Source: a virus. From it: a DNA stretch of 64,000 nucleotides. Made by a program: the position numbers and the translations under genes. Where the stretch lies: UHGV virus genome UHGV-0010228; one strand, written 5' to 3'. The notes below the pieces were generated by a model, which saw only the letters and a list, made by a program, of their open reading frames with translations, had not been told where the DNA came from and did no database searches. How positions within the stretch are numbered: position 1 is the stretch's first letter; each line of letters opens with the position of its first letter. Below are positions 1-64,000 of this stretch, one piece after another.

Positions 1-182
1 ATTATGCAACTCTATCGAATAGTAGAGCAAATCAATATAGTTTAACGTTATATATTGAAGAACCGACAAATGAATCTGCGACTAAATTTGTAAAGATATC
101 TGCACAAGATTGGAATTTTGATAGTCCGATTAAAACGTTCAAAATATCATATCTCGATGGTTATATTTTTGAATATGGTACA

Positions 183-782
183 TTGGAGAATTCCAAATAT
201 TTTTTACATGTAAATACAATTTGTGATTCGGACCTTGATGTATTTATTGTATCACCTAATAGCTCAACTGCAAAATATTTCATATCTGATATGAGACGTA
301 ATTTATCTCCAGATGCGGAGTCATCAGAGAATTATCAAATTTATTTAGGAAATATAGATGAAGATAATATTAAATCAGTCAATATGCTTGTATTTACAAC
401 ATTAGATGAAATATTATTATTGAATAATGAAACATTAATAAGTAAAAATTATAGTGTTGGATTATCTAATGGGGATATGTATATACTTAGTATTGAATAT
501 CCATATGTTAGTAATACTGTAGATACCGACATTAAACGTATGTGGGAAGTTGTGAATGAAATTGAAATTGATAATAAATATCTTAATCAAGTAGAAGTAT
601 ATGCTCATAATACTAAGAATTCGTCACTCAATCTATATTGGAGAAATTTAAAATTAAACGAATTAGGAATTAAATCTGTACAAAAAGTATGTGCTGGTAA
701 ATATAAATACTTAGCATTAATCACTGATTTAGAAGATCAAACTAAATTAATAATAAGTGATATGATATACTATGATATATAA
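183..782 (+). CDS. hypothetical protein (start uncertain; track start is TTG, no obvious RBS)
   Basis: 199-codon ORF in coding-dense + strand block; no recognisable motif; first in-frame ATG is ~35 codons in. Confidence 0.35.
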   Translation: MENSKYFLHVNTICDSDLDVFIVSPNSSTAKYFISDMRRNLSPDAESSENYQIYLGNIDEDNIKSVNMLVFTTLDEILLLNNETLISKNYSVGLSNGDMYILSIEYPYVSNTVDTDIKRMWEVVNEIEIDNKYLNQVEVYAHNTKNSSLNLYWRNLKLNELGIKSVQKVCAGKYKYLALITDLEDQTKLIISDMIYYDI

Positions 783-806
783 GAGAAAGGGGGGCTAATA
801 AAAAAT

Positions 807-1169
807 ATGGAAATGCAATTTTTACAGGGTATTATGGATACTCAAATATATGCATTAGCAGTTGCATTATATTTACTCGGAATCGGAATTAGAAAGATTA
901 GTACTGTAAAGAATAATCATATTCCAGTTATACTTGGTATTGTAGGTATAGTATTTGTAGCATTGCATATATTTGCAACTCAGAGTTTTGATACACCACA
1001 GCAGATAGCTGCGGCAATATTTGCCGCATTTGTTCAGGGTATATTGTGCGCAGCAGCAGCAGTATATGCTGATCAGATTTTTAAGCAGTATAAAAAATTA
1101 AAATCTGTAGTAACTACTAATGAGCCTGAAGAAGAAACTTCAGATCGAGTAGATGAGGATTATAACTAA
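807..1169 (+). CDS. small membrane protein, three predicted TM helices (holin-like topology)
   Basis: ATG preceded by AGAAAGGGGGG RBS; hydrophobic stretches IYALAVALYLLGIGI / VILGIVGIVFVALHIF / IAAAIFAAFVQGILCAAAAVY; charged C-terminal tail. Confidence 0.5.
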   Translation: MEMQFLQGIMDTQIYALAVALYLLGIGIRKISTVKNNHIPVILGIVGIVFVALHIFATQSFDTPQQIAAAIFAAFVQGILCAAAAVYADQIFKQYKKLKSVVTTNEPEEETSDRVDEDYN

Positions 1170-1200
1170 AAAAAGAAACCTCCGAAGAGGTTTCATAAAT

Positions 1201-1236
1201 AATCAGACTAGATTTATACTAGTCTGATTATTTTTA
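1201..1236. terminator. bidirectional rho-independent terminator between convergent genes
   Basis: aatcagactagatttatactagtctgatt hairpin followed by T-run; preceded by second hairpin gaaacctccgaagaggtttc (1175-1194). Confidence 0.7.
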
Positions 1237-1911
1237 CTTGAAAAGACCTTCTGATATCAGAAGGTCTTTTCTACACCATTCGTCAAGTGTGACGAGACAA
1301 TCATTTTCATCACGCATAGCACCGAGCGCAACTGATCTCATAAGTTCTTTCTCATGAGAGACGAACTTTGAGTATGCTTCACCAAAGTTTGGTGAGGTCA
1401 CCTCAGGAAGAAATGCGAGTTTAGGATTATTAAGAACCTCCTTACACCTGTAATCAAGATACACGTCCATCAACTTGCACTCTTCTGGGCTGAAAATTTC
1501 AGCATTGCTCTTTCTGAGCTTTAATACTAAATTGTTAAATCTTTCATCCCAATTCGCAATAAAAGATTTAATTTTTTCCTTACCATATTTAGTGAGGATC
1601 TTACCAGCTTTATAATCTGGCAAGAAAGTTTTTACAATATCATCGATGAATATGGTAATGAGTTCGATAACACCACCTTTTTCATGATTAAAGATGAATG
1701 TAAAATCAAACCCCTGACCATTATCATCATGAGCCTGGATTCCGTGAATAGCGTTTGCGGATTTACAAATCATTGCTCTAAATATCGGGTCCGAAATGAA
1801 TTTCACAACTTTAGCTGATTCCTCACTTAATTCGAGCTTTGATTCGGAATCGAAAATCAATCCAATATTAGCAATAGTTATAATTTCTTCGTTAGTTATA
1901 TTAATTCTCAT
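1234..1911 (-). CDS. hypothetical protein
   Basis: 225 aa ORF, ATG with AAAGGAGA RBS on minus strand; no recognisable family. Confidence 0.55.
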   Translation of the reverse strand: MRINITNEEIITIANIGLIFDSESKLELSEESAKVVKFISDPIFRAMICKSANAIHGIQAHDDNGQGFDFTFIFNHEKGGVIELITIFIDDIVKTFLPDYKAGKILTKYGKEKIKSFIANWDERFNNLVLKLRKSNAEIFSPEECKLMDVYLDYRCKEVLNNPKLAFLPEVTSPNFGEAYSKFVSHEKELMRSVALGAMRDENDCLVTLDEWCRKDLLISEGLFK

Positions 1912-2104
1912 AGTATATATCTCCTTTCTTTATATACAATTTTTTATTGTATATACTATGACTATAATTTATTCTCATCTTAATAATATACAAATAAAAA
2001 AAAAAGAAATTACGGTATTTAATTATTATTTTTCTATGAGCCTTGTGATAGATGAGCAACAAATATTATAATTATAAATCACATTACGAGGAGGCAAAGA
2101 GATT

Positions 2105-2593
2105 ATGGAGTCAAGTCTTCTTTTAGAAGGTTTCCAAATTGTGATGGCTTTCTTATCACCAATAATTGTTGCTGTGATTGGTTATAAGGCTACTCGATTA
2201 AATGAAGAAACCAAAAAAATAAACGAGGTGCAACAGGAGCTTAATAAAACTAAAGAACAGCAGGTTGCTGAAAGATTTGAAGAGATCGAAGAAAATATTG
2301 AAGAGTTGGCATCTGGTTTAACTGCCATTAAATCTAAATGTGCAGATATAGAAGATGATATCGATATCATAACTCATCAAGTAGAGTTTCAGTCTCAACT
2401 CCTTAGAGTTTACAATTCTTCAAGTAATAATGTTATAAATCTCTGCGATGCATTAACATCTTCGCTTGTCAAATATTATCAATCACAACCTGAAATATAT
2501 GAAGCTATAAAAGAATATGAAAATTCTAAAAAAGCTATCACGACAGATATTTTAAGTTTGATTCAATCATTTGGTAGTGAAAGGAGGCCATGA
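2105..2593 (+). CDS. N-terminally membrane-anchored coiled-coil protein
   Basis: GAGGAGG RBS; N-terminal hydrophobic helix FQIVMAFLSPIIVAVIGY followed by charged heptad-like region. Confidence 0.55.
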   Translation: MESSLLLEGFQIVMAFLSPIIVAVIGYKATRLNEETKKINEVQQELNKTKEQQVAERFEEIEENIEELASGLTAIKSKCADIEDDIDIITHQVEFQSQLLRVYNSSSNNVINLCDALTSSLVKYYQSQPEIYEAIKEYENSKKAITTDILSLIQSFGSERRP

Positions 2594-2928
2594 GATTTAT
2601 GGCTATGACTAATGAAGCTTTTCAGAGCATGATAGATGAATATGGAGATAGAATATTCTATATAAATCTTAATAATGAATATAAGATGTATATAGGATAC
2701 GAATCTTCACATATTATTTCTGTAAAGGATTTAAAATTGAAGAATGTTGGTGGGGTTGATATGTTTGGGGTTCCAAATGTACCACCTGATGCTAAACTTC
2801 GCAATCTGTCTAAGAAAAACAATAACGAACCAGTATATTATACATGGCATTGTACTGAATATATTGAGACGATTGGAGTTATGGAAGAGAAATATAACGA
2901 CTATAGACCAGATCCGATTGCAATGTAA
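2590..2928 (+). CDS. hypothetical protein, translationally coupled (ATGA overlap) to upstream gene
   Basis: ATGA stop/start overlap, AAAGGAGG RBS inside upstream 3' end. Confidence 0.5.
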   Translation: MRFMAMTNEAFQSMIDEYGDRIFYINLNNEYKMYIGYESSHIISVKDLKLKNVGGVDMFGVPNVPPDAKLRNLSKKNNNEPVYYTWHCTEYIETIGVMEEKYNDYRPDPIAM

Positions 2929-2946
2929 GAGAGTTTATAATTAATT

Positions 2947-2980
2947 AAGAAGAGTTATTTAATAACTCTTCTTTTTTATT
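2947..2980 (+). terminator. rho-independent terminator
   Basis: aagaagagttatttaataactcttctt + TTTTATT. Confidence 0.7.
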
Positions 2981-3130
2981 AACTCATTTTATCTTTATAT
3001 ATTATTTTTATGCAGGACAGGAATAATCGATTATAAAAATATATAATAATAAACTTTTATATTAATTTAGAACCGTATTAGATCATGTCTTGAAATAAAT
3101 TAATGTAAGAAAAAGAAAGGGAGAATTAAA

Positions 3131-3574
3131 ATGACAGACATCTCAAAATATGTTAAAGCGAAAAAAGAAGCTGGCAGAATTGCTGGTATAAAGGTAAAGC
3201 AGAATAATGCGGAACTTCAGTGCGAGTGCACACATACTGAAAAAGGAGGTCCAGCATTAGAATTTAACAAAAAGACACATGTTTGTGAATGTAAAATATG
3301 TGGTAAAGCTGTAAATCTTAATCCGATCTCTATTGAAGATCAGAATAAGGCAGTTACAGTAATTGACGACATGTGTGATCTGATCAAAATGCGTATAAAT
3401 CCTAACAATAAGAAAGAGATGGATTTGTATAAAAAGATCAAGAAGTTACAGTTAAGAGTTACTACATCATTAAGAGATTATTACCAGGCAGCACGTAGCA
3501 ATAATAAGAAGAATGGTAATAAGAAGAAGAATAACAACAATCACTCTGATTTCGGAAGAACAGTAACAAAATAG
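3131..3574 (+). CDS. Cys-cluster (zinc-ribbon-like) protein with very basic Lys/Asn-rich tail; possible nucleic-acid binding
   Basis: CxC...CxCxxC arrangement (QCECTH...HVCECKICGK); C-terminal KKNGNKKKNNNN; good RBS. Confidence 0.5.
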   Translation: MTDISKYVKAKKEAGRIAGIKVKQNNAELQCECTHTEKGGPALEFNKKTHVCECKICGKAVNLNPISIEDQNKAVTVIDDMCDLIKMRINPNNKKEMDLYKKIKKLQLRVTTSLRDYYQAARSNNKKNGNKKKNNNNHSDFGRTVTK

Positions 3575-3608
3575 AGTGAGTCAAATAATCTATTAACATA
3601 ATATTATT

Positions 3609-3646
3609 GGGATGAATATTATTATTCATCCCTTTATTTTTTTATA
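3609..3646 (+). terminator. rho-independent terminator
   Basis: gggatgaatattattattcatccc + T-run. Confidence 0.7.
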
Positions 3647-3656
3647 GGAGGTAATC

Positions 3657-4397
3657 ATGAATAAGGAAGATATCAAAGATTATATAAATGATAGCGAAGT
3701 TAGAAAATATATAAATTTTGAAGCTGAATATTCTAATGGAATTATAGATAAAACTTTAATTGAAATTGAAGCTGTAACAACAGATCACCCAGAAATTGAT
3801 AGTAATAATAAATATTATAGAAATCTGATAGATACTCTTACTAGTAGTAAAGATATTTTAAATCATGCCAGAGATATTGCTTTAAAAATATTAGATAAAT
3901 GTGATGAATATACTATTGGTGAATTCTATATGCTGGTAAATGGCATTCGATCTTTATTATATGGAACTCCAATATATGCATTATCTGGAAATGATGATGA
4001 ATGGGATGATTGCACAAAAGAAATAGATAAATTAACTAAGACTATCGAATTTTATAGTCCAAAGTTCAGTAAAGTTGAAGAATATACTTCAGAAATTAAT
4101 ATTGATTCTATTGAAGTCAATAAACGGTATTCTAACATATATAGAATAAATAAAGATAATTCATTAGCATTTAGACTAGATGCAATTACTATGGAAAATG
4201 AACGGGAAGATTTTGATCCTACTGATGGTATTAGATTTATTGAGTTTCCATGGTCATATAAAGATTCAATTATAATTCCTGATAGTGTAGAAAATCCACA
4301 TAAATATATTAATGAAATGGATTTTTATTTTGATGGTACACCTATCCCTAAAAAAGAATTAGAAAGTTTAATGGAAAATAATAAGAAAGAGGAATAA
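3657..4397 (+). CDS. hypothetical protein
   Basis: 246 aa, TAGGAGG RBS; acidic; no recognised motif. Confidence 0.55.
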   Translation: MNKEDIKDYINDSEVRKYINFEAEYSNGIIDKTLIEIEAVTTDHPEIDSNNKYYRNLIDTLTSSKDILNHARDIALKILDKCDEYTIGEFYMLVNGIRSLLYGTPIYALSGNDDEWDDCTKEIDKLTKTIEFYSPKFSKVEEYTSEINIDSIEVNKRYSNIYRINKDNSLAFRLDAITMENEREDFDPTDGIRFIEFPWSYKDSIIIPDSVENPHKYINEMDFYFDGTPIPKKELESLMENNKKEE

Positions 4398-4421
4398 AAA
4401 CTCCTCTTTCTTATTATTTTT
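4383..4421 (+). terminator. rho-independent terminator overlapping stop codon
   Basis: aagaaagaggaataaaaactcctctttctt + T-run. Confidence 0.65.
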
Positions 4422-4511
4422 GTATTTATCATAAGACAATATATTATTAATATGTAAGTATACTAACACTTATATTAAAATTATATTGATTTATAGAAAG
4501 GAGATAATACT

Positions 4512-4670
4512 ATGAGTATAGCAAATCAGACAAGTGGAGGAGCAAATTATCAGAATTCAAGTAGTGCAAATGATTTTAAATCTATAAAATTGAATCAAAC
4601 AAGTGCAATACATAATGAAACTATGAATTTCTCAGTTAAGGAGGAATTAAATGGGAAAGAAAACTGCTAA
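4512..4670 (+). CDS. possible small upstream ORF (52 aa) overlapping the topoisomerase start
   Basis: ATG with AAAGGAGA RBS (spacing 8); Ser/Asn-rich product MSIANQTSGGANYQNSS...; ends ~20 nt inside next gene in another frame; below the ORF-track size cut-off. Confidence 0.25.
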   Translation: MSIANQTSGGANYQNSSSANDFKSIKLNQTSAIHNETMNFSVKEELNGKENC

Positions 4671-7071
4671 AGAAGTAAATCTTGTAAGTAAAGACAATAT
4701 ATCATTTAAAGATGATAAGTTTGTATACTTACAAGATGAATTAGACGCGATTAGAGGCGCAATGCGAATGTACATCCCTAGAGGAGAAACTGATGGAGCA
4801 TTGCATTTATTCAAGGAAATTTTCAATAATGCATTAGATGAGTGTAATAATGAAAATTCTCCGGCTAATAAGATTATTGTAGAATTTCGTGAAAGTGAGT
4901 GTAAATTCTCAGTATCAGATGAAGGAAGAGGAATTCCTACAGATATATTAGTAGATGCAGTTATGAAGAAACATGTATCTACTAAATTAGTAGACTTATC
5001 CGAATCTCGTAATAAGAGACAGACTGGTATACATGGTGTAGGTATGACAGTAACCGCAGCATTGACTGATTATATGTCACTTACAACTTATAGAGAAGAT
5101 CATTGTAAAACTATAGAACTTATAGATGGTGTAATGAAAGAATATCCTATAAAGAAATTAAAGAAACCTAGACATGGATTAGAAGTTACTTTAGTACCAT
5201 CTGAGAAATATCTAGGTGAGATTAATCTTACTAACGATATTGTAGAGGATTTTATTAGACATATGGCATATATAGTACCAGATGGAATAATAATTGAATT
5301 CTATAAAGAAGGTCCTGATGGTAATATGGTATTTACAAAATATCATAATTTAGGATTGTCTGAAAATCTTCATTACTTATCATCATCATTAGAATTTCCA
5401 CCTATAGAATTAAAAATCATTACTGAAAATTTTGATTTATTTACAGCGTTTGCATACGATAAATCAACTGATGATATGATCTACGAATCGTATGCGAATT
5501 ATGTAATAACAACTGAAGGTGGAACCCATGAGCAGTTAGTAATTAGATCTCTATGTGAATATTTCACCAGAGAAGCAAAGAAAGCAGATGCTACATCTAA
5601 ATATGAAGTAGCATATGATGATTGTAAAAAAGGATTGTGTTTTGTAGTTAATATAGAGCATGTAAGACCTGAATTAGAAGGACAGCATAAATCTAAAATA
5701 TCAAATAAAGATATATTAGCAGATGGAAAGAAACCATTATTGGATGCGCTTCATACGTATTTTAGTAACAACCCTACTCAGTTGAAGAAAATAATTACTT
5801 ATCTTAGACAGATATCTAAAATAAGACAGGAAGCACATAAGATAAAAGGAGTTTCTAATAAGAAACCATCTACGTTCTTAGATGATGCTGAAATAAAAAT
5901 GTTTAAGAATGTGTCTGATAGAAAGTATAATGGATATAAAGAATTATATATAGCCGAAGGAGATTCTGCATTATCCGGTATAGATAGTGCAAGAAATCCA
6001 AAATATCAGGCAATATTTGGAGTTCAAGGTGTTATAGACAATACTCACGACTTAACATTAACTCAATTATTGCAGAAGAGAACTTTTAAGAATTTAGTTA
6101 AAATTCTTGGATGTGGTATTGGTAAAGATTTTGATATAACTAAATTGAGATTTAATAAGATCATAATAGCATGTGATAGTGATGTTGATGGATCTAATAT
6201 TACCTCTTTGATACTATGCTTCTTCTATATCTTTATGCCAGAACTAATTACACAGAATAAGGTATTTAGAGCAATGCCACCATTATATCTATTAGATAAG
6301 AAATCTCTTAAGAAGTTTTATAATGGCAGAGAATGGTTGTATGATAAACAGGAATATTATGATTTACTTAATACTATCATAGCTAATAATGCAACTATTG
6401 CTTTACCTAATAAATCTTCTAAAAAGAATGAAGTAAATATATTATCTAAGAAAGAAAAGAAAGAGTGGCTTAGTCTCAATTCTGAATATAATCTTGAATT
6501 ACTTAATCTTAGTAAGAAAGCAACATGTGATGAAACTATTCTAGAATATGTCTGCTGGTATTTACTAGAAGCCGATGGTAATGTGAAATTATTTAAGAAG
6601 CTCATTGAGAAAGAATTTAATGAAATGGAATTCGACCCATCAAATCAGGTTCTATTAGGTTCTTGGAATGGAAATTATTTCTCATTAATATGTGATAAGT
6701 TATTCTTAAAGAGTGCAAAGAGATTCATGAACTTATTATCACAGAATATTTCACTATTCGTATATTGTGGTGATAAGGACGAAAATGATATAGAGAAAAT
6801 GACTATAGGTCAATTCTTTAATCTCATGCACAGAAATTATAATGTTAAGATCGAGCAGAGGTTTAAGGGAATTGGAGAATCAGATGCAGATTTATTATTT
6901 GTAACTACAACCAATCCTAAACTTAGAACTCTCATAAAATTTGATCTTAATAGTATAGAAGCAACAAATGAGATGTTTGAATTGCTTCATGGTAAGTCCG
7001 AAAATATGAGAGAGCAGCGTAGGCAGTTACTTGAAAATGCTGAAATATCATATGCGGATATAGACAACTAA
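4651..7071 (+). CDS. type IIA DNA topoisomerase ATPase/TOPRIM subunit (GyrB/ParE / T4 gp39-like)
   Basis: GHKL ATPase N-box EIFNNALDE, G1 DEGRGIP, G2 GIHGVGMTV; TOPRIM ELYIAEGDSA and IIACDSDVDGSNI (DxD); AAGGAGG RBS. Confidence 0.9.
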   Translation: MGKKTAKEVNLVSKDNISFKDDKFVYLQDELDAIRGAMRMYIPRGETDGALHLFKEIFNNALDECNNENSPANKIIVEFRESECKFSVSDEGRGIPTDILVDAVMKKHVSTKLVDLSESRNKRQTGIHGVGMTVTAALTDYMSLTTYREDHCKTIELIDGVMKEYPIKKLKKPRHGLEVTLVPSEKYLGEINLTNDIVEDFIRHMAYIVPDGIIIEFYKEGPDGNMVFTKYHNLGLSENLHYLSSSLEFPPIELKIITENFDLFTAFAYDKSTDDMIYESYANYVITTEGGTHEQLVIRSLCEYFTREAKKADATSKYEVAYDDCKKGLCFVVNIEHVRPELEGQHKSKISNKDILADGKKPLLDALHTYFSNNPTQLKKIITYLRQISKIRQEAHKIKGVSNKKPSTFLDDAEIKMFKNVSDRKYNGYKELYIAEGDSALSGIDSARNPKYQAIFGVQGVIDNTHDLTLTQLLQKRTFKNLVKILGCGIGKDFDITKLRFNKIIIACDSDVDGSNITSLILCFFYIFMPELITQNKVFRAMPPLYLLDKKSLKKFYNGREWLYDKQEYYDLLNTIIANNATIALPNKSSKKNEVNILSKKEKKEWLSLNSEYNLELLNLSKKATCDETILEYVCWYLLEADGNVKLFKKLIEKEFNEMEFDPSNQVLLGSWNGNYFSLICDKLFLKSAKRFMNLLSQNISLFVYCGDKDENDIEKMTIGQFFNLMHRNYNVKIEQRFKGIGESDADLLFVTTTNPKLRTLIKFDLNSIEATNEMFELLHGKSENMREQRRQLLENAEISYADIDN

Positions 7072-7081
7072 AAGGAGATAT

Positions 7082-9556
7082 ATGGCAAAGAAAAAGAAAG
7101 ATTCCGGAATAGATACTAATTCTCTATGGTCCGGAATAGAAGATGATGCATTTATCAATGAATCAAATCTTAAAGAAGTTGATATTGCAGAATATAATCA
7201 AAAAGAAATGACAATATTTTCTGCGAATGTTAATTATTTTAGACAGATTATAAGATTATCTGATTCACTAAAACCTGTAGAAAGAAGAATACTCTATTCA
7301 ATGTTTAAGTCTGGGAATCGTCCTGGACTTAAACAGAAATCAAATCTCATAGTAGGTAATGCAGCATTGATACATAATCATGGTGATTGTTATCCAACAT
7401 TAGTATCGATGTCTCAAAGATGGAAAAAGATGGTGCCGTTGATTGATGGTAAAGGAGCATTTGGTTCTGAATCTGAAGAACGATATGCTGCTATGAGATA
7501 TACTGAAGCATCTATGAGTAAATATGCTTATGAATGTTTCTTTGAAGATTATGATGATGATTGTGTTGAGCAGTTATTCAATACAGCATCTGATAGTTAT
7601 GAACCTATGTCATTACCAGCTAAATTTCCGAATATTTTAGTTAATGGTGGATTGGGTTTTGCAGTTGGTAATAGTTTCTGTATTCCACCATTTAATATTG
7701 ATGATATAATAGCTAATTGTGAGAAAGTAATGAAGAATCCTAAAGCACCAGATGTATTTATGATTCCAGATTTTCCAACAGGTTGTTATATCGTAGATGA
7801 TGGTGAAACTTTAAAGACAATATGTGATACTGGTAAAGGAACTATAAAGATGAGAGGTGTTGTTGATGTAGTAGAAACTTCTAAGACTTGGGAGTTGAGA
7901 ATAACTGCATTACCATGGTTTGTAACATTATCATCTATAGAGACAAAGCTGGTTGATCTTCATAAAAATGGTACACTTCCTATTAAGGATTTACAGAATC
8001 ATTCACATCCAATAAAATTAGCTGATGGTAAAATAGGATCTAAAGTTGATTATCGAATTATAATAGATAAAACTCATGATCCATATGCTATATTAGAGAA
8101 GATATATAAGAATACAATGCTACAGAAATCCTTAGGTATAAACTTTAAAGTTGTGCTTGAAGAGCTAGCTATAAAGACTTTATCTCTAAGAGAGCTTATA
8201 TTATCTTGGATTGATGAAAGAAGATCATATAAAAGAAGATTATATAATAAGAAGATAACTAAGCTTAGTGCTAGAATTGACTTATTAGAAATTCTCTTAT
8301 ATTTATTGAAGGCTGAGAATATCGAGAAGACATTAAAGATAATTAAAGATTCTAATTCTGATGAAGTAGTAAAGAAACTCATGAAACATGGAAAGATGAA
8401 TTCTTATCAAGCATCTAAAATTGCTGATATGAAATTATCAGCATTTACTAAAGATGCTAGAAAGAAATATGCTGAAGAGAAAGCTGCTAAAGAAAAAGAA
8501 TTAGAAAAGGTATTATCAATAGTTAAATCTGAAAAGAAAATTGATAAGATTATTCTTGAAGAACTATATGATCTTAAGAAATACTCATCTCCAAGAAAAA
8601 CTCAGGTTATAACCGATGACACTGGAGAAAAGATTGCAGATATTGATTATAATATAATCATAACTAAAATGGGATTGATTAAAAAGATACCGTTTAATCC
8701 AGATCCAAATAAGAATTCTAACATGGGTTCATTTAAGAATTTTGATGCACCTATTAAAAGAATAACGTGTAATAATCTCAATAGTATTTTAATGTTTGAT
8801 AGTTTTGGTAGATATTCTGCAGTTCCAGTTTATAAGATAGACACAACTGAATTATCTCATCATGGTAATAATCTATATGATATTGCAGGTCTTAATGGTA
8901 GCGTAGTTACTGTAATGGATCAATTAGATGATAATTATATAGAGTATATGAGTAAGATCGGCGATTTATTTATGGTAACTTTAACTAGAAATGGGTATAT
9001 TAAGAAGACACCATTAGAAGCATATACTAAAATAAGGTCAACTAAGAATATTAAAGCATGTAAACTTAGAGATGATGATTCTCTTGTATGGGCTGGAGTT
9101 GTAGTTAGTAAAGAAGATATTATTATCTATTCAAAAAAAGGTAATTATGTTGCAATGAACATAGATGATATTTCTCCACAGGGAAAAGATTCTATGGGTG
9201 TAATTGGAATGAAGATGAAAGATCTTGATGAATGTGTTGGTATTGCATTTGTTGGAGATAAAGATCAGTATATTACAGTTATAACTGAAAAAGGTAATAT
9301 AAAGAAATGTGAGATTCAATATCTCACAACTGGTAAAGGTAAGAGATCATATCTTACATCATTAGATACAAATGATAATGTTGTATTTGTATCTGGTATG
9401 ATAGATAAGGAAAGTGTTATAGTCTTTACGAGGACAGATTATACAGAAATTGAAGCGACTATAATACCAACCCTATCTAGGAAAGCAAAATGTAAGAAGA
9501 TGATACCAGTGCCACAAGGTTCATCTATAATAAGATGTGACATAGTAAAGAGGTAG
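7082..9556 (+). CDS. type IIA DNA topoisomerase DNA breakage-reunion subunit (GyrA/ParC / T4 gp52-like)
   Basis: active-site tyrosine context AAMRYTEA identical to GyrA; follows B subunit by 10 nt; AAAGGAGA RBS. Confidence 0.9.
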   Translation: MAKKKKDSGIDTNSLWSGIEDDAFINESNLKEVDIAEYNQKEMTIFSANVNYFRQIIRLSDSLKPVERRILYSMFKSGNRPGLKQKSNLIVGNAALIHNHGDCYPTLVSMSQRWKKMVPLIDGKGAFGSESEERYAAMRYTEASMSKYAYECFFEDYDDDCVEQLFNTASDSYEPMSLPAKFPNILVNGGLGFAVGNSFCIPPFNIDDIIANCEKVMKNPKAPDVFMIPDFPTGCYIVDDGETLKTICDTGKGTIKMRGVVDVVETSKTWELRITALPWFVTLSSIETKLVDLHKNGTLPIKDLQNHSHPIKLADGKIGSKVDYRIIIDKTHDPYAILEKIYKNTMLQKSLGINFKVVLEELAIKTLSLRELILSWIDERRSYKRRLYNKKITKLSARIDLLEILLYLLKAENIEKTLKIIKDSNSDEVVKKLMKHGKMNSYQASKIADMKLSAFTKDARKKYAEEKAAKEKELEKVLSIVKSEKKIDKIILEELYDLKKYSSPRKTQVITDDTGEKIADIDYNIIITKMGLIKKIPFNPDPNKNSNMGSFKNFDAPIKRITCNNLNSILMFDSFGRYSAVPVYKIDTTELSHHGNNLYDIAGLNGSVVTVMDQLDDNYIEYMSKIGDLFMVTLTRNGYIKKTPLEAYTKIRSTKNIKACKLRDDDSLVWAGVVVSKEDIIIYSKKGNYVAMNIDDISPQGKDSMGVIGMKMKDLDECVGIAFVGDKDQYITVITEKGNIKKCEIQYLTTGKGKRSYLTSLDTNDNVVFVSGMIDKESVIVFTRTDYTEIEATIIPTLSRKAKCKKMIPVPQGSSIIRCDIVKR

Positions 9557-9573
9557 CAATTGCTACCTCTTTA
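9548..9573 (+). terminator. stem-loop after topoisomerase operon
   Basis: aagaggtagcaattgctacctcttt palindrome. Confidence 0.5.
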
Positions 9574-9593
9574 GGTTAAGGAGAAATATCGAT

Positions 9594-9806
9594 ATGAATA
9601 AACATTGGTGTATGACAGAATCTGAAGCTGGCGAAGTACTAAAATTTATCAATGAATTAGATCCTCAATCTAGACCTGAAGTTCATTATATTAAATATCC
9701 AAAGATAGCAACTCAATCTTTAGATGAATATTCGGCAATCACATTAATATATATTACGTGGGAATGGGTAGATCCAATTTATCCAGAATATTTATCTATA
9801 TTATAA
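9594..9806 (+). CDS. small hypothetical protein
   Basis: 70 aa, TAAGGAGA RBS. Confidence 0.4.
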   Translation: MNKHWCMTESEAGEVLKFINELDPQSRPEVHYIKYPKIATQSLDEYSAITLIYITWEWVDPIYPEYLSIL

Positions 9807-9857
9807 TCAACTTTTATATTAATTAAATTAAGAAATTTCCTAAGGAGGATTACGATA

Positions 9858-10607
9858 ATGGCAGATAATAAATATAATAATTCAATTACAACGAGCTTAA
9901 TAACATTATTTGATAGCTCAAGTGTACAGTTAAGAATATCAGGATTAGAAAATGGAATCTCAGTTGCATTTTGGATGCCTAATAGAGATCCGGTAACTGG
10001 TAAATTGACTTATCCTAAAGAATCCAGATATTCAACTATAATAACAACTGATAGAGTTGCTACATTAGATAAGATGATAAGTGAATTACTTATACCAGAA
10101 TTTGAAGCTGGTAGAGATAAATCAGTTGCTGTATTTACAAATAGGCAGAAATCCATGATTTTTGAAATTAGAGTTATTAATGGGGAATTCTTCGCATCAT
10201 TATATACAGATGTAGACCCTATGACTTTAATACCTAAGAATGGATTTAGATTCAAATTTGAAAAGACAACTGCGGCATCTGATTATAATAGTGAAACAGG
10301 TAATATGAATATTACTGAATATGATGGTAATTTCTATATCTTTACAGAATTACTTCATAACATAGTCACTATTGGAAATAATAAAGTTTCTGGTCATTCA
10401 GTAAGACAGGCAAATTCGTTTACAACATCTTCATTATTTGAATATATTAGAGCGATCGCTGCTAAGATGGGAGTAACTGTAGAAAATAGATCTTACAGTT
10501 CTATGAGTACCAGTCCCTCAACATCTTATGAAAACTCTACTACGAATACCAGTGATCCAATGCCTGAAATGAAAGAAATTACAGATATTACTCAGATGCT
10601 TCAGTAG
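9858..10607 (+). CDS. hypothetical protein
   Basis: 249 aa, TAAGGAGG RBS, Ser/Thr-rich C-terminus. Confidence 0.55.
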   Translation: MADNKYNNSITTSLITLFDSSSVQLRISGLENGISVAFWMPNRDPVTGKLTYPKESRYSTIITTDRVATLDKMISELLIPEFEAGRDKSVAVFTNRQKSMIFEIRVINGEFFASLYTDVDPMTLIPKNGFRFKFEKTTAASDYNSETGNMNITEYDGNFYIFTELLHNIVTIGNNKVSGHSVRQANSFTTSSLFEYIRAIAAKMGVTVENRSYSSMSTSPSTSYENSTTNTSDPMPEMKEITDITQMLQ

Positions 10608-10616
10608 GAGTATAAT

Positions 10617-11423
10617 ATGAGATTAAACGGTCAATTAGTTCCGGATCTATTATTTCCAAAAGATGAATATGGAAATCGGGATGAGATTCTGATCGTTGAT
10701 TTTGATACAGTGTGCCAATCCGAGTGTGAAAATATTGCACTCGGATTGTATCAAAATGATGAATATAAGAAACGATTTCCAAAATTAACTGAAATGATAA
10801 ATATTAGAGATCATTTCGACGTATTTTATAATACGGCACCATTTAATCAGTCTTCTTTTTTTGATTATATTTCTGATAATACATTATCAGATGAAGAAAA
10901 GAAAGCACTTGCTATTGAAGGATTTTCTACTGATACTTATACTATACAAAATAGTACAATGATGATGTTTGCATTAACAGAATTAGTAGATCAAAAATAT
11001 ATAAAGAAGATTATTTTTTATTTTAATAGACCAATATACGAACATGATATTGGTTATCTATTAGCAAACTTTAAAGATTATGCTGATAAAATAATTGTGA
11101 CTGATGAATCAATGCTATCTTTAGCTGAAGAAGATGTTGAAACTCAACAATATACGACATATATGACAACTAAAATTGATGATATAATAGAGATGATGCA
11201 AAATCCGGAGAAGTATAATACTGTAGGATTAGCTTTCTTTATACCTAAGACTTTAGATAATATGACTATTAAAATTGATGATGGTCACAAATATTATATC
11301 AATAGAGGAGCTGAAGAATTACGCGGATATGAAATGATAGGCCAGATTAGAGTTATACGCTATATATCTGAACCATGGGTGAAATATCCAGATATTTCTT
11401 TAGACGTTAATTTACCAATATAA
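10617..11423 (+). CDS. hypothetical protein
   Basis: 268 aa, AGGAG RBS; 9-nt spacer from upstream stop. Confidence 0.55.
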   Translation: MRLNGQLVPDLLFPKDEYGNRDEILIVDFDTVCQSECENIALGLYQNDEYKKRFPKLTEMINIRDHFDVFYNTAPFNQSSFFDYISDNTLSDEEKKALAIEGFSTDTYTIQNSTMMMFALTELVDQKYIKKIIFYFNRPIYEHDIGYLLANFKDYADKIIVTDESMLSLAEEDVETQQYTTYMTTKIDDIIEMMQNPEKYNTVGLAFFIPKTLDNMTIKIDDGHKYYINRGAEELRGYEMIGQIRVIRYISEPWVKYPDISLDVNLPI

Positions 11424-11437
11424 GAAAAGGAGATATT

Positions 11438-13474
11438 ATGAACAAATCAAGTTTATATGAAGACATTTATTCATCTACTAATATTATTAATGGTGATGAG
11501 TATCGTGAAATGATAACTACTATAGCAAATTTGGCTTCAGATATGGTAGTTAAGACATTAGGACCATATGGTGCTACAACAATCATTGATGATGGTAGTG
11601 GATATACATATCCTACTAAGGATGGTTGGTCAACATTAAATAGACTTAGATTTAATGATCCTATATATAATACATTATTTAATGTATTAAAACAGATTAG
11701 TTTTAATTCTGTAAGTACAGTTGGTGATGGTACAACAACTGCAATGGTTGGGGCTAGTCACTTCTTAAAGAATTTTGATGAGTATGAAAAACCAACTAAT
11801 TTTAGACAGGCAGACTTTATAGCAGCTATGAATAAAGTATCTGATGATATTGAGCATAGAATGCTCAATAGTTCTAGAGTTAAAGTTATTAACTCTGATA
11901 ATATTTCAGATGCTATATTCCCTATAGCATATACGGCAACTAACGGTAATGCCGAATTTGCAAATATTATTCAGGATATATATACACAGACTGAAAATCC
12001 TAATATTCATGTAGAAATGTCTAAAGGAGATAAGATATCGTATGTGATACAAGATGGATATAAATTTGATTCATCTGTATTAGATTTCAATGTATATATA
12101 AATGAAGACAATGGTACATACAAAAAAGACACTGTTACTAAGTGCGTGATATTTGATCATAACATCACATATCAGCAGCATAAGAATATTGTATTAGAAT
12201 TAACGAGATATGCTCAGACACATTCAACTGAAATAATAATAATGGCGCCATACTTTGATGATATTATTACAACTATGATATCTAATCAGATACAGCAGTT
12301 ATCTATGAAAGGTATGATTCCTAATATTATACTCATGCAGGTTCCTATTACAATGGATATCCATAAGCAAATACTTTCAGATATTTCTGTACTTATTAAT
12401 GCACCAATATTTGATACTGCAAGATTAAAGTTATTTAATATTCTTTATCACAATCAGACACATGATAAGGAAGAACAGATTGAAGATGATATTCTAGAAA
12501 TGGATCTTTTCAAAGAAAATAATCCTTCAGAATTATTATTTGCTTGCTTAGGTACTATAAGATCTATAGTAATTGATAAGAAGAATTCATATATTAAGAA
12601 TTATGATTCGATTATTGACCCTGTAAAGTATAATGCATTAATTAAGGATGCTACCGATAGATATCTTAAACTCAAAGAAGACGCCGATAAGACATTTAAT
12701 GGTCATCTTGATAAAGATTATATGTTTGCTAGAATGAGATATATAAAGCTTACTGGTAAGATGGGTACAATATATGTAGGTGGATTATCTGAATTACAGA
12801 AGAGATGTGATAAAGATGCTATTGACGATGCAGTTATGGTTTGTAAGTCAGCATATGAGCATGGTTATGTTAGAGGATTAACTCTCGAACTTATAACTTG
12901 CATTGCTGAAGCAATGACTGATATTAATGAAAATAATATAGAGATATCTGATTATGAAGCAATGGCATATAATTTATTATATAGAACTTTCTTAGATGTA
13001 TCACTTGATTGCCTTAAGAATAAATATGGTGATAGTGAAGTTGTATATGTTAAGGACTTACATGAGGATCCATCTAATGATGAATATCAGACAATAAGAA
13101 TTCAGGATATTGTACCATATTGTGCAGAGCATGATGCTGGATTTAATCTAGTTACCGATACAATTACAGATATTGAAACTACATCAGTTGTATCTTCGGT
13201 TGCCACTGATTTAGAGATTATGAAGGCAGTTATCAATATTCTTACAACTATTATAACATCTAACCAGTTCTTATCTATGGGTAAATCATATGATAGAAAG
13301 GTTAGTCATGATAGGGAATTAGACAGACTTGTTAGTGATAAGAGAGCAATCGCTCGTGCTCAGGCAGAAGAAGTAACCAATGTGCTTAAGACAAATGTGC
13401 TCGGTGACAAAGTTTTTTCACTTTTAAATCTTCCACAGAAAGCTGAGCAGATATCTATGAATTTAGAAGATTAA
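11438..13474 (+). CDS. phage-encoded GroEL-like chaperonin (Cpn60 family), enlarged (678 aa)
   Basis: TLGPYGATTIIDDGSGYTYPTKDGWS...VSTVGDGTTTAMVGA matches GroEL [26 protein letters not shown]...ANDAAGDGTTTATVLA including the invariant GDGTTT nucleotide-binding loop. Confidence 0.8.
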   Translation: MNKSSLYEDIYSSTNIINGDEYREMITTIANLASDMVVKTLGPYGATTIIDDGSGYTYPTKDGWSTLNRLRFNDPIYNTLFNVLKQISFNSVSTVGDGTTTAMVGASHFLKNFDEYEKPTNFRQADFIAAMNKVSDDIEHRMLNSSRVKVINSDNISDAIFPIAYTATNGNAEFANIIQDIYTQTENPNIHVEMSKGDKISYVIQDGYKFDSSVLDFNVYINEDNGTYKKDTVTKCVIFDHNITYQQHKNIVLELTRYAQTHSTEIIIMAPYFDDIITTMISNQIQQLSMKGMIPNIILMQVPITMDIHKQILSDISVLINAPIFDTARLKLFNILYHNQTHDKEEQIEDDILEMDLFKENNPSELLFACLGTIRSIVIDKKNSYIKNYDSIIDPVKYNALIKDATDRYLKLKEDADKTFNGHLDKDYMFARMRYIKLTGKMGTIYVGGLSELQKRCDKDAIDDAVMVCKSAYEHGYVRGLTLELITCIAEAMTDINENNIEISDYEAMAYNLLYRTFLDVSLDCLKNKYGDSEVVYVKDLHEDPSNDEYQTIRIQDIVPYCAEHDAGFNLVTDTITDIETTSVVSSVATDLEIMKAVINILTTIITSNQFLSMGKSYDRKVSHDRELDRLVSDKRAIARAQAEEVTNVLKTNVLGDKVFSLLNLPQKAEQISMNLED

Positions 13475-13482
13475 TTAAACAT

Positions 13483-13520
13483 AAGAAGATAAGACTAAAA
13501 AGTCTTATCTTCTTTTCATT
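13483..13520 (+). terminator. rho-independent terminator
   Basis: aagaagataagactaaaaagtcttatcttctt + T-rich. Confidence 0.7.
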
Positions 13521-13604
13521 TCTAAGCTTTAACGATCATAAAACAAGTTGTTAAATTAATAAAGATTATAAATCTCTTTAATTCTAATAAAGGAGGAAAT
13601 ATAG

Positions 13605-14966
13605 ATGTCAGATTTTTCGTTAAAAAATGTGTTTGATGGATCTAAAACTAGTCAGGGACCTAGCTTAGTTTCATATGTAATAAATGCGACGAATAATAAA
13701 ACTTTGTCTAGAATGGCAAAGGATTCTATCTTTCAGTTCTCAACTATCTGTAGTAGCTCTATAGACACTGATGAATTAGGTGTTATATGCAAATCAATAG
13801 AACAGACATATGCATCAATGCTTATGTCTGTATTATCATTAAACGCTACAGTTGATAGAAGAAAATATCCAACGCTTACTCAGTATCTTAAGTCATTTCA
13901 TAATTCGGGACTTATAGGCGGTAATGATCCGGGATCAATGTTTAGTATAGATAGTTATACTATAACATGTAATGGTCATCACGTTTCAACTCCAGTTATG
14001 GAATCATTATGGGAAACTCTTGAAGATGGGTTAGATATGTCTAGTGTAAACAATATTTACAAGCCATATACTAAGACAAAGAATATTCTCAAGAAGTCTT
14101 ACGAGTTAATCCAGGCAACTGAAGCTAATAATACTGATCCATTTAGAAATAAAGGTAAGTTAGGCAGCATATTAGACGGTAGACGCAGAAATCCTTATAC
14201 TATAGATGGTGAACATGGATTCAATGCGACATTTAGCGGCGATGCTAACAAATTAGCTAGTGATGCTGATAAAGATAACTATGGTAATGTTAAAAATAGT
14301 AGAACTAAAGTTATTAAACTTGATGGTAAGAATGAAATTACCAAGTCTGATAAATTAGCCAATATGGAACCTACTATGATTACAATTACATTCTCAAATG
14401 TAATGCCAGGTAAAGTTGCTGATGTTTGGACTCAGACAGTTACTCTTGGTGTTAAAACGATGCCTAGACTTGTAAAGACAAATCTTATGGTTCAGTCTAT
14501 AATAGATATGTGCAAGGATAGGCTTGTATTTAAGATCATAAAGTGGTCTAAGGGAGAAATTAAAGCTTCTCAGGCAATATCCGAACTTGCTCTTGGTCTT
14601 CAGAGTGCTAAAAAAGAAGCAATTGGTATGATTGACAAGAAGAAGAGTTGGGTAGCTGCACTCAAGCGTAGAAAATTTGCAGATAATATTCAGAAGCTTA
14701 TCGGCAAAAGATTGCTTCCTAATACTACAATCATAATTACTGAAGCTGAAGCTGAAATGGTTAGGTCTCAGTGCGGTATTGATATTATGGATTCTAGAGT
14801 CGTTAAGAAGGTAATGAATAAATACTTCTTATTAGGTTTTGGTGTTTATGATACTGAAGCTAAGGTATTAAATGTAATTTATGATTCAGATGAAGCATAT
14901 GCGTCATATGCTTTAAGTGGATTAATTGCACTTACTAAAAAAGAAATTAACGCATCATTAAGATAG
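13605..14966 (+). CDS. hypothetical protein
   Basis: 453 aa, AAAGGAGGAAA RBS. Confidence 0.55.
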   Translation: MSDFSLKNVFDGSKTSQGPSLVSYVINATNNKTLSRMAKDSIFQFSTICSSSIDTDELGVICKSIEQTYASMLMSVLSLNATVDRRKYPTLTQYLKSFHNSGLIGGNDPGSMFSIDSYTITCNGHHVSTPVMESLWETLEDGLDMSSVNNIYKPYTKTKNILKKSYELIQATEANNTDPFRNKGKLGSILDGRRRNPYTIDGEHGFNATFSGDANKLASDADKDNYGNVKNSRTKVIKLDGKNEITKSDKLANMEPTMITITFSNVMPGKVADVWTQTVTLGVKTMPRLVKTNLMVQSIIDMCKDRLVFKIIKWSKGEIKASQAISELALGLQSAKKEAIGMIDKKKSWVAALKRRKFADNIQKLIGKRLLPNTTIIITEAEAEMVRSQCGIDIMDSRVVKKVMNKYFLLGFGVYDTEAKVLNVIYDSDEAYASYALSGLIALTKKEINASLR

Positions 14967-14979
14967 GAGGTGTATTCTA

Positions 14980-16047
14980 ATGAGTGAAAGAGTTAAAGAT
15001 GAATCAGTATTTAGATCCAATTCATTTATTATGGAATCTTTACGTAAAATGGCATTAGATCAGCCTGTATCTGATAGAATGCATTATGTTGATAGTGCAA
15101 TAGAAGCTATGATAGATCAACCTACAAGCGGTAGACTTATTCAGTCTATGTATAAAGAAATAATGTCAATGGCTGATATTGATTTTGGCAAAGTTCCGGA
15201 TAGTAAGGGCGATCTTACTAAGTATGCTTATTATTCTCAGCTTGTAAAGTGTATTGAAATTTTAAATAATTTGGCAAAGAATGCTCCTAATAGTGACACT
15301 TCAACAATAACAACAATGAATAATTTCCATAACGTATTACTCGATGCTAGAGATGATTTTGTTTTTGGATATAGATTTGGAGTTGATTTATTAAAGCATA
15401 TATATCAGATAAACGTGTTAGTATTACACGAACTAGTAAATGCATGTATTATAGAAGTTACTGACGCATTAAAGACTGCTGCTAGTGGAACTAATACTCC
15501 AATAATGGGTAATGCAAGATCTAGATCTAATTTATTTGTAGATATTGCTAATAATTTTATTAATATCTACAATAAAGGTGATTGGGCAACATTTATGAAA
15601 GCTTATAGAAAAAATAGCTCTAATCTTTTTGGTACTAGAGGTGAGGTATTTATTGCTGAAGTTATTGGTAACTCTACACTTATTGCTGGCTCATTAGCAA
15701 TACCGGGATTAAGATGGGTTGCTATAGTTGTTGGTGTATTTATTGTGGCTAGAATTGCAACTAGAGCATTCTATGCTGCTAAGTATAAGATGGGAGATTA
15801 TGCTAAGTATCAGGCAGAGTTAATAAAGGCTAATATGGCTGCAGAATATGCATCTGGAGATGACACTACTAAACAGACAGAATTAGTCGAAAGACTTGAA
15901 GATCTCTCAGCTAAATTACTTGGTAAATATAATAAGACTGAAAGAAAAGCAACTGCAGATATTAAAGTATCTAATGCTCAGAATTATAATAAGACTGAAC
16001 TTAATAACGCGGAAACTTTCTCAGGTTTGGATTTTGAATTAGTATAG
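14980..16047 (+). CDS. hypothetical protein with internal hydrophobic segment
   Basis: 355 aa, TAGGAGG RBS; LIAGSLAIPGLRWVAIVVGVFIVARIA hydrophobic stretch. Confidence 0.55.
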   Translation: MSERVKDESVFRSNSFIMESLRKMALDQPVSDRMHYVDSAIEAMIDQPTSGRLIQSMYKEIMSMADIDFGKVPDSKGDLTKYAYYSQLVKCIEILNNLAKNAPNSDTSTITTMNNFHNVLLDARDDFVFGYRFGVDLLKHIYQINVLVLHELVNACIIEVTDALKTAASGTNTPIMGNARSRSNLFVDIANNFINIYNKGDWATFMKAYRKNSSNLFGTRGEVFIAEVIGNSTLIAGSLAIPGLRWVAIVVGVFIVARIATRAFYAAKYKMGDYAKYQAELIKANMAAEYASGDDTTKQTELVERLEDLSAKLLGKYNKTERKATADIKVSNAQNYNKTELNNAETFSGLDFELV

Positions 16048-16054
16048 ATTTAAT

Positions 16055-16095
16055 ATAAATATGGTATAGACTTTAAAGTCTATACCATATTTATT
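16055..16095. terminator. bidirectional terminator between convergent genes
   Basis: aatatggtatagactttaaagtctataccatatt perfect 14-bp stem. Confidence 0.7.
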
Positions 16096-19000
16096 ATTTA
16101 CAAAATTCGTCTAGTAAGTCATTTTCTAATGCACCTATTTTAGTATCATATATATCAAAATCTCTAATAGGAGATTTGATAATAACTCTTTTAGGTGTAT
16201 ATAAGCCATCAAATCTTTTTAGTATTGTAGTCTGAACTGTTTCTTTTATATAATGAAGAATATTGGATGTTTTATGAATGTATGGTTGTTCCACAGGGAC
16301 TCTATATCCATCTACAAATATTCTAGCAAACTTAAAGTTTATATTATCAGTATATTTTACAAATGTTGTATATGATGTATTATCTCCCCAAGTTAAGTTT
16401 TTATTATAAGAATCGGTCAAGAAGTTACTGTTATATTTATTATCGCTATACCAATCAAATTCTATAGTATCATAATCAATTGGTGTATGAACTAATACTA
16501 TACTATCAAGAGGATTTATCTTTGATGATATATTAGGGTCATTAGATCCTGCTCCTAAATTGGTTATTTTAAGAGTTACATTATCATTTGCATTTGTTGG
16601 CATTACTAATGTATATTCATCATTAGATAATAATCTTCCATTAATATACAATTCATATTTATTAGAATTAATTGATGCTCCATTTAATGGAATTAATATA
16701 CTATTAGTCTTTGATAATTTTTCGGCATTTATTATTGTTGTATTAGTTAAACTACCACCATTTGTTACTGTAATTCTACGATTCAATAAAGCATCATTCT
16801 TTAATTTAATTGAGAGATCTTTTAGACTTATATCTTTATGGGAAAGATCACCATCTGCGTAAGTTGGTATATCTGAAATATCATCAGATGATATTTCTAC
16901 ACCAGATTCTTTAAGAATGATTGGGATTGTATCTTTAGTTGCATACATTTCTTGTAACGATGTAAGTAAATATATAATATCTCGTTGGGTAGCAATAACT
17001 TCACGATATTCGCTAGTTGCAGGATCTTTATATTTATATTTATTAGCAGTTATTATGAATTCAAAATTACTCTTATCATAGATTTCGCCAGTAATTGAAT
17101 CGATAAACATAAGATCTTCTATTTTTATCTCATCAAGTTCACTATCTGAGAATATAAATTGATAGTCATTTTTCATTGTAAATTTAATATCGTCACTAAG
17201 CATATATTCTGATGATGATGTGCTTTTATTATAAATATCCGCAGTGATATCATCACCATTATGAACGTTTTCATATTCGCTAATTACTGTATTAGGATGA
17301 TATATTTTATCATATATGATTTTTTCTTTTATTTTCTTTACAGTATTATCACTAGATGCTGTATAAATATACTGGTTATATTGATCTGGTACTACTTCAT
17401 TTATTTCATCACTATGAGCTTCGAAACTCCAAAGCACTTTACCATTAGATGCTTTTAATTTATATAGTTTATGATCTGTAGATGCTACAAATACATATTT
17501 TTCATTTGCTGATAATGCAACTTTCCATATATTCTGTCCAATAGGAGATTCCCATATTAATGAACCATCACCAGAATTAAGCTTACGAACTATTCCATCT
17601 TCGCCACCACTATATAGTATAGTATTAGAAGAATCTATTATAAGTGAATATGTTGGTTTGGATGAATACGTTTTTTGCCATAATCTCCTAGAATCTTTAA
17701 CTCTAATTTTTGATATTGAATAATCATCGTCCGTTTCACCACTCACATATTTATATGTATAATAATCATCAATGCACAATGCATAAGTTCTATTTACTGC
17801 GGTTTTATAAACTGATTCATCTTTTCTAGTTTCAACGTCTATTATATAAACATTATTATCACTAGATGCAATATACAGATTATCACCATATATATCAGTT
17901 GCAACTGAATAAGGATATCCTACCGGTACTTTATATGTCCATTCAAGTTTACCTGTTTCACTCGATAATTTTCTTACAGTACCAATTTTATCTGCAGTAT
18001 ATATATCATCATCAATAAGTAATAAATCCAATACATCATCACTATTAGTATTTGTCCACACAACTTCCTGAGTATATATTTTACCAGAAGAACTATCAAT
18101 AGATTCTGATGCTAACATACGTTTTACTGGTAATTGATATCTACCATTTATATACGTTAAATTACCACCCATCTTAGTTTCTGTAAGGTATCTCAAAATA
18201 TAGTTAGTATTTTCTTTAATATTCTTTGCCTTAAATGATTTATTTATTGTATGAATTTCAAGATTATCAATAAAATTATACAATTTTACATATATATATG
18301 GATCACTATTTGCTAATATTAGTAATTTATCAAGCATATACCCTCGAATATCGCCTTTATAATCACTATCGATAAAATCATAATGGCCATAATCTGGAAT
18401 TATAGGATTATAATTCTTGATAGATAATATTTTATTATTACCAACCAATGTATTATATTCTGTACGGCCTGTTAAGTTATTCATAAATTCAATAGCATGA
18501 TTATCATATACATAATTAATATGTGACTGATTATATTCGTATAATTCAATATATATCGAATTATGATTTCCTTCATGTACAACTATACGTTTTATATCTC
18601 CTTGAGAATCTATAATGTAATTATACTTACCATTACTATCCATCATAGATTTTATAACTGGATATTGTGGATCATTAACCAATTCACTTATTATGGCTCC
18701 AGTTTCAGCATCATATTTGTCTAAATGACCATTCTGTTTACCAACTAATATAAACTTCTTATCTAATGACATATCAATACTATTGATCATTGATAAACAA
18801 CTACTATTTCTCCATGTGATAGTAAAAGTACTTGTATTATAACACAATAACTCACCAAGATAATTTCCAGTATATAATCTAGTATTATCAGAAGATAATA
18901 CAAAGTTATATAATCCACCAGAACCAGTTACAAATACCGTTGATAATATCGGATCACCTGTGCTTGCTAAATGCGAGCTAAAATATGTTTGAGTTATAGG

Positions 19001-20503
19001 ATCTGGCCCTACTCTACCACAGAATAAAGTTATATCATCATTAGAAATTTCTAATTTATATGCATCATTAGTTACTGAATTGATTGTGTTAGTCCATTCC
19101 ATTGCACCTTTATCAGTTGTATATGAATTAATTTCACCTGTAGATCTAGCAGTAAATACAGAGAAATTAGTTTTATTAACACAGACATCATTTATGCAAT
19201 GTTTATTATATGATATCGTCCATAATACTAATCCTAAAGAAGCCTCAATCTTAAGTAATGCACCATCACTACAACCTACATATAGGTATTTTTCATCGTA
19301 TGTAAGGGTATTACATGTGAATTCGCAATCATAATCATTTGTCCATAGAGTAATATTGTTATCAATACTGAAATATGATAATTTACTCTTTCCGTCTTTT
19401 GTAGATGATATATATACAAATTTATTATCTTTAGTAACTATAAAATTAGCATCACTTCCGAATTCAATATTTGCTAATGTTGTTACAATAACTTCGCTAT
19501 ATGATAATGAATTTGAGAAGTTATATAAATCAGGAAAAGCAAATTCTGAATATATATCACTAGGAACTCTACCTGCATGAACTTCCATATCTCTATTATA
19601 GTCATATACTCGAATATTCTTAATACTAGTAGTATACTCAGAATAGTTAGTTGATATAATAGGTAACGTTTCATCAGATGCCTGATGAGTGATGATATTA
19701 GTTCTATGAGGTCTATTTATTATGTAAATATCCGATACTGATGATATAACACTCTTATCATTAAATATTTTTGAATATGTAAAACTTATATTTGATTGAG
19801 AAATACCATTACATACAGCTGGAGTTACATAATATAATTTAGAAGTTCTCCCCATGGGCACATACAAATCCCAACTATTTGACTCAATTATTCCTGATCT
19901 CATTAATGATGATCTAGGTATTGTTATCTGTGATTTATCACCCGAAGATCCAATAGTCTTAGTAGTAACTTTATATACAGATGCGTATTCTTCATACCAT
20001 AAATTAATAAATACATTATCAATTATGTAATCGGATATAGTTTCATCAGACAATATGTCTTTAGATATAAACATTATAGTCTTATTATATTTAGTAATTA
20101 CAAATGATATATCTAATATAGAATATTTTCCGAATTCACACATTATTTTATAACTAAATATATGATTAGTATCTTTAAATATGTCCATTAATGATATTGA
20201 CATATCATATAATTTATTATATGCTCTAATAAATTTATACCTATCTCTGATAGGTATAATATTATCATCAAATATATAAGAATAAGTACCAACTGCATAT
20301 CCATATTTAGCATTAATATCTTTTCTGATTTTAAAATCATCTATAGATATAGTGCATTCGAAATTTGGAATTAATGAAGCTTCCATTATTCTTGATCTAG
20401 AATAATTCTCATGCATGGCCTGATGCCAAAAATATGCAATCAATTTATCATCATATCTACTATTGAAATAATATGATGCATTACAAAAATAAGGGTTTTT
20501 CAT
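16094..20503 (-). CDS. large (1469 aa) protein with two PQQ-type beta-propeller repeat regions; candidate virion/tail-fibre or adhesin protein
   Basis: repeated ~40-aa units of the PQQ/BamB beta-propeller type (KLYKLKASNGKVLWSF, VRKLNSGDGSLIWESPIG, LDKYDAETGAIISEL, LLKIEASLGLVLWTISY, VYIIDVETRKDESVYK); AGGAGG RBS. Confidence 0.75.
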   Translation of the reverse strand: MKNPYFCNASYYFNSRYDDKLIAYFWHQAMHENYSRSRIMEASLIPNFECTISIDDFKIRKDINAKYGYAVGTYSYIFDDNIIPIRDRYKFIRAYNKLYDMSISLMDIFKDTNHIFSYKIMCEFGKYSILDISFVITKYNKTIMFISKDILSDETISDYIIDNVFINLWYEEYASVYKVTTKTIGSSGDKSQITIPRSSLMRSGIIESNSWDLYVPMGRTSKLYYVTPAVCNGISQSNISFTYSKIFNDKSVISSVSDIYIINRPHRTNIITHQASDETLPIISTNYSEYTTSIKNIRVYDYNRDMEVHAGRVPSDIYSEFAFPDLYNFSNSLSYSEVIVTTLANIEFGSDANFIVTKDNKFVYISSTKDGKSKLSYFSIDNNITLWTNDYDCEFTCNTLTYDEKYLYVGCSDGALLKIEASLGLVLWTISYNKHCINDVCVNKTNFSVFTARSTGEINSYTTDKGAMEWTNTINSVTNDAYKLEISNDDITLFCGRVGPDPITQTYFSSHLASTGDPILSTVFVTGSGGLYNFVLSSDNTRLYTGNYLGELLCYNTSTFTITWRNSSCLSMINSIDMSLDKKFILVGKQNGHLDKYDAETGAIISELVNDPQYPVIKSMMDSNGKYNYIIDSQGDIKRIVVHEGNHNSIYIELYEYNQSHINYVYDNHAIEFMNNLTGRTEYNTLVGNNKILSIKNYNPIIPDYGHYDFIDSDYKGDIRGYMLDKLLILANSDPYIYVKLYNFIDNLEIHTINKSFKAKNIKENTNYILRYLTETKMGGNLTYINGRYQLPVKRMLASESIDSSSGKIYTQEVVWTNTNSDDVLDLLLIDDDIYTADKIGTVRKLSSETGKLEWTYKVPVGYPYSVATDIYGDNLYIASSDNNVYIIDVETRKDESVYKTAVNRTYALCIDDYYTYKYVSGETDDDYSISKIRVKDSRRLWQKTYSSKPTYSLIIDSSNTILYSGGEDGIVRKLNSGDGSLIWESPIGQNIWKVALSANEKYVFVASTDHKLYKLKASNGKVLWSFEAHSDEINEVVPDQYNQYIYTASSDNTVKKIKEKIIYDKIYHPNTVISEYENVHNGDDITADIYNKSTSSSEYMLSDDIKFTMKNDYQFIFSDSELDEIKIEDLMFIDSITGEIYDKSNFEFIITANKYKYKDPATSEYREVIATQRDIIYLLTSLQEMYATKDTIPIILKESGVEISSDDISDIPTYADGDLSHKDISLKDLSIKLKNDALLNRRITVTNGGSLTNTTIINAEKLSKTNSILIPLNGASINSNKYELYINGRLLSNDEYTLVMPTNANDNVTLKITNLGAGSNDPNISSKINPLDSIVLVHTPIDYDTIEFDWYSDNKYNSNFLTDSYNKNLTWGDNTSYTTFVKYTDNINFKFARIFVDGYRVPVEQPYIHKTSNILHYIKETVQTTILKRFDGLYTPKRVIIKSPIRDFDIYDTKIGALENDLLDEFCK

Positions 20504-20512
20504 AAAAACCTC

Positions 20513-21784
20513 CTATCTATTAGAAGCTATACAATATACAAAATATTCATATATTGCCCTTCTAAATCTATTTAAGGTATCTGCTCTATTAGTAGTTCTA
20601 TAGGTTTTACTACCGGCAAGTAACCATTTATCTATATATTTTTTAACGATAGCAATATTTGGGTCATTAGAATTACCTTTTTTATAAACTTCATTCATAG
20701 ATACTATAAATCTTTTAGATTTAATTTCTCTAACAGTTCTTTTTTCCGTGATTAAGAATAAATAGAACATTGCTTGAAAGAATTCATTTAATTCATCATG
20801 ACTTTGCCCATTGTCATCATTTAGTACGATTTCAATAGAATTACGCATATCATCAGCAGATACTCCACGGTTTTGAGCCACAAACTTTATCCATCGTTCA
20901 TCGGGTCTATTTGATAAGAATTTTGTCGTATACTTATCAGCTAATCTACTAACATCACCAAGATTTGATTCATCTTCATATGATTCGCCTTCTTCGTTTA
21001 TAGAGTTAGCAGTAAATATCGCATTCTTATTCTCATTATTCTTATATGCAACTTCTGCATATCCTGTCATATAACCTTTAAATTTTGTAGTTATTCTATC
21101 CGCAACCCATAAGAGGGATTTGTAATCAGAATACTCTTTAATATCATCCTCATATGTTGCTATGGCGTTGAATATTCCATATTCGATCCATTTCTGAACT
21201 GAACCTAATGTTTTTAATCTAAATCTATTAGACAGATTATTTACAGTATATTCATGAATAACCTTAGGAAGATTATATCTAGGAAATGATATCTTATATG
21301 CCTGCCAATAATAATTGTATCCCATATAATAAATGAATCCATTTATAAATTTAGGATCTGCTTTTATTTTCCATAAGGCATTAAGAATCATCAATTCAAT
21401 TACATGGTCAAATTTACCTACAACAAATGCCTTCTTCATCGTATATGAAGAAGGCACTTCTATTTTACTGATAGATTCTTTTATGTCTTCTTCACTAACA
21501 TTAGCACAGTCAAAATATATTCCTCTATCCTTATTATTAAATCTATTATAATCATATGGATATGGAGTTTCAAATATTTTAATATACCGCTGACGGTAAA
21601 GCGCAATATATTTATAAAGCTTTTTTACATTGACAAAATTATCCTTCTTAAGGCTTTCCTCAATAGTTTTAGCATACGTATCTCTCATCGTATATTTCTT
21701 TTCAAAAGTATCTGCAAGACGACGCTGCTCATCTGTTGTTACCTTATCAGAAGTATCAATTTCAACTTTTGGAAGCTTTTGCAT
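20513..21784 (-). CDS. hypothetical protein
   Basis: 423 aa, AAGGAGG RBS on minus strand. Confidence 0.6.
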   Translation of the reverse strand: MQKLPKVEIDTSDKVTTDEQRRLADTFEKKYTMRDTYAKTIEESLKKDNFVNVKKLYKYIALYRQRYIKIFETPYPYDYNRFNNKDRGIYFDCANVSEEDIKESISKIEVPSSYTMKKAFVVGKFDHVIELMILNALWKIKADPKFINGFIYYMGYNYYWQAYKISFPRYNLPKVIHEYTVNNLSNRFRLKTLGSVQKWIEYGIFNAIATYEDDIKEYSDYKSLLWVADRITTKFKGYMTGYAEVAYKNNENKNAIFTANSINEEGESYEDESNLGDVSRLADKYTTKFLSNRPDERWIKFVAQNRGVSADDMRNSIEIVLNDDNGQSHDELNEFFQAMFYLFLITEKRTVREIKSKRFIVSMNEVYKKGNSNDPNIAIVKKYIDKWLLAGSKTYRTTNRADTLNRFRRAIYEYFVYCIASNR

Positions 21785-21838
21785 TATAATTAACCTCCTT
21801 CTAGATTTTATTAAGGTGGTGTTTTGGAAAATGGATTA

Positions 21839-21872
21839 TAAAAAAAGGAAGCTTAGAGCTTCCTTTTTTTTA
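21839..21872. terminator. stem-loop flanked by A-run and T-run (bidirectional)
   Basis: aaaaaaaaggaagcttagagcttccttttttttt. Confidence 0.65.
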
Positions 21873-23414
21873 AACTATACTTAAGAATTCTAAGAATTCA
21901 TTTGTAATATCATCGTTATCTACACTTGTTAGTACAAATCCATTTATATTAGGATTAAAATCTATAAATTCAAATGTGCAATTTATAATTGCTGACAGCA
22001 TTTTTAATATTGGATCATCTTTACTATCAATTTCTGCTATATATTTGAATTTTTCCGATATTATACTTTTATATATTGGAGATTGTGTTATACCTTCAAT
22101 GAATTTTGTATTCTTAATTATATTCTCTTTATATTTACTTGTAATAGTTGCTGTAGTTATCTGTGATAATAGTGGCATATTTGATAATTGAAATATTTTT
22201 TTCATGTATAATAGTAATAATATTGTAGTTTCGCGATTTAAACTATATATTGCATATGTATCATGAAACATTTTGCTATAGAATGAATGCATTAAGAATT
22301 CGGTAATTGAATTTAATACTACATGCTCATTATAGAACTCTAATTCATGATCTTTAAATTCAATAGCATGATAATTCTGCTTAATCTCTTCTATAACATT
22401 TTGAATATTAACATCACTTATCAACACATTAGACTCATCAATCTTATATGCCTGCATATCCAATGCTTCTGCTCTGGATAAATAATCATCAGAATCATTT
22501 GATGAATCATTAGAATCTATTTCGTATGGCTTATTATTATAATTCTCTCTGCCATAATTAGTGTTATATTTATTAATAACTCCATCAATAAATGATACAC
22601 AACTCATTCTATAATCAAGTTTATAAAGAGATTTAACGATGATAACTCTATGGATTAATTCATCAGTATATAAAGCTAAAGAGTCTCCTCTAAGTTGTTT
22701 TTTCTGATAGTGTATATGCCTATTATTATTGTAAGACTTTTCAGCTCTATAATCAATAAATTTGCATAATGGAATATACACTTCAACATCATTCTCTTCA
22801 AATCTTGATATTATCTTTGTGAATATCTTACAATATGCATCTAAGTAATATGTCTTCTCTTTATATTTAAATGAAGTTCCAATATTCTTATAGTGAATGC
22901 ATAATGGTAAAATGATTCTAAATGCAAAAGATAATGCAATAATTTGTTGAGCTTGAGCATTTGTAATCTTAGGTGTATTCTTATATTTACCAGAAGAATC
23001 TGTATTGATATTTATGGTATACAGATCTTTAGACATTTGCTTGCATTTTCTTATAAAGTCATCAGTTATTATTCGTTCTAAAACTAAATTCCTGAATGCT
23101 TTTTGTGATATACCTGGATTCTGATCAATAATAAATTTAATTGATAATGTTGCTAAAAATGATGATTTGTCAGTGTCATAAAACGCTAAGAAATAATTAA
23201 TATGATGGACTATATCTGCCATCTTCTTTTTATAATGATTCATATTTATATAATAGATCGATAATGGACTTTCATTCATTCCGATCTTATCATATTGGGC
23301 AACAACAACTTCATTCTCATACTTATAGTATAAGTCTGCTTCGGTTGGTTCCCATTTTGCTAATTCAGGTCTGATAATTGTGTTGTCTTCATTCATTTTG
23401 TCTAAATCCTCCAT
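21870..23414 (-). CDS. hypothetical protein
   Basis: 514 aa ORF; weak RBS; start could be at second Met (MNEDNT). Confidence 0.55.
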   Translation of the reverse strand: MEDLDKMNEDNTIIRPELAKWEPTEADLYYKYENEVVVAQYDKIGMNESPLSIYYINMNHYKKKMADIVHHINYFLAFYDTDKSSFLATLSIKFIIDQNPGISQKAFRNLVLERIITDDFIRKCKQMSKDLYTININTDSSGKYKNTPKITNAQAQQIIALSFAFRIILPLCIHYKNIGTSFKYKEKTYYLDAYCKIFTKIISRFEENDVEVYIPLCKFIDYRAEKSYNNNRHIHYQKKQLRGDSLALYTDELIHRVIIVKSLYKLDYRMSCVSFIDGVINKYNTNYGRENYNNKPYEIDSNDSSNDSDDYLSRAEALDMQAYKIDESNVLISDVNIQNVIEEIKQNYHAIEFKDHELEFYNEHVVLNSITEFLMHSFYSKMFHDTYAIYSLNRETTILLLLYMKKIFQLSNMPLLSQITTATITSKYKENIIKNTKFIEGITQSPIYKSIISEKFKYIAEIDSKDDPILKMLSAIINCTFEFIDFNPNINGFVLTSVDNDDITNEFLEFLSIV

Positions 23415-23465
23415 TTATTCTCATTAACTATTCACTTATACAATATATGAATATAATTAAAGAAA

Positions 23466-24206
23466 CTAAAATTTCTTCGTTTTAATTGTGACACTACTTC
23501 GTTTCATTCTTTTAGATGCTGTACTAACTTTAGATACTTTTTTAACCTTTTTAGAACCCTGATCGATCTGTTCTTTTATTGGTCGCTTATTTGCTGCAAT
23601 TTTAGCCTCATTTTTAGTAACTCTTTTACCATCGATCTTGTCCTTTTTATAAGCATTCATGATCTCATCCTGAGATCTAACGTATCTAGCAATACTATTA
23701 TATGTTGATTTAATAGCAATATTATTTATATGACTAACTCTACTTATAATATTTTGACGTATAAATAATAGTGCTAAATATAAGCTACGTTCAGCACCAA
23801 TAACATCAAATCTGTTTCGTTGAGTTGCTAATCGTTTTTTAACTTCAGGATTATATTTATTTAATAACCATTTACATAGCATTTTTTCTCTATAAAAAAT
23901 ATTAGCATATGTAAAGATAAAAGATGGACAATTACTAAATACTGTAAAATCTAAATTATATATGTCAACTTCTTCAGGTTTAAGTTTATCAAGATCAAAT
24001 TCAAGTACTACATCATAATTATAATTCTCATTAGATTTGGATGGTACTACAATATGAAATATAGCATGATTCTGATTTTTATACACTTTATACTCAAACT
24101 TAGTTACTAATTTTGAGTATTGATCCTTGTAATCTTCAATAATTTGCTTAGACGCAAATGCCGCACCTTTACCATAAGGATTTTGTAAATACTCTAGCAT
24201 ATTCAT
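23466..24206 (-). CDS. hypothetical protein with strongly basic Lys-rich C-terminal tail
   Basis: 246 aa, CAGGAGG RBS; C-terminus KRPIKEQIDQGSKKVKKVSKVSTASKRMKRSSVTIKTKKF. Confidence 0.55.
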   Translation of the reverse strand: MNMLEYLQNPYGKGAAFASKQIIEDYKDQYSKLVTKFEYKVYKNQNHAIFHIVVPSKSNENYNYDVVLEFDLDKLKPEEVDIYNLDFTVFSNCPSFIFTYANIFYREKMLCKWLLNKYNPEVKKRLATQRNRFDVIGAERSLYLALLFIRQNIISRVSHINNIAIKSTYNSIARYVRSQDEIMNAYKKDKIDGKRVTKNEAKIAANKRPIKEQIDQGSKKVKKVSKVSTASKRMKRSSVTIKTKKF

Positions 24207-24294
24207 AATCTAAAATCCTCCTGTTAATATTAATTATACGTTAAACAGTTACATATATGTTAGATCGATATTGAATAATTAAAGGAGGTATACT

Positions 24295-24843
24295 ATGCAT
24301 CAGTATAGCCCATGTGATATTTATCTATCAGGTGGTTCGATTAATAATGCTGAAAATAGACAGGAATTTAAAGAATCTATAGCATTAAAATCCTTAGGTT
24401 TGTCTATTACTGAAATGACGAATAATCAAAATAATAAGCCTGAAACTAATGACTGTATGGCATCTATGAGATTATATTCTAAATATAATGTCTTTATTAT
24501 TGCGCCACCAATAAGTAATGAATATGATTATAGTGTATTAATGCAGGATTTAGTTCAGATAATGGAAATCGCATCTACAAGAGGAAGGGATCATCTTATT
24601 CCAATATTTTTAAGATCTTCTAAATCTGGAACTATATCTGAAGTAATATGGAACACATTACAAACGATAATATATCAGCTATCAGAATATTTTCACATTC
24701 CAATATTCTATAATATTAAATCTGCAGTTGATCATATAGAAAGATTAGAACATGCAACTACCATAGATGAGTATATTGCAGCAATGAATTATCGCGATTA
24801 TGATGAATTAATATATTATCATGAAAATGAATTAAATAAGTAA
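24295..24843 (+). CDS. hypothetical protein
   Basis: 182 aa, AAAGGAGG RBS; lone + strand gene inside a minus block. Confidence 0.5.
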   Translation: MHQYSPCDIYLSGGSINNAENRQEFKESIALKSLGLSITEMTNNQNNKPETNDCMASMRLYSKYNVFIIAPPISNEYDYSVLMQDLVQIMEIASTRGRDHLIPIFLRSSKSGTISEVIWNTLQTIIYQLSEYFHIPIFYNIKSAVDHIERLEHATTIDEYIAAMNYRDYDELIYYHENELNK

Positions 24844-24850
24844 CAAAAAA

Positions 24851-24966
24851 ATAAAACGATGATCCGGTGGGGAGCCATCATCATCGTTTTATTTTACCTT
24901 CTGTTTAGTTACACGAACATCACGAGTAAATAAGATAACCGCTTTGGTTATCTTATTTATTTTTTA
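24851..24966 (+). terminator. two tandem stem-loop terminators
   Basis: aaaacgatgatccggtggggagccatcatcatcgtttt then aataagataaccgctttggttatcttatt + T-run. Confidence 0.65.
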
Positions 24967-26169
24967 TACCTGACCGTTCATATATATTGCATGATGTATA
25001 TCCTGACAGTCAGTGAAGAAATTATTGTCAACTGTTGGACGATATTTATTCCAACAGTTTTTAAGTTCTTCTGGAGAAGCCTCATCTGAGAATTTCATTT
25101 GATCATATAATGGATCGAAGCAGTTCAACCAATGTGGATGTTCCCTCTTCCATTTTTCGTATATTTCACCAAAGTCTTTCTTTGCATGATAATCAAATCT
25201 CAACTTATCAGCTTCATAGCGATTTCGTATTTTAAAGTTCTTAAAATACTCTTTACCTTCATCTCGCTCAAGGAAGCAATTTATCTGATTTTCGTTATAA
25301 GTTTTTAACTTGGCAAGTTTCTCACTAAAGATCTTGCTTCGTTCATTTGGATGAATAGAATAAAATTCTAATCTATTTTCCAAATCAGATATTGCCATTC
25401 TACGATATGAAAGCTCAGCACAGACCTGATCATGAGAATCTATTATTACATCAGGTGCAACGACAAGTTTCCGCTTACTCATCATTCTACGCTCTAACGC
25501 TTCGATATCTTCTCCGATTCTATCTGCCCAATACTTTCTAATATGCCATGCAGCTCCGGCTTGACTTTCAGGAGATCTTGGCATAATAATTTCGATTCCC
25601 ATTTCTTTACCCTTACGAGCATATTTAGGAATCTCCAGCTGAGAAGCATCAAGATAATCAGCTGGCTTATAATATGGAGAGAAATTATCAACTAAATATT
25701 TTTCAGCTTCTTCCGGAGTCATATTTAAAAGATCTCCTGAAACTGCTAATGCGAAGAATTTCTCTCTTAATTCCTGAGGCCAATGAGTATAGATACTAGC
25801 CCAATGTTTTTCCCACTTATGCCTATATCTAGCTTTGGTATCAGGAGAAGGATTGTCGTGTAAATAATCTGCACGAATATCATTATTCTCTTCGCGATCA
25901 TATCTAATATTTTCAACAATTCTTCTTACATCCCTTAACTGAGTTGGCATTTCAGGATCAACATACGGTGAATTATGTGCTGACCATTCAGGATCCCTAT
26001 CATACCAACTCTCCGGATCACCTAATACACCATCTTGAAGAATGGGGTCGAGATCATCGATCTCTTTCTGGCTCATAGGTTTATACTTCGGATATTCGGG
26101 ATTAATCGGGGAGTTAATATAGTCAGTATCTTCAATTTCGAACTGACCTAATAATCTACGCCCTTCCAC
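24964..26169 (-). CDS. hypothetical protein (track start is GTG overlapping upstream stop by 22 nt; start uncertain)
   Basis: 401 aa ORF, Trp/acidic-rich; no motif recognised. Confidence 0.5.
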   Translation of the reverse strand: MEGRRLLGQFEIEDTDYINSPINPEYPKYKPMSQKEIDDLDPILQDGVLGDPESWYDRDPEWSAHNSPYVDPEMPTQLRDVRRIVENIRYDREENNDIRADYLHDNPSPDTKARYRHKWEKHWASIYTHWPQELREKFFALAVSGDLLNMTPEEAEKYLVDNFSPYYKPADYLDASQLEIPKYARKGKEMGIEIIMPRSPESQAGAAWHIRKYWADRIGEDIEALERRMMSKRKLVVAPDVIIDSHDQVCAELSYRRMAISDLENRLEFYSIHPNERSKIFSEKLAKLKTYNENQINCFLERDEGKEYFKNFKIRNRYEADKLRFDYHAKKDFGEIYEKWKREHPHWLNCFDPLYDQMKFSDEASPEELKNCWNKYRPTVDNNFFTDCQDIHHAIYMNGQV

Positions 26170-26978
26170 AGGTTTTTGTTCTTTTCTGGATTCTTTGACT
26201 TCTTCTTTGACTTCTTCTTCTTGTCTCTGTCCAGACCTACGGTTTTTAATTTTTTCTTTTTTTTTTCACGCTCAATGCGTTCATCTTCTTCTCTAATCTG
26301 TCTAAGAATTTCTTCTTCTTCAGCTTCGAGATCTCTATTTCTTCTAGCAACTTTGTCTTCTCTCTGCATAGCTGCTAATTCTGATCTAGTTAAAGATGAT
26401 AATCTTTTCATATAATCATCAAATTCATCATCTTCACTATCATCAACCTCCCATATAAAATCTGAAAGAGGTCTTTCCATTATGTCAACATCCTCGTCGT
26501 CATCATAGAAATAATAACCCATAGGATCTCCTTCTTCATCCAGTAAATCTGGATCTTCGAAATCCTCCTCTGGTGCTATATTTTTCCAGTGAGCACGTTT
26601 ATAGAGATGTCTTTTCTTTTCCCCCTTACGAACGTCTTTTAAACCACTGTCGATTCTATCATATTTATGCTTTTTAGCATATCTAATTCTTTCAAGCTTC
26701 TGATTAAGACGCTGAGCCTTTTTAGGATCACGCTTCTTCTTAATCACTTCAGTTGCAATTATGTCATCAGGATCTTCATATTCTTCACTAGTAGATCCAA
26801 AAGGATTTAAACCTCTGAAAATCTTATTGAACCATCCTGATACAAATAAGTATACAGTGCCAATGATTGCACTTAAATTAGCAACGATATTTGCTAATTC
26901 TTTAATGTTATTATTCTTAAAGAAGTTAATAACAGACTTAACAATCAATGCTACAAAATTTGTATTTGCAAATGTCAT
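26148..26978 (-). CDS. N-terminally membrane-anchored, highly charged protein with alternating acidic and Lys-rich blocks
   Basis: AAAGGAGAA RBS; N-terminal TM (IIGTVYLFVSGWF); EEEEILRQIREEDERIEREKKKKKLK...KKKKSKKKSK. Confidence 0.55.
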   Translation of the reverse strand: MTFANTNFVALIVKSVINFFKNNNIKELANIVANLSAIIGTVYLFVSGWFNKIFRGLNPFGSTSEEYEDPDDIIATEVIKKKRDPKKAQRLNQKLERIRYAKKHKYDRIDSGLKDVRKGEKKRHLYKRAHWKNIAPEEDFEDPDLLDEEGDPMGYYFYDDDEDVDIMERPLSDFIWEVDDSEDDEFDDYMKRLSSLTRSELAAMQREDKVARRNRDLEAEEEEILRQIREEDERIEREKKKKKLKTVGLDRDKKKKSKKKSKNPEKNKNLWKGVDY

Positions 26979-27150
26979 TTTTCTTTTCTCCTTTCTAATA
27001 TATTAATTATATAATAATCACGGGGCCATCTATTTTAATATATAATCACAAAAATAATATATTTATAAAAAATAAATAATATTCACATATTTTTATAAAT
27101 ATCAATTAAATATAGATTAACAGTGGAATAAATCAAGGGGGTGTTATATA

Positions 27151-28464
27151 ATGTCTAAACTTGAACTGTCTAAAATAAGTAGTAATAGTCCTGCTAGTGG
27201 AGTATTTTTTAATTATTCTACAGATAAATATGGTAAGTCTATTGATTATAGAAATGTAGATAATCGTCTTAATACTATTGGAGTTGATAAAAGTGAACAA
27301 AACACTGATCGTGAAAGCTTGTATTGGGTTGAGCCTAAAGTAATGCCACGCGGACAAAGTAATATAGTATTACAGGCAATGAATGATGGATTTAGAAGTC
27401 CACATGAAGATTATTTTAATTTTAATAGATTTTATAATGTAAATTTAACAGATGGAATACCATCTAATAGACACTATGTTTTTATGTGCCGGCCAGATTT
27501 ATATTTACTTCAATTATATAACCCATCATCACCATCTCAAAGATATGGTTTAAGTAGCGAAAGTAGAGTTGCGGGTGATCCATTATTTAGAAAATTGTGG
27601 TATGAAAATCCTCTATTAATAGAATCGTTAACGGCAGAGTTTGATGTATATAATATAAATAATCAAATCAAAGATTCTATGGTTGCAGTTAATAGATCTG
27701 GGTATGGTAACTCATTGCATGTTGACCCTATGACTGATAAAGCTGGTAACCATTTAACAACACATTCACTATTGCCATTTTTAACAGGAAGGGTTCAATC
27801 AATACAAATTCCTGATTTTGCTATTAAAACATATCAGATGACTCAGCCATATACCAAATACGGATTGCCTATGTCATTAACAGCAATCGAATCAACTACA
27901 GGTGGTTCATTTGATATTACTTTTAGAGAAGATGCACAATATAGTGTAACTAAATTATTCTATGCGTGGGTATATTATATGGATGGAGTTATGAGAAATA
28001 AATTCTCTCCTAAATTAAAATATATGAGATTTAATGCATTAGATTATGCCACATCTATATATGATATAATAGTTGGTGATGATGGCGAAGAGATTGTGTG
28101 GTTTGGTAAATATACAGGTTGCATTCCAACAAATGTACCAGTATCAGATTTAGGATTTAATAAAGGTGGAAGTCCTATTGATTCTGTAAGTATAACATTT
28201 AATTACTTTAATTATGAAGCTATGAATCCTGAGATATTGCTAGATCTTAACTATAATTCATTAGGATATAATTATATGGAGAAATATGGTACTAAAATAT
28301 TTGACGAATCTGACTGTCTATTAGATCATATGAGTACGTATAACCCAGATTTAGTTGGACCTGCGAGTGGTTATGTTGGAAGACCATTTGTGGTATCATA
28401 TCATCCTTTAAGAGAAACTGAAAAGACAAAACATAAACTATGGTGGGCAAGACCAAGTTATTAA
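27151..28464 (+). CDS. hypothetical protein (possibly structural)
   Basis: 437 aa, AAGGGGG RBS; no motif recognised. Confidence 0.55.
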   Translation: MSKLELSKISSNSPASGVFFNYSTDKYGKSIDYRNVDNRLNTIGVDKSEQNTDRESLYWVEPKVMPRGQSNIVLQAMNDGFRSPHEDYFNFNRFYNVNLTDGIPSNRHYVFMCRPDLYLLQLYNPSSPSQRYGLSSESRVAGDPLFRKLWYENPLLIESLTAEFDVYNINNQIKDSMVAVNRSGYGNSLHVDPMTDKAGNHLTTHSLLPFLTGRVQSIQIPDFAIKTYQMTQPYTKYGLPMSLTAIESTTGGSFDITFREDAQYSVTKLFYAWVYYMDGVMRNKFSPKLKYMRFNALDYATSIYDIIVGDDGEEIVWFGKYTGCIPTNVPVSDLGFNKGGSPIDSVSITFNYFNYEAMNPEILLDLNYNSLGYNYMEKYGTKIFDESDCLLDHMSTYNPDLVGPASGYVGRPFVVSYHPLRETEKTKHKLWWARPSY

Positions 28465-28510
28465 AATAAGAAAAGAATGAGAGATAACATATGTTATCTC
28501 TCATATTTAA

Positions 28511-29029
28511 TTACTTTCTTGCTTTACCGGCACTAGCCTGTGAATTAATTTCACGATCAATCTTTTCATTGATTGACTTGCCAGACTTAGATTCTAAGTT
28601 AGTTGCTTTTCTCTTAGAATTCATCATAATTCTCTTAGCTTCAGTCTTAGCTCTTGCACCATACTTAGCATTGATCTTACTCTTAGCATCAAGCATAAGA
28701 TCTCTATACTTCTTATACTTAGTAAAGAGAGAATCTCCGGCTTTCTTAGCAAGTGCAATCGCAACTCTACCCTGAATTCTATTAAGATCGGCAGCCTTAG
28801 AATCCTTAATAAGGATTCTTCTAGATGCTTCCATTGCAGAATCTGCATCATCAATTATGCCATATATAGCCATTTCAACTGCAGCATCATTAATCAGATC
28901 GTTAAATTCTTCATCTGTAGAGCAATTCTCTCTAATAGCTGCGAGGACAATTGAAGATTCAGTTGCAGGATCATCAATAGTGAGCTCGTCAATAGACGTT
29001 GGCATGTTTAAGTCAGAAAGAAGTCCCAT
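28511..29029 (-). CDS. hypothetical helical/charged protein, member of MG[IL]LSD-leader family (start revised to Met with AAAGGAGG RBS)
   Basis: revised start MGLLSDLNMPTS... directly preceded on minus strand by AAAAGGAGGTAATTATACA; track ORF 28511..29071 begins at GTG upstream; contains AIYGIIDD and SAMEA motifs related to the family motif. Confidence 0.5.
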   Translation of the reverse strand: MGLLSDLNMPTSIDELTIDDPATESSIVLAAIRENCSTDEEFNDLINDAAVEMAIYGIIDDADSAMEASRRILIKDSKAADLNRIQGRVAIALAKKAGDSLFTKYKKYRDLMLDAKSKINAKYGARAKTEAKRIMMNSKRKATNLESKSGKSINEKIDREINSQASAGKARK

Positions 29030-29194
29030 TGTATAATTACCTCCTTTTAGGATTTTATTCATATTAAACACTTATTATCATAAATTTATTGTATTTGTTT
29101 ATATTGGTGTTAATTAAATTCCTGCAACTTCGATAATTATAAATAAAAAATATGAAATATATATTATTAAATTGAACTGAGAAGGAGGATTACA

Positions 29195-31219
29195 ATGGAA
29201 GCAAAATTTATTACTCATTGGAAAGATGAAATGAAAAGATCTATTAGATTGAAATATTATGATAAAGAATTATCAGAAGTTAAATTAGATCAATATCTTA
29301 ATAAGATTATTGAAAAAAGAATAAATAATCGGGGTATAGCATTAGTAAATAACTATACTAATACAGTTGCTAAATCTAATATATTATCTATAATCGATAT
29401 TATAGAAGAGAATAATTTAATTACTGCCGCAGGTGGATGCTTATTCTTACAACATGGTGTTAGAAGAAATTTATTATATGAATTTATCCAATATCTAAAG
29501 GCAGAAAGAAATGCCGCTAAAAAAAGACGTAAAAAATATGACAAAGGAACTCTCGAGTGGTTAATGGAAGATATAACTCAGTTAAATGTAAAATTAATCA
29601 TGAATTCTCTATATGGATGCATGGGATATCCGGGATTTATTCTATTCAACTTATTCTTAGCTGAAGCCATTACAAATCAAGGTAGACATATTATTACATC
29701 ATGCACTGCTGCTATTGAAAATTATATGGGTAGCGCATTTAGTTTAACATCTGAAGGCGAAGCCATTACATATATTAATAATATAGATAGAGAATTTTAT
29801 CTTAATGATTATGATAAATTAATTGATACTTCAATATTTGATGATACTAGTAATGTGTATGACTTATGTTATAAGCATATGATTAAGCATTGTCATTTTA
29901 ATATATCTGAATCGTTTAATTATGTTTTACATGATATCATATATAAGATGCCTTTAAAAGAGGTTATTGTCTTATATTATAAGAATAATCTGATCAGATT
30001 TAATAATAATCAATTTATGAAAGATAATATAAAATATATAATCGACAATAATGGTAATCTTGTATTTGGATCGATTGATTATCTTAGTAATGATAAGATG
30101 AAAGAATGTGCTACCCGTTTATTAGATATATATAACATATTCGTTATATATAACTATCCTATATATGATAAAGTAAGAAAAGCAATGTATCAGCCTAAGA
30201 CGAAAACATTGTATACTGATACTGATTCAGTATTTATATCATTTGATGAATTAGTTAGATATACTATGAATATTTACAATAATGAAGCAGCTCCTAATCT
30301 ATCTATAGATGAAACTAAAACTACAGCTGCATTCTTACATTTTATATATGTAGATTTAATGCTAGATATGGCATTGAAGACATTATGTAAGACTAACAAC
30401 ATTGCTGAAGAGCATTCAAAGTTACTAATAATAAAAAATGAATTCTTTTATTCTCGTATAGTTTTCATGAACGCTAAGAAAAGATATATTGCATATGCAT
30501 TATTCCAAGAGGGTCAGTTTATTAAAGATCCTAATGAAGCATTAGATATAAAGGGATTAGATTTTAAGAAAGCATCTACGAATCCATATCTAAAAGAGTT
30601 CTTTACAACTATATCAATGAATGATATCATGTTGGCAGATAATATTAATCCTAGATTATTATTTAAAAAGATGATAGATTTGAAAAAGACTATTGAGGAA
30701 GGTATTCGGCATGGTGATAGACGATTCTTTAAACAGAGTAATTGTAAAACTCTTGATAATTATAAGAATCCATATAGTACCCAGCAAGTTGTGGCTACAA
30801 TATTATGGAATACATTAGTTCCCGAAAGTGCACTGGAGTTACCAGCAGAAGTATATGTAGTTCCTATTAAATCAATGAAGTTTGATAAACCACCTGAAGG
30901 AAAAATGTCATTAAAGACCCCATTAGATTATCCTAATATAAGAAAATTTGCAGAAGATTTTCCGGAAGAATATGAACGACTTCATAGAGAGATATATATG
31001 AATGAGAATATTCTTATTAGGCATATGAGTTTAAACTCTATAGCATTACCTAGAAATAATGATGTTAAAATTCCTGATTATATAGTCTCATTAATAAACT
31101 TTAATCAGATCACAAAAGATGCATTAGCTTTATTCTTACCAGTATTGAATTCAATAGGATTGAAGAGTTTACCAACTACAACGACAGATGAGCATATGAG
31201 TAACATTGTAGAATTATAA
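29195..31219 (+). CDS. family B DNA polymerase, C-terminal (palm/fingers/thumb) fragment lacking motif A and exonuclease domain
   Basis: motif B KLIMNSLYG (KxxxNSxYG), motif C LYTDTDSVF (YGDTDS), KKRY motif NAKKRYIAY in canonical order; own GAAGGAGG RBS and Met; nothing polymerase-like upstream. Confidence 0.8.
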   Translation: MEAKFITHWKDEMKRSIRLKYYDKELSEVKLDQYLNKIIEKRINNRGIALVNNYTNTVAKSNILSIIDIIEENNLITAAGGCLFLQHGVRRNLLYEFIQYLKAERNAAKKRRKKYDKGTLEWLMEDITQLNVKLIMNSLYGCMGYPGFILFNLFLAEAITNQGRHIITSCTAAIENYMGSAFSLTSEGEAITYINNIDREFYLNDYDKLIDTSIFDDTSNVYDLCYKHMIKHCHFNISESFNYVLHDIIYKMPLKEVIVLYYKNNLIRFNNNQFMKDNIKYIIDNNGNLVFGSIDYLSNDKMKECATRLLDIYNIFVIYNYPIYDKVRKAMYQPKTKTLYTDTDSVFISFDELVRYTMNIYNNEAAPNLSIDETKTTAAFLHFIYVDLMLDMALKTLCKTNNIAEEHSKLLIIKNEFFYSRIVFMNAKKRYIAYALFQEGQFIKDPNEALDIKGLDFKKASTNPYLKEFFTTISMNDIMLADNINPRLLFKKMIDLKKTIEEGIRHGDRRFFKQSNCKTLDNYKNPYSTQQVVATILWNTLVPESALELPAEVYVVPIKSMKFDKPPEGKMSLKTPLDYPNIRKFAEDFPEEYERLHREIYMNENILIRHMSLNSIALPRNNDVKIPDYIVSLINFNQITKDALALFLPVLNSIGLKSLPTTTTDEHMSNIVEL

Positions 31220-31224
31220 AAAAA

Positions 31225-31290
31225 ATAAAGAATGACGATTGGAGTATACGTCAATCTGTGCGCCATTACAGATTTACAAGTACTCCAATC
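31225..31290. terminator. compound (nested) stem-loop downstream of polymerase gene
   Basis: gattggagtat...acgtc aatctgt gcgccatt acagatt tacaagt actccaatc. Confidence 0.45.
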
Positions 31291-31427
31291 GTCTAACAAA
31301 TTAGATAATAACTATAAAGAGGGGCGGATATTTATATCCGATAGATATTAACACCTTAATAATATATAGATGAAAAATTAATATATTACGATGAAATAAT
31401 AATAGAGTAGAATGATATCATTCTACT

Positions 31428-32663
31428 CTATTTTATAAACATTGCACTAGTTATTGGTAAAAAGTATTCGCCTTCTGCAGATAAATTCATTACGTATTTA
31501 CTGATTCTATACTGACCATTCACATTTGTCATATTTACTTTAGTATTTGAAATTGATACAGTAAATGTTTTGTTTGGTGTTAATGCAGACATTATAAGTG
31601 AATTGCTATTAAGTGTTAAAATACTCTGATTTTCATTTATTTTTTTAGCAATTTGTGAAGCCGTATTAGCACCACCATTGTAAACATAGGTTACAGTATT
31701 AGAACCGAATTTACCTCCTGTAGTAGTACTAATACTACCAGATGCTGCATCGATTACTTGTATATTACTAACAGTTGTATCATTACTTTTATTCTCAAAT
31801 TTGTATGACCCCTCAGGGATTATTACATTATAAGTCTTATTTTTTCCGTCTATATACATTCCTGATATCGCAGACGTTTTTTCATTATCGCCAGATAGTG
31901 ATAACAGATTAATTGTACGATATTCATTAGTATAATATGCTGTGCATTTAGTCTGTTTATCTATTATATAGCCGCGGTTTAGATCGAAAAATATTATAGT
32001 CCCATTAGGATGTAGATTGTATTCAAAACAAATTCTTTTTATTTGATCTATTAATGGAATAGGAACTAATTTAAAATCTGAATAAGATCTATTCTGAGTA
32101 GGTGGGGATAATAGAATATTATTATATCCACCCTGATTTAACACATATGTCAATGCATCTACGGGGGTACAACTAGAAAATATGGCATTAATAGTTTTAT
32201 TTAAATTGAGATAATAAGTTTCATTTAATAGTAAAAGATCAATCATAGCATATTCGTTATACATATATCCTTTACCATATGTCTTATCAGCTTTTTCTAC
32301 ATTGATCTGAATATCTTCATTGCCACTAATACTTGAATTTGGCATTAATACATAGTATTTACCGGTAATATCAGTATTCCATACAACTGTACTTGCAGAT
32401 ACCTGCTCATCGAATAATCCATATTTCAATGTTAATGACATTCGGATATTTGTTGGATTTCGTTGCATATTCCGATACAACCAATTTGGTACGTTTAATG
32501 TCACTTGGAAATATGGTAATACTGTATTATCATAATCCTTTTCAACATAAATATTACTTACCATTGGAGAAGCAACTTCAAACGGTGTTTCATTTCCTAC
32601 ATATATAAATACGTTTTCAAGAAGATATCTAACTTTCTTAAAATAAGCATTCTTAAGATCCAT
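31428..32663 (-). CDS. hypothetical protein (Asn/Ser/Thr-rich; possibly structural)
   Basis: 411 aa, AGGAGGTATA RBS. Confidence 0.55.
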   Translation of the reverse strand: MDLKNAYFKKVRYLLENVFIYVGNETPFEVASPMVSNIYVEKDYDNTVLPYFQVTLNVPNWLYRNMQRNPTNIRMSLTLKYGLFDEQVSASTVVWNTDITGKYYVLMPNSSISGNEDIQINVEKADKTYGKGYMYNEYAMIDLLLLNETYYLNLNKTINAIFSSCTPVDALTYVLNQGGYNNILLSPPTQNRSYSDFKLVPIPLIDQIKRICFEYNLHPNGTIIFFDLNRGYIIDKQTKCTAYYTNEYRTINLLSLSGDNEKTSAISGMYIDGKNKTYNVIIPEGSYKFENKSNDTTVSNIQVIDAASGSISTTTGGKFGSNTVTYVYNGGANTASQIAKKINENQSILTLNSNSLIMSALTPNKTFTVSISNTKVNMTNVNGQYRISKYVMNLSAEGEYFLPITSAMFIK

Positions 32664-32768
32664 TATAATATACCTCCTATTATAATAAGATTATCGTAAA
32701 GTTCTAATATCTATACAAAACAACGAGTTAAATCATTATTATACTACTATAAAAAGGAGGTTTTAATA

Positions 32769-33968
32769 ATGAATATAAACACTGATCAAATGAATTCACA
32801 TTTGATAAATGAATTGGATCGATATCATGTATTTGATGATCCAAGATCAAGAGCAGTTCCATCTGGTTTCATTTATAAATATGCCCCTTATATGATAATG
32901 AGTGATAACTTTAAATCAGTTAAAGATGTATTATCGAGATTTTATCAACCAGCTAATATCTTTTTAATAAATTCTAAGTTTTTTAAAACTAAAGGAACTT
33001 GTAAAGATGTGAAAGATTCTATTCGTAATATTGTAAAAGAATCATGCGATATTAAAGATCCATCTTTTAAAGATATTATATCTGAAAAAGCAAAAACACT
33101 AATAGATTATCTTAGAACTTATCAGAAAGATAACAATCTTATGGAAAGTGCTATGGTTAATATGTCTCCAATAGTACCTTATGATAGTGCAACTATAAAG
33201 AAAGCGCCATTTGATGAAGGTGCATCATTTAGAGAAACATCAGTTCCATCTCTATCATACATAAATAAGCTCAAGTCTGAATTGAAGGCTAATCCTAACA
33301 TTGAAGATAATATTCGTAGACATATGCATGGAGGCTTATATAGTATACTCCAAAATGCACCAATATTTACTTCAATCTTTAATAATAATTTAGAATTATT
33401 GAAAGATAGAGGAGAAGATATGTATGATGCAATTGCATATTATTTTATGGCAAATCTTCTTCATTTCAATATTCCAACTGAAAAAGCTTTATCATTTTTA
33501 GATTATGCAGCAAAATTATCAAGTGGTAATATCACTGCACAAGAAATGACTGAGCTAACTACTCTGATGGATCCAGATTCATATTATGATATTGATATGG
33601 CAACAGAATATTGGCAAAATATGACCACAACGGAATTAGATGGCGAAAAAATTGATGAGCTTATAAGTACATCATTATATAGTGAATCTAAACCATCATA
33701 TGATATTCAGATATTACTGTCATATATATATAATCATACATATATGATATGTGATGAATATACGAATAATACATTTATGGATATGATCGCTAATAAAGCA
33801 ACCGTAACAAATGTATCTTATTATGATAAAGATATAATGAGTTGTGAAATAAATGGAAAATATACCGTTATTCCTTATTTAGATCTATCTAAAGATTATA
33901 AGATGGGAATGCTATGTATGAATAAAGATGGTGAAGTTGAACTGAAAAATGATTTTAATTTTGAGTAG
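32769..33968 (+). CDS. hypothetical protein
   Basis: 399 aa, AAAGGAGG RBS. Confidence 0.55.
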   Translation: MNINTDQMNSHLINELDRYHVFDDPRSRAVPSGFIYKYAPYMIMSDNFKSVKDVLSRFYQPANIFLINSKFFKTKGTCKDVKDSIRNIVKESCDIKDPSFKDIISEKAKTLIDYLRTYQKDNNLMESAMVNMSPIVPYDSATIKKAPFDEGASFRETSVPSLSYINKLKSELKANPNIEDNIRRHMHGGLYSILQNAPIFTSIFNNNLELLKDRGEDMYDAIAYYFMANLLHFNIPTEKALSFLDYAAKLSSGNITAQEMTELTTLMDPDSYYDIDMATEYWQNMTTTELDGEKIDELISTSLYSESKPSYDIQILLSYIYNHTYMICDEYTNNTFMDMIANKATVTNVSYYDKDIMSCEINGKYTVIPYLDLSKDYKMGMLCMNKDGEVELKNDFNFE

Positions 33969-33997
33969 TAATGACCTATATTACAATATAGAAATTT

Positions 33998-34040
33998 AAA
34001 TACCTGATAGCTTTTATTATAGCTATCAGGTATTTAAATA
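33998..34040 (+). terminator. rho-independent terminator
   Basis: atacctgatagcttttattatagctatcaggtat. Confidence 0.7.
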
Positions 34041-34343
34041 TTATACTTTATGTGTAGAAATGAGAAGCAATAATGGGGTAATGATAGACCAAAAAAAAAA
34101 ACAAAGGATAACATGAAAGTAGGTTTGTCATACATAGCATACAGCAATGGAGTAGTTGAAACGTAGCTATTTTTAACACCGGATTAGTAAACCTTTAACG
34201 GGGAGTAAAAGGTTTTATTGTGAGACTTTTTTGTACTTTCTCTATTAGAATGATCTATCATTCCTTCCCATTATATTATGTGTTATATCTGGAATATAAA
34301 AACACACAGATAAATTTTTACTAGTTTGAAAGGAGGAGCTGAA

Positions 34344-35815
34344 ATGATTGATATTAGTATGGAAGCGGTTATTAATCCTGAACCAGAAGATGGATCAGAA
34401 CCAATTCCTATGCAAATTGAATTAATAACTGATGCTATGATCACTAAAGCTAAATTAAAACCGGTTACTAATCCGATCTCATTTGTTCGTGGATCAGAAC
34501 CAACTCCTGATGGAATATTTTCAGAAGAAATATTTGGTAGTGATACCGCTAGTAGATCTAGACAGTTTGCATATATAGATCTACATCAGAAATTTTTCCA
34601 ACCATATGTATATGAAGTAATAAAAACCCTTGATCGTAAAATCGATAAGGTTGCATCTGGTAAAGGATATTGGCACATCAATGGTAGAGGTGAATTGATT
34701 GAGATTAAAGATCCGAAAGATTCACGATATGATGAGATGGCTACTGGATTAAATTGGGTTATTGAAAATTTTGATAAGATTAAATTTAAGACATCAGATG
34801 CAATAACTCGACAGGATAAACTTAGGTTCCTTAAGAATATTTCGGATGAAGAAAAGTTTGTATCTAAATGGATCGTTATACCAGTTACTTATAGAAATTT
34901 TATTGAAAAGAATGGTAGAATGGCAGTAACTGATATAGATGATATTTATACAAAATTAATATCCTATACCAATGGTATAGGTAATGATCCATTTGATTAC
35001 ATGAATAATCAATTATTATATAATATCCAGATGGAATTAGTAAAACTCCGTAAGTTAGGCGGAGATCTTATTAGAGGTAAGCATGGTTTTATGCATAAAG
35101 CTATGCTAGGTAAATCTACAGATTTAGGAGTCAGAGATGTTATATCTCAGATGTCTCTAAATCATTGTGAACGTCCGGAGGATAATCCTGTGGATATATT
35201 TCATAGTGGAGTACCATTAAGTAAATGCCTAGTATTAGGATATAACTTTATACTGAAATGGTGCTTAGATTTCTTCGAAAATAATTTCAAAGATAAAAAA
35301 GAACTTATAGTTTTTAAAGAAAAAGATGGTGTAAGAACTGAAAAACAAAAAATACCTATAAAGGATCAAACTATAATTTATACTAAATCGTTTTTAGATA
35401 AAAAGATTAAGCAATATCAGAACACACCAGCTATAAGATTCGATCCTATCGTGTTATATACAATAGATGGGAATGAACTCCCATTAACATTTGTAGGGTC
35501 ATTCGGTTCTATTAATAGTAGGGATATTGATGCAGCATCAATATCTAGAAGAAATATGACATGGACAGATTTGTTTTATATGGCTGCAATGGATACAATT
35601 TCGGATAAATATATATATTCAACTAGATTCCCAATAACGAGTTATAGTTCAATATTTCCGTCACTTTGTACTCCATTAACAACTATAAAAACGATACCTG
35701 CAATAATAAATAATCGAGTATATCCGAATTATCCATATGTAGAATTAGATATTGATAAAGGTGATATAGTTACTAGATTTATAGATACATTATGCATCAG
35801 TGATTTATTCCTTGA
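34344..35815 (+). CDS. multisubunit RNA polymerase beta-prime homologue, N-terminal half, exon 1 (ends inside catalytic DxDGD motif)
   Basis: ATG 34344 after AAGGAGGAG (track start 34326 is TTG); DGIFSEEIFGS ~ beta-prime DGLFCxRIFGP; QFAYIDLHQKFFQPYVY ~ RMGHIELAAPVAHIWF; MLGKSTDLGVRDVI ~ LLGKRVDYSGRSVI; TRFPITSYSSIFP ~ NRAPTLHRLGIQAFEP; homology stops at ...CISDLFLD. Confidence 0.8.
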
Positions 35816-36217
35816 TGCAATAGGCGGCGACTGGACTGCCATCATGGTCGCCTACAGTAGTAATACTGTACAAGAAAAGTCAGGTGAACTCCTAACCAGA
35901 GGTGTCTATCAGATGATAGGCTAACGGTCGAAGTTAGATAAGTATGTATACATATCCTAGCCAGATATGGTCCTGTTATATTATAACAGTATATAACGAA
36001 TACGCTTCTTAAGAGAGTCTAAGGTCCAGTTTATATTGGATAGCTTTGAGAATACCGTGCCAAGACTTGATATTATTCAAGTAAGGTGTAGAGACTAATA
36101 GTAGAATATGAGATGGAAAAGCTCATATACGAAGTGCCAGACCACCCCCACTATTTTATATAATAGAGGGTGAATGAGATAGTCCACATAGAGTTTTCTC
36201 TCGAGAATCCTCGAAAG
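35816..36217 (+). ncRNA. group I self-splicing intron (ORF-less, 402 nt) inside the beta-prime gene; boundaries +/- a few nt
   Basis: GC-richer segment with in-frame stop (35922); matches to group I core elements R (GAGACTA, 36091-36097) and S (GATAGTCC, 36178-36185) able to form P7, P8-like hairpin atatgag...ctcatat between them; ends in G36217; flanking exons are collinear with beta-prime. Confidence 0.75.
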
Positions 36218-36395
36218 TAATGACGGCGATACGATGAGTAGTAAGTTAGTTTTTTCATTAGAAGCTAATGAAGAAGCTAGGGCACTTGCTGAATCATTAT
36301 CTAATTTTGTATCAGCAGACGGATCGTTAATTAGGAATGTAAAAAATGAAGCTTTCTTATGTTTCTATAATATGACCAGAACTGATAGAGCATAG
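36218..36395 (+). CDS. RNA polymerase beta-prime homologue, exon 2 (restores DxDGD and following conserved segment)
   Basis: same frame as exon 1; (D)NDGDTMSSKLVFSLEANEEARALAESLSNFVSADGSLIRNVKNEAFLCFYNMTR ~ E. coli beta-prime (NADF)[54 protein letters not shown]; spliced product reads LFLD-NDGD. Confidence 0.7.
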
Positions 36396-36404
36396 GAGGT
36401 TAAT

Positions 36405-36824
36405 ATGCATAATGATATTGAAGCTATGGAAGGGCTTATTAAAAAATTTAAAGAAAATAAGCAAATCCTTAAAGAGGCAAGAAAATATTATCGCAATAAA
36501 AATGATAAAACGATAATAAAAATGTTTATAGATGCCAATGGTGGACCAGATAATTATAATAAAACTCCACAGAAAATAATAAAAGCCTCAATTAGAAATC
36601 AATATATTATTGGTGGGGCAATGATTGCTGTTGCTGGAGCTGGAACGATGTTTATTTCTGATGTTGACTTTATTGACGTGTCCGGAATACCTGTGGGTGT
36701 TTTTATCTATGCATCACAAAAATTCTATTATCTAGTTCCTATTCGTGAGGGTAAGCGCGATAAAGCTAGATCATATACTCGAGATTCTATGATTACTTTT
36801 TTATATAATCATATGAATAATTAA
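36405..36824 (+). CDS. hypothetical protein, MEGLI-leader family member (MHNDIEAMEGLIKK)
   Basis: TAGGAGG RBS; N-terminus shares xDIxxMEGLI(S/K)K with 54911 and 55457; internal hydrophobic stretch. Confidence 0.55.
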   Translation: MHNDIEAMEGLIKKFKENKQILKEARKYYRNKNDKTIIKMFIDANGGPDNYNKTPQKIIKASIRNQYIIGGAMIAVAGAGTMFISDVDFIDVSGIPVGVFIYASQKFYYLVPIREGKRDKARSYTRDSMITFLYNHMNN

Positions 36825-36858
36825 AATCATATTTATTTCTGAACTATATATTATTGAT

Positions 36859-37242
36859 ATGGAAAGGAAAAATAAAATGGATCAGCCTAAATACAATAAA
36901 CAGCAGTTTGATGCATTTATTAGAAGTATGGGAGAATCATTATATAAAGAAGGATTAAGTTATAATGATATCCAGGGAAATTCTGATGCACAAAACTTTA
37001 TAAAGAATTATGTTGAAGATATATTATCTGCAGATAATATAGCTAAAGATGCTATATTAGGATATGTAAGAAAATTATCTATAATGAAAGTTGATGTTTC
37101 TAAGATAGATATAAGAGAATATCCTGTAATAAATAAGTATAAAGGTCATTATTTAGAAGACAGTACATATTTTAAGAAGACTGAAACTGGATATGAAGCT
37201 GTTGTACTTCCTGTTACAACATCAACTATAATATTACCTTAA
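36859..37242 (+). CDS. hypothetical protein (true start may be second Met at 36877 after AAAGGAAAA)
   Basis: 127 aa ORF followed by terminator. Confidence 0.5.
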   Translation: MERKNKMDQPKYNKQQFDAFIRSMGESLYKEGLSYNDIQGNSDAQNFIKNYVEDILSADNIAKDAILGYVRKLSIMKVDVSKIDIREYPVINKYKGHYLEDSTYFKKTETGYEAVVLPVTTSTIILP

Positions 37243-37253
37243 TACGAGTATAT

Positions 37254-37296
37254 AAACTCATTGTAGGAAATCACATCCTACAATGAGTTTATTTTA
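37254..37296 (+). terminator. rho-independent terminator
   Basis: aaactcattgtaggaaatcacatcctacaatgagttt + T-run. Confidence 0.7.
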
Positions 37297-37409
37297 AATA
37301 GATTTTAATTTTATCAATCTGATATATGATTGTATTGTAGCCCATTATTCATATATCGGTTCACATAGATATTCGTTATTTCTACACTTACTAAAAGAGA
37401 GGTGCAAGA

Positions 37410-38237
37410 ATGAAAGAAATTATTACATTACTTAAATCAGCACGACGAACTGTGGTTTCTGCCATCGTAGTTAGTTGCATCATATTATCATCAGTTGGTA
37501 TCAGTTACAGTGCAGATACGGTTGATAATAATGAACAGACTAATCCTGAGATTAACACTATAGAGTGCAGCGGTATGGTGAATATTGCTAAGGCAATACA
37601 TTCAGCATCATCCTGTTATAGGGACATCTTAGTTTCAGCTAAGAATGACCTTAAAAAGCAGGCTATAGCTACTGATGAGCAGAAACAGGCAGAAAGGGGA
37701 CTGCCAGAGAGGACTGTAGTTATTCATGAGCTGGAAGCTGATGAATGTGATCTGGAACCTGCAGTTGAAGAAGAGCCAGCACCAGTTGTAGTTATTAATA
37801 CAACAGATATCACTAAACCTTCAGGTTTAACAGCTGACCAGTTAAATACTCTAATAAATAACGTTTTAACTAAGATGGGGAAGAAGAGTTCTCAGTTATA
37901 TAATCAGGGGCAAGCATTATATAATATGGAACAAAATCATGGCACTAATGCATTATTAGCATTAGCAGTTGCATCGTGGGAGTCAGGTTGGGGAACTTCC
38001 AAAGTTGCTTGGAATAAGAATAATCTATTCGGGATTTATGGCAAAGGAACCAGTAGATCGTTTAGTACAGTAGGGGAATGTATAGATTATTTTGGAAAAC
38101 TTATGGCAACTAAATACTTCCCAAAAGGACGTACATCAATTTCTTCTATAGGAAAGATATATTGTACTACTCCTACATGGGCAAGTAAAATACAATATAC
38201 TTATTCAGTATATAAAGATGCTGTTAATTATATATAA
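37410..38237 (+). CDS. peptidoglycan hydrolase, N-acetylglucosaminidase (FlgJ/AcmA glucosaminidase family) with N-terminal signal peptide
   Basis: LALAVASWESGWGTSKVAWNKNNLFGIYG matches the glucosaminidase ALLESGWG...NNLFGIK core; N-terminus MKEIITLLKSARRTVVSAIVVSCIILSSVGISYSA looks like a Sec signal/signal-anchor. Confidence 0.75.
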   Translation: MKEIITLLKSARRTVVSAIVVSCIILSSVGISYSADTVDNNEQTNPEINTIECSGMVNIAKAIHSASSCYRDILVSAKNDLKKQAIATDEQKQAERGLPERTVVIHELEADECDLEPAVEEEPAPVVVINTTDITKPSGLTADQLNTLINNVLTKMGKKSSQLYNQGQALYNMEQNHGTNALLALAVASWESGWGTSKVAWNKNNLFGIYGKGTSRSFSTVGECIDYFGKLMATKYFPKGRTSISSIGKIYCTTPTWASKIQYTYSVYKDAVNYI

Positions 38238-38326
38238 ATCTAATATTTCGTAAAAAATAATATAATCAATATATTATTTTCGTGAAGTTATTACTCTAAT
38301 ATAAATCAAGAAAAAGGAGAATTAAA

Positions 38327-38971
38327 ATGTCAAACGAAAAGGATAACGGCGATATCTTAAAGGATATGGTAACACCAGTTACATTTAATATCTTAGGAAA
38401 ATCACCATCAATGGCGGTTTGGGAAGTGCCAACCGACATGTTAGAAAAGAAAATTCTGGAACTTTGTAAAGAAGAACTCCCAGAAGCACAGTTTGTATCT
38501 TTCTACATAGATAGAAAGGGTTATGTAACTTGTGCTGTTTGGATGTCTGGCTCATGCAGACATTTCATTAACAAGTCAACAGTTAATACAGTTCTTGGTC
38601 AGCCATTACGTGAGTATTCTAATGAATTAAAACAGTTTGTATCAAAATTTGGTGATAATAACGGTAATGGTAATAAGGCCACTATTGGTAATTGTATTGT
38701 ATATCCACGAGATGATAATAGAGATCTTGTAGGTATAAGAATCAGATCAATAAAGTTTATTGATTTATTATTTGATAGAAGCGGAGAGGGATATAATAAC
38801 GCTTTTAATGAAACTAGAAAGATCACTAAGATTATTGAAGCAATTCCTCATGCAAGATCATATAAGGATAATCCATATGACTCAATTGAATTCTTCGAAA
38901 TTCGAGTTCGTGAAAAGAGTCCAGGACGTGTAGGTAAAGCACCTAGAGCGATCAGAAATGGAAAGTTTTAA
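38327..38971 (+). CDS. hypothetical protein
   Basis: 214 aa, AAAGGAGAA RBS. Confidence 0.5.
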   Translation: MSNEKDNGDILKDMVTPVTFNILGKSPSMAVWEVPTDMLEKKILELCKEELPEAQFVSFYIDRKGYVTCAVWMSGSCRHFINKSTVNTVLGQPLREYSNELKQFVSKFGDNNGNGNKATIGNCIVYPRDDNRDLVGIRIRSIKFIDLLFDRSGEGYNNAFNETRKITKIIEAIPHARSYKDNPYDSIEFFEIRVREKSPGRVGKAPRAIRNGKF

Positions 38972-38988
38972 GTTTAATTAATGTATTG

Positions 38989-39035
38989 AATGAGGAAATA
39001 GTACATCATTTCCTCATTCATCTTTTATTTTTATA
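38989..39035 (+). terminator. rho-independent terminator
   Basis: gaatgaggaaatagtacatcatttcctcattc + T-run. Confidence 0.7.
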
Positions 39036-39049
39036 GGAGGATCTATAAT

Positions 39050-39589
39050 ATGGACTTTACAAAAGGAAAATCAACAATAGTTGATGTTAAGGATATAAAA
39101 CATGCTAATTTGTGTGATGGATTTCCAAGAGTTATTAATTTACCAATGGATGAATTCTTGATATATAATAAAGATGCTAAAATAATCGGTGATCTATCAG
39201 ATGGTGATCATAGCTTCAGCGAATTATATCACCATAGAGCATTACTATTTTCAATAATATGTAAACTTATATCAATGATAGATGATAATATATGCTGGAA
39301 ATCTAAAAACCACTATGATGGGTCAATGTATGATGGATATTTCATTGTTGGTATTGGTGGGTTAGGAGATCCGATATTTGGAGATAAATATTTTTCATAT
39401 CATTATTCAATAGATGATTGGGATTCATTCCGAGTTAAAGAACTTAGAAATGCTCCGAAATATACTAAAGAAAATGATATAGATATTGATCATTTATCTG
39501 AATATATTAGTAAAGTTATATCTAATAATAATGGTATTGATAATGTAAAACGCCTCAAAGATTTTCCACTATCACCATTATTGAAATAG
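39050..39589 (+). CDS. hypothetical protein
   Basis: 179 aa, TAGGAGG RBS. Confidence 0.5.
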   Translation: MDFTKGKSTIVDVKDIKHANLCDGFPRVINLPMDEFLIYNKDAKIIGDLSDGDHSFSELYHHRALLFSIICKLISMIDDNICWKSKNHYDGSMYDGYFIVGIGGLGDPIFGDKYFSYHYSIDDWDSFRVKELRNAPKYTKENDIDIDHLSEYISKVISNNNGIDNVKRLKDFPLSPLLK

Positions 39590-39605
39590 ATTGGAGAATT
39601 AAACT

Positions 39606-39878
39606 GTGATAAAATATTTTTCTCATTGGAGTACAATATTCAGTACATTTGTAATAATATGCATAGCACTATTAGCTTTCTGGGTATTATTTAAGATAAT
39701 AAGGGAGAGTTATAATAGATATGTATTATATAAGAAAGAATTTCCTTTAAAATTTGCACGAAAGCAATTATTTACATTAATACATGACATATTAATGTCT
39801 CTAGTAGCAATTATATGTTTATCATTCTTTACTGGAATGACTATTTATAATTGCTTAGTTGAGATATTTGGAGGATAA
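39606..39878 (+). CDS. small two-TM membrane protein (candidate holin/antiholin); GTG start
   Basis: 90 aa; hydrophobic segments IFSTFVIICIALLAFWVLF and MSLVAIICLSFFTGMTIY; GGAG RBS. Confidence 0.45.
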   Translation: MIKYFSHWSTIFSTFVIICIALLAFWVLFKIIRESYNRYVLYKKEFPLKFARKQLFTLIHDILMSLVAIICLSFFTGMTIYNCLVEIFGG

Positions 39879-39883
39879 CATAT

Positions 39884-40087
39884 ATGATTTTTACATTCAT
39901 TTCAAAATTATTAATTTTCGCAATGATGTGTATATTGACGATGATTAGTGTCTATTATATGTTTATAATATATGCTGATTGGGATGAATATGAAGATTCA
40001 ATGATATTGATGTATATTAAAATTGTGGGAGTATTTTTAATAACGATTGCTATACAAGTCTTCCTAGGAAGATATCTATTATCATAA
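39884..40087 (+). CDS. small two-TM membrane protein (candidate holin)
   Basis: 67 aa; LLIFAMMCILTMISVYYMFIIY and IVGVFLITIAIQVFLG; GGAGGATAA RBS; 5 nt after previous gene. Confidence 0.45.
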   Translation: MIFTFISKLLIFAMMCILTMISVYYMFIIYADWDEYEDSMILMYIKIVGVFLITIAIQVFLGRYLLS

Positions 40088-40097
40088 GAGGGAAAAT

Positions 40098-41171
40098 ATG
40101 GACATACATTTCAATGGATATAAAGTTAAATATCCTTTCTTAAATTATGGTATGCAGAGTATTCGGCAATCACAAAATATAAGGTCAATAAATATATTTA
40201 TTGACCTTGATGATTTATTCCACACTTTGCACAGACCATTAATTAATAACGAATTTCAAGTTGCTGGTAAGAATGCTAGTAAGCAGTTTGTATCTAATAT
40301 ATTTAATATTGCTGGTCACTATAGAAATTGGGCAATTAAAGAACATCTAATCCCAACAGTATGGCTATTTTATACATCATCTAAAAAGACATTTAAAAAT
40401 TCTCTATATGTACCATCATATAGAGAAAGATTTTTAGATATCAATTCGGATCTTAATACAAATACGTATTATATTAATGCTGCAATAAAAGAATCGTATA
40501 GTATAATGCATGTTATATCAAAATATATACCAGGAGTATATATTATAGACTCTAAATACTTAGAACCAAGTATAATCCCTAATGTAATAGTTAATTTAGG
40601 ACATAATAAAGATTGGAATCTTGTAGTATCCAGAGATATCTATATGCTACAATATTCATATATGGATAAAACAACTATGGTATCACCTAAGGGTGATAAT
40701 TCTATATTTATAAATAAAGGAAATTTATGGGATTATATAATTGGTAGAGAAAGAGTTTATAAAGATGATATTCCACATATATATTACAATCCAGAATTAT
40801 TTATATATGCAAAAGCTCTTATTGGAGATAAATATAGATCAATCCCAAGATTAAAGAAAATAGGATGGAAAACCTTATTTAATTATCTAAATAAAGCTAT
40901 AGAAGATTCTGAAATCCCTTTAGATCTACAAATAGAGAAACTTGTAGATTTATTAAACTCTAAGAAAGTAAATATAGAAGAATATAATTCAAATTTATAT
41001 TGCAGCAATGTTGAATTACAAACTGATAGTTTATTAGAATCAGATAAGAATATTATATTAGATCAGATTGAAGATATGGAGGATTATATCGCACTGAATA
41101 ATGTGAATAATTCTATATTTACAAGATTTCCAATTAATCTAAATTTCTTGTGTAATAAGGTGGTGATATAA
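40098..41171 (+). CDS. hypothetical protein; weak resemblance to T4 RNase H / FEN-type 5'-3' exonuclease
   Basis: INIFIDLDDLFH resembles the N-terminal acidic FEN motif (T4 RNase H CLIDFSQIAL); VVSRDIYMLQY resembles IISSDGDFTQL; similarity is weak. Confidence 0.3.
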   Translation: MDIHFNGYKVKYPFLNYGMQSIRQSQNIRSINIFIDLDDLFHTLHRPLINNEFQVAGKNASKQFVSNIFNIAGHYRNWAIKEHLIPTVWLFYTSSKKTFKNSLYVPSYRERFLDINSDLNTNTYYINAAIKESYSIMHVISKYIPGVYIIDSKYLEPSIIPNVIVNLGHNKDWNLVVSRDIYMLQYSYMDKTTMVSPKGDNSIFINKGNLWDYIIGRERVYKDDIPHIYYNPELFIYAKALIGDKYRSIPRLKKIGWKTLFNYLNKAIEDSEIPLDLQIEKLVDLLNSKKVNIEEYNSNLYCSNVELQTDSLLESDKNIILDQIEDMEDYIALNNVNNSIFTRFPINLNFLCNKVVI

Positions 41172-41216
41172 TTATGGAAATAATATTTATTGGGATCGGA
41201 GTTTTATTTTGTATAG

Positions 41217-41690
41217 GTGTTATTATGCACGATTGGTTTAAGAAGTGATGGGGGATGTAAAAGCGTGTTTGAAATTTTATTTACATTGGTCGCATTCATT
41301 ATATTATTCATGATTTATGTTATCATCTTTAACATATGTGATGATTATAAAAGCTATATAAAATTGCGAAATAATAAGATAAATCCAAAATCAACATCAT
41401 ATGATATACGTATCATTGATGAGAATATTGTAATAATGCAATATAAGTCTATTAAGTCAATTATTAATCAACATAAGAATATGATATATATTGATGATAA
41501 TTTTATAAGGGTTATAGATGAAAATAAACCACTTAAAGCATCATTTATTCTAATTCCTAAAAATTATCTGGGGTGGATACGGTATAATTGCTTTATACAT
41601 AAAAATAAACATGCATTAAATATAATTAATATACACAATATGCGAGATCTTAATAATATGCTTAATAAAATAAATAACGAAGAGCTTTAA
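41217..41690 (+). CDS. hypothetical membrane-anchored protein (start uncertain; likely GTG at ~41266 after GGGGGATG RBS)
   Basis: track start GTG; hydrophobic N-terminus FEILFTLVAFIILFMIYVIIF. Confidence 0.45.
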   Translation: MLLCTIGLRSDGGCKSVFEILFTLVAFIILFMIYVIIFNICDDYKSYIKLRNNKINPKSTSYDIRIIDENIVIMQYKSIKSIINQHKNMIYIDDNFIRVIDENKPLKASFILIPKNYLGWIRYNCFIHKNKHALNIINIHNMRDLNNMLNKINNEEL

Positions 41691-41706
41691 AGCTCTTCGT
41701 TATTTT
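41680..41706. terminator. bidirectional stem-loop between convergent genes
   Basis: aacgaagagctttaaagctcttcgtt. Confidence 0.65.
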
Positions 41707-42115
41707 CAGTTTCTTTTTTAGATAATTCTTCCGCTTCTAATTCCGCATAGAATTCTCTTTCCTCATCAGTTAATCCATCATCTTCCTGAAGATTATTATA
41801 GATATCACTAGGGGTAGAATTTTCCACTGTTATTTCTACTCCGGGATCTTCTTCTGGAATTACAGGATTTTCAACCATATTTGCAATAATATCGTCATCA
41901 TCACCCCATCTATTCTTATCTGCTAAGGTATGAATATCAATAGGCATCGATCTTCCAGTGTATGGATCATATTCAACTAAATTTAATCCACGCATAAGCA
42001 TACTCATTGCCGTTTTATGGTGAACTTTTATAGGCTGATATACTGGGCCATCCATCACCAATTCAGGTATGTATGTTTTAGTATCAGTAGTTATCAATAC
42101 AAACTCGTGTTTCAT
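41687..42115 (-). CDS. hypothetical protein with acidic C-terminal tail
   Basis: 142 aa, AGGAGGTAT RBS on minus strand. Confidence 0.5.
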   Translation of the reverse strand: MKHEFVLITTDTKTYIPELVMDGPVYQPIKVHHKTAMSMLMRGLNLVEYDPYTGRSMPIDIHTLADKNRWGDDDDIIANMVENPVIPEEDPGVEITVENSTPSDIYNNLQEDDGLTDEEREFYAELEAEELSKKETENNEEL

Positions 42116-42160
42116 TTTTAATATACCTCCTTGAGGGAATAATTACACTGATGTTTTATC

Positions 42161-42228
42161 GTAATTTCTTTTTTTTTTATTAGTATATTATTAAAGTGAA
42201 TAAATACAACTCATATAGTATATAATAT
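42161..42228 (+). promoter_or_regulatory. repeated promoter/leader block, copy 1 (second copy at 43565-43630)
   Basis: gtaatttc-T(n)-ATTAGTATATTATTAAAGTGAATAAATACAACTCATATAGTATA nearly identical in both copies, each followed by AAGGAGG and an ORF starting MRNIE. Confidence 0.5.
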
Positions 42229-42242
42229 AAGGAGGTAATACT

Positions 42243-42533
42243 ATGAGAAACATCGAAGAGATAAATTATGATACTAAACGTTTATACAGAACAGGAAAAA
42301 ATGACGCTTCTGTTGATTTAACAGCTTTAAAAGCTGCTGCAAAAGATCCAGCTTTTGTATCAGTGCGCCATCAGATTAGGCGCACACTCTTAAAACTAAA
42401 GGATCCGAGAAAAAACGGATCCCGACCAGAAATGCTTCGAGATACAAAACTCATTAACGAATTTTGTGTAACTAGAGGATATGAACCTCTAGTTACAGAT
42501 ATAATGCTTTCTAGCATTATATATGCATATTAA
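42243..42533 (+). CDS. small basic hypothetical protein (MRNIE... paralogue 1)
   Basis: 96 aa, AAGGAGG RBS; shares upstream block and first 5 residues with 43646. Confidence 0.5.
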   Translation: MRNIEEINYDTKRLYRTGKNDASVDLTALKAAAKDPAFVSVRHQIRRTLLKLKDPRKNGSRPEMLRDTKLINEFCVTRGYEPLVTDIMLSSIIYAY

Positions 42534-42535
42534 AA

Positions 42536-42567
42536 AATAAGAGATTTTAAATCTCTTATTTTTTTAA
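42536..42567 (+). terminator. rho-independent terminator
   Basis: aataagagattttaaatctcttatt + TTTTTT. Confidence 0.7.
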
Positions 42568-42633
42568 TATTTTTTATAAAAATATATTATTATAGTGATA
42601 ATTTACTATAATCAATTCAAGGAGGAAAATACT

Positions 42634-43125
42634 ATGAAAAAAAATTTGGTATCATTCATTGAAATGATGCTAGAGTCTATAATTATGCATTATAGACACA
42701 GTCATCCAAATCCAGAATTAGAAATGGATCAGATAACGTATGATGAGTTGTCGGATATGTTAAAAGACATTCGTGATATGGTTGATGAGAAATATCCACA
42801 TATGTCTGAAAAGATCAGAATATATGCTGATTCGCCAGTTATTAAAGACTCAATAACCAAATGGATTCTTCATGAGATTGAAGAATCTGGAGTTGACATT
42901 GAGCCATCCATTAAGAATATTGCTTTCTTAATGGATATATTTGAATTCGGATTGCACAATGGTGCAGTTCCGATAATAGGATTTAATACATATCTTAATA
43001 TGACTGATGAAGATATCGAAGATATGATTGATGAGTTTAATAATAATATGAATTCATCATACAATTGTAAAGAATGCAAAGAGAATAAAGGTAAAGTAAT
43101 ACCTTTATTCCCAGATAAAGAATAG
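42634..43125 (+). CDS. hypothetical acidic protein (start revised to ATG after AAGGAGGAAAA)
   Basis: track ORF 42595 starts 13 codons upstream without RBS; MKKNL... start has canonical RBS; C-terminal CxxC (CKECKENKG). Confidence 0.5.
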   Translation: MKKNLVSFIEMMLESIIMHYRHSHPNPELEMDQITYDELSDMLKDIRDMVDEKYPHMSEKIRIYADSPVIKDSITKWILHEIEESGVDIEPSIKNIAFLMDIFEFGLHNGAVPIIGFNTYLNMTDEDIEDMIDEFNNNMNSSYNCKECKENKGKVIPLFPDKE

Positions 43126-43138
43126 GAGGATAATTAAA

Positions 43139-43516
43139 ATGGAACTTAAGATGAATAAAGAAGAATTTAACTCGTTAGCTGGAATAATTAACGCAATTGG
43201 TGATAATGAAATTACTGATTGCTTCAATTCAATATTTGGTTCAGATCATATTCCAGAATGTGATCCACAGATAATAAAAGATGCTTCTGGAGAAAATATT
43301 GGTATGAACCTTGTTATTAAACCTGAAAATACGGTTAAATTATTTAAAACTATAGGTAGTCATGGTGATGATTTATCATCAATTGTTTCAATTATAAATA
43401 AACCAGAGGCTAAATCATCAATTAAATACCTAGGAGGTCTTGTGAGCCATGGACCTCAATTACTATCATCGTTTTCTAATATAGGTAAAGATATAAAAAA
43501 TCTTTTTAGAAAATAA
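43139..43516 (+). CDS. hypothetical protein
   Basis: 125 aa, TAGGAGGATAA RBS. Confidence 0.5.
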   Translation: MELKMNKEEFNSLAGIINAIGDNEITDCFNSIFGSDHIPECDPQIIKDASGENIGMNLVIKPENTVKLFKTIGSHGDDLSSIVSIINKPEAKSSIKYLGGLVSHGPQLLSSFSNIGKDIKNLFRK

Positions 43517-43533
43517 TAATTTCATTATATTAA

Positions 43534-43585
43534 TTACGGTATATTCTATATATAGAATATACCGTAATTTCTTTTTTTTTTTTTA
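43534..43585 (+). terminator. rho-independent terminator with long T-run
   Basis: attacggtatattctatatatagaatataccgtaat + T13. Confidence 0.7.
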
Positions 43586-43645
43586 TTAGTATATTATTAA
43601 AGTGAATAAATACAACTCATATAGTATAATAAGGAGGAAAATACT

Positions 43646-43843
43646 ATGAGAAATATTGAAGTCCCTAATAAAGAAAGAGCAACAATCTTAGTCAATATGA
43701 TAGATGCCATTGAATTTCAGGCATCAAATGGTTGGACAAAAGAAATGCTGACTGTTTATCTCGGATTGTGTGGAGAACTCCGTGTAATAATGGATGAATG
43801 GGAGCAAATCGAAAAAGATGAAGACTTAATTTTAATAAATTAA
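43646..43843 (+). CDS. small hypothetical protein (MRNIE... paralogue 2)
   Basis: 65 aa, AAGGAGGAAAA RBS, duplicated upstream block. Confidence 0.45.
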   Translation: MRNIEVPNKERATILVNMIDAIEFQASNGWTKEMLTVYLGLCGELRVIMDEWEQIEKDEDLILIN

Positions 43844-43851
43844 GTCTTCAA

Positions 43852-43888
43852 AAATAAACAGGATAATGTCCTGTTTATTTTTTTTTTC
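43852..43888 (+). terminator. rho-independent terminator
   Basis: aaataaacaggataatgtcctgtttattt + T-run. Confidence 0.7.
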
Positions 43889-43935
43889 TAAACTCTTTTA
43901 TAAATAAAATACAATAGAAAGGAACATAATGTGAT

Positions 43936-44817
43936 ATGGGAATATTATCTGATTTTGAATATGAAGTATATGAAGCTGAGGAATCTTCAGTGGTAATATC
44001 TGGAATGAATGCTAAATTTGCTAATAAAATAGCTCATAGAATGCCAGAATTAACTAATGGGGATAAGCTTAAGAAAGAAGCTAAAAAGCTTTATAAAGAT
44101 GATCCAGAAGGTGCAATTGCTAAAATGGAAGAAGCACTTGGCTTGTATAGTAAATTATTAGCTAGAATTAATAAACACGATCAGGATCATCCTAATGCTG
44201 CTAAATCGTCATCAAAAGCATATATTGAATACTGTGTTGATTCATGTAGAGCATATTTAATTAAATGGAAAAATCATGATGAAAGAAAAATAAAAGCGAT
44301 CATTAATGATTTAAGAAATGAAAGAGAATCAATTGGTAAATCAACTGAAAGTTGGTACTCTGATTATGGCTATTTAGATACAGAAGCAACAGAAGGACTA
44401 AAAAATAAGATTCTTACAACGACAGATGATTTTAAGAATAAATTTGCGAAACGCCCATCAGGATTCCGTAGTGATGAAGATGCAGTATGGGCATTCTTAC
44501 TTAGTTCTATAGATCAGCATTCTGTTGATAGTAAAGATCTTCAAACAACATTAGATAGTCTTGATAGAGACATTAATTATTTTTGCTATAAAAAGCAGTT
44601 AACCTGTGCTATGAAAAGATATTCAAATTTAATCGACTCTTCAAATAAACCAACCGGTAAAGTTGTACCATATGCAATACTAAATAAGCATGAAAAACCA
44701 TATATGGTAGTATGTATGTGTAATGGTAAATCTGGCGGATTTGCAATATCATATGTATATTCAGTAATTAATGAGGAGCCTCGTAAATCTCAGCTGTTAA
44801 AATTTTTATATGAATAA
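43936..44817 (+). CDS. hypothetical protein, MGILSDFE-leader family
   Basis: 293 aa; N-terminus MGILSDFEYEV shared with 44864(-), 28511(-) and 59779; internal AKMEEALGLYSK related to the MEGLISK motif. Confidence 0.55.
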   Translation: MGILSDFEYEVYEAEESSVVISGMNAKFANKIAHRMPELTNGDKLKKEAKKLYKDDPEGAIAKMEEALGLYSKLLARINKHDQDHPNAAKSSSKAYIEYCVDSCRAYLIKWKNHDERKIKAIINDLRNERESIGKSTESWYSDYGYLDTEATEGLKNKILTTTDDFKNKFAKRPSGFRSDEDAVWAFLLSSIDQHSVDSKDLQTTLDSLDRDINYFCYKKQLTCAMKRYSNLIDSSNKPTGKVVPYAILNKHEKPYMVVCMCNGKSGGFAISYVYSVINEEPRKSQLLKFLYE

Positions 44818-44821
44818 TTAA

Positions 44822-44863
44822 TAATAAACGTGTAATAGGATTAATCCTATTACACGTTTATTA
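44822..44863. terminator. bidirectional terminator
   Basis: taataaacgtgtaataggattaatcctattacacgtttatta. Confidence 0.7.
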
Positions 44864-45454
44864 TTAATTAATTTCTGGTCGTTCATATTCTAATAAATAC
44901 TTAACTAATCCAGATTTATTATACCTGAGAACTCTAGGTTTTCCATATTCTTTCTTTGGTTTCAATACAAATAAATATTTTGTTTCATTCTCATACATAT
45001 CTGATGATGTTATAACCCCAACAAGTACATCATTTACTGTGATATAATTTAATTTAAATGATTTTCTATCAAGATCTCTATTTTTCTTCTTTTCTGGATC
45101 GTAATTTAATTTTTTATTTTCATCATCATATGATAAAGCAGCATTCATATCTGCGATTTTTTCATCTTTAATCAATCCACGAACATAATCTTCCATATAT
45201 TTTTTAGCATTTGGATAGAACCTGTCTACTCCTACACATTTAATGTATCTACTAATTATCTCCTCATTATCTAATTCATAAATTTCATCGAATTTGGCTC
45301 TTTTAGCAGCATTCATTTTACGGTGATTATTGATTTTTTCTTTAAATTTACTAATTAATCCTTCCATAGCATCAATTTCTGAATATTTATTATCATATGA
45401 TTCTTTAGCATCTTTGATCAATTCATTATTTTCAAAATCAGATAATATTCCCAT
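44864..45454 (-). CDS. hypothetical protein carrying both MGILSDFE leader and EIDAMEGLISK motif
   Basis: 196 aa, AGGAGGTAATT RBS; MGILSDFENNELIKDAKESYDNKYSEIDAMEGLISKFKEK. Confidence 0.55.
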   Translation of the reverse strand: MGILSDFENNELIKDAKESYDNKYSEIDAMEGLISKFKEKINNHRKMNAAKRAKFDEIYELDNEEIISRYIKCVGVDRFYPNAKKYMEDYVRGLIKDEKIADMNAALSYDDENKKLNYDPEKKKNRDLDRKSFKLNYITVNDVLVGVITSSDMYENETKYLFVLKPKKEYGKPRVLRYNKSGLVKYLLEYERPEIN

Positions 45455-45469
45455 AAGTTAATTACCTCC

Positions 45470-46756
45470 TTATTTACGCTTTTCTAATTGGTTCATAATT
45501 CTAGCAACATTTCTGTCACTAATTTTTTTATCATAGTTTTTAAGACTAGAACCTTGATTCACTAAATATACATCTTTCATTTTCGTTAAGTCAACAGGTT
45601 TAGTCATTGCTGCACGATCATTAGTCCTTTGATGATCTGAATTCAATATCATCGCAATAAATTCAGAGCAGAAAAGTTTACCTTTAGATTCAGGATTCAT
45701 TCCCATAGCATATTTCACTAATCCTCTAAGATTATATTTTAATTCTTTATCGTTTTTCATGATATTATATAAATTCTTTTTCATTTTAAGATATTCATCA
45801 TGTGGTACAAAAACTGCATATAATGCGTACTTTATGTCTCGTTCCTTAAAGAAAGCGTCTCGAATATCTTCCCTAGTAAACCCATTTGCAAATGGCTTAT
45901 TAGAATATTTAGTACCAAATGAAAATAGTGAATTTAGTGATGTATCAAATGATAATGATGAGTGTGAATATTCATCTTTAGTATACTTCTGTATAGCATT
46001 ACTAAGAGGTGTACCAGTGTGCATAACCAAAACATATACAGGATATAATTTTTCTTTGTAAATTTCATTTTTCGAAGATTCTATAGAATCTTTCTTATAT
46101 GATTTAAGCTTATTTTCAAATTTATTAAGAGCATTATACATATCCCTATACCATGTTGATCTCCAATTTGATCTTGGCTGACCAACATCTTCGAAGAATC
46201 TTTTTAAGCGATTGCTTCCTTCACGAATATTTGCTCTCTTATTTGATGTATATTTAGAAGTCTCTTTAACTATAATAGGATAGTTCTTTACAATATCAAA
46301 TAGTGCAGGATTCATGAATATATCAATGCTTTCAATAACCATTCGCTGATGATTCGAATTTAAAATAAAATGCATAAATTCACGTATAGCAGCAGATCTT
46401 TTAAATATCACTGTATATCTATTAATATCTTTATTATATTTACAGTATTTTGATCCTGGGCCTTTTATCCATGCAACTAAATATTTCGCAATCGGATTCT
46501 TCTTTGATCCTTCATTATCTGTCTTATTTAAATATCTCATAATATCTTCAGCACTAAACCAATCTAAATTAATATGATCACATTTAAATTTATTAGCAAT
46601 TCTTGAAGCAGTTGTACTTTTACCTGATCCAGATAATCCAGTTATAATAAGAACTTTTGCTTCACCACTAACCCATCTATCGTAATCTACATACATATCA
46701 GTTTCAGAGAATAATTGTCGTACCTCTAACGCAGGATCGTAAATCTTATTTTCCAT
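45470..46756 (-). CDS. P-loop NTPase/kinase-like protein (N-terminal Walker A) with C-terminal domain containing a His...Cys-Ser-x-Phe motif (possible permuted papain-like hydrolase)
   Basis: KVLIITGLSGSGKSTTASRIANKF Walker A resembling T4 Pnk/AAA_33 kinases; C-terminal VLVMHTGT ... GKLFCSEFIAMIL; AGGAGGTATAATT RBS. Confidence 0.6.
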   Translation of the reverse strand: MENKIYDPALEVRQLFSETDMYVDYDRWVSGEAKVLIITGLSGSGKSTTASRIANKFKCDHINLDWFSAEDIMRYLNKTDNEGSKKNPIAKYLVAWIKGPGSKYCKYNKDINRYTVIFKRSAAIREFMHFILNSNHQRMVIESIDIFMNPALFDIVKNYPIIVKETSKYTSNKRANIREGSNRLKRFFEDVGQPRSNWRSTWYRDMYNALNKFENKLKSYKKDSIESSKNEIYKEKLYPVYVLVMHTGTPLSNAIQKYTKDEYSHSSLSFDTSLNSLFSFGTKYSNKPFANGFTREDIRDAFFKERDIKYALYAVFVPHDEYLKMKKNLYNIMKNDKELKYNLRGLVKYAMGMNPESKGKLFCSEFIAMILNSDHQRTNDRAAMTKPVDLTKMKDVYLVNQGSSLKNYDKKISDRNVARIMNQLEKRK

Positions 46757-46840
46757 GAATTATACCTCCTCAATTAATAATAAGTTTAAACATTTGAGTA
46801 AAATATCAGATAATATCTCGAAGATAGGAGGTTAAAATAG

Positions 46841-48202
46841 ATGGAAGAAAAAATATTAGAAATGATGGATTCTGCATTTTTTGATTATAGTGTTGGAAAA
46901 TACTCACGTGATACTTTTGAAGAAAGGTTTGCTAAGATTATTTCATCACTACCATTAAAGAAAAAGAAGAATTTCACAGTTTCTATAATAAATGAAAAAA
47001 ATCGTGAACCATTTTTTGGTTTTAGAATATTTCCAATATCATCATCAATGGATGAAATTGCTAATATAATGGCAGATGAAAAGATTTCATTTAAAGAGTT
47101 ATATAAGCGATGGAGTAATATTGATTCATGGTATATGGAAATAGATGCTAACGTATTTAATCGAACTGTGTGTAATTTCACTCCTAAAGAATTAACAGCA
47201 ATGACTTTACACGAAATAGGTCATACTATATATTCAGATAAATTTTTAGTTACATTATATAATGCATTTAAAGAAGCTAGAGTAAGAATGAAGATTGCGG
47301 ATAAATCTTCATTAAAAGTTTTGTATTCATTATATATGGTACCATTATCTATAGGATGTATGCAGAGAGCATTTGTTAACTCTAAAAATGAAGTAGAGAT
47401 CGAATATTACGCGGATAAAGTATTATCAAAATATGGATATACTGATAGTTTATTATCTGCTTTAGATAAAGTAATTAAAGCATATGGATCTCAGAATCAG
47501 AGTAATGCATCAAAAATGAACGATATTATACAGTCAATTCAGTGGTGTGATCTTAATATAACAGATCTTAATAGACGTAAAGAAAAACTTAAGGATGAGT
47601 TATATTATCAATCTTTAAAGAATGAATCTCATTATTTTAAGGCAATATGCTTCCAAATCTTAAATAAGTTTGGAGTAAGATTGAGAGAAAGATACACAGG
47701 AACTGTAGTTGAGTGTACTTTAGATATTATGTATCCGGATTCTAGATATGGTAACGATAAAGTTCCATGTATGGAATATTATAAATTAATATTAGATCCT
47801 GTTGAAAATGGTAAAATACTTAAGGCGTGGGATTTAAATAGATCTCATTATGGAGTAAGCGAAGCTATCGAAGGTATATTTGGTAGTAGAAATAGAAAAA
47901 ATAAAAAGATCAAATTGCCTTCAACTAGACAATTTGATGAAATTGAAGTTCAGATAAATTACAATATAACTAATTATCATGATAAGTTATTCATATTAGA
48001 TCAGATATATGATTTATCTGATCAGATCGATCTTTATGAAGAAATTTATCAGAATGATCCAGTTGTTATGAAACGTGATAGTGGTAAGATATCTGAATAT
48101 CGAAAGAAATTAGCCAAATTAAGAGCTGCGGTATTACAACAGCCATTACCAGATAATGAATTGAAGTTATTTGTAAAATATCCTAAAGGATATGAAGGAT
48201 AG
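46841..48202 (+). CDS. putative zinc metallopeptidase-like protein (HExxH)
   Basis: LTAMTLHEIGHTIYSDKF contains the zincin HExxH signature; TAGGAGG RBS; no other family assignment possible by eye. Confidence 0.55.
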   Translation: MEEKILEMMDSAFFDYSVGKYSRDTFEERFAKIISSLPLKKKKNFTVSIINEKNREPFFGFRIFPISSSMDEIANIMADEKISFKELYKRWSNIDSWYMEIDANVFNRTVCNFTPKELTAMTLHEIGHTIYSDKFLVTLYNAFKEARVRMKIADKSSLKVLYSLYMVPLSIGCMQRAFVNSKNEVEIEYYADKVLSKYGYTDSLLSALDKVIKAYGSQNQSNASKMNDIIQSIQWCDLNITDLNRRKEKLKDELYYQSLKNESHYFKAICFQILNKFGVRLRERYTGTVVECTLDIMYPDSRYGNDKVPCMEYYKLILDPVENGKILKAWDLNRSHYGVSEAIEGIFGSRNRKNKKIKLPSTRQFDEIEVQINYNITNYHDKLFILDQIYDLSDQIDLYEEIYQNDPVVMKRDSGKISEYRKKLAKLRAAVLQQPLPDNELKLFVKYPKGYEG

Positions 48203-48213
48203 TCATTCATTTG

Positions 48214-48267
48214 TTTTTTTTTTGTTATACATTATATTAATATTATATAATATAAGGAGGTATTATA
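48214..48267 (+). promoter_or_regulatory. conserved leader/promoter block of the MFDLYNTLESYNI family (copies also at 54269-54326 +, 50291-50350 -, 56033-56087 -)
   Basis: T-run then TATACATTATATTAATATTATATAATATAAGGAGGTATTATA immediately before ATG; four near-identical copies. Confidence 0.5.
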
Positions 48268-49386
48268 ATGTTTGATTTATATAATACATTAGAATCATAT
48301 AATATAATAGATAATGATTATGCATATGAAGGTATTATAGATAAAGTAAAAAATGTAGGTAGTACTATATGGGGATGGTTAAAGAAAATATGGGAAACTA
48401 TAACGAATAAATTAGGAGAATTAGGTAAAAAGATAAAGAAAGCGTGGGAATCTGTTAAAAACTTTATTAAAAATAGAGGAAATAAATCAATAGAAGAAGA
48501 AGATGAAGAAGAACCATATCCAGAAGAAAATGATGAAGATAATTTATCTACTTCTACATCTAATAAATTTGCTAAAGGTAGAGGTAAGAATATAAATAGA
48601 AGAAGATTAAAAAGTGATGATAAAGAAGAAGATAAGTCAGTAGTTAAAAGTTTACCAGAGCCTGAAAAGACTAGTAGATATAAAAGTCCTAAATTAAAAG
48701 GCGGCAAAGTCACAGTAAATCCAGATCCAACCTCAGATGGAAATAAACCTAGAACTCGTATAGTGCGAGCTGGAAACGGTACAAATTATAATGCAATATT
48801 TCATCCAGATGGGAGTTTGAATAGAGAGTTAAATATAGCTATGAAGTTACTTTTAGAAGTGGCAACTCAGATTAATGTTAAATCTAAATGGTACAAAGAA
48901 TTATTATCAGTATATAGTGCTGAAGCAAAAATTGGTGATAAAGTTGGCGATGCAGAAGATCTTGAAGAAAAAACCAACAAAATGCTGCAAAATTCACCCA
49001 TAAATAATGAAGATATTGACGATTATTTAAATGATCTTGAAAATAAAATTTCAAATAAAGGTTATATTAGATTAACATCTAAAATTCCAGGAGTTGAAAA
49101 ATATTATCAAATGATATATACATCAATTTCGAAATTACAACAGTCAACTGGAGTTATATTGAATCAAATAAATAAAAAACTTGGTGAATTTAAAAGTAAA
49201 CATAGTAAATATGAATTTACGGCTAAGAATAGTAATGGCATAAATATGGAGTATATTCGCTTTAAAGGTAGTAAAAGTGGTTCTGATATTCATAAGAGTA
49301 TCCTTGATAATACTAAAAAACTTTCATCATTATATAGTCGTATCATAAGCATTACTTCTAAAATGATAATATCACCAAGCAAATAG
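48268..49386 (+). CDS. hypothetical protein, MFDLYNTLESYNI-leader family member 1
   Basis: 372 aa; N-terminus MFDLYNTLESYNIIDNDYAYEGIIDKVKNVG shared with 49442, 50388, 54327, 56128; Lys/Glu-rich middle. Confidence 0.6.
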   Translation: MFDLYNTLESYNIIDNDYAYEGIIDKVKNVGSTIWGWLKKIWETITNKLGELGKKIKKAWESVKNFIKNRGNKSIEEEDEEEPYPEENDEDNLSTSTSNKFAKGRGKNINRRRLKSDDKEEDKSVVKSLPEPEKTSRYKSPKLKGGKVTVNPDPTSDGNKPRTRIVRAGNGTNYNAIFHPDGSLNRELNIAMKLLLEVATQINVKSKWYKELLSVYSAEAKIGDKVGDAEDLEEKTNKMLQNSPINNEDIDDYLNDLENKISNKGYIRLTSKIPGVEKYYQMIYTSISKLQQSTGVILNQINKKLGEFKSKHSKYEFTAKNSNGINMEYIRFKGSKSGSDIHKSILDNTKKLSSLYSRIISITSKMIISPSK

Positions 49387-49397
49387 ATTAATAATAT

Positions 49398-49435
49398 AAT
49401 AAATAGAATTACCTATATAGGTAATTCTATTTATT
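49398..49435. terminator. bidirectional terminator
   Basis: aataaatagaattacctatataggtaattctatttatt. Confidence 0.7.
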
Positions 49436-49441
49436 ATATTA

Positions 49442-50293
49442 TTAATCTACAACTTCAGCTTTGACATCAATTGGTTCATCACTAGTTACTTCTGCTCCAG
49501 ATAGATATTTTACAATATTAACAATTATCTGATAAGATTTTTTTAAATTATTTGAAATATTATTTATATGCTCAGTAGCATATTTATTGAATGCAGCATT
49601 GTAATCTTTAGAATTCTCAACTGTTTTATTGAAGTTAATTGATTGGACTACTTTCATATGAGCATCGCACACAGTATATTGATTGTGTAATACAGTACCA
49701 ATACTTTTTAAATTGTGTTCAGATAGCATATAATCATGTGGGGCCAATTTCAATTGCTCACTAACAACACTATACGCATGATCACATCTATCCTTATATT
49801 TACGAATATCTAACACAATATTTTTACTAGATGATTCACGAAGAGCATCCGATTCAACTTTATTGATAGGTACTTCCCCACCCGTGGATGGGTCTGATGT
49901 TTTTGTGATATATTTACAAATCCCTGCTAAATATTTATCTCCCCCAACTACAATTTTTAAATATTTAGCACTGAGATTAACCAATTTTATTATTTTCTTA
50001 CCAGCGTGAATCTTGTTCATCTGTGTACTAGCAATCTTTCTACCTATTTTAGTATTACTAAGTTTAGATTTTAGCGTGGTAATTCCAGTTTTTAATACAC
50101 TCATAATCTTTTTTATAATACCAGCAATAAAACCAACTGCTCTATCTATTATTTTAGCAATTTTTGATGATGCGATCTTAGTTAATTTACCACTTGCAGC
50201 TCTAGCATCGTTATCAATTTCTAAATACCTTTCATATGCATAATCATTATCTATTATATTATATGATTCTAATGTATTATATAAATCAAACAT
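49442..50293 (-). CDS. hypothetical protein, MFDLYNTLESYNI-leader family member 2
   Basis: 283 aa; MFDLYNTLESYNIIDNDYAYERY...; conserved leader block upstream on minus strand. Confidence 0.6.
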   Translation of the reverse strand: MFDLYNTLESYNIIDNDYAYERYLEIDNDARAASGKLTKIASSKIAKIIDRAVGFIAGIIKKIMSVLKTGITTLKSKLSNTKIGRKIASTQMNKIHAGKKIIKLVNLSAKYLKIVVGGDKYLAGICKYITKTSDPSTGGEVPINKVESDALRESSSKNIVLDIRKYKDRCDHAYSVVSEQLKLAPHDYMLSEHNLKSIGTVLHNQYTVCDAHMKVVQSINFNKTVENSKDYNAAFNKYATEHINNISNNLKKSYQIIVNIVKYLSGAEVTSDEPIDVKAEVVD

Positions 50294-50349
50294 TATAATA
50301 CCTCCTTATATTATATATAATATTAATATAATGTATAATAAAAAAAAAA

Positions 50350-50375
50350 CAAATGGTCTATTAATAGACCATTTG
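50350..50375 (-). terminator. rho-independent terminator for minus-strand gene
   Basis: caaatggtctattaatagaccatttg preceded on + strand by A10 (T-run on minus strand). Confidence 0.7.
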
Positions 50376-50387
50376 TTTAAATTTACT

Positions 50388-51086
50388 CTAAGCTAATAAC
50401 CTAGAAGGATCCTTAGTACCACCAGTTATAATAACCATTGACTTACTAAGGAATGAAATTCCGGCAGTAATTGATTTTTTAATATATCCGATATATGCAG
50501 TTAAGTTATGACTATCATTTGACTCATTGTATGAACGCTTAGCCTGAACAGCTTTTGTTAAAGTACTTTCAATTGTAGAATCTAAGCTACTAAGAGTCTG
50601 GATACCACTTGAAATTGCAGCTGCAAACTTATCTAAACGTGCAGGTGAATATACATTATTAGCAGTTCTCTTACCAACTTTTTCTCCTAATTCATTCATT
50701 GAGGTTATGTAATTAGAAATTTTATCTCCATAATCTTTTGCATTATCCGCAAAATTCTTACCAGACTTTAATCTACCACTAACAGCCTTAATAGAACCAG
50801 AAATTAACTTTACACCTTTAAGTGACATCTCAACATACTTAATTGGTGCTTTATCATTAATCTTTTCCTGAATCTTAGTTCCGATCTTAGTACTCTTAAG
50901 CTTATTGCTTAATTTGCTAAATTTTTCCTTTAATCCGTTAATTCTGTCTCTGAACCATTTCATTACTGCGGCAACAACTTTATTACTTTTAATTGCAGAA
51001 CCTGCATTAGAAAGTTTATCTTTAATTCCTTCTTCTGCAAGATCGATCTTATAAGATTCTAAAGTTTCAATTACATCGAACATCAT
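50388..51086 (-). CDS. hypothetical protein, divergent member of MFDLYNTLESYNI family (MMFDVIETLESYKIDLAEEGIKDK)
   Basis: 232 aa, AAAGGAGG RBS. Confidence 0.55.
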   Translation of the reverse strand: MMFDVIETLESYKIDLAEEGIKDKLSNAGSAIKSNKVVAAVMKWFRDRINGLKEKFSKLSNKLKSTKIGTKIQEKINDKAPIKYVEMSLKGVKLISGSIKAVSGRLKSGKNFADNAKDYGDKISNYITSMNELGEKVGKRTANNVYSPARLDKFAAAISSGIQTLSSLDSTIESTLTKAVQAKRSYNESNDSHNLTAYIGYIKKSITAGISFLSKSMVIITGGTKDPSRLLA

Positions 51087-51098
51087 AATACCTCCTTT

Positions 51099-51908
51099 CT
51101 ACCACTCAAAATCGTCATCGAAATCATCATACTCTTCAAATGCAGAATCGAAGTCGTCATCAAAATCAAACCATGACTCTTCAGCATCTTCATCATCGAG
51201 ATCTTCATCGTCGTCATCTTTCTTCTTTTTTCTACCAAAAAGCTTCTTTCTCTTTTTAGACTTCTTATTATCTTCATCATCCGATTCATCAGAATCTACA
51301 TCTTCATCGAGATCTTCATCTTCATCATCGCCCTTTTTCTTTTTCTTGAGCTTTTCCTTAGCCTTACTAATGATACCTTCCATTGCAAGAAGCATAACTT
51401 CTTCATCATCAAGACCTGTAGATTCACCAGCAGCATGAACTAAAGTTCCTGCCTTACCCCAACTGCCATCTCCAGGGAAATCAGTAAGTTCCTGATATCT
51501 TTCTTCAGCAAGAGTTTTACAACCAGCAAGAAGTTCTTTAATAGCAGCTAATTCTTCATACTCAATATCATCACTGTCGCTAACAACTCCAGCAGGCATA
51601 AGCTTAAGAGCTTTACACTGAGCCTTTAACTTAGCTGCACCATTTGATATGATAGCGTGAGCATCTTCCTTACTAATAAGGCCTGAATTACATTCTCCAT
51701 AAGCATTCTGAATTTCGGTGATTAATTCATTAAATTCAACAATCTCGTGAGATATATCATCTAAGAAATTCTTTGCCTGTTCAGGAGTTGTAAGACTAGA
51801 AGCAATATTACTTCTAATGATCTTTAACAGATCGCTAACTCTCGTTTCTGCATGACAGAAGAAACCTTCATCAGCGATATCAAAATCATTGAAATCGTCG
51901 TAATACAT
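51099..51908 (-). CDS. hyper-acidic protein with alternating poly-Lys and poly-Asp/Glu blocks and internal LLAMEGIISK motif
   Basis: 269 aa, AAAGGAGGAATAAA RBS; C-terminal KKKKKGDDEDEDLDEDVDSDESDDEDNKKSKKRKKLFGRKKKKDDDDEDLDDEDAEESWFDFDDDFDSAFEEYDDFDDDFEW. Confidence 0.6.
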   Translation of the reverse strand: MYYDDFNDFDIADEGFFCHAETRVSDLLKIIRSNIASSLTTPEQAKNFLDDISHEIVEFNELITEIQNAYGECNSGLISKEDAHAIISNGAAKLKAQCKALKLMPAGVVSDSDDIEYEELAAIKELLAGCKTLAEERYQELTDFPGDGSWGKAGTLVHAAGESTGLDDEEVMLLAMEGIISKAKEKLKKKKKGDDEDEDLDEDVDSDESDDEDNKKSKKRKKLFGRKKKKDDDDEDLDDEDAEESWFDFDDDFDSAFEEYDDFDDDFEW

Positions 51909-52131
51909 TAATTTATTCCTCCTTTTTAATAGGATATTTAACTTTTAAAATTTATATTCTTTTAAATTTTTATTTATATGTTTTAGCATATAAAACCAAT
52001 TAATATTTAGTTCTAGAGTAATTCTTACATCTATAAATATGAGCAAATTATAAATCGTACTATAAATAAATATATTTATATATTTATTTATAGCAACTTA
52101 TTGTGTTGTCTATAGAAAGGAGATTTATAAT

Positions 52132-54222
52132 ATGGCTTTTTATAGATGTGATAGAGGATTAGGATTTGATACTAGTAATAGTACAGGAAATAGTAGTGAT
52201 GTATTGTATCCAATTAAATATAATGAATATTCAACGGGACAAATTCGCAATATAATCTTAACTACATTACAATCAAATTTCGCTTTTGAATCAACTTTCT
52301 GTTATAACTGTTATAATAAGAATGATTTTAATTTTAAATTAGATTGTAATGAAACCGACATTAGAAAAGATGTGAGCATATATGATATTGTAGGATCACG
52401 CAAATTTGTACCTAGAGTAAATTTTAAAGAATTTAGATCTAGTAAATATTCCGAAATATTTAACGGCATTAATGATACATGTGATATTATTAGTGATATA
52501 TATGAAGATTCTATATTTATATTTATAGCTCTAAATACAACAATAATTTTAGTGATTACTGATATGAATTTAAACATCATTTCAAGAGAAAAGTTTGATA
52601 TCTCAAATCTATTTATAAATTTGATATCTGAGAATTATAAAAATGAAATTGATAACATTTGGTCAGAAATTAAAAAATATATTAAAAATCCGATATCATA
52701 TGCTTTTAATGATTGTGATGATGCTGAAGTTCCAACATTAATCGAGTCTCTATTTAAAATAAAAAAATCGGATTGTTCTTATTTTAAATATCTGCCAATA
52801 ATTGACAAATTTGATATTGATCTTAATGATAAATTTTCTGATAGCTTTATACACTCAGATTTGGTCGATATGCGTATAGGTACAGGTCAAAACGAAATAA
52901 TTGACAATCTCATATTCATTGACGATAAGATTATATTTAAAGGATTTATCTACGTAATACTCCGCACTGAAGATGATATCCCTATAAAATTGGAATATAA
53001 GTTTAAAAATGCTGATCAGACATATTTAAATACATCTATTAAATATTCAAGGAGATCATCTAGTATTATATCATATACATATATCCTCGATGTACTATAT
53101 GAATATGATATAATATCAAAAAAAATAACTATCAAAAAACATAATCGTCTAAACCCAAATACAGATTCTATTAATGATATTTATGCTATGGAACCATATA
53201 TTACACAATATCAAACACTAAGATCATACGACCCTAACAGATTTTCTAAATATGTCAATTCAACGGGTAAATACATACAATCTTCTCAATTGTATTATTT
53301 TTATTCTCCAGACAAGTGTCAATTAATACAATATGACATTGCAAGCTGTTCTATAATTTCTACTACAAAAGATGATAAGGTAAGTAATCCAACATATGAT
53401 AGTTTTTATTATGATACGAAATCTAATATAATATATATCGTTGATACATATTATGATTCTTCGATACAGGTCAGCCGTTTCACGAATAATTTAGATAAGA
53501 TATCATCGTTTTCTGTATCAATGAACGGAATCGAGTTGGATTCTCCTTTTTTAAAAATAAACGACCCTAATTTGACAAACACGGCATATAGAAAAATATA
53601 TTTACGAAATGCCAGTACTAATAATACTGCTAAATCATATGGTATATTCGTAGAGAATGACATAATTAACTTTTTTGTAACTATAGATCGAGTATGTCAG
53701 AATCCTATTAAAATTGTTGGAAATTCATGTCATATTGCCAATCTTAGAATTTCGTGCGATACAGGCAATCTAATCGATATACAATCTCCAAATACTCAAC
53801 AGTTTAACTCGAACTTTAAAAATGTTCAATGTCTCAAGACATTGAACACCGAGATAATGTCAACTAATGACATTATTGATCATATATTTAGAGTATCGGT
53901 ATATCGTATTTCTAATGAATACGTAGGACGTTTACACTATCGATTAGGGAAGATGAGTGACACATATAAATTAAATATTGATTATATATTTACCGGTGTA
54001 TATAACACGATATGTCATATAATTATTCGAAATAATGGATTGTATTTCACATTACTAATAAAAAATCAATATTCGAATCTAACCGATTATGAAAATATCA
54101 ATTCTTATAATGTCATAATTAATCCATCTACTCTTTATCTTCTTAATGATTATGATACTAACTATAATGGTTATAATATAGATTCTTCTAATTCTAATTA
54201 TACAGATTACTATTTTAATTAA
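52132..54222 (+). CDS. large Asn/Tyr/Ile-rich hypothetical protein (possibly structural)
   Basis: 696 aa, AAAGGAGA RBS; low-complexity composition; no motif. Confidence 0.55.
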   Translation: MAFYRCDRGLGFDTSNSTGNSSDVLYPIKYNEYSTGQIRNIILTTLQSNFAFESTFCYNCYNKNDFNFKLDCNETDIRKDVSIYDIVGSRKFVPRVNFKEFRSSKYSEIFNGINDTCDIISDIYEDSIFIFIALNTTIILVITDMNLNIISREKFDISNLFINLISENYKNEIDNIWSEIKKYIKNPISYAFNDCDDAEVPTLIESLFKIKKSDCSYFKYLPIIDKFDIDLNDKFSDSFIHSDLVDMRIGTGQNEIIDNLIFIDDKIIFKGFIYVILRTEDDIPIKLEYKFKNADQTYLNTSIKYSRRSSSIISYTYILDVLYEYDIISKKITIKKHNRLNPNTDSINDIYAMEPYITQYQTLRSYDPNRFSKYVNSTGKYIQSSQLYYFYSPDKCQLIQYDIASCSIISTTKDDKVSNPTYDSFYYDTKSNIIYIVDTYYDSSIQVSRFTNNLDKISSFSVSMNGIELDSPFLKINDPNLTNTAYRKIYLRNASTNNTAKSYGIFVENDIINFFVTIDRVCQNPIKIVGNSCHIANLRISCDTGNLIDIQSPNTQQFNSNFKNVQCLKTLNTEIMSTNDIIDHIFRVSVYRISNEYVGRLHYRLGKMSDTYKLNIDYIFTGVYNTICHIIIRNNGLYFTLLIKNQYSNLTDYENINSYNVIINPSTLYLLNDYDTNYNGYNIDSSNSNYTDYYFN

Positions 54223-54227
54223 TAAAA

Positions 54228-54278
54228 AATACATACTATCTATAATAGATAGTATGTATTTAGTTTAGTTTTTTTTTT
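54228..54278 (+). terminator. rho-independent terminator
   Basis: aatacatactatctataatagatagtatgtatt ... T10. Confidence 0.7.
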
Positions 54279-54326
54279 CATATACATTATATTAATTATA
54301 ATTTATAGAAAGGAGTATATTATATA

Positions 54327-54896
54327 ATGTTTGATCTATATAATACACTTGTTGCATATGAGGGATTATTAAAGAATGCATATAATAGTTATAAAACTAA
54401 TATAAACAATGCAAATCTTATGCGAAAAATCGAGAAAACTATTGAAAAGTCATCTGAGTTTTATTTGAAGTTTATTGGTGAGGGTGATGATAAAACTAAA
54501 GAGGAAGCTGCTAATTTTTTTGAAAAGTGGGCACAATTATGTTACTCCAATACGATTAAATTTAATAAATCAATATTTTTAAAAGGATATGTAAATAAAT
54601 ATGAGTATTTACTAAAGGGTGGATATGCTGAACGATATGGATTAACATCTGAAACCCAATTAAATCCGGATAATCCCATGATGCAAGATATATTAAATGA
54701 TGCTTATCTTGGAATTATTGAAAAGCTATCATATAAAGGTCAACTTGTATATCTCATGGGCACTCCAGATAACTATATTTATTACTTTACTGATGATAAA
54801 GGAAATTTTGTCATGAAATATAATGATGAAATGTTGGATGAAATTATAAAGTACTATCAGAATAATATTGATGAGTATAATGCAAAGTTCAAATAA
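54327..54896 (+). CDS. hypothetical protein, MFDLYNTL-leader family member (MFDLYNTLVAYEGLLKN)
   Basis: 189 aa; conserved leader block upstream. Confidence 0.55.
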   Translation: MFDLYNTLVAYEGLLKNAYNSYKTNINNANLMRKIEKTIEKSSEFYLKFIGEGDDKTKEEAANFFEKWAQLCYSNTIKFNKSIFLKGYVNKYEYLLKGGYAERYGLTSETQLNPDNPMMQDILNDAYLGIIEKLSYKGQLVYLMGTPDNYIYYFTDDKGNFVMKYNDEMLDEIIKYYQNNIDEYNAKFK

Positions 54897-54910
54897 AGGA
54901 GGTATTATAT

Positions 54911-55405
54911 ATGAATGATATAATAGTAATGGAAGGATTAATTTCTAAAATGAGAAATCGTTTAAAATTGAAAAAGATTAAAAAGAATTCTGCACCTTAT
55001 AAAGAAATAACTCATGATGAATTTATAAAAAATTATTTAAATAAAATTAAAAAATGCCAAAATTTAATGTGGACAAATATGATGAAATTAAAATCGAAGT
55101 ATCCTATGATAACTAAAATGATTTCTAAGCGTAGTGATAATGAAATGATAGTTCCGGTAAATGATGTTCATATAAACACTTATGTGTATTTAATAGATTA
55201 TGATGGATCAAATGTTGAATCACATGAGAAGCAATATTCAAATTTTGATAGATCTGAATTAGAACCAGCTCTATCAGAAATTGCTAAGGAATGTGTTGAT
55301 AAAATATTTGGTAATGATTCAAATATTGGTTATGATGAAGGTGGAGATTATAAAGAAGTCTGCTATGGAATTGTATTTAGAGATACTTTTATACATGTAA
55401 ATTAA
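54911..55405 (+). CDS. hypothetical protein, MEGLI-leader family (MNDIIVMEGLISK)
   Basis: 164 aa, AAGGAGGTATTAT RBS 14 nt after previous stop. Confidence 0.55.
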   Translation: MNDIIVMEGLISKMRNRLKLKKIKKNSAPYKEITHDEFIKNYLNKIKKCQNLMWTNMMKLKSKYPMITKMISKRSDNEMIVPVNDVHINTYVYLIDYDGSNVESHEKQYSNFDRSELEPALSEIAKECVDKIFGNDSNIGYDEGGDYKEVCYGIVFRDTFIHVN

Positions 55406-55410
55406 TAATA

Positions 55411-55448
55411 TATAACGTTTAGTGATATTTATCACTAAACGTTATATA
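55411..55448. terminator. bidirectional terminator
   Basis: atataacgtttagtgatatttatcactaaacgttatat. Confidence 0.7.
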
Positions 55449-55456
55449 TTATTAAT

Positions 55457-56032
55457 TTAGTTTCTTTTTCCATATAAGATCTCGGACAATTCATCTGAAC
55501 CCATATTCGGAATTTGAATCACAAGAGGGCCACCATCCCAATCTCCACCATATTCGTATTTCATATTATCGATACCATATTTATCAATTGCCGATTCAAT
55601 AATCATATCAATTGCTTTCCACGTCTGATTATATCTAGGATCATCGCCCCATTCTCGAACATTTATAGATTTATCATATTTTAGTATTTCATAAATGTCA
55701 TAATCTATAATGGTATATTCAATATTATTGTCATATGTTGATAATACATTTTCGTTTTCGACATATCCAACTAATTTAAATATATATTTAGCTTCTGGGT
55801 ATTTCTTTATAAGATTATTATATTCTCTTTTAACTTCATTATATATCTTAATAAATATAGGTTTATATTTAGATCTAAATTCATCTAAAGATATATTTTT
55901 AATATTATTAGATTTAGAATTATTATTAATATATCTAGATTTAGTCTGATTATTAGTAGCGTAAGCCTTATTTTTATTTATTTTATCTCTTAATCTCTTT
56001 ATTAATCCTTCCATTACTATTATATCATTCAT
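55457..56032 (-). CDS. hypothetical protein, MEGLI-leader family (MNDIIVMEGLIKR)
   Basis: 191 aa; first 10 residues identical to 54911 product; conserved leader block upstream. Confidence 0.55.
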   Translation of the reverse strand: MNDIIVMEGLIKRLRDKINKNKAYATNNQTKSRYINNNSKSNNIKNISLDEFRSKYKPIFIKIYNEVKREYNNLIKKYPEAKYIFKLVGYVENENVLSTYDNNIEYTIIDYDIYEILKYDKSINVREWGDDPRYNQTWKAIDMIIESAIDKYGIDNMKYEYGGDWDGGPLVIQIPNMGSDELSEILYGKRN

Positions 56033-56087
56033 ATATAATACCTCCTTATATTATATATAATATTAATATAATGTATAATAAAAAAAC

Positions 56088-56116
56088 AAGTGAATGACTA
56101 ATATTAGTCATTCACT
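56088..56116 (-). terminator. rho-independent terminator for minus-strand gene
   Basis: aagtgaatgactaatattagtcattcact preceded by A-run on + strand. Confidence 0.65.
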
Positions 56117-56127
56117 ATTATTAACTA

Positions 56128-56979
56128 TTATATTGCCATCATCTTTGCAATTTCATCTGGGTTAAGAATTTTAATTTTAGTCATAGTCGTAAGTGTCCAT
56201 TTACATAAATTTGAAATTTGTGCGGTTATATTTTTTAGCGCTTTAGTATATTCATCCGTTAATTCATGAATATTCTCAAATTTAGTTACTCGATTTTCAA
56301 TCACTTTAAATTCATATACACATTTCATTATATTTGTATATACAGCTTTATACTCATCGAGTGAATCGACTAAATCCACCTCAAGAGTAAAAGTGTCAAC
56401 TTCATCAAGAGCATTATTAAGTCTGTTAATAATTACTGGAGCTGACTTTGTATCATAATGAATAAGATAGTCTCTTACATCAGCTTCAAACTTTCCAGTT
56501 TTATATAATTCATTGGGATTATCTAAAAATTTTACATAATTTCGGGTATATTGAAGAGTTTCTCTTAGCCATTTATTTGTCTGTTTAAGTTCATACTTTA
56601 TTTTATCAGTCAAAGTTTTAATTTTTTCTTTCTCTTCTTTTCGAGTTCTTTCCACTTCATCAACTATATTACGTCTCTTTCTGTTATTTACTCTTTTTTG
56701 TTCATTCGGTTTATTATCTTCATTACCTCTAGTTTCACTCTCATTCATTTTTTCATTCGTCTTACCTTTCATATTCTTTATCATTAAATATACTTTCTTT
56801 ATCTTTCTACCTAATAATATAAATCCATTCTTTATTCCTTCCCATATCTTCTTTATAACAGACCATATACCTTTACCTACATTCTTTACTTTATCTATGA
56901 TACCTTCATAAGAGGGTTCTAATTCTCCCCCCCCCCCAATTATATTATATGATTCTAATGTATTATATAAATCAAACAT
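56128..56979 (-). CDS. hypothetical protein, MFDLYNTLESYNI-leader family member with homopolymeric Gly-encoding G11 tract
   Basis: 283 aa; MFDLYNTLESYNIIGGGGELEPSYEGIIDKVKNVGKGIW; the GGGG is encoded by an 11-nt C run on + strand (56927-56937). Confidence 0.55.
   Translation of the reverse strand: MFDLYNTLESYNIIGGGGELEPSYEGIIDKVKNVGKGIWSVIKKIWEGIKNGFILLGRKIKKVYLMIKNMKGKTNEKMNESETRGNEDNKPNEQKRVNNRKRRNIVDEVERTRKEEKEKIKTLTDKIKYELKQTNKWLRETLQYTRNYVKFLDNPNELYKTGKFEADVRDYLIHYDTKSAPVIINRLNNALDEVDTFTLEVDLVDSLDEYKAVYTNIMKCVYEFKVIENRVTKFENIHELTDEYTKALKNITAQISNLCKWTLTTMTKIKILNPDEIAKMMAI
56927..56937. repeat. 11-nt homopolymeric C/G tract inside coding sequence
   Basis: ctccccccccccccaat; the only long G/C homopolymer in the AT-rich window. 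Confidence 0.9.
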
Positions 56980-56991
56980 TATAATACCTCC

Positions 56992-57849
56992 TTAGAGATT
57001 CTTCATGAAGTCCATAATTTCACGATTATATTTTAATTCTGGCTTTACAAAGATTCTACCTTCATCAGTTCTCATTGTAATCATATTAGAAGATCTATCA
57101 TATGCAACAGATTCTAGAGCTGGATTCATCTCATCAATAACCCTATTAACTCTTTCAGACTTACTTAATACTATATCAGTAAATGATTCCATGACAGTTT
57201 CGAATTTATTTTTAGATACAATATTCTTAACTGGAATATCCATGTCCATATATGCATTAGAATGTGATGGTAAGTATACTCTATCGTAGCAAACCAATCT
57301 ACCAGGACCCATAACATCTATTGTGCCATCAGGGTTTTTTCTCTGAGGTACTAACGATCTAGCAGAAAATGCTCCTCTAATGCCTTGTAATATATTTCTC
57401 ATAAATTTATATCCAGGAGATCCAACACCTTCATCAAGCGTCTCTACAACACCATGGAGTTCTTTACCTCTCCACTCTAATGATTTAATAATATGAGAGC
57501 AATTATTAGGATCTATATTAGCAATTCTCTCCAATGAAACTTCACCAGTTGTTGGAATTGGATGTCCTGCTTCGCCTGGCCATCCACCTGCTTTAGTTAA
57601 GAATTCCTGTACGAATTCCTGAGCTAACATAGTTCTTACATGATCTGCATTCCAAAGTCTTCTATTTCTATTTCTTCCATAGAAATCCTGTAAGCAAGTT
57701 GAGAATCTTAAGTAATTAAGTCCATTTTCATTTTCAACATGTTTGAGTATTTCTATATTATCATTCTGTGGCATAGCAGCTTCCATTACCACATAATAAT
57801 CTAAATAACGTTCATCATTAGGATTAAATTTCGGCATAATGATAAACAC
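56992..57849 (-). CDS. prohead core protease (T4 gp21-like serine protease)
   Basis: WPGEAGHPIPTTGE ~ T4 gp21 LLGELDHPAD (catalytic His); FSARSLVPQRKNPDGTIDVMGPGRLVCYDRV ~ gp21 GFSLRGIGKEVRNEDGTINKQLIQMVCYDAV (catalytic Ser region); start codon uncertain (track start GTG). Confidence 0.75.
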   Translation of the reverse strand: MFIIMPKFNPNDERYLDYYVVMEAAMPQNDNIEILKHVENENGLNYLRFSTCLQDFYGRNRNRRLWNADHVRTMLAQEFVQEFLTKAGGWPGEAGHPIPTTGEVSLERIANIDPNNCSHIIKSLEWRGKELHGVVETLDEGVGSPGYKFMRNILQGIRGAFSARSLVPQRKNPDGTIDVMGPGRLVCYDRVYLPSHSNAYMDMDIPVKNIVSKNKFETVMESFTDIVLSKSERVNRVIDEMNPALESVAYDRSSNMITMRTDEGRIFVKPELKYNREIMDFMKNL

Positions 57850-57952
57850 CGTCCTTTCTTTTTTGAATTATAGCATTGTTAATCCATAAGAATATAGAGA
57901 TTTAAACCATTAAATAAATCTAAAATAATAAAGAAAGGTGGGATAAAATCGA

Positions 57953-59761
57953 ATGACACCTTATAATAAACAACCAGAATTTTCTCTGGATGATAGTGAT
58001 GTGTTAGATAAATTAATAGATTATTGTACGAAGGATACCTCTAACCTAAATTTAAAAAATGATTTCTTTAATAGGGTTTATGATATTCTTCTTAAAGCAA
58101 CGCCATCATATAATTCATCTATATGCTCTTCCAGAAATATAGATTTTATATTATGGCTATATCGATTTGAAAAGGTTGGTAATCCCAATAGTACTCCGAA
58201 TTTATTAAATTTATATTTTAATAAAATTTACGAATTTCATTTAGACTATGGATTACAAAAATCAGTAGATTTAATAAATTCATTTTGTAGACGTTCAATA
58301 GATGAAACATCTAATCTTAAAAGTGAAGAGATAAGATTTTATGCACTGCTTTTCATACTATATTATATATATTCATTATATGATGAGCAGGAAAATAATT
58401 TATACATAGAAACTTTAATAAAAACTTTTATGGATAATCCACATACGCAAGATGTTATGTTTATATATATTGAGGATATATATATCCCGAATGATCGCAT
58501 TATTAATTATACTAATTTAAATCAGTACTTATTCCATAATGGTATCATATTTAAATCAGTAGAGAATTTAACAATAGAAAATCTTATGAAAAACACATTA
58601 GACGGATCTATTAATAATATAGATCCAGAGTATAATAAAATATATACTTTATTATGTATGAAAATTTGTGATATATTTAATTCTCGAAATCATATTCTTA
58701 AATTCATTGATGATGCAATAGATAATTTTTTAATATATCGATCTAGGATTAAGATTAATAATGCTAAATATGAAAATTTTACAACATCTGATTATGCAAC
58801 TGGATATCTTGCAAGTACTATGGATGCTAGAATTGCCAGTTATTTGAAAACTGCAAATATGTATAATGATGATATCTATAAAAAATCTTCATTAGAAAGT
58901 TTCATATCAGATTTTCATTATAACATAATTCCAGAATTTAAATCATATATAAAAGATGATTATAAAGATAAGGAAAATTATATCATAACATCTTTCATAT
59001 ATGAAAATTTAAAAGCTTTTGATTTGAGAGATAATTCAGAAATTAAAGAATTTTTTGATGAATATCTGCCATCAATGGAGTGTACCATTCCATTACCAGC
59101 ATATGAAGCAACTAATGATGATATAGATCCAGAACCAAGTAGTGAGGCCCCGGTTGATGAAGATGATTTAGAAACTCCAACATCAAATGGTAATTATAGA
59201 AGAAAGAAATTTAAAAAGGATAAATTGAAAAAATCAGTTGCTAGTAAAACAATGGGTGCAGAAAAGAAAATATATAGTGCTTATCGTCAGTATAAAGAGA
59301 AAGAAACTGCTGTAGATAATCAGTTAGTGAAAATGACTAATGTTATGAAAGATAAGTTTAAGGGTAATGTTAGAGAAGAAATCATTGGTGGTAAAGTATG
59401 GACACCAATAACTATACTTAAAAAAGCTCTAGGAACTGCAGCGATATTTTCCTTTTCAAAGATAGGTGGTATATTAGCATTTATAGTTGGGCATTATACT
59501 AAGAGAAAAGTAAAGAATAAAGAACGAAAAAAGATAATTCTTGAATTGGAATTAGAAATTAAAATGTTAGAAGAAAAAATAGAAGATGCTAAAGGCGATG
59601 GAAACCGTCAGGCTAAATATGCAATGATGCGCACTAAAGCTGAATTGGAAAATGCTGTTGAAAAGATTAAATTTGGTCTAGAAGCTGATGATAAAGCTAT
59701 ACAGGCAGGAAAGAATGTAATAAAAGGTGGAGTAAATGCTGCACTTTCAAATTTAAAATAA
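57953..59761 (+). CDS. hypothetical protein with C-terminal coiled-coil and hydrophobic segment (possible head assembly/scaffold-associated)
   Basis: 602 aa, AAAGGTGGG RBS; C-terminal KAELENAVEKIKFGLEADDKAIQAGK; GTAAIFSFSKIGGILAFIVG hydrophobic stretch. Confidence 0.55.
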   Translation: MTPYNKQPEFSLDDSDVLDKLIDYCTKDTSNLNLKNDFFNRVYDILLKATPSYNSSICSSRNIDFILWLYRFEKVGNPNSTPNLLNLYFNKIYEFHLDYGLQKSVDLINSFCRRSIDETSNLKSEEIRFYALLFILYYIYSLYDEQENNLYIETLIKTFMDNPHTQDVMFIYIEDIYIPNDRIINYTNLNQYLFHNGIIFKSVENLTIENLMKNTLDGSINNIDPEYNKIYTLLCMKICDIFNSRNHILKFIDDAIDNFLIYRSRIKINNAKYENFTTSDYATGYLASTMDARIASYLKTANMYNDDIYKKSSLESFISDFHYNIIPEFKSYIKDDYKDKENYIITSFIYENLKAFDLRDNSEIKEFFDEYLPSMECTIPLPAYEATNDDIDPEPSSEAPVDEDDLETPTSNGNYRRKKFKKDKLKKSVASKTMGAEKKIYSAYRQYKEKETAVDNQLVKMTNVMKDKFKGNVREEIIGGKVWTPITILKKALGTAAIFSFSKIGGILAFIVGHYTKRKVKNKERKKIILELELEIKMLEEKIEDAKGDGNRQAKYAMMRTKAELENAVEKIKFGLEADDKAIQAGKNVIKGGVNAALSNLK

Positions 59762-59778
59762 GAAAGGAGAAAATATAA

Positions 59779-60495
59779 ATGGGTTTAGTTAATGATTTTC
59801 TCTTTACTTACGCATTAGAAGCTGATGATATTACAGGAGAAGCTCAGGCTGGTGCTAGACAAATTGCCGGTGGACCAAATCCTGCCGGTGGACCAGGTGC
59901 TAATGCAAATGTTGGAGATGAACCAGATGACATATCTAAAACAGATGATATATTTGGTACTGCAGGATCAGATGATGATCCAATAAATGGAAATACTAAT
60001 AATGCTCAGAATTTAAATCAGAATCCACAAAATAATATGAATAATAATGATCCATTTGGTAATGATTCTAATAATATGGGAAATAATGATCCCAATGATG
60101 GTGGATTTGGTGATACAAATAATTCTTCGATGGATGATGGATTTGGAGAAAATAATGAGCAGGATAAATCCGATCCTCCATATTATGATAAGAATAAGTT
60201 AAAAAATAATATGCTGTATTTATACAATTTAACAAATTCATCAAATGATGCTATTGTAGAATTAAGATCAAAATTGAACGATCCTAGTAGTATCAAAGTA
60301 TGTAATATGGTAAATTCTAATTTAACTGCTCTTAGCGATTGTATATATGAAACAATTACTGATAAAATAGCTAATGCTACATATCAAGATATGCTTAGAG
60401 AGTATATATCATTTAAACGTATATATGACCTATGTACGGAAATAATGAATAAACATTTTGATAATGCGATTAAAGATAAGAAAAAGAAAAAATAA
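59779..60495 (+). CDS. low-complexity Asn/Gly/Asp-rich (disordered) protein with MGLVNDF leader
   Basis: 238 aa, AAAGGAGAAAA RBS; MGLVNDFLFTYALEADDITGEA...; NNMNNNDPFGNDSNNMGNNDPNDGGFG. Confidence 0.5.
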   Translation: MGLVNDFLFTYALEADDITGEAQAGARQIAGGPNPAGGPGANANVGDEPDDISKTDDIFGTAGSDDDPINGNTNNAQNLNQNPQNNMNNNDPFGNDSNNMGNNDPNDGGFGDTNNSSMDDGFGENNEQDKSDPPYYDKNKLKNNMLYLYNLTNSSNDAIVELRSKLNDPSSIKVCNMVNSNLTALSDCIYETITDKIANATYQDMLREYISFKRIYDLCTEIMNKHFDNAIKDKKKKK

Positions 60496-60502
60496 CGCAT
60501 CG

Positions 60503-60535
60503 TTAATCCACGTTATTTTAAAACGTGGATTAATA
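60503..60535 (+). terminator. rho-independent terminator
   Basis: ttaatccacgttattttaaaacgtggattaa. Confidence 0.6.
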
Positions 60536-60600
60536 CTATTAACAATAAAATAAAATTATTTAGCAAATTAATAGTTAAAAATAAAAGGAGGAAACTCTCA

Positions 60601-62358
60601 ATGTTAGATAAGACAATTTATAATGACGTTGTAGGTAATGCTCAGTATGCAGATTCAGATGCTGGGTTTAAGTCAGAAGTTAGATCAATCTTCGAAGCAT
60701 ATGCTAATGAAGGTGTTAACCTGACTGACAATATCGGATCTGTAATTTCAGATGCACATCTTAGAGAAGACTTCATAGGTTCTATCTGCGAATCACTCGC
60801 AGCTTCACCTCTCTTCACTAATGCTGATGCTGCAAATGCACCTTTCTATAACAACTATGGTGCAAGAGTTGAGCAGTTACTTAGCAACACACTTAAGTCT
60901 GTAGCTGCAGAATCTGTAATGTATGGTTATGCTCCTATCGTTGCATACAACCCATTCTTCCTCAAGAAGCAGTGGATCGATTGTATCTTCAAGGATGTCC
61001 TCATGACAGAAATTCCTAAGACTCCAGTTATCAATCTCGGTTTCGAGAGAAGATATCTTAAGGATCTTGATGGTGAAAGATATCCACTTCCAGAAGCTCT
61101 CTATGATGATGAAATCGTAAAGAAGCTCATGGATGCATCAACTGGTCTTAACCTTACAGAAGAAGCAATTGATATTAATGATTGTAAGCAGCTTTATCTT
61201 ATAGATCAGAAGTATATCCCAGGCGTTAATGTAAATGATAAGTCAGTAGAAATCACTCCAAATATTTGTGTTTGGAAGGTTATGCTTGCTGGTGCAGATG
61301 GCGAAATCGAACTTCCGGTAAACATGACAGTTGATGTTACTACTCATAACTTCATTAATACTTCAATCAAGTTTGATGTAAAGGATGAAACTACTGGTGA
61401 AGTTAAGGAAACAATTGAAGATCAGCTCGTTGGTCATATGAACTTCAGAGATGCTAAGCTCACTCTTATGTCAACAACTGGTAAGGTTACAAAGGTATTC
61501 CTTAGAGGTAAAATTGCAAATAGATGGAACCAGAGATCACTGGATGTAGAAAGAACTGTAGAACACATTCAGAAGACAATGCCAGAATCTGGTCCAAGAC
61601 TGAACTCTTCAATCACTGTTGAAGATGCTGCAGATGCACTTGCTCTTCAGAATATTGACCAGATCTCAGATAACATCAATATCATGGGTGCTACTCTGGC
61701 TAACCTGGAAGATGCTGAAATTAATATGTTCCTTAAGAACTCATTTGAAGCTCAGAAGAAGGTTGCTGAAACAGGCGTTCTTTACAATGAACTTGGTGAT
61801 AATGTAATGATCGCTGAAGGTAACTTCAATACTCTTCCATATGAAACATTCAATGGTAGAATTTCTGAATGGCAGAAGGATGCAAGAGAATACTTCGAAA
61901 GAATGCTCTCTGCTCTTAAGATTAAGCTCCGTTCTCAGAATATGCTCTTCGTTGCAGTTTCACATCCAAATACTGTTAGATATCTCCAGGATGGTATCAA
62001 CTGGGTATTCTCAGATGACACTCAGATCGGCGGTGTAAGACTTAACTATAACTTTGGTATTTACACAACTGCACAGGATAGAGTTCATATCGTAACAACT
62101 CAGAGAATGGCTGAATCTGAAGGTATTAGATTCATTGGTATCCCTCTGACTCAGGAACTCATCACATTCAAGCACTATAAGTACAATGTAATTATTGATA
62201 GAGGATACAGAAACCCTCTGACTCCTCTCACTCCAAATATTATGGCTACTCAGAGAACTCTCACATTTGAAATATTCCCAGTTCAGGGTGTAATGACAAT
62301 TGAGGGTAGAGAACTCTTCTCACCTGATAGCCTTAAGAGAAAGACTGTTACGCCCTAA
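60601..62358 (+). CDS. major capsid protein candidate (T4 gp23-like), with predicted N-terminal propeptide
   Basis: AAAAGGAGGAAA RBS; elevated GC3/codon bias typical of a highly expressed gene; KYNVIIDRGYRNPLTPLTP ~ T4 gp23 KYRVYIDQYA...ALTPL and VMYGYAPIVAYNPFFL ~ gp23 VMGMVRRAIPNLIAF; AYANE|GVN fits protease site. Confidence 0.6.
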   Translation: MLDKTIYNDVVGNAQYADSDAGFKSEVRSIFEAYANEGVNLTDNIGSVISDAHLREDFIGSICESLAASPLFTNADAANAPFYNNYGARVEQLLSNTLKSVAAESVMYGYAPIVAYNPFFLKKQWIDCIFKDVLMTEIPKTPVINLGFERRYLKDLDGERYPLPEALYDDEIVKKLMDASTGLNLTEEAIDINDCKQLYLIDQKYIPGVNVNDKSVEITPNICVWKVMLAGADGEIELPVNMTVDVTTHNFINTSIKFDVKDETTGEVKETIEDQLVGHMNFRDAKLTLMSTTGKVTKVFLRGKIANRWNQRSLDVERTVEHIQKTMPESGPRLNSSITVEDAADALALQNIDQISDNINIMGATLANLEDAEINMFLKNSFEAQKKVAETGVLYNELGDNVMIAEGNFNTLPYETFNGRISEWQKDAREYFERMLSALKIKLRSQNMLFVAVSHPNTVRYLQDGINWVFSDDTQIGGVRLNYNFGIYTTAQDRVHIVTTQRMAESEGIRFIGIPLTQELITFKHYKYNVIIDRGYRNPLTPLTPNIMATQRTLTFEIFPVQGVMTIEGRELFSPDSLKRKTVTP

Positions 62359-62359
62359 C
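62353..62359 (+). promoter_or_regulatory. candidate programmed +1 ribosomal frameshift site CCC_UAA_C
   Basis: last sense codon CCC (Pro) followed by UAA; +1 frame reads CCU AAC and is open for 364 codons beginning with a Pro/Thr linker. Confidence 0.5.
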
Positions 62360-63448
62360 CCGCCAGTAGACCCAGATCCAACGCCAAGCAACCCAGATAC
62401 TTCTGCAATGGTTGATGGTACAGAATACGGTACTGTACAGGAGGCGTTAGATGCAGTGGAAGCTGGCAAACCAGTAACCGTAAAGCTCTTCAAGGATACT
62501 GAAACTCCAGTTACAGTAAAGAAGGGTACAAATGTAACACTTGATCTCAATGATACTCTTATGACTGGTACTACAGATGCTGCTATTACAGTAGAAGATG
62601 GTGCCGAATTAACAATTAAGGGTACAGGTATAATTGATGCTGGTACAGCACCTAAGAAAGCGGCAATTGTAAACAAGGGTACAATGTCTATTCTCGGTGG
62701 TACAATTACTAGATCAGAAGAAACTGGTACTGCTTCAAACGTATCAGGAAAGAATAGCTACTATGCTATATATAATACAGGTACTATCAAAGAAATTGGT
62801 AAGGATGCCGTAATCACAAATACTTCAGGTTATTCTTCACTCATTTGCTGTATAGGTACAGCAGATAAGCCTGCTAGAATTGATAAGATTACTGGCGGTA
62901 GATTTACTAATAACTTCGTAGTACTTAAGATGGATGATTATTCATCTCTCGGAGAAATTAGTGGCGGTACATTCATTAATAACCAGGATGACTTTAATAA
63001 GGGTCCATCTGCTACAATCTTAGCATATGGTCCAATTGATAAGATCAGTGGTGGTACATTTGAATGTAAGGCTGAAACACCTGTAAAGGTATTTGGTTAC
63101 TATGACACATCTGCAAAGGTTTGTCAGACAGGTGTAATTAAGGAAATAACTGGTGGTACATTCAAGACTGGTCTCATGGAAACATGTGGATCATTATCTG
63201 CATCAGTACATCCGGTTAGCATTAATGATATTGATAAGTTTACAGACTTACCATCTGTTAAATCAATTACTGGTGGTACATTCATTGGTAATGTATTTAC
63301 AGAAAACGGTGGTGTTATTGAAGGTATTGCTGGAGGTTCATTCACTCTTAGAGATGCTGAGTCTGAAAAGGCTATGGAAGCATTCTTAAAGGACGGATGT
63401 AAACTTTCAGGTGGTAACGACAATAAGTGGACTGTTGCTCTCGGATAA
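62354..63448 (+). CDS. +1-frame C-terminal extension of the capsid protein: Pro/Thr-rich linker plus GGTF-repeat (beta-helix-like) domain
   Basis: frame +1 relative to 60601 ORF; no ATG/RBS of its own (track start is TTG inside upstream gene); begins NPPVDPDPTPSNPDTS; six repeats of [IS]-[TSA]-GG-[TRS]-F (KITGGRF, EISGGTF, KISGGTF, EITGGTF, SITGGTF, GIAGGSF). Confidence 0.5.
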   Translation, partial: PNPPVDPDPTPSNPDTSAMVDGTEYGTVQEALDAVEAGKPVTVKLFKDTETPVTVKKGTNVTLDLNDTLMTGTTDAAITVEDGAELTIKGTGIIDAGTAPKKAAIVNKGTMSILGGTITRSEETGTASNVSGKNSYYAIYNTGTIKEIGKDAVITNTSGYSSLICCIGTADKPARIDKITGGRFTNNFVVLKMDDYSSLGEISGGTFINNQDDFNKGPSATILAYGPIDKISGGTFECKAETPVKVFGYYDTSAKVCQTGVIKEITGGTFKTGLMETCGSLSASVHPVSINDIDKFTDLPSVKSITGGTFIGNVFTENGGVIEGIAGGSFTLRDAESEKAMEAFLKDGCKLSGGNDNKWTVALG

Positions 63449-63457
63449 ATAAAAAAT

Positions 63458-63495
63458 AAAGATAGAATGAGGAAATCCTCATTCTATCTTTTTAT
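63458..63495. terminator. bidirectional terminator
   Basis: aaagatagaatgaggaaatcctcattctatcttt flanked by A-run and T-run. Confidence 0.7.
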
Positions 63496-63504
63496 CTTAT
63501 AGAT

Positions 63505-63723
63505 TTACAGCAAATAGCATATTCCTAATAATATACAAAATGCTGTACAGAAAATATACCATCCATTACAATAATACAATTTAGGATTATTAGCTATATT
63601 TTCTTTATCTACAAATTTTATAAGTATAATAGATGTTAACCATCTAAATGACTTATAAAATGATATAAATACGATCACTGCAATTATTAAATAGCAAGTT
63701 AATACTATTAATAGAGATGCCAT
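63505..63723 (-). CDS. small two-TM membrane protein
   Basis: 72 aa; GGAGGGG RBS on minus strand; LLIVLTCYLIIAVIVFISF and IFCTAFCILLGICYLL. Confidence 0.45.
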   Translation of the reverse strand: MASLLIVLTCYLIIAVIVFISFYKSFRWLTSIILIKFVDKENIANNPKLYYCNGWYIFCTAFCILLGICYLL

Positions 63724-63989
63724 TACTCTTCCCCTCCATTGATCATTTCAGAAATAGCCTCAGCTAATTTATTTACCTCATGCATATATCTATCAGTTTC
63801 TCTAGGCATATGTATTGATGGTAATGACGAATCCAATGGTATTACAGAATAGTGATCATATTCTGCAACCACAGTAAAGAATTTACCACCAACACTAATG
63901 TTGAAGGTAGATCCTGGTGCGTTGGCAATACCAACCTTTAATGAACTAAGTGCTGCGCCGTACATTCCATCTTTAGATGACTTACTCAT
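63723..63989 (-). CDS. hypothetical protein
   Basis: 88 aa ORF adjacent to window end; upstream region outside window. Confidence 0.4.
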   Translation of the reverse strand: MSKSSKDGMYGAALSSLKVGIANAPGSTFNISVGGKFFTVVAEYDHYSVIPLDSSLPSIHMPRETDRYMHEVNKLAEAISEMINGGEE

Positions 63990-64000
63990 AATTTAATTCC

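What the first reader, a model, noticed from the sequence alone, without database searches (positions are those of the whole stretch)
11438..13474. Phage-encoded, enlarged GroEL-like chaperonin
The product has unmistakable Cpn60 N-terminal equatorial-domain motifs, including GDGTTT. It is 678 aa versus about 548 for GroEL, so it carries insertions, and no GroES-like gene is adjacent. Phage chaperonins are rare, with reported examples in a few jumbo phages such as EL, OBP and AR9. They are of interest as single-ring, co-chaperonin-independent folding machines, for example for folding the capsid protein.
Basis: partly seen in the sequence, partly recalled or inferred. Interest (0 to 1): 0.55.

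Follow-up and report, generated by a model that had tools for sequence, protein, structure and literature searches.

The report
Enlarged chaperonin of gut jumbo phage
A giant virus of human-gut bacteria carries its own, unusually large version of the GroEL protein-folding machine; it belongs to a known kind of phage chaperonin but has three conserved add-ons that no studied chaperonin has.

Summary
Window 11438-13474 (+) encodes a 678-aa protein with GDGTTT. It is a full-length Cpn60 homologue, not an N-terminal fragment: Pfam PF00118 scores 66.9 bits, hhalign covers GroEL 18-520, and the AlphaFold model (pLDDT 88.5) matches GroEL/mtHsp60 with TM up to 0.86. The core ATP-binding and catalytic residues are invariant in 120 relatives.

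The host genome is an uncultured human-gut jumbo phage (contigs >200 kb). It is distantly related to AR9/PBS1-like phages, and the closest characterised protein is AR9 gp228, a single-ring, co-chaperonin-independent heptamer (about 25% identity).

Relative to gp228 there are three main additions:
- a 33-aa acidic apical insertion, ungapped and highly conserved;
- a variable 19-24-aa equatorial hairpin in the region of GroEL's ring-ring contact residues;
- a ~63-aa helical C-terminal tail replacing the GGM tail.

All three additions are present in each of 11 loci examined, down to about 32% identity.

No Cpn10/gp31-like gene was found in the 64-kb window or within ±10 kb in 21 related loci.

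Most likely it is an ATP-driven, co-chaperonin-independent phage chaperonin for phage proteins. Ring number, clients and the role of the additions are untested. I rate it a new variant of a known kind, of moderate interest.

The parts
11426..11432 (+). Shine-Dalgarno site AAAGGAG, 5 nt before the start codon
   Evidence: Read directly from the sequence. The upstream gene's stop codon is at 11421-11423, so the chaperonin is tightly linked to the upstream gene.
11438..13474 (+). Chaperonin gene, 678 aa (Cpn60 superfamily, phage AR9-type, enlarged)
   Evidence: ORF. Pfam PF00118 66.9 bits. PHROG 5725 E=2e-65. hhalign to GroEL prob 99% and to AR9 gp228 prob 100%, E=1e-44. AF2 pLDDT 88.5. Foldseek against PDB E about 1e-28, TMt up to 0.86.
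11438..11869 (+). N-terminal equatorial segment (residues 1-144, roughly GroEL 1-133). Includes T40-L-G-P43, K61-D62-G63 and G96-D97-G-T-T-T101 (nt 11723-11740).
   Evidence: Alignment to E. coli GroEL. These residues are invariant or nearly so in 120 family members.
11870..12052 (+). N-terminal intermediate segment (residues 145-205, roughly GroEL 134-190)
   Evidence: Alignment mapping.
12053..12763 (+). Apical domain (residues 206-442, roughly GroEL 191-376). Has helices H/I (245-261, 275-290) and an elongated alphaK-alphaL hairpin (395-418, 426-439) with a conserved Lys-rich tip.
   Evidence: Alignment, AF2 secondary structure and conservation. Hydrophobic positions L234/L237/L259/V263 are kept as V252/L255/I277/I281.
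12449..12547 (+). Apical insertion (residues 338-370, 33 aa, net charge -8). Absent from GroEL and AR9 gp228.
   Evidence: hhalign and MAFFT gaps against GroEL and AR9. Ungapped in all 120 family members, with N339 120/120, P363 119/120, D350 112/120 and H338 110/120 inside it, and N334 115/120 just before it. AF2 pLDDT 86-95 there. Present in relatives down to 32% identity. Charge.
12764..12859 (+). C-terminal intermediate segment (residues 443-474), with catalytic D464 (= GroEL D398; nt 12827-12829)
   Evidence: Alignment. D464 is invariant in 120/120.
12860..13279 (+). C-terminal equatorial segment (residues 475-614)
   Evidence: Alignment to GroEL 409-523. The TDxEIxxxxxxILTTxxTSNQF block is shared with AR9 gp228.
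13034..13105 (+). Equatorial insertion (residues about 533-556). Predicted beta-hairpin in the region of GroEL residues about 461-464/helix alphaQ, where GroEL's ring-ring contact residues lie.
   Evidence: Gaps against GroEL and AR9. AF2 strands 535-540 and 550-554, pLDDT 88-95. Variable in length and gapped in 25-60% of family members.
13280..13471 (+). C-terminal extension (residues 615-678). Predicted helices 620-652 and 654-662, then a disordered end. Replaces the GGM tail of GroEL; AR9 gp228 ends 7 residues after the SNQF anchor.
   Evidence: All 120 family members have at least 41 residues after the SNQF anchor (median 71, maximum 361), and none has GGM.
13483..13520 (+). Intrinsic-terminator-like hairpin (14 bp, 4-nt loop) followed by a T-run. 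Marks the end of the transcription unit.
   Evidence: with the sequence.
9858..11423 (+). Two conserved upstream genes of unknown function (249 aa at 9858-10607; 268 aa at 10617-11423). They travel with the chaperonin gene in related phages.
   Evidence: Homologues sit in the same order directly upstream of the chaperonin in most of 21 related loci, even where GyrB/GyrA are absent. No match in Pfam, PHROGs, PDB or cultured phages.

Best explanation
The gene encodes a functional, ATP-driven, ring-forming chaperonin of the phage AR9-gp228 type. This type derives from group I (GroEL-like) chaperonins but works without a GroES-type lid. The gene belongs to an uncultured jumbo phage (>200 kb) of the human gut.

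Proposed mechanism:
- Subunits assemble through their equatorial domains into a heptameric ring, most likely a single ring.
- Non-native phage proteins bind the hydrophobic helix H/I face of the apical domains.
- ATP binding and hydrolysis (D62, D97, D464) drive apical and intermediate domain movements that release the client for folding.
- Likely clients are phage proteins made in bulk during infection, such as the endolysin and virion proteins.

The clade-specific additions modify this basic machine:
- The conserved, strongly acidic 33-aa apical module changes the client-facing or inter-apical surface.
- The variable equatorial hairpin lies in the region of GroEL's ring-ring contact residues and the contact residues themselves are not kept, which argues against a GroEL-type staggered double ring.
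- The ~63-aa C-terminal helix replaces the flexible GGM tail at the floor of the cavity.

Shown here: homology, domain architecture, residue conservation, gene context, and absence of Cpn10 nearby. Inferred: oligomeric state, co-chaperonin independence, clients, and the roles of the three additions.
For: Full-length Cpn60 homology:
- Pfam 66.9 bits and PHROG 5725 E=2e-65.
- hhalign to GroEL 18-520, prob 99%.
- AF2 pLDDT 88.5. Foldseek to GroEL/mtHsp60/Thermus Cpn60 E about 1e-28, TMt 0.82-0.86, about 610 aligned columns.

Closest relatives:
- AR9 gp228 by tblastn (25%, 89% coverage), by hhalign (E=1e-44) and by BFVD Foldseek (E=5.5e-35).
- gp228 is a single-ring heptamer that refolds endolysin with ATP and without a co-chaperonin (PMC9598537). 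It is a late gene, expressed with the virion proteins (PMC5312081).

Residue conservation in the 120-member family:
- The core ATP-site residues T30-P33, K51-G53, G86-T90 and D398 equivalents are invariant or nearly so (T91 is T in 90 and S in 30 members); other pocket positions differ (see evidence against).
- Helix H/I hydrophobic positions are kept.
- The family is under clear purifying selection: 49 invariant columns at 40-57% identity.

Phage context:
- Major head protein, RNAP beta', endolysin, DNA polymerase and topoisomerase II are in the window.
- The MCP and RNAP are nearest to AR9/PBS1/S6/LPJP1/phiR1-37.
- The gene's GC (0.305) matches the window's (0.294).

Co-chaperonin and ring number:
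- No Cpn10/gp31 in the window or within +-10 kb in 21 related loci, 427 kb in total.
- GroEL inter-ring residues and allosteric salt bridges are not conserved, as in phage EL (PMC7185714).
- Some family members carry 140-360-aa domains on the C-terminus. Seven of these could hardly fit inside a closed double-ring cavity, which favours an open-bottomed single ring (inference).
Against: - There are no experimental data for this protein or any member of its clade.
- Oligomeric state cannot be derived from a monomer model.
- G415/G416 of the GroEL nucleotide pocket are L481/T482 here (M/L and N/C in the family). D495 is S586 (N in the family and in AR9). Nucleotide handling may therefore differ.
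- Only 64 kb of a >200-kb genome was inspected for a co-chaperonin, and host GroES use cannot be excluded.
- Here the gene ends an operon that begins with topoisomerase II genes. In AR9 the homologue is late and sits elsewhere in the genome, so timing and clients may differ.
- The C-terminal helix is not significantly amphipathic (muH 0.28; 19% of shuffles reach it), so a bundle or floor role has no direct support.
Confidence: 0.72

Rival explanations
1. It is a lid-dependent group I chaperonin after all. It cycles with a GroES-type co-chaperonin, either the host's GroES or a phage Cpn10 encoded outside the 64-kb window.
For: The fold is group I-like and includes the alphaK-alphaL hairpin. Helix H/I hydrophobic positions, which bind the GroES mobile loop in GroEL, remain hydrophobic. 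AF2 returned a conformation closest to GroES-bound cis subunits (TMt 0.82-0.86 against about 0.57-0.63 for unliganded or open-state chains). Many marine phage GroELs sit in operons with GroES (PMC5649160). More than two thirds of the genome is unseen.
Against: No Cpn10/gp31-like ORF was found in the window or near the gene in 21 related loci. The three characterised phage chaperonins (EL, OBP, AR9) work without a co-chaperonin, and EL does not bind GroES (PMC7185714, PMC9598537). Y199/Y203/F204 and V264 are not conserved. The AF2 conformer choice is not evidence of a physiological state.
Confidence: 0.15
2. It is a specialised assembly factor rather than a general foldase. The conserved acidic apical module and the C-terminal tail (with extra domains in some relatives) would recruit one specific partner. 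Candidates are the conserved upstream 249- and 268-aa proteins, or a virion or replication complex. ATP cycling would then drive assembly or disassembly of that complex.
For: The 249-aa / 268-aa / chaperonin gene order is conserved across relatives down to about 35% identity, independent of the topoisomerase genes. The apical insertion is among the best-conserved parts of the protein. C-termini are decorated with varied domains. Iyer et al. speculated that jumbo-phage HSP60s serve a dedicated (dis)assembly role (PMC7824862).
Against: Gene adjacency may only reflect a conserved replication or early module. The neighbours have no detectable function. The characterised relatives act on generic clients such as endolysin, rhodanese and alpha-synuclein (PMC9598537, PMC7185714).
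Confidence: 0.12
3. It is a cellular groEL on a bacterial or misassembled contig, or a recent host-derived acquisition, and so an ordinary housekeeping gene.
For: None beyond the Cpn60 homology itself.
Against: Only 16-18% structural-alignment identity to cellular GroELs. 89.7 bits against the 582-bit cutoff of the GroEL equivalog model. Phage genes lie on both sides. The same gene occurs on IMG/VR viral contigs up to 255 kb. A scan of 185,579 species genomes found only two distant (21-24%) relatives. Base composition matches the surrounding phage DNA.
Confidence: 0.01
4. It is a degenerate, catalytically dead chaperonin remnant.
For: G415, G416 and D495 equivalents are substituted.
Against: All catalytic and phosphate-binding residues are invariant in 120 homologues. 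The ORF is intact with a strong RBS and a terminator. The model is confident across all domains. AR9 gp228, which shares the D495N-type change, is an active ATP-dependent chaperonin (PMC9598537).
Confidence: 0.03

Closest known systems
Bacillus phage AR9 gp228 (and its orthologues in PBS1, Goe21, BpSp, Staphylococcus phages S6/MarsHill/Madawaska, and Yersinia phiR1-37)
   Same: It is the best hit by tblastn (25% identity over residues 14-614), by profile comparison (prob 100%, E=1e-44, 512 columns) and by fold (BFVD E=5.5e-35). Both sit in the same kind of genome: a jumbo phage with multisubunit RNAP and a related major head protein. Shared features are a D495N/S-type pocket change, the TDIEI...TSNQF C-terminal block, an elongated K-L hairpin, no GGM tail and no adjacent co-chaperonin.
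   Different: The window protein is 116 aa longer. It has a 33-aa conserved acidic apical insertion, a 19-24-aa equatorial hairpin and a ~63-aa C-terminal helix, all absent from gp228. G415/G416 is G-N in AR9 but L-T here. It is more remote from cellular GroEL (89.7 vs 206.5 bits on TIGR02348). Its genomic neighbourhood differs: the end of a topoisomerase II operon here, against a late gene near tail and nvRNAP genes in AR9 (PMC5312081).
Pseudomonas phage EL gp146 (PDB 6TMT-6TMX)
   Same: It is a phage-encoded, GroES-independent, group-I-derived chaperonin. phmmer gives E=3.9e-16 over residues 12-333. The same indel hot spots are remodelled: the apical surface loop 306-331, an elongated alphaK-alphaL connection, and helix alphaQ (GroEL 462-471) replaced by a loop at the ring-ring interface. 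The D83-K327 and R197-E386 salt bridges are lost (PMC7185714).
   Different: EL is 558 aa and lacks the C-terminal helix. It forms double rings that split into single rings with ATP. The insertions here are larger and different in sequence. The two come from phiKZ-like versus AR9-like lineages.
E. coli GroEL / mitochondrial Hsp60 (group I chaperonins)
   Same: The three-domain fold is the same (TMt up to 0.86). So are the core ATP-binding and catalytic residues, the hydrophobic helix H/I positions and the alphaK-alphaL hairpin.
   Different: Structural-alignment identity is 16-18%. It scores far below the GroEL equivalog cutoff. It has no GGM tail, no conserved inter-ring contact residues or allosteric salt bridges, no nearby GroES and about 130 extra residues.
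Group II chaperonins (thermosome/CCT) with a built-in lid
   Same: They work without a separate co-chaperonin and carry an apical-domain insertion, the helical protrusion that closes the cavity.
   Different: Profile scores are much weaker than for group I (28 bits for thermosome against about 100 bits for the GroEL subfamily models). The alphaK-alphaL hairpin, which group II lacks (PMC7185714), is present. The apical insertion lies at GroEL position about 305-313. From my own recollection of the thermosome structure, which I did not test here, the group II lid emerges before helix H.

Membership tests
Cpn60/TCP-1 chaperonin superfamily (Pfam PF00118) | Profile score above the curated gathering threshold | tested here: met
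   66.9 bits against a cutoff of 34.3, E=1.9e-18.
Cpn60/TCP-1 chaperonin superfamily (Pfam PF00118) | Three-domain subunit in the order equatorial, intermediate, apical, intermediate, equatorial | tested here: met
   hhalign covers GroEL 18-520. The AF2 model (pLDDT 88.5) aligns over about 610 columns with GroEL/mtHsp60, TMt 0.82-0.86.
Cpn60/TCP-1 chaperonin superfamily (Pfam PF00118) | Nucleotide-binding GDGTT motif, TLGP loop and catalytic aspartates (GroEL D52, D87, D398) | tested here: met
   T40-P43, D62, G96-T101 and D464 are present, and invariant or nearly so in 120 relatives.
Cpn60/TCP-1 chaperonin superfamily (Pfam PF00118) | Assembly into 7-9-membered rings with ATPase activity | not testable with these tools
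   Only monomer prediction is available. This needs SEC-MALS or EM and an ATPase assay.
Bacterial GroEL proper (NCBIfam TIGR02348 equivalog; group I with GroES) | Score at or above the equivalog cutoff | tested here: not met
   89.7 bits against a cutoff of 582.1. The best subfamily model gives 99.6 against 352.
Bacterial GroEL proper (NCBIfam TIGR02348 equivalog; group I with GroES) | Cognate Cpn10/GroES co-chaperonin gene | tested here: inconclusive
   None in the 64-kb window or within +-10 kb in 21 related loci. The remaining part of the genome (total >200 kb) and the host GroES were not examined.
Bacterial GroEL proper (NCBIfam TIGR02348 equivalog; group I with GroES) | Flexible Gly-Gly-Met C-terminal tail | tested here: not met
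   The tail is a 64-residue charged helical segment. 0 of 120 family tails contain GGM.
Bacterial GroEL proper (NCBIfam TIGR02348 equivalog; group I with GroES) | Staggered double-ring contacts (K105, A109, E434, R452, E461, S463, V464) and allosteric salt bridges (D83-K327, R197-E386) | tested here: not met
   The equivalent positions are E115, P119, D505, L523, E543, D557 and I558, and are variable in the family. The salt-bridge positions are S93/K381 and S212/E452. A 24-aa insertion lies in the 461-464 region.
Phage co-chaperonin-independent chaperonins (PHROG 5725; AR9 gp228 type) | Profile match to the phage GroEL family over the full length | tested here: met
   PHROG 5725 E=2.1e-65, residues 13-614 on profile positions 4-533 of 540. 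hhalign to gp228 gives prob 100%, E=1e-44.
Phage co-chaperonin-independent chaperonins (PHROG 5725; AR9 gp228 type) | Encoded in a jumbo-phage genome of the AR9/PBS1-related lineage | tested here: met
   The exact protein occurs on contigs in the 0.2-1 Mb size class. The MCP and RNAP beta' are nearest to AR9/PBS1/S6/LPJP1/phiR1-37. IMG/VR viral contigs reach 255 kb.
Phage co-chaperonin-independent chaperonins (PHROG 5725; AR9 gp228 type) | Single-ring heptamer and ATP-dependent refolding without a co-chaperonin | not testable with these tools
   Shown for gp228 (PMC9598537). Here it is only inferred.
Phage co-chaperonin-independent chaperonins (PHROG 5725; AR9 gp228 type) | Size and architecture of characterised members (about 515-562 aa, no C-terminal extension) | tested here: not met
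   678 aa with three extra elements. Hence a variant, not a typical member.
Group II chaperonins (thermosome/CCT) | Profile score to thermosome/CCT models | tested here: not met
   The best thermosome model gives 28 bits against a cutoff of 450, and only the N-terminal about 150 residues match. All top structural hits are group I.

The most novel reading that the evidence does not exclude
The enlarged clade may be a self-contained encapsulating chaperonin, built differently from both group I and group II. The invariant, acidic 33-aa apical module would act as a built-in lid or a negatively charged cavity lining. The seven C-terminal helices would form a floor or plug under a single ring. A single homo-heptamer would then enclose clients without GroES and without a second ring. 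The conserved upstream 249- and 268-aa proteins could be dedicated partners.
Probability: 0.12. Interest if true: 0.7.

Novelty: new variant of a known kind. Interest (0 to 1): 0.4.

Why it matters
Only three phage chaperonins (EL, OBP, AR9) have been studied. It remains unclear how a lidless, often single-ring machine folds proteins.

This clade is abundant in gut and other metagenomes. It adds three defined, separable modules to the AR9-type scaffold:
- an apical acidic module (residues 338-370);
- a hairpin in the region of GroEL's ring-ring contact residues (about 533-556);
- a C-terminal helix (615-678).

This amounts to a natural experiment on what can substitute for a lid, a second ring and the GGM tail. 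It is directly testable by expression, deletion constructs and cryo-EM.

It also shows that chaperonins are a conserved feature of the wider AR9-related jumbo-phage lineage, including uncultured human-gut members. However, the finding does not overturn anything. The protein is recognisably a member of a known class, and its function is predictable in outline.

Tried and rejected
- Nucleotide search of cultured phages found no match. The phage is known only from metagenomes.
- I searched 1.84 billion representative proteins with the C-terminal tail alone (67 aa). It returned one repetitive 3,285-aa protein (38 stretches), a compositional hit. This says nothing about the tail's origin.
- Hydrophobic-moment test of the tail helix was not significant, so I dropped the claim that it is an amphipathic bundle-former.
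- For the upstream neighbours (249 and 268 aa), Pfam, PHROGs, a PDB profile search and tblastn against cultured phages were all negative.
- Homologue searches for those neighbours gave only near-identical sequences.
The permitted 3-sequence job gave a useless model (pLDDT 36), so no fold search was run on it.
- The genome-contig scan for host clues gave only two distant hits, in a Waltera MAG contig and a Patescibacteria MAG, which say nothing about the host.
- Cluster-member look-up gave no names or accessions.
- The literature search for the orientation of GroEL loop 305-316 (E315C) showed it is a standard dye-labelling site. It did not state where the loop sits relative to the cavity.
- Model coordinates are not exposed, so I could not measure where the insertions point.
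- I first recalled 6TMT as phage OBP. The paper shows 6TMT-6TMX are phage EL.
- Rejected readings: a cellular groEL or contamination, a pseudogene, and a group II chaperonin (see the rival explanations and membership test).
Full report
**Observation.** GDGTTT is at residues 96-101. A strong Shine-Dalgarno site (AAAGGAG, 11426-11432) lies 5 nt before the ATG. The upstream gene's stop codon ends 14 nt before that ATG. A perfect 14-bp hairpin followed by a T-run (13483-13520) starts 9 nt after the stop codon. The gene is therefore the last cistron of a + strand transcription unit.

**Is it a whole chaperonin or only an N-terminal resemblance?**
- Pfam PF00118 scores 66.9 bits against a 34.3 threshold.
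- The phage family PHROG 5725 'chaperonin groEL' matches residues 13-614 over nearly its whole profile, E=2e-65.
- phmmer against PDB sequences finds mtHsp60, GroEL and phage EL gp146, with one stretch through the equatorial, intermediate and apical domains (query 20-332) and a second in the returning intermediate/equatorial part (425-499).
- A 120-sequence family profile aligns to E. coli GroEL residues 18-520 with 99% probability. I verified my reference GroEL sequence as identical to PDB 4pkn.
- An AlphaFold2 model built on that alignment is confident (mean pLDDT 88.5, pTM 0.76). Foldseek aligns about 605-615 columns to GroEL, Thermus Cpn60 and mtHsp60, with E about 1e-28 and TM up to 0.86 normalised to the target.

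**Where the extra residues are.** The comparison uses E. coli GroEL and the nearest characterised relative, AR9 gp228 (562 aa). Minor differences from GroEL are about 10 N-terminal residues, small loop changes and a K-L helical hairpin about 10-17 aa longer. The longer hairpin is shared with AR9, and the family has a conserved Lys-rich tip (K413, K415, K418, K426). The three large additions are absent from both GroEL and gp228:
- **Apical insertion (residues 338-370).** It is 33 aa with net charge -8. It sits at the site of the GroEL surface loop about 305-313, is predicted helical, and has pLDDT 86-95. It is ungapped in all 120 relatives and is among the best-conserved regions. Inside it, N339 is 120/120, P363 119/120, D350 112/120 and H338 110/120; N334, just before it, is 115/120.
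- **Equatorial beta-hairpin (about 533-556).** It lies in the region of GroEL 461-464/helix alphaQ, where GroEL's ring-ring contact residues lie. It is confidently modelled, but variable in length and sequence across the family.
- **C-terminal extension (615-678).** It is predicted as a 33-residue helix, a shorter helix and a disordered end. All 120 relatives have at least 41 residues after the conserved SNQF anchor (median 71). None has GGM repeats. Several carry whole extra domains of 140-360 aa there.

The same three sites are indel hot spots in phage EL gp146 (PMC7185714). A more distant IMG/VR relative has a different, larger (about 75 aa) insertion at the same apical site.

**Functional residues.**
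- The phosphate-binding loop (T40-L-G-P43), K61-D62-G63, G96-D97-G-T-T100 and the catalytic D464 (GroEL D398) are invariant or nearly so in the family. T101 (GroEL T91) is T in 90 and S in 30 of 120 members.
- G415/G416 are L481/T482 (M/L and N/C in the family). D495 is S586 (N in the family and in AR9).
- The hydrophobic helix H/I positions L234, L237, L259 and V263 stay hydrophobic. Y199, Y203, F204 and V264 do not.
- The allosteric salt bridges D83-K327 and R197-E386 and the GroEL inter-ring residues are not conserved, as reported for EL (PMC7185714).
- The protein scores only 89.7 bits on the GroEL equivalog model (cutoff 582), against 206.5 for AR9 gp228. It scores 28 bits on the best thermosome model.

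It is therefore group-I-derived, but neither a GroEL orthologue nor a group II chaperonin.

**Genome context.**
- The window has uniform GC of about 0.29, and the gene's GC is 0.305.
- It encodes topoisomerase II B and A subunits directly upstream (4651-9556), two putative virion proteins downstream, a DNA polymerase, an RNAP beta'-like subunit, an endolysin and a major head protein.
- The head protein and RNAP subunit are most similar (23-34%) to those of AR9/PBS1, Staphylococcus S6-like phages, Listeria LPJP1 and Yersinia phiR1-37. These are the same phages that give the best chaperonin hits.
- The exact protein occurs on human-gut (Hadza) metagenome contigs of 68-104 kb and on contigs in the 0.2-1 Mb size class.
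- Relatives lie on 219-278-kb contigs and on IMG/VR viral contigs.
- A scan of 185,579 species genomes found only two distant relatives.

Taken together, this is a lytic-type jumbo phage of the broad AR9-related lineage. Strong SD sites hint at a Bacillota-like host (inference).

**Co-chaperonin.**
- No Cpn10 hit with E <= 0.045 appeared among the 25 best Pfam families for 25 small ORFs.
- No six-frame fragment resembles GroES or T4 gp31; the best E-value is 1.6.
- None is found within +-10 kb of the gene in 21 related loci, 427 kb in total.
- The rest of the genome and the host GroES remain untested.

**Family.** The 5.8-billion-protein search returned 505 hits. The best 120, which are all that were listed, are 643-985 aa long and 40-57% identical. 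IMG/VR relatives at 32-36% identity also have all three additions. In total, all 11 loci examined between about 32% and 45% identity carry them, while AR9 and two further relatives at 22-24% identity do not. The additions therefore define a clade. BFVD has no comparably long GroEL-type (group I) chaperonin. Its best hit is AR9 gp228, and the longest GroEL-type hit is 609 aa. One 782-aa CCT-theta-like phage protein is a weaker hit at 11% identity. I found no paper describing the clade, and a 2026 review of jumbo phages does not mention chaperonins at all.

**Mechanism.** The best-supported reading is an ATP-driven, ring-forming, co-chaperonin-independent chaperonin like AR9 gp228. gp228 is a single-ring heptamer that refolds endolysin with ATP (PMC9598537) and is a late gene (PMC5312081).

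I put about 0.85 on 'functional ATP-dependent chaperonin'. I put about 0.6 on 'single ring, no co-chaperonin'.

Three points argue against a GroEL-type double ring:
- the GroEL inter-ring residues are lost;
- an insertion lies in the region of those contact residues;
- some relatives have bulky C-terminal domains that could not fit into a closed cavity.

This last step is inference. The roles of the acidic apical module and the C-terminal helix are unknown. The helix is not significantly amphipathic. Rivals are use of host or distant phage GroES (0.15), a dedicated assembly factor linked to the conserved upstream genes (0.12), a dead remnant (0.03) and a cellular gene (0.01).

**Verdict.** The finding is real and correctly interpreted in outline. 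It is a new variant of a known kind, the AR9-type phage chaperonin, with three conserved structural additions and wide distribution in uncultured jumbo phages. It is a good target for structural work but not a surprise in principle, so I score interest at 0.4.

Noticed in passing
window 9858-10607 and 10617-11423 (+): Two ORFs (249 and 268 aa) of unknown function sit directly upstream of the chaperonin. Homologues keep the same order next to the chaperonin in most related loci, even where the topoisomerase genes are not adjacent. Neither matches Pfam, PHROGs, PDB or any cultured phage. The 249-aa protein has an S/T-rich linker and an acidic C-terminus that recall SSB-like proteins (my impression only).
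   Followed up: partly
window 16094-20503 (-): A 1469-aa protein with many beta-propeller/WD40/PQQ-type Pfam hits and no PHROG match, next to putative virion proteins.
   Followed up: no
L005 1582-4784 (278-kb contig ERZ27286926:k141_206620): In this relative the GyrB-like gene is split into three separate ORFs (HATPase_c, DNA_gyraseB and DNA_gyraseB_C parts) with gaps of about 250 and 670 nt. This may reflect introns, inteins or homing elements. In the window the gene is intact (806 aa).
   Followed up: no
proteins P0117 (985 aa), P0093 (851 aa), P0002/P0009/P0027/P0060 (about 790-800 aa): Some family members carry large extra domains fused to the chaperonin C-terminus. Two of them (P0117, P0093) have Cys-rich segments with repeated CxxC pairs that look like zinc ribbons.
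   Followed up: no
L027 about 10001-11935 (IMG/VR 232-kb contig): A 22%-identical phage chaperonin has a different insertion at the same apical site (95 residues in the aligned segment against 21 in GroEL and AR9). It lacks the C-terminal tail. The site is a recurrent insertion hot spot.
   Followed up: partly
window 11426-11432 and about 13590-13598: Strong AAAGGAG(G) Shine-Dalgarno sites precede both genes inspected. With 29% GC and AR9-like relatives, this hints at a Bacillota-like host rather than Bacteroidota.
   Followed up: no
window 60601-62358 and 62300-63448 (+): The major head protein ORF overlaps the listed TTG start of the next ORF by 59 nt. The true start of the downstream gene is probably later.
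   Followed up: no
window 1-64000: No tRNA genes in the whole 64 kb.
   Followed up: yes
window 52132-54222 (+) and 57953-59761 (+): Two large ORFs (696 and 602 aa) have no PHROG match and no significant Pfam match. The 696-aa one gives only a sub-threshold amidoligase hit.
   Followed up: no
protein P0001 versus window 11438-13471: The cluster representative, listed as '100% identical', differs from the window protein at three positions: A130S, T482N and I503L. T482 is the G416-equivalent pocket position.
   Followed up: yes

Follow-up and report, generated by a model that had tools for sequence, protein, structure and literature searches.

The gene at 29195-31219 (+ strand) of the 64-kb window, by which we mean the whole stretch of viral DNA analysed here, encodes the C-terminal fragment of a split family B DNA polymerase (PolB), a protein of 674 aa which carries neither the exonuclease motifs nor the catalytic motif A. 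With a probability of roughly 85%, we hold it to be the C-terminal subunit of a two-polypeptide replicative polymerase of the type found in phages AR9 and PBS1, in the Staphylococcus jumbo phages, and in Yersinia phage phiR1-37.

The polymerase fragment and its boundaries

Translation of the fragment begins at an ATG which is preceded, at a distance of 5 nt, by a ribosome-binding site (AAGGAGGA, 29182-29189, +). An in-frame stop lies 8 codons 5' of this ATG, and the reading frame can therefore conceal no N-terminal extension. The original prediction, made from the letters of the window, had credited the gene with its own ribosome-binding site and Met, and had placed motif B, motif C, and the KKRY motif in their canonical order; both statements held on closer analysis. 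Motif B of the fingers, KLIMNSLYG, occupies aa 133-141 (29591-29617, +); motif C, YTDTDS, with the catalytic aspartates D342 and D344, occupies aa 340-345 (30212-30229, +); and the primer-contacting KKRY motif follows at aa 428-431 (30476-30487, +). Residues K133, N137, Y140, and G141 of motif B, both motif C aspartates, and the whole of KKRY are invariant in 31 relatives sharing 43-62% identity with the protein. The product thus comprises the fingers, the thumb, and the rest of the palm of a family B polymerase. Its first 90 residues (29195-29464, +) form a conserved N-terminal module, modelled as two helices (4-20 and 28-42) and a beta-hairpin (47-62) followed by a GGGCLF strand, in which W9, K10, L35, I39, N52, and G81 are kept throughout the family, AR9 included.

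Profile searches place the protein among polymerases. In Pfam it matched PF00136 (E=5e-18, profile positions 103-262 of 453 against aa 77-252) and PF20286, the divergent family B DNA polymerase or divDNApol (E=3.6e-25, positions 349-690 against aa 291-656), while its matches in PHROGs were to DNA polymerase families only (best E=3e-52). A profile combining the protein with its relatives picked out, in the PDB, the fingers domains of Thermococcus-type PolBs (Tgo) and of Pol alpha, with E-values down to 1.7e-13. An AlphaFold2 model of the 674-aa protein had a mean pLDDT of 82, and the PDB matches listed for it by Foldseek were exclusively family B polymerases, among them RB69 gp43, Pol alpha, ASFV, and monkeypox (MPXV) F8. 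The TM-scores of these matches were low, which we attribute to the fragment comprising several domains and to the long helical segment that separates motif B from motif C.

The exonuclease motifs and motif A had been described as missing from the frame, and Pfam, regular expressions, and a profile of the N-terminal fragments of relatives agreed. The exonuclease domain PF03104 had no match in the protein at E<=1, and neither regular expressions nor profiles located motif A; on the PF00136 profile, motif A lies at approximately 45-91, ahead of the first matched position, 103.

Relatives of the fragment in sequenced phages

By tblastn, residues 5-672 are collinear with AR9 gp152 (E=7e-53), a similarity well outside what chance would give, and the protein is, judged by sequence, the orthologue of gp152. 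The best-matching sequenced phages, all at approximately 26% identity over the full length, are AR9 and PBS1 (gp152, annotated as "DNA-polymerase catalytic subunit"), Bacillus phage BpSp, the Staphylococcus jumbo phages, and phiR1-37 (g167). The comparison with split polB genes of jumbo phages, which had been proposed as a check, was accordingly a favourable one, the fragment being collinear with its counterparts in AR9, PBS1, the Staphylococcus jumbo phages, and phiR1-37. At the DNA level, the GenBank phage collection INPHARED contained no phage similar to the window.

In AR9, the other half of the polymerase is gp132, a protein of 554 aa which carries Exo I-III and the motif A sequence DFDLSSLYPS, and which ends about 65 aa later. 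Its counterpart in phiR1-37, g170 (576 aa), is built alike, with Exo I-III, DEDLSSMYPS, and an end some 70 aa beyond. Both AR9 polB-fragment genes are expressed continuously during infection (PMC5312081).

The AR9/PBS1 pair (gp132 and gp152; genes 19 and 40 in PBS1) resembles our case in the length of the C fragment, in its PF00136 boundary, in the PF00136 and PF20286 architecture, in the jumbo phage setting with multisubunit RNA polymerase (RNAP) genes and, for AR9, in having a divergent minus-strand neighbour (the virion protein gene g153 beside g152). The two settings differ in the place of the N fragment: AR9 encodes it 15 kb further downstream, on the strand of gp152, whereas none was found here in the 43 kb that follow our gene or in the 37 kb that precede it. 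They differ also in source, as AR9 and PBS1 have a Bacillus host, while the present sequence, only ~26% identical at the protein level, comes from AT-rich gut metagenome contigs. The phiR1-37 system (g170 with g167/g164) shares with ours a fission shortly past motif A. Its C part, at a similar ~26% identity, is annotated in pieces (g167 and g164), unlike the 674-aa protein here, and its two halves are encoded on opposite strands with 1.7 kb between them.

Metagenomic relatives and the case against decay

The C fragment recurs in metagenomes as 446 clusters, the 120 listed having lengths of 661-737 aa. The N fragment is likewise abundant (771 metagenomic representatives at E<1e-30), and all but two of the 150 representatives listed are standalone proteins, of approximately 400-820 aa. 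On contigs where N/C pairs could be traced, the two genes were separated by 12 kb (IMGVR 3300045988_183239), 13, 20, 32, 43, 59, 75, 113, and about 138 kb; with phiR1-37 included, the distances across relatives run from 1.7 to ~138 kb, with the genes on the same or on opposite strands. A separate gene carrying the exonuclease motifs and motif A was present in every relative in which both genes were traceable.

Two explanations had been offered at the outset: a polymerase split into two polypeptides encoded at distant loci, or an N-terminal part separated from this one by a long intervening element. The former is favoured by the relatives, since all those characterised (AR9 gp132/gp152, PBS1 19/40, the Staphylococcus jumbo phages, and phiR1-37 g170/g167) and many from metagenomes encode the half with the exonuclease and motif A in a gene of its own.

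The lack of motif A and of the exonuclease domain, both of which a single-chain PolB needs, could also mark the frame as a decaying remnant in a phage whose complete polB does the work from another locus, and a degenerate pseudogene of this kind had been named as the finding that would overturn the prediction. We consider this highly improbable. The ratio dN/dS against a 96%-identical relative is 0.036 (194 nucleotide and 30 amino-acid differences), which indicates purifying selection, and the fragment is therefore no pseudogene. The invariance of the catalytic residues in the 31 relatives described above and the retention of the same boundaries in the 446 clusters, as judged from the 120 with listed lengths, likewise argue against decay, as does AR9, in which the two fragments alone were found as annotated polB-type genes.

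The split point

On the PF00136 profile, the N fragments of relatives cover positions from about 20 to 111, those of the AR9 type spanning 45-91, the stretch which holds motif A. The C fragments start between 94 and 103 (AR9 gp152 at 103, phiR1-37 g167 at 94, and the protein described here at 103). As the N fragments end at approximately 91-111, the two halves abut on the profile, and the fission point falls some 70-90 residues past motif A, inside the palm.

Single-chain relatives also occur, namely P0478 (1224 aa) and P0455 (1279 aa). Residues 5-674 of our protein align to 587-1224 of P0478, directly after its N part; the alignment runs end to end, and no extra residues are present at the junction. 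Given that the fused relatives align in this manner with the N and C fragments taken together, the alignments point to plain gene fission as the origin of the family or, conversely, to the fused forms having arisen by fusion.

The same junction bears on the suggestion that the halves are rejoined, either after translation by a split intein or through a trans-spliced split group I intron. Such arrangements are known: split inteins exist in the PolB of Nanoarchaeum equitans and in cyanobacterial DnaE (PMC2677866), and phages of this group often carry group I introns, as in the AR9 vRNAP beta' gene and in the N-fragment gene of an IMG/VR relative (L027). However, no intein or Hint family of Pfam matched the protein at E<=1, none matched the N or C fragments of its relatives, the conserved N-terminus offers no nucleophile-type junction, and an intein is further disfavoured by the end-to-end alignment with P0478. 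Against an intron, an Rfam search of 28300-31700 with a threshold as lax as E<=1 gave nothing resembling one, and rejoining of either kind sits poorly with a reading frame that is closed off upstream by a stop codon and opens with an ATG behind a ribosome-binding site. We regard rejoining as already largely refuted and give it very little credence.

Genome setting

The window derives from a jumbo phage of the AR9/phiKZ type with a multisubunit RNAP. Its genes encode topoisomerase II subunits, a GroEL-like protein, virion proteins, a tail-tube-like protein, and the major head protein, along with an RNAP subunit fragment at 34326-35924. The latter matched phrog_2986, 'RNA polymerase beta subunit' (E=9e-68); despite this label, we read it as beta'-like. 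The exact polB protein was located on six contigs from NCBI, ENA, and Logan assemblies, the longest of 256,540 bp; the phage, found in gut metagenomes, has a genome of approximately 256.5 kb. The major head protein of the window is carried by a further contig, k99_271523 of ENA ERZ27270443 (231,335 bp). Proteins of the window also occur in Hadza gut samples.

The fragment is surrounded, on either strand, by structural genes with no relation to it. The upstream one (28511-29071, -), which had been described as an unrelated minus-strand gene, is so: its product, of 186 aa as listed and 172 aa in public assemblies, has no relationship to polB. Terminator-like hairpins lie at 28477-28504 and, with a stem of 14 bp, at 31401-31432 (-), in the gap separating the polB stop from the gene at 31428-32663, which converges on it.

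This setting is difficult to reconcile with the second of the explanations offered at the outset, a single gene broken by a long intervening element with its N exon upstream on the same strand. That explanation draws some plausibility from the T4-like phages 25 and 44RR, whose gene 43 is interrupted by 2-3 kb of inserted DNA (PMC2988022, PMC2677866), and from the mere 1.7 kb between the halves in phiR1-37. The unrelated structural neighbours on both strands and the flanking hairpins argue against it here, as do the halves of relatives, which lie up to 138 kb apart and sometimes on opposite strands. No N-terminal coding sequence was found on either strand for approximately 37 kb upstream and 43 kb downstream, there is no signal of an intein or intron, and the fragment starts from its own ribosome-binding site. 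We therefore discount an interrupted gene almost entirely.

The search for the N-terminal partner

The original prediction called for an ORF with Exo I-III and motif A to be sought in the rest of the genome, and none was present in the part covered, namely the window and about 18 kb of flanking sequence out of ~256.5 kb. Within the 64-kb window, tblastn with phiR1-37 g170 detected no N half, and regular expressions for motif A and Exo I, including the loose form D-x-D-x4-[YF]-P, had no match in any frame. A profile built from the full-length members (>=520 aa) among 120 N-terminal fragments gave nothing better than E=0.19 against the six-frame translation with filters off. The flanks beyond the window were reached via identical proteins; approximately 8 kb to the left and 10 kb to the right were free of an N gene in a run that included AR9 and phiR1-37 as positive controls. 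With the window and its flanks lacking an N gene, any such gene must be separated from the fragment by upwards of ~37 kb on the 5' side or ~43 kb on the 3' side.

Relatives gave a similar picture. In the nearest (31-49% identity), there was no N fragment within 10 kb of the C gene, and the N gene was not nearby in the closer C-fragment relatives P0247 and P0242. We also scanned IMG/VR with four patterns, consisting of three N-fragment alignments and one 138-nt degenerate pattern, each of which returned its best 80-120 matches, in an order set by similarity to other clades. Those clades yielded many N/C pairs, and among the matches listed there was no N fragment from the nearest clade's three near-complete genomes (L015, L016, and L018). 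The same 138-nt pattern had 33 matches in GTDB genomes, none of them on the 256,540-bp contig. Two candidates were rejected: an HMM match in L410 (E=0.021) was spurious, and a 92-member N cluster, paired at first sight with a C cluster of 92 members, has its IMG/VR member on a contig that carries no C fragment resembling ours.

We nonetheless infer that a partner gene exists in this phage genome, on account of the orthology of the fragment and of the chemical need for the motif A aspartate. It is conceivable, if unlikely, that the gut clade has replaced the canonical N fragment, or that the fragment has diverged beyond the reach of profiles and motifs, and that the C fragment now works with a non-canonical partner. 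The scans of the three near-complete genomes fit such a scenario, as does the lack of any N-fragment cluster assigned to this clade among the matches listed, but absence from the best 80-150 matches, ranked toward other clades, is weak evidence. Moreover, the C fragment keeps the N-terminal module which abuts the N part in fused relatives, and catalysis requires the motif A aspartate. Were this scenario true, a PolB active site would be completed by a new kind of subunit.

A proposed two-chain polymerase

Under the two-polypeptide reading which we favour, a second gene elsewhere in the ~256-kb genome would encode a protein of approximately 550-690 aa. We would expect an SbcC-like gene beside it and, a few genes downstream, a large gene that may encode the portal, which is the arrangement in AR9, Staphylococcus phage DC4, and L412. 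This chain would supply the N-terminal domain, the 3'-5' proofreading exonuclease (Exo I-III), and the palm strand bearing motif A (D-x-D-x-x-S-L-Y-P-S), while the chain described here would supply the rest of the palm, with the motif C beta-hairpin and KKRY, the fingers with motif B, and the thumb. The two would associate non-covalently as a heterodimer, and the metal-binding aspartates of motif A on one chain and of motif C on the other would come together in a single composite active site. The module at aa 1-90 is a likely contact or docking surface for the N fragment.

The heterodimer is proposed by analogy with gp43A and gp43B of phage 25 and with the split PolBs of archaea, as the literature searched contained no report of the biochemistry or structure of an AR9-type split PolB. 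According to PMC2988022, citing Petrov et al. 2010, the phage 25 chains co-purify and are active. The T4-related Aeromonas phages 25 and 44RR (43A/43B) thus offer, as proposed here, two separately translated chains of a family B replicative enzyme. In those phages, however, the cistrons are adjacent, with 2-3 kb or a homing-endonuclease gene between them, whereas no N half lies within 37-43 kb of our fragment; further, theirs is a T4-type PolB, while the present protein belongs to a divergent clade related to AR9 and phiKZ.

Archaea offer further precedents. In Methanothermobacter thermautotrophicus and N. equitans, as in the AR9 family, the two parts of PolB come from unlinked genes (PMC2677866). 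N. equitans rejoins its halves by protein trans-splicing, whereas no intein was found here, and both archaeal systems belong to cellular lineages. A third point of comparison is the divergent PolB of the phiKZ type (PF20286), which the C-terminal two thirds of our protein match; the phages concerned belong to one group, the Group 1 jumbo phages (PMC7824862). The phiKZ enzyme is described as having no fused exonuclease, the exonuclease being encoded elsewhere (Iyer et al. 2021, PMC7824862). In AR9-type phages, and in the phage described here, the detached piece takes motif A as well.

Implications

The split of the AR9 type is already known, from the annotations of phiR1-37 and AR9/PBS1 and from the AR9 transcriptome paper, and the finding on this window is, by itself, an ordinary one. 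What the window adds is a deep-branching lineage from gut metagenomes, approximately 26% identical to AR9. The gene is suitably annotated as 'DNA polymerase B, C-terminal (catalytic) subunit', rather than as a truncated gene or a pseudogene. Taken with its relatives, it shows that the break has stayed at the same place in many lineages, with fused forms as rare exceptions, and this combination may help in picking a model pair for structural work. In this family, the two catalytic aspartate motifs reside on separate chains whose genes may be as far as ~138 kb apart, and the polymerase active site would, as we propose, exist in the heterodimer only.

Genomic context of the C-terminal fragment

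UHGV-0010228 encodes part of a multisubunit RNA polymerase subunit at 34326-35924 (+) of the window, and this 532-aa fragment marks it as a phage of the AR9/phiKZ type. The product matches phrog_2986 (E=9e-68), a family labelled 'RNA polymerase beta subunit', though we read it as beta'-like. In the Bacillus jumbo phage AR9, an nvRNAP beta' gene likewise lies near the gene for the C-terminal fragment of the family B DNA polymerase (PolB), and local synteny around this fragment may therefore be partly kept between the two genomes.

Other genes on the plus strand of the window encode a two-subunit topoisomerase II (GyrB-like, 4651-7071, and ParC/GyrA-like, 7082-9556), a 678-aa GroEL-like chaperonin (11438-13474), and a major head protein (60601-62358; phrog_20655, E=5e-39). 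The last of these overlaps by 59 nt with a 382-aa ORF (62300-63448, +), and GC content across 60601-63448 is 35-37%, compared with ~29% elsewhere. A 1469-aa protein encoded on the minus strand (16094-20503) had no PHROG match and carries many precomputed beta-propeller, WD40 and PQQ Pfam matches, which is unusual in a phage. Between the convergent genes at 27151-28464 (+) and 28511-29071 (-) lies a palindromic hairpin (28477-28504) with a perfect 12-bp stem and T-runs on both strands, which is likely a bidirectional terminator.

Polymerase architecture among relatives

The nearest IMG/VR relatives are the contigs L015 (236,671 bp), L016 (219,918 bp) and L018 (254,592 bp), with 38-45% identity in the C fragment and a GC content of 28-31%. 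None of the three appeared among the matches listed in any search for the N fragment, which carries the exonuclease and motif A; their N fragments possibly fall beyond the matches listed, or possibly have divergent motifs.

Several clades divide the N fragment further, between two ORFs, as on the contigs L295 (2635-4140 and 4100-4720), L296 (2602-4125 and 4665-5228), L307 (2578-4059 and 4880-5278) and L321 (2500-4134 and 4584-5147). The exonuclease ORF covers positions 24-442 of the N-fragment profile, while motif A resides on a piece of ~190 aa covering positions 443-558, the break between them being 450-820 nt or a frame shift. Rfam returned no intron matches between the pieces on these four contigs, and the arrangement may mean that PolB comes in three pieces in these clades, or that an intron has gone unrecognised. 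Group I introns occur in an IMG/VR relative, L027, where one splits the N-fragment gene (6009-6224, -; RF00028, 110 bits) and two more lie downstream of the C-fragment gene (17001-17262 and 17344-17588, +).

Single-chain members of the family are rare. Two of them, P0478 (1224 aa) and P0455 (1279 aa), carry PF03104, PF00136 and PF20286 on one polypeptide; this fused form is either ancestral or the outcome of secondary fusion.

Gene order around the N fragment

An SbcC-like ATPase gene, the N fragment, a few small genes and a large gene follow one another in AR9 (L006, g139-g128) and on the Logan gut contig L412 (5910-16279), an order shared by Staphylococcus phage DC4 (PMC10638138). In both AR9 and DC4 the large gene encodes the portal vertex protein; its L412 counterpart encodes an unannotated 765-aa product. 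This order of ATPase, N fragment and large gene is a handy anchor for locating N fragments in new genomes.

What the first reader, a model, noticed from the sequence alone, without database searches (positions are those of the whole stretch)
35816..36217. Group I intron inserted inside the catalytic DxDGD codons of a phage RNA polymerase beta-prime gene
ORF 34344..35924 aligns to the beta-prime N-terminal half but ends 36 residues after the homology stops at ...LFLD. A 402-nt GC-richer segment with an in-frame stop follows. It contains near-exact matches to the group I core elements R (GAGACTA, 36091-36097) and S (GATAGTCC, 36178-36185), which can pair as P7, with a hairpin (atatgag/ctcatat) between them, and it ends in G. 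Homology to beta-prime resumes in the same reading frame at 36219 with NDGDTMSSKLVFSLEANEEARAL...FYNMTR, equivalent to E. coli [22 protein letters not shown]...YYMTR. Removing 35816..36217 gives ...LFLD NDGD TM..., which reconstructs the Mg-binding DxDGD triad. The intron has no ORF. The exact junction is uncertain by 1-4 nt, because the placement giving DNDGD ends the 5' exon in A rather than the usual U.
Basis: partly seen in the sequence, partly recalled or inferred. Interest (0 to 1): 0.8.

Follow-up and report, generated by a model that had tools for sequence, protein, structure and literature searches.

The report
ORF-less group I intron in phage RNA polymerase
A 387-base self-splicing-type (group I) intron interrupts the catalytic aspartate motif of a gut jumbo phage's virion RNA polymerase gene; this kind of intron is already known at this spot in related phages, but this copy ends in A instead of the near-universal G.

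Summary
Homologs, P1 and P10 put it at 35833..36219 (387 nt), not 35816..36217. Splicing GAC U|AU GAC restores ...LFLDAIGGD-Y-DGDTM..., matching the invariant GDxDGD (x = Y/F) of 30 uninterrupted homologs.

Homologous introns occupy the same site in relatives. A pseudoknotted P3-P7 core with P4-P6 is supported by covariation in 22 family members (80% of cells paired against 36-41% with slid partners; 0 of 500 shuffles reach the score).

Rfam RF00028 does not hit the window. It also misses 17 of 17 family loci while hitting AR9 intron 2 at the same motif, so the miss is uninformative.

Introns in this gene are already annotated in AR9, Madawaska and MarsHill and described in the literature, so this is a new member of a known kind.

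One anomaly remains. The last intron base is A36219, not G. Two independent assemblies reproduce the sequence. Fourteen same-site relatives with scored junctions all end in G. One other ORF-less relative (L052) also ends in A. Whether and where it splices needs RNA data.

The parts
34344..35832 (+). Exon 1 of the gene for the N-terminal half of the beta'-like subunit, homolog of AR9 gp145 (annotated as virion RNAP). It ends ...LFLDAIGGD plus the first base (U) of the Tyr codon.
   Evidence: PHROG 2986 E = 1.9e-75. tblastn with the intron-less LPJP1, Goe21 and S6 proteins aligns up to window 35834.
35833..36219 (+). Group I intron, 387 nt, no ORF, member of a large phage intron family
   Evidence: Homologous introns at the same site in L012, L009, L010 and L052. 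Family covariation. Junction by P1, P10 and homologs.
36220..36395 (+). Exon 2: AU completes the Tyr codon, then DGDTMSSKLVFSLEANEEA...FYNMTRTDRA and the stop codon
   Evidence: tblastn with intron-less homologs resumes at 36222. Alignment with 30 homologs shows G495 D496 x D498 G499 D500 invariant.
35826..35852 (+). P1: GGCGACU (35826-35832) pairs with GGUCGCC (35846-35852). The U35832.G35846 wobble marks the 5' splice site.
   Evidence: The wobble is kept in 5 of 5 close relatives, and the neighbouring pair is compensated C-G to U-A in L009. A P1 run of 5-7 with U(-1) is found in all 16 same-site introns.
35837..35845 (+). P10 guide (UGCCAUCAU), which pairs with the first 9 bases of exon 2 (36220-36228, AUGACGGCG) at 8 of 9 positions
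   Evidence: Register test: the window gives [7,1,3,8,2,3,6] for shifts -3..+3, the same profile as canonical L010 and L228.
35853..35870 (+). P2 hairpin, 7 bp, with a GUAA (GNRA) tetraloop
   Evidence: Two pairs are compensated between the window and L009/L010, and the loop is conserved. The single-sequence MFE fold recovers it.
35880..35886 (+). P3 5' strand (UCAGGUG). It pairs with 36135-36141 and forms a pseudoknot with P7.
   Evidence: Four of 7 pairs show changes on both sides in 22 sequences (helix 3).
35889..35921 (+). Two extra hairpins between P3 and P4: a 3-bp stem with a conserved UAACCAG loop (35889-35901) and a 7-bp hairpin (35904-35921). Names are provisional.
   Evidence: Both are compensated in the family (helices 4-6).
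35924..36058 (+). P4 (35924-35928 / 36054-36058) enclosing P5 (35930-35934 / 36004-36008) and its extensions, including hairpin 36025-36040
   Evidence: P4 is invariant in 22 of 22 sequences. P5 has one compensated pair. The 36025-36040 hairpin is compensated (helices 8-10).
36059..36087 (+). P6 (GCC/GGU) and the P6a hairpin. In relatives, homing-endonuclease ORFs sit in this loop.
   Evidence: All three P6 pairs and the P6a pairs are compensated (helices 11-12). ORF insertions at this point in relatives are seen.
36091..36097 (+). P7 5' strand (R element GAGACUA): G36091-C36185, A36092 bulged, G36093-C36184 (candidate guanosine-binding pair), then A-U, C-G, U-A, A-U
   Evidence: The outer pair is GC in 14 and AU in 8 sequences. 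The pair after the bulge is GC in 22 of 22 (helix 14).
36106..36128 (+). Hairpin between the P7 5' strand and the P3 3' strand (P7.1-like): AUAUGAG / CUCAUAU
   Evidence: (helices 15-16).
36135..36141 (+). P3 3' strand (UGCCAGA)
   Evidence: helix 3.
36143..36172 (+). P8 hairpin (CACCC / GGGUG plus an inner stem)
   Evidence: A-U is compensated to G-C between the window and L012. The MFE fold recovers it. It is poorly aligned across the family (helix 17).
36180..36185 (+). P7 3' strand (S element UAGUCC)
   Evidence: helix 14.
36190..36213 (+). Two small 3' hairpins (P9-like AGAG-UUUU-CUCU; P9.1-like CGAG-AAUC-CUCG)
   Evidence: Read directly from the sequence; the second is recovered. No covariation data. 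L012 carries an insertion here.
36219..36219 (+). Omega position: A instead of the expected G
   Evidence: The sequence is identical in two independent assemblies, L265 and L266.

Best explanation
Window 35833..36219 is a 387-nt group I intron without an ORF. It belongs to a large family of phage group I introns with a subgroup-IA-like layout: an extra hairpin lies between P7 and the 3' strand of P3.

It sits inside the Tyr codon of the catalytic D-Y-D-G-D motif of the gene for the N-terminal half of the beta'-like RNA polymerase subunit. This gene is the homolog of AR9 gp145, which is annotated as a virion RNAP subunit, in an AR9/PBS1-like jumbo phage from the human gut.

Inferred mechanism:
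1. The guide sequence GGUCGCC (35846-35852) pairs with the end of exon 1 (GGCGACU) and presents the U35832.G35846 wobble.
2. An external guanosine bound at the G36093-C36184 pair of P7 attacks after U35832.
3. P10 (35837-45 with 36220-28) aligns exon 2.
4. The exons are joined as GAC U|AU GAC, which restores ...AIGGDYDGDTM....

The RNA architecture and the junction register are shown by comparative evidence. Catalysis is inferred. The second step is uncertain because the intron's last base is A, not G.

The intron has presumably lost, or never had, the homing endonuclease that relatives carry in the P6 or P9 loops, so it is probably immobile on its own.
For: (1) The gene is collinear with PHROG 2986 only when spliced. 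Intron-less homologs read ALGADYDGD, ALGGDYDGD and ALGADFDGD. Thirty metagenomic homologs have GDxDGD invariant with x = Y or F.

(2) Homologous introns sit at the same codon in L012, L009, L010 and others. L010 has canonical GACU|...CUGCAG|AC GAU.

(3) P1 shows an invariant U.G wobble and compensation. P2 keeps its GNRA loop and is compensated.

(4) The family-wide structure test has 72 pairs. 80.2% of cells are paired against 36-41% with slid partners. The covariation score is 0.367 against about 0.10, and 0 of 500 shuffles reach it. The P3/P7 pseudoknot is compensated, and the pair after the P7 bulge is GC in 22 of 22 sequences.

(5) The P10 register is identical to that of canonical relatives: 8 of 9 pairs at shift 0 and 1 of 9 at the G36217 alternative.

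(6) Fourteen same-site relatives have U(-1) and omega-G and restore an exact F/Y-DGD.

(7) Parts of the core match sequences inside annotated intron positions of other Gram-positive phages.

(8) AR9 intron 2, at the same motif, is an RF00028 hit of 86.7 bits.

(9) The MFE fold recovers P1, P2, P4, P6, P7.1 and P8, with z = -2.35.

(10) Published context: PMC12350094 Fig. 5A; bioRxiv 10.1101/2020.12.14.422802.
Against: There is no RF00028 hit, even at E <= 10 on 651 nt. This is weakened by the fact that 0 of 17 family loci are hit and that L009, L010 and Madawaska are missed too.

The omega base is A36219. It is established knowledge that the 3'-terminal G binds the P7 site in the second step and is almost universally conserved. 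The P7 site here is unchanged, so exon ligation at A should be strongly impaired.

There is no RNA evidence of splicing for this phage. Helix names beyond the core are provisional. P8 and P7.1 are only weakly supported in the family alignment.
Confidence: 0.8

Rival explanations
1. The intron uses the nearby G36217 as its terminal G and a 5' cut after A35830. This removes 35831..36217 and gives ...AIGGD-N-DGD....
For: It keeps the omega-G rule. It is in frame and has the right length.
Against: The 5' exon would end in A paired with U, inside a continuous helix, instead of at the U.G wobble that is invariant in 5 of 5 close relatives and present in all 16 same-site introns. P10 in that register pairs at only 1 of 9 positions. 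N never occurs at this position in 60 homologs examined, where it is always Y or F.
Confidence: 0.08
2. The intron is splicing-impaired or dead because of a G-to-A change at omega. The gene would then be a recent pseudogene, or would yield mostly mis-spliced product, for example at the cryptic G36222, which gives D-Y-G-D.
For: A at omega with an unchanged P7 G-binding pair. P10 at shift +3 still pairs at 6 of 9 positions. It is established knowledge that omega-G-to-A mutants of model introns block or misdirect exon ligation.
Against: The same sequence occurs in three independent samples, and the downstream gene is on 14 contigs, so the phage is circulating. There is one copy of the gene in the window, and its AR9 homolog is annotated as a virion RNAP subunit. 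Both exons are intact and conserved. A second, unrelated A-ending intron (L052) also sits in an intact beta'-like gene.
Confidence: 0.1
3. One reading: intron 35816..36217, giving ...LFLD-NDGD....
For: It is in frame (402 nt) and ends in G.
Against: It deletes AIGGD, including an invariant Gly and the first catalytic Asp position of the alignment, so the protein would be five residues shorter than every homolog. There is no P1 or wobble at 35815. P10 is out of register.
Confidence: 0.01
4. There is no splicing, and the gene is split into two polypeptides: an exon-1 read-through product ending at 35924 and a 53-aa product starting at Met36234.
For: Both ORFs exist. Gene callers report the read-through ORF (P0001).
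Against: Neither piece would contain the D-G-D residues. There is no start codon in frame between 36192 and 36234. The conserved ribozyme core would be left unexplained.
Confidence: 0.01

Closest known systems
Bacillus phage AR9 gp145 (annotated as the N-terminal part of the virion RNAP beta' subunit), intron 2
   Same: Same host gene family (about 32% identity) and same catalytic motif. AR9 intron 2 lies at D-Y-D|G-D, with the exon ending in U and the intron in G. It is a group I intron, RF00028 at 86.7 bits.
   Different: AR9's intron is about 1.9 kb and carries a homing endonuclease (gp146). It sits 5 nt downstream of the window's site. It belongs to a different sequence lineage that Rfam detects, and it ends in G.
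Staphylococcus jumbo phages Madawaska, MarsHill and Machias, introns in the same gene
   Same: Same gene and same motif, at D-F-D-G|D. The exon junctions were annotated by alignment.
   Different: The insertion point is 8 nt downstream. The core family is different (GUUCAACGACUA type). Madawaska's intron carries an endonuclease, and the MarsHill and Machias ones are only 143-183 nt.
Phage group I introns of subgroup IA (T4 td/nrdB, Twort orf142/nrdE, SPO1 DNA polymerase)
   Same: ORF-optional self-splicing introns in essential phage genes at conserved sites. P2 has a GNRA loop, there is an extra helix between P7 and P3', and the R and S elements are of the GACUA/UAGUC type. Some family members have Twort-like GUGUAACGACUAU...GAUAUAGUCU cores. 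The comparison with the Twort and T4 sequences rests on my own recollection.
   Different: This family has two extra hairpins between P3 and P4 and only one P7.x hairpin in the window's copy. No family member tested is detected by RF00028. The window's copy ends in A.
PhiPA3 intron with homing endonuclease in an RNAP subunit gene (Birkholz et al. 2024, as summarised in PMC12908238)
   Same: A mobile group I intron in a jumbo-phage RNAP gene. The general principle is that introns target active-site codons.
   Different: It is in a chimallivirus of Pseudomonas and carries an endonuclease that acts in phage-phage competition. The window's intron has no ORF.

Membership tests
Group I intron | Interrupts a gene; removal restores a continuous, conserved coding sequence | tested here: met
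   Removing 35833..36219 gives ...AIGGDYDGDTM..., collinear with PHROG 2986 and with 30 or more homologs.
Group I intron | P1 helix between the end of the 5' exon and an internal guide sequence, with a U.G wobble at the splice site | tested here: met
   35826-32 / 35846-52. The wobble is invariant in 5 of 5 relatives and the neighbouring pair is compensated. All 16 same-site introns have U(-1).G.
Group I intron | Conserved core: P3-P7 pseudoknot with P8, and a P4-P5-P6 domain, in the canonical strand order | tested here: met
   Covariation test on 22 sequences: 80.2% of cells paired against 36-41% with slid partners, and 0 of 500 shuffles reach the score. P3, P6 and the outer P7 pair are compensated. 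Two extra hairpins between P3 and P4 are non-canonical additions.
Group I intron | Guanosine-binding site: a G-C pair in P7 next to a bulged nucleotide | tested here: met
   G36093-C36184 follows the bulged A36092. The pair is GC in 22 of 22 family members. Its function is inferred from position only.
Group I intron | 3'-terminal guanosine (omega-G) | tested here: not met
   The last base in the P1/P10/homology register is A36219, reproduced in two other assemblies. Fourteen same-site relatives have G. L052 also has A.
Group I intron | P10 pairing between the guide region and the start of the 3' exon | tested here: met
   8 of 9 pairs in register, with the same shift profile as canonical relatives.
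Group I intron | Match to the Rfam covariance model RF00028 | tested here: not met
   No hit at the gathering score or at E <= 10. Controls: 0 of 17 family loci are hit, and L009, L010 and Madawaska are missed, while AR9 intron 2 scores 86.7 bits. The miss reflects the model's sensitivity.
Group I intron | GTP-dependent self-splicing | not testable with these tools
   Needs in vitro transcription and splicing assays, or RNA from infected cells.
Subgroup IA group I introns | Extra helices (P7.1/P7.2) between the P7 5' strand and the P3 3' strand | tested here: inconclusive
   The window has one such hairpin (36106-36128). Some family members have two. The definition of the subgroup is taken from my own knowledge of the literature, and no subgroup model was available.
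Mobile intron (homing) | Intron-encoded homing endonuclease | tested here: not met
   There is no ORF in the insert. Relatives carry GIY-YIG or HNH-like ORFs in loops.

The most novel reading that the evidence does not exclude
Two independent ORF-less members of this phage intron family (the window's intron and L052) are natural group I introns that complete accurate exon ligation with a 3'-terminal adenosine, while keeping a standard G-C guanosine-binding pair in P7. This would be a natural exception to the omega-G rule. It may be made possible by the unusually long P10 (7-9 bp) that holds the 3' exon in place.
Probability: 0.3. Interest if true: 0.6.

Novelty: new member of a known kind. Interest (0 to 1): 0.33.

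Why it matters
For annotation, the gene should be joined as 34344..35832 + 36220..36395. Gene callers currently report a truncated 526-aa product with a spurious tail (P0001), plus many similar truncated entries in protein databases.

For RNA bioinformatics, a family of at least 53 viral-contig loci is invisible to RF00028, so a dedicated covariance model would recover many phage introns.

For biology, the GDxDGD codons of phage beta'-like genes are an insertion hotspot. At least five adjacent positions are used by at least three intron lineages, in line with the idea that mobile introns target active-site codons.

The A-terminated copies, if they splice, would be a natural test case for how strictly the second step of group I splicing needs guanosine.

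Tried and rejected
- **Rfam scans.** The whole window at gathering score and 35700-36350 at E <= 10 gave no group I hit. I treated this as uninformative after the controls.
- **Pfam on the unspliced ORF and on exon 2.** Nothing useful.
- **megablast of the region against phages.** No match.
- **Exact look-up of the 53-aa exon-2 ORF.** Not on record.
- **DNA pattern scans for the start of exon 2 and for the window/L012-type 3' end**, in metagenome and viral contigs. No matches, so I could not find a closer relative with or without the intron, nor the 3' end of the L012 variant.
- **blastn of a Twort-like family member (L258) against phages.** No match.
- **Literature search for natural non-G omega introns.** Nothing specific. 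The AR9 genome paper and the J Virol paper were not held.
- **Alternatives considered and rejected.** Intein: there are in-frame stops. Group II intron: no Rfam D5/D1-D4 hit in the window, although AR9 and MarsHill intron 1 give such hits. Frameshifting, or a 2-nt assembly error at the 3' junction: the sequence is reproduced in L265 and L266.

Full report
**What is in the sequence.** ORF 34344..35924 is followed by about 300 nt without a credible ORF on either strand. A short in-frame continuation then ends at 36395. The region 35800-36250 has 0.35-0.46 G+C, against about 0.25-0.35 around it.

**The host gene.** Pfam does not recognise the ORF. The joined product does match PHROG 2986 (labelled RNA polymerase beta subunit) in a single stretch: residues 21-542 against profile 6-535 of 539, E = 1.9e-75.
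- Its N-terminal part matches a chain of PDB entry 7s01 named DNA-directed RNA polymerase beta' subunit (E = 8e-9).
- Residues 489-545 align with E. coli beta' 458-515, the NADFDGD region.
- The best tblastn relatives are AR9/PBS1-like jumbo phages of Listeria, Bacillus and Staphylococcus, at 31-35% identity.
- The AR9 homolog, gp145, is annotated as the N-terminal part of the virion RNAP beta' subunit.
- Independent assemblies of the same phage come from human gut samples, one of them Hadza.

**Where the junction really is.** Intron-less homologs read ALGADYDGDT (LPJP1), ALGGDYDGDT (Goe21) and ALGADFDGDM (S6). Thirty metagenomic homologs have G495, D496, D498, G499 and D500 invariant, and in 60 homologs examined the residue between the first two Asp is always Y or F.
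- tblastn homology runs to 35834 and resumes at 36222.
It mistakes the D of LFLD for the first catalytic Asp.
- The junction that restores the family motif and length is 35832|36220: GGC GGC GAC U|AU GAC GGC GAU gives G-G-D-Y-D-G-D (one search lists the alternatives).

**RNA evidence for that junction.**
- GGCGACU (35826-35832) pairs with GGUCGCC (35846-35852), giving a U35832.G35846 wobble.
- In five related introns the wobble is invariant. The adjacent pair changes C-G to U-A in L009, where a synonymous GAC-to-GAU exon change is matched by G-to-A in the guide.
- The nine bases just 5' of the wobble G (35837-45) pair with the first nine bases of exon 2 at 8 of 9 positions.
- In a register test on 16 same-site introns, the true junction gives the best or joint-best P10 in the 14 canonical ones.
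- The window's profile over shifts -3..+3 is [7,1,3,8,2,3,6]. That matches L010 [6,1,2,8,1,2,7] and L228 [7,2,3,8,2,3,5].
- Starting exon 2 at 36218, as ligation after G36217 would require, gives 1 of 9 pairs.

**It belongs to an intron family.** Gene callers truncate many homologs at or just after ...GGD. DNA for several of them shows homologous inserts at the same codon:

| Locus | Relation to the window |
|---|---|
| L012 | host protein 98% identical |
| L009 | host protein 62% identical |
| L010/L011 | host protein about 53% identical |
| L052 | more distant intron in another beta'-like gene |

A motif from the P4 region (GCTAACGGTNRAAGYTARATAAG) finds 53 loci in the viral contig collection. 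Many are on contigs of more than 100 kb, and many carry endonuclease-like ORFs in the P6 loop. Twelve of these sit in NAD, GAD or GGD | (F/Y)DGD sites of beta'-like genes. Four more same-site introns came from the protein hits.

**Structure.** RNAalifold on five copies gave P1, P2 (GUAA loop), a long-range helix, a nested P4/P5/P6 domain and a hairpin after the R element. Thirty-four of 85 pairs had changes on both sides. I then wrote the full pseudoknotted structure on the window and counted it on a 22-member alignment:
- 72 pairs, with 80.2% of cells paired against 36-41% when partners are slid by 1-3 columns.
- Covariation score 0.367 against about 0.10, and 0 of 500 shuffles reach it.
- P3 (35880-86 / 36135-41) has four pairs with changes on both sides.
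- The outer P7 pair switches G-C (14 sequences) to A-U (8 sequences).
- The pair after the bulged base, where the guanosine site lies in group I introns, is G-C in 22 of 22.
- P4 is invariant, and P6 and P6a are compensated.
- The strand order is P3, P4-P5-P4', P6, P7, hairpin, P3', P8, P7'. This is the group I order with an extra helix between P7 and P3', as in subgroup IA (from my own knowledge of the literature).
- Two further hairpins between P3 and P4 are additions that I could not name.
- P8 and the P7.1-like hairpin are poorly aligned family-wide. They are supported by close relatives and by the MFE fold, which also recovers P1, P2, P4 and P6 (z = -2.35).

**The Rfam test.** RF00028 gives nothing on the window. 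Controls show this is a sensitivity problem:
- AR9 intron 2, at the same motif, scores 86.7 bits.
- L009, L010 and the Madawaska intron score nothing.
- 0 of 17 family loci reach the gathering score.

The same control showed that AR9 intron 1 and MarsHill intron 1 are group II introns. This agrees with PMC12350094.

**Links to annotated introns.** Weak blastn matches of the window's P4'-P6-R region fall in three places:
- inside the annotated nrdE intron of phage Machias, just upstream of its HNH ORF;
- in the gap of a split DNA polymerase gene of a Twortvirinae phage;
- next to an 'HNH homing endonuclease # Phage intron' in a split polymerase gene of Enterococcus phage EF1.

**The anomaly.** With the junction fixed by P1, P10 and homology, the last intron base is A36219.
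- The nearest Gs do not help. Ligation after G36217 is out of frame unless the 5' cut moves to A35830, which has no wobble, has P10 at 1 of 9, and gives an N never seen in homologs.
- Ligation after G36222 gives D-Y-G-D and loses a catalytic Asp.
- The sequence ...CTCGAAAGTAATGACGGCGAT is identical in two independent assemblies that differ from the window by a few SNPs elsewhere. It is therefore not an assembly error.
- All 14 same-site relatives with scored junctions have U(-1) and a terminal G. L247 probably does as well.
- The one other exception, L052 (...AGCACA|UUU GAU GGU GAU), has no in-frame alternative with G. It sits in a beta'-like gene that is open for at least 402 codons upstream and 106 codons downstream.
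- Both exceptions lack an ORF, and both keep the standard P7.
- The window holds one copy of the gene, and the phage is found in several samples. Some functional mRNA is therefore presumably made, but I cannot tell how.

**Comparison with what is known.** Introns in this gene are annotated in several relatives:
- AR9 (three exons).
- Madawaska (two exons, with an endonuclease).
- MarsHill and Machias.

By comparing near-identical pairs with and without the intron, I placed AR9 intron 2 at D-Y-D|G-D and the Staphylococcus phage introns at D-F-D-G|D. The family described here uses three further positions: after GAY, after GAY+U, and after GAY+UU. Some database proteins break after DGD.

The literature makes three relevant points:
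- RNAP subunit genes of jumbo phages are frequently intron-disrupted, and AR9 mature mRNAs were determined experimentally (bioRxiv 10.1101/2020.12.14.422802).
- PMC12350094 Fig. [quoted passage not shown]
- Introns favour active-site codons (PMC12908238).

The finding is therefore a new member of a known kind.

**Verdict.** This is a real group I intron with corrected coordinates 35833..36219. Confidence is about 0.8 that it is a group I intron, and about 0.65 that the mature junction is GACU|AUGAC. The finding is ordinary in kind and modest in interest. Two points are worth a follow-up: the terminal A, and the fact that RF00028 misses the whole family.

Noticed in passing
L005:6830-6987 and 7110-7252; L006:5219-5401, 5602-5752 and 5852-6019: The 'introns' annotated by alignment in the same gene of Staphylococcus phages MarsHill and Machias are only 143-183 nt. 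They share a GTTCAACGACTAAAT (R-like) element, a GATATAGTCTAAT (S-like) element and a TTGCTGG...CAGCA helix. MarsHill i2 also has a P1 with a U.G wobble (ACGGU/GCCGU). If they self-splice, they would be unusually small group I introns.
   Followed up: partly
L052:2426-2797 (- strand), identical in L249: This is a second ORF-less family intron with A instead of G as its last base (...AGCACA|UUU GAU GGU GAU). It sits at NAD|FDGD of an intact beta'-like gene, and no in-frame alternative with a terminal G exists.
   Followed up: partly
53 loci L213-L264 (viral contigs); window 35919-35941 is the motif: A large phage group I intron family shares GCTAACGGTNRAAGYTARATAAG. Rfam RF00028 detected none of the 17 loci tested, so Rfam-based screens undercount phage introns.
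   Followed up: partly
L004 (AR9) 2948-3032 and 4272-4445 (- strand); L005 (MarsHill) 5228-5334 and 6567-6638: The first intron of the same gene in AR9 and MarsHill is a group II intron (RF00029 and RF02004 hits). This gene is therefore invaded by both intron classes, as already reported in PMC12350094.
   Followed up: yes
L269:5395-5985 and L270:4915-5505 (- strand); L267:5426-6361 (- strand); L009:2326-2673 (- strand): In several same-site relatives, the ORF called downstream of exon 1, apparently within the intron, lies on the strand opposite to the host gene. One has a weak GIY-YIG hit. Antisense endonuclease genes in group I introns are uncommon.
   Followed up: no
L012:3380-3463: The closest relative (host protein 98% identical) has the same intron but with extra sequence inserted after AGAGTTT in the P9 region, where the window has two short hairpins. 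The contig ends before exon 2, so its terminal base is unknown.
   Followed up: partly
window 35823-35832 and 36220-36233: The exon bases next to the intron use G+C-rich codons (GGC GGC GAC; GAC GGC GAT ACG) in an A+T-rich genome. These bases form P1 and P10 with the guide sequence, so this may reflect selection for pairing, or co-conversion during homing.
   Followed up: no
window 37410-38237: This ORF matches endolysin PHROGs (for example phrog_25820, E = 1e-10). The gene order downstream of the polymerase gene, with a glucosaminidase-domain protein, is shared with L010 and L265.
   Followed up: no
protein hits P0030, P0033, P0037, P0044, P0050, P0053: Other homologs are truncated after DYD, DF or DGDE rather than after GGD. 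This suggests still more insertion positions within or just after the catalytic motif.
   Followed up: no

Follow-up and report, generated by a model that had tools for sequence, protein, structure and literature searches.

Modular N-terminal leaders, predicted to be capsid-targeting propeptides, on proteins encoded around the prohead protease of a gut jumbo phage

Our analysis showed that some twelve genes surrounding the head-maturation protease of a novel, uncultivated jumbo phage of the phiKZ/AR9 type from the human gut have short N-terminal tags in common, which end in a protease-type cut site. Judging from the sequences, these tags most likely load the proteins encoded around the protease into the capsid. 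The window analysed here is a stretch of 64,000 nucleotides (UHGV-0010228); the source phage is known solely from metagenomes. We consider it probable, with some reserve, that the products of the cluster are internal head proteins, be they core, inner-body or ejected ones, and that the leader is a capsid-targeting propeptide. What is directly established comprises the motifs and how they are conserved, the remote homology, the protease identity, and the strain indels and body swap. The principle of a capsid-loading tag is already known from T4 and phiKZ; what is unusual here is the modularity of the tags and their strain variability.

Leader classes and the genes that carry them

A preliminary description of this DNA had proposed three gene families with leaders A, B and C. 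All three leaders were found at the positions claimed, the internal C copy of 43936+ being weaker, and they are real as leader classes but do not define three gene families. Leader A was seen five times (0.002 expected), leader B four times (8e-5 expected) and the x-E|G-[LI]-x-x-K module, in which the bar marks the proposed cut, at 10 sites in the window, each at least 80-fold above chance expectation. The boundary proposed earlier, [A/S/V]-x-E followed by G-[IL], held up as well, with the exception of 49442- (E|R): the pattern [AVST].EG[LI][LIK].[KRN] has 10 matches against 0.12 expected (maximum of 2 in 2000 shuffles), all 10 inside long open reading frames and none in other frames.

Leader A of 48268+ (48268..49386, 372 aa) reads MFDLYNTLESY...AYE21|G22 (MFDLYNTLESYNIIDNDYAYE|G) and is followed by an amphipathic, K-rich helix region. 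The same leader is found in 49442- (49442..50293, 283 aa), where the site is AYE|R. The most widely conserved member, 50388- (50388..51083, 231 aa), has the leader MFDVIETLESY...AEE18|G19 (MFDVIETLESYKIDLAEE|G) and a match to PF12699 below cutoff; its actual start codon is the ATG at 51083, with the RBS spacing of the other members. A minimal leader, MFDLYNTLVAYE12|G13 (MFDLYNTLVAYE|G), precedes a body unrelated to those of the remaining A members in 54327+ (54327..54896). That of 56128- (56128..56979, 283 aa), a gene that forms an insertion between the stop codon of the protease gene and the following cassette, contains a GGGGELEPS spacer and ends in SYE25|G26 (MFDLYNTLESYNIIGGGGELEPSYE|G); within it lies a G11 homopolymer (56927..56937, minus strand), the only G/C run of at least 7 in the window. 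The bodies had been described as unrelated or highly diverged. Most are in fact true diverged paralogs, those of 48268, 56128, 49442 and 50388 aligning with one another over 60-138 aa, and the description holds for 54327 and the B bodies, which share the leader alone.

Leader B, MG[IL][LV][SN]D[FL], is carried by four genes. In 43936+ (43936..44817, 293 aa) it runs MGILSDFE...AEE|S, and the weaker C copy is ATE153|GLKNK. In 44864- (44864..45454, 196 aa) the B leader is joined through an 18-aa variable spacer to a C module (MGILSDFE...IDAME31|GLISK); homologues 78-96% identical overall keep both leader ends invariant and vary in the spacer. The acidic, N-rich product of 59779+ (59779..60495; MGLVNDFLFTYALE|ADDITGE|A), encoded directly upstream of the capsid gene, is homologous to AR9 gp115 by position and, weakly, by sequence, and is probably a scaffold-like core protein. 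The fourth gene, 28511- (28511..29029, 172 aa; MGLLSDLN...ATE|S), has its real start at 29029 within an open reading frame of 28511..29071, gives a weak match to a PHROG family with the annotation virion structural protein, and has an orthologue in the relative L016 (59% identical) in which leader and site are kept.

The C-type genes 54911+ (54911..55405, 164 aa; MNDIIVME8|GLISK) and 55457- (55457..56032, 191 aa; MNDIIVME8|GLIKR) align over their full length. A homologue of the 55457- body in L016 has an A-like leader instead, and one module is common to the A and C leaders. Outside the main cluster, 36405+ (36405..36824, 139 aa) begins MHNDIEAME9|GLIKK. The acidic protein of 51099- (51099..51908, 269 aa) combines an internal LLAME177|GIISK with an N-terminal site, IADE14|GFF, which is absent from the preliminary description and conserved in L016. 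This gene comes before 50388- in 3/3 lineages, the orthologues of 50388- following the 51099- homologue in both L015 and L016.

Protease, capsid and similarity to internal head proteins

The gene at 56992..57849 (minus strand; start probably the ATG at 57837) encodes a prohead maturation protease of the T4 gp21/S77 type. The PHROG family of head-maturation proteases is matched at 1e-10, and a profile of the enzyme aligns with T4 gp21 (PDB 5JBL; E = 4.8e-4) over the region of the catalytic Ser. The T4 gp21/phiKZ gp175 type of the enzyme agrees with the earlier assignment of a gp21-like protease within the cluster. Its C-terminal region contains the invariant motifs TVME|SF and P[AV][LM]E|S. In the major capsid protein (60601..62358, plus strand) the site proposed earlier, ANE37|G, is present, but a relative reads NQS-GVN at this place, and we rejected it as the maturation site in favour of A-x-E104|S105, which is the conserved candidate.

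The A leaders point weakly but consistently to a remote relationship, below threshold, with the phiKZ-type internal head proteins (PF12699). Three divergent family A members match this profile in a single register (E = 2.7e-4, 4e-4 and 3.6e-3, all under the Pfam cutoff, the best at 20.7 bits against 27), placing protein residues 13-14 on profile positions 88-89, right at the x-E|G site. Aligned by hhalign with phiKZ gp93-95 and SPN3US gp53/54, 12 family A sequences gave 50% probability and E = 1.6e-4, and TLE|SY...AYE|G fell onto A-x-E|x-Y...[S/A]-x-E| of SPN3US gp53/gp54, that is, onto cuts verified by mass spectrometry (gp54 E124 and E137; gp53 AQE125|GWKETLK; PMC10052503). A family A HMM run against 104 phiKZ/SPN3US open reading frames ranked gp93, gp53 and gp95 as its top three, and the reverse search, known internal proteins against window open reading frames, gave no discrimination; family A sequences are K-rich helices, prone to composition bias. 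The N-termini of phiKZ internal proteins (MSLLKMLDKLSLE13|S, ...DSLEGY, ...DSLEDY) also resemble ...TLESY, and the cut of gp93 at E13|S14 is confirmed (PMC11297242). Packaging is accompanied by proteolysis of PF12699 paralogs, several of which are injected (10.1101/2024.03.24.586471), and SPN3US gp53 and gp54 share identical first 15 residues with AXE/SXE motifs inside, which their authors termed CTS-like (PMC5694885). The AF2 model was of low confidence (pLDDT 53), and a fold search came back empty.

Conservation, strain variation and alternative explanations

In relatives whose protease is 58-64% identical, the leader architecture and E|G boundary are kept, again around the protease, on bodies diverged to 20-25% identity; different bodies carry them in P0014, P0015, P0016, P0018 and the L016 paralogs. 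Four L016 paralogs with MYDIASTLESYTIPEYEIATE|G flank its protease (64% identical). No variation is seen among 12 sequences at M1, L8, E9, Y11 or the P1 Glu, and 19 distinct A-type sites have Ala or Ser at P3 in all 19 and Gly at P1' in 17; E|R is found in 49442- and E|Y in its orthologue P0011. The preliminary description had allowed that the leaders might simply reflect recent tandem duplication, with no conserved E|G in homologues; since E|G is kept in distant relatives and the peptide is kept through synonymous codon changes in 50388- and 54327+, they are not merely recent duplications. Functionless remnants with fast-diverging bodies would fit leaders that are near-identical within the genome, several copies being adjacent or inverted neighbours, but the invariant residues across these lineages and the joining of the leader to unrelated bodies (P0006, P0007/P0013, 54327+) leave this explanation largely refuted and extremely improbable.

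At the DNA level, four copies of a promoter/RBS block had been described, of which three contain an exact 24-mer (48226+, 50314-, 56054-; 0.03 expected) and the fourth is diverged (about 54280-54303). The first (48203..48267, plus strand) consists of a half hairpin, a T-run, TATACATTATATTAATATTATATA and then AAGGAGGTATTATA. The second (50294..50378, minus; terminator hairpin 50347-50378) and the third (56033..56116, minus; terminator hairpin 56089-56116), which lies in front of a C-family gene, both continue with T-run, 24-mer and RBS, and the fourth (54227..54326, plus; hairpin 54227-54261) with T-run, ATACATTATATTAATTATAA and RBS. A comparison with related genomes for presence or absence of members, suggested earlier, revealed that a strain about 99% identical to the window (L002) lacks 54327+, 54911+ and 56128-, with indel breakpoints at hairpin and RBS edges, the left one directly after the hairpin of the fourth cassette; its 55457- is just 82% identical although the flanks are about 99% identical. 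Modular shuffling, also suggested earlier, is further borne out by L004 and L009, which are 97% identical through a terminator-promoter-RBS-leader cassette ending right after TAT GAA GGT (Y-E-G) and continue into unrelated bodies (P0006, P0004).

The conserved unit could act mainly as nucleic acid, an expression and recombination cassette (terminator, promoter, RBS and a translation-initiation region), with the shared peptide a by-product of gene conversion. The 48268+ and 49442- DNA is identical from the T-run through codon 21, the 24-mer is exact in triplicate, strains break at cassette edges, and T4-type PeSL cassettes behave likewise (PMC2839356). We nevertheless regard this as quite unlikely on its own, given the synonymous changes noted above, the retention of TLESY...x-E|G in phages whose leaders differ in both DNA and protein sequence, and the operon-internal genes 50388-, 56128- and 54911+, which carry the leader without the promoter block; it is also compatible with a propeptide. 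Leader conservation runs about 10 residues beyond the proposed cut (GIIDKVKNVG; GLISKxK in C-type leaders), which would also fit a motif that serves structure or binding instead of cleavage: a targeting or assembly tag, or the start of an amphipathic helix binding capsid, scaffold or DNA, uncut at E|G or cut only at TLE|S. The phiKZ gp93 segment after E13|S14 remains bound to the capsid shell (PMC11297242), and 49442- lacks the P1' Gly. This seems to us unlikely, as P1 Glu and P3 Ala/Ser obey the experimentally defined S/A/G-x-E rule and align to the verified gp53/gp54 cuts (PMC10052503), and leader copies between two bodies, such as the complete one in L016:17772-18830, fit a cleavage module and would best be understood as processing sites. 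Finally, leader-A genes occur at a second locus adjoining very large fibre-like proteins (1423-1843 aa, beside P0006 and P0004), so some cargo may be non-head; with weak PHROG tape-measure matches of 48268+ and 56128-, this could suggest a shared N-terminus for tail or baseplate attachment, membrane, or an early host-takeover complex. Such a role for the proteins as a whole is very unlikely: in two lineages the cluster lies around the genes for the protease, the scaffold-like protein and the capsid, PF12699 is the sole family matched in a consistent register, and the tape-measure matches are confined to the K-rich helix, at noise level.

The earlier proposal of capsid-targeting propeptides on diversifying, shuffled internal or ejected proteins is thus supported by boundary conservation, the PF12699 link, protease identity and strain swaps, and the computational tests able to refute it, including the two named in that proposal, were all favourable. 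From these data we infer that the proteins are targeted to the capsid, cleaved at the Glu sites, present in the virion and ejected. The leader would recruit its protein to the prohead core during assembly; the 56992..57849 protease would then remove it by cutting after the conserved Glu (family A, TLE9|SY and [A/S]-x-E|G; C-type, [V/A]-M-E|G; B-type, A-x-E|[S/A]), and the mature protein, with G-[IL]-[IL]-x-K at its start, would be retained inside the capsid. Terminator hairpin, T-run, promoter-like 24-mer, RBS and leader would form a portable cassette, and homologous exchange within it would let strains gain, lose or replace a body while the loading signal stays constant.

Comparison with known systems

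The closest known system is that of the phiKZ-type internal proteins (PF12699: phiKZ gp92-95, 97, 162 and 163; SPN3US gp53 and gp54; protease gp175/gp245). Both comprise helix-rich paralog sets, varying in size between phages, in jumbo phages with multisubunit RNA polymerases and a gp21-like protease; N-terminal propeptides have S/A/G-x-E sites (cut in the known system, predicted here), extreme N-termini are near-identical among paralogs (first 15 aa in gp53/gp54), and family A aligns at both cut sites. Here, however, the similarity lies under the Pfam cutoff, the predicted propeptide is 12-25 aa against 111-254 aa in most SPN3US substrates, P1' is nearly always Gly, the leader also occurs on bodies unrelated to PF12699, and the lineage is a low-GC gut clade closer to AR9/PBS1 than to phiKZ.

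The T4 CTS of IPI, IPII, IPIII and Alt is likewise a short leader (10-20 aa), conserved at the N-terminus of otherwise unrelated proteins, ending in x-x-E and removed by a gp21-family protease, as predicted here; on its own it is sufficient for foreign cargo to enter T4 heads, and the order protease, core/scaffold, capsid is common to both phages. Unlike the T4 CTS (MKTYQEFIAE), to which they have no sequence similarity, the leaders form at least three classes, also lie internally between fused bodies and, in family A, have two Glu sites with a variable spacer between them. The cassettes resemble the T4-type PeSL (promoter-early stem-loop) units, which bring about modular shuffling of hyperplastic regions and in which an intergenic terminator stem-loop and promoter are repeated beside small variable open reading frames and indels between genomes about 96-99% identical break within cassettes. 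Unlike PeSL, the promoter here is not evidently sigma-70-like and the cassette includes the RBS and continues into the coding leader; exchange therefore keeps the protein-targeting signal intact.

Leader classes and their cassettes

The three leader classes lie exactly where the preliminary description had placed them, as judged from translations of the open reading frames (ORFs). Leader A heads the genes 48268+, 49442-, 50388- (true start 51083), 54327+ and 56128-, hereafter family A; leader B is found on 43936+, 44864-, 59779+ and the gene starting at 29029-; and the C module, x-M-E-G-[LI]-I, lies at the N-terminus of 36405+, 54911+ and 55457-, inside 44864- and 51099-, and in weaker form within 43936+. 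The cleavage-like pattern [AVST].EG[LI][LIK].[KRN] occurs ten times in the window, compared with 0.12 expected (at most two in 2000 shuffles), and all ten matches fall inside long ORFs, with none in other frames. Leader A is common to 54327+, to the relatives P0006 and P0007/P0013 and to PF12699-like bodies, while the B leader is carried by four bodies unrelated to each other. The bodies, described earlier as unrelated or highly diverged, are not all unrelated: 54327+ and the B bodies have only the leader in common with other members, and 48268, 56128, 49442 and 50388 are true paralogs across 60-138 residues (leader plus an amphipathic K-rich region). Although three classes are indeed present, they are better termed leader classes than families, since an A-like leader on a C-type body in the related contig L016 and the internal E|G modules (a proposed cut between Glu and Gly) indicate that A and C share one cleavage-like module. 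An exception within family A is the AYE|RYLEI of 49442- (50228-50233, - strand), where an apparent 1-nt insertion (GAA-A-GGTATT... versus GAA-GGTATTATAGAT at 48328-48345 (+) in 48268+) suggests that the residues past the site are what is left of GIIDK after a frame shift.

Upstream of every independently transcribed member lie a terminator hairpin, a T-run, a promoter-like 24-mer and AAGGAGGTATTATA. The repeated unit of terminator stem-loop and promoter is present in four copies in the window; three of the 24-mers are exact (0.03 expected) and the fourth, before 54327+, has diverged. Terminator-like hairpins are strongly over-represented (24 versus 3.7 expected), and a sigma-70 scan found 138 sites with 140 expected, i.e. 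no enrichment, in a phage that encodes its own RNA polymerase (RNAP). The 24-mer was ruled out as a general promoter consensus of the phage, its exact core being confined to the four cluster sites. This core, TACA-N6-TA, differs by one base from AACA-N6-TA, the late-promoter consensus of AR9 (PMC7598289). The AR9 consensus itself is found upstream of the capsid gene (~60540-60560) and the protease gene (~57870-57890, - strand), which may point to AR9-like late transcription and perhaps to uracil-containing DNA. Another intergenic repeat of ~75-130 nt with a long perfect hairpin occurs at 43528-43661, 42157-42258 and 1944-2018, and elsewhere in the related contigs L004-L007 at 84-94% identity.

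Comparison of related genomes for presence and absence of members, as advocated in the preliminary description, revealed variation between very close strains. On either side of the cluster, L002 and the window share 98.8-99.1% identity; L002 lacks 54327+, 54911+ and 56128-, its retained C gene is only 82% identical to that of the window, and the breakpoints lie at hairpin and RBS edges. At another locus, the sequences of L004 and L009 match at 97% identity over a 595-aa gene, the cassette and the leader, and the similarity ends directly after TAT GAA GGT (Y-E-G), beyond which the bodies (P0006 and P0004, respectively) and the downstream genes are unrelated. P0007 and P0013 have the same leader as these two proteins on yet another type of body. 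The modular shuffling suspected earlier is supported by these strain comparisons, with a body swap behind a constant cassette and leader.

Two further kinds of variation were noted in these genomes. The leader-A spacer of 56128- contains a poly-G tract (56927-56937, - strand); at 29% GC, the window has no other G or C run that is 7 or longer. The tract is G11 and in frame (GGGG) in this gene, G7 and in frame in L008 (5553-5559), and G9 in the orthologue of 48268+ in two independent assemblies (L002/L003, 10003-10011), where the ATG and the body are in different frames. The variation may reflect a contingency tract prone to slippage, transcriptional slippage or homopolymer sequencing error. Separately, the 696-aa protein 52132+ and 573-, 595- and 519-aa proteins of relatives have their first ~26 residues in common (MAFYRCDRGLGFDTSNSTGxSSDVLY). 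The N-terminal DNA is 94-98% identical, the middles are unrelated and most members also share the C-terminal ...SSNSNYTDYYFN; the repeats lie at 52110-52223 and 54129-54270 in the window, at 6174-6289 and 9671-9771 in L004, and in L009. DTSDA...DVL, a related motif, is found at the N-termini of the 1423- and 1843-aa neighbours. This fourth shared-terminus family looks like a case of cassette exchange among putative fibre or receptor-binding proteins.

Conservation and internal use of the leaders

An exhaustive profile search recovered distant homologues in which diverged bodies follow a leader of the same architecture: P0014 (MTNYAEVLESYLIAEE|GLL), P0015 (...TLESYLIPAEE|GFM), P0016 (MYDIASTLESYTISDYDIAIE|GIG) and P0018 (MFDVAMTLEGY...ASE|GIK). 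M1, L8, E9, Y11 and the P1 Glu of leader A are invariant. In the 30 kb contig L016, where the protease shares 64% identity with that of the window, the protease gene is flanked on both sides by paralogs (n=4) with MYDIASTLESYTIPEYEIATE|G; the orthologue of the B-leader gene 29029- is 59% identical and reads MGLLSELN...AIE|S, and the homologue of 51099- retains DIADE|GFF. Leader identity is near-total within one genome and about half between genomes, with the core motif fixed, a pattern suggestive of functionally constrained concerted evolution. In 50388- and 54327+ the leader peptide is conserved despite synonymous codon changes. The explanation that the leaders are neutral remnants of duplication is largely excluded by the distant homologues; the E|G boundary, whose absence from homologues had been named earlier as a refutation of the propeptide proposal, is conserved in them.

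The module also occurs internally. The body of family C (54911+ and 55457-) has a homologue in L016 (E = 4e-6) that begins with MTSFEKSLELYAANE|G, an A-like leader. This 352-aa protein, encoded at L016 17772-18830 (-), is a head-to-tail fusion of two leader-plus-body units, and a complete A-type leader (...ALESYLIDEDEFAME|GV) occupies residues 176-199, between the two bodies; by its sequence it is a natural 'polyprotein'. Internal E|G modules also occur in the window proteins 44864-, 51099- and 43936+. Among homologues of 44864- with an overall identity of 78-96%, MGILSDFE and IDAMEGLISK do not vary and most N-terminal substitutions fall in the spacer between them. The product of 51099-51908 (-), a candidate core or scaffold component, is highly acidic; repeats rich in D and F (MYYDDFNDFDIADEGFF... 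and ...WFDFDDDFDSAFEEYDDFDDDFEW) form its two ends, around a poly-K/D/E centre. It is conserved in three lineages, in each of which its gene stands directly upstream of a 50388-type family A gene.

The relatives were located in ENA and Logan assemblies, the contigs occurring in Hadza samples and in the MERR22 / ERZ27287442 sets, and identical or near-identical proteins occur in human-gut assemblies, including a 256.5 kb contig. Among isolate phages, neither megablast of the whole cluster nor tblastn of 50388- (E <= 10) gave a match, and degenerate DNA patterns for leaders A and C had 0 matches each in IMG/VR. A leader-only profile against a database of 5.8 billion proteins returned one 54-aa fragment, the word-index search being ill-suited to 40-aa queries. 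None of the leader-bearing or related proteins has a name in public records.

Head genes and putative relatives of the phiKZ internal proteins

The T4 gp21-like prohead protease proposed at 56992..57849 (-) was confirmed by PHROG 3014 (1e-10) and by a profile of three orthologues, which aligned with T4 gp21 (PDB 5JBL) at E = 4.8e-4, covering the catalytic region; Pfam S77 scored 22.4 bits, just under its cutoff of 27. The true start is probably the ATG at 57837. The order of protease (-), 602-aa protein (+), acidic 238-aa protein (+) and capsid protein (+) is that of AR9 gp113-gp116, with gp115 a weak homologue of the scaffold-like 59779+. The capsid protein (60601..62358, +) is 20-25% identical to those of AR9/PBS1, the Staphylococcus jumbo phages and phiR1-37. 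Other products of the window are a beta subunit of a multisubunit RNAP, a split DNA polymerase, topoisomerase II, a GroEL-like protein and several virion proteins. ANE|GVN, cited earlier for the capsid protein, was ruled out as a conserved cut site, L001 having NQS-GVN in its place. The invariant site is A-x-E104|S105, a little beyond residues 87-90, the point from which AR9-type capsids can be aligned. Two AR9 (L018) proteins annotated as virion components, gp95 (3860-4666, -) and gp114 (14569-15027, +), contain ...LLNE|GLSNGLKKIIKKL and ...LLKE|GLATDV...IIKKL, an x-E|G-L followed by a K-rich helix as in the window families; we set this likeness aside as evidence because the HMM scores were dominated by composition bias. 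The 428-aa protein at 45470-46756 (-), with a P-loop kinase-like N-terminus and a C-terminal domain (PHROG 1128), and the 453-aa protein at 46841-48202 (+) have L016 counterparts (444 and 448 aa) that likewise adjoin leader-bearing genes, and may be part of a head or accessory module.

For PF12699 (phiKZ_IP, the phiKZ-like internal head proteins), all scores fell short of the gathering score of 27 bits: 20.7 bits (E = 2.7e-4) for 50388-, 20.2 for P0014 and 17.0 for P0015, with no match for the remaining family A members. These three sub-cutoff matches have one shared register, starting at the x-E|G site. The hhalign probability for family A against phiKZ gp93-95 plus SPN3US gp53/54 rose from 9% for a profile of 6 sequences to 50% (E = 1.6e-4) for one of 12, over 53 columns covering both cut sites. 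In this block, the TLE|SY...[A/S]-x-E|G of family A falls on A-x-E|x-Y...[S/A]-x-E|, and its invariant [A/S]-x-E is aligned with AQE125|G of gp53 and with ARE137|S and AQE124|S of gp54. The SPN3US cuts at gp54 E124 and E137 (peptide SLWDDIK) and gp53 E125 (peptide GWKETLKDLFER) have been verified by mass spectrometry (PMC10052503). Among 104 phiKZ/SPN3US ORFs, the family A HMM ranked gp93, gp53 and gp95 as the top three; in the reverse search, an HMM of the known internal proteins did not separate family A from background among the window ORFs. The phiKZ proteins resemble ...TLESY at their extreme N-termini (MSLLKMLDKLSLE|S, ...DSLEGY, ...DSLEDY), and the gp93 cut E13|S14 has been confirmed by cryo-EM (PMC11297242). 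An AF2 model of 50388- is all-helical at low confidence (pLDDT 52.6), and Foldseek found nothing for it at E <= 1e-3 among BFVD viral structures. Given the shared register, the hhalign block, the HMM ranking and the N-terminal resemblance, we read family A as putative short-propeptide relatives of the PF12699 proteins, below the score for formal membership.

Proposed capsid loading and parallels in known systems

On the best-supported reading of these sequence data, the leaders would be propeptides that target strain-variable internal or ejected proteins to the capsid and are cut off by the gp21-type protease. We infer that the leader-bearing proteins are targeted to the capsid, cleaved and located in the virion, with predicted mature N-termini GIIDKVK, GIKDKLSNAGSAIK, GLISK, GLIKR and SYNIIDNDYAYE. 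A less likely rival is that the leader is an uncleaved tag; against it, the [A/S]-x-E is invariant in family A and aligned with verified cut sites. It is also less likely that the cassette works purely at the nucleic-acid level, since the leader is conserved as a peptide through synonymous codon changes, or that the proteins are destined outside the head.

A bolder extension of the propeptide reading, which we regard as rather unlikely, is that the terminator-promoter-RBS-leader unit is a plug-in capsid-loading adaptor for exchanged injected effectors, with on/off switching by poly-G. The product of any ORF captured behind the unit would enter the capsid, lose its leader at E|G and be injected along with the DNA; the bodies that vary between strains would be rapidly exchanged effectors of gut jumbo phages, such as anti-defence or takeover proteins, and the spacer poly-G (G7, G9 or G11 between alleles, G9 being out of frame) would switch individual cargoes on or off.

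If the leaders are capsid-loading propeptides, the rule M-[FY]-[DN]-x3-[TV]LE[SG]Y, spacer, [AS]-x-E|G would predict packaged, and probably injected, proteins in an uncultivated clade of human-gut jumbo phages. Injected proteins act ahead of any phage gene expression, and would therefore be prime counter-defence candidates; the strain-level body swaps would mark sites of cargo turnover, and the leader would provide a compact natural tag for putting foreign proteins into large capsids.

The underlying principle of cleavable capsid-loading leaders is already known. Like the T4 CTS proteins, the window has a short conserved N-terminal leader on unrelated bodies; here too the leader ends in a Glu motif, and the same phage encodes a gp21-family protease that is predicted to cut there. 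To our knowledge, the leaders bear no resemblance by eye to the T4 CTS, and PHROG and Pfam scans gave no match to an internal-protein family. The set also parallels the PF12699 paralogs of phiKZ and SPN3US, which undergo proteolysis at packaging and are partly injected (PMC5694885; 10.1101/2024.03.24.586471), steps that are predicted for the window. The cassette is PeSL-like (PMC2839356), sharing with PeSLs the repeated terminator stem-loop and promoter unit and the cassette-bounded indels or replacements between near-identical genomes; the PeSL promoter is a sigma-70-like early promoter, a type to which the promoter here does not evidently belong. What is new is the occurrence of such leaders in an uncultivated gut jumbo-phage clade, the combination of T4-like short leaders with both phiKZ-like and unrelated bodies, and direct strain-level evidence that the E|G end of the leader is an exchange boundary of a PeSL-like cassette. 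The finding would link T4-style short CTS leaders with phiKZ-style families of internal head proteins, and bears on how the head contents of giant phages evolve.
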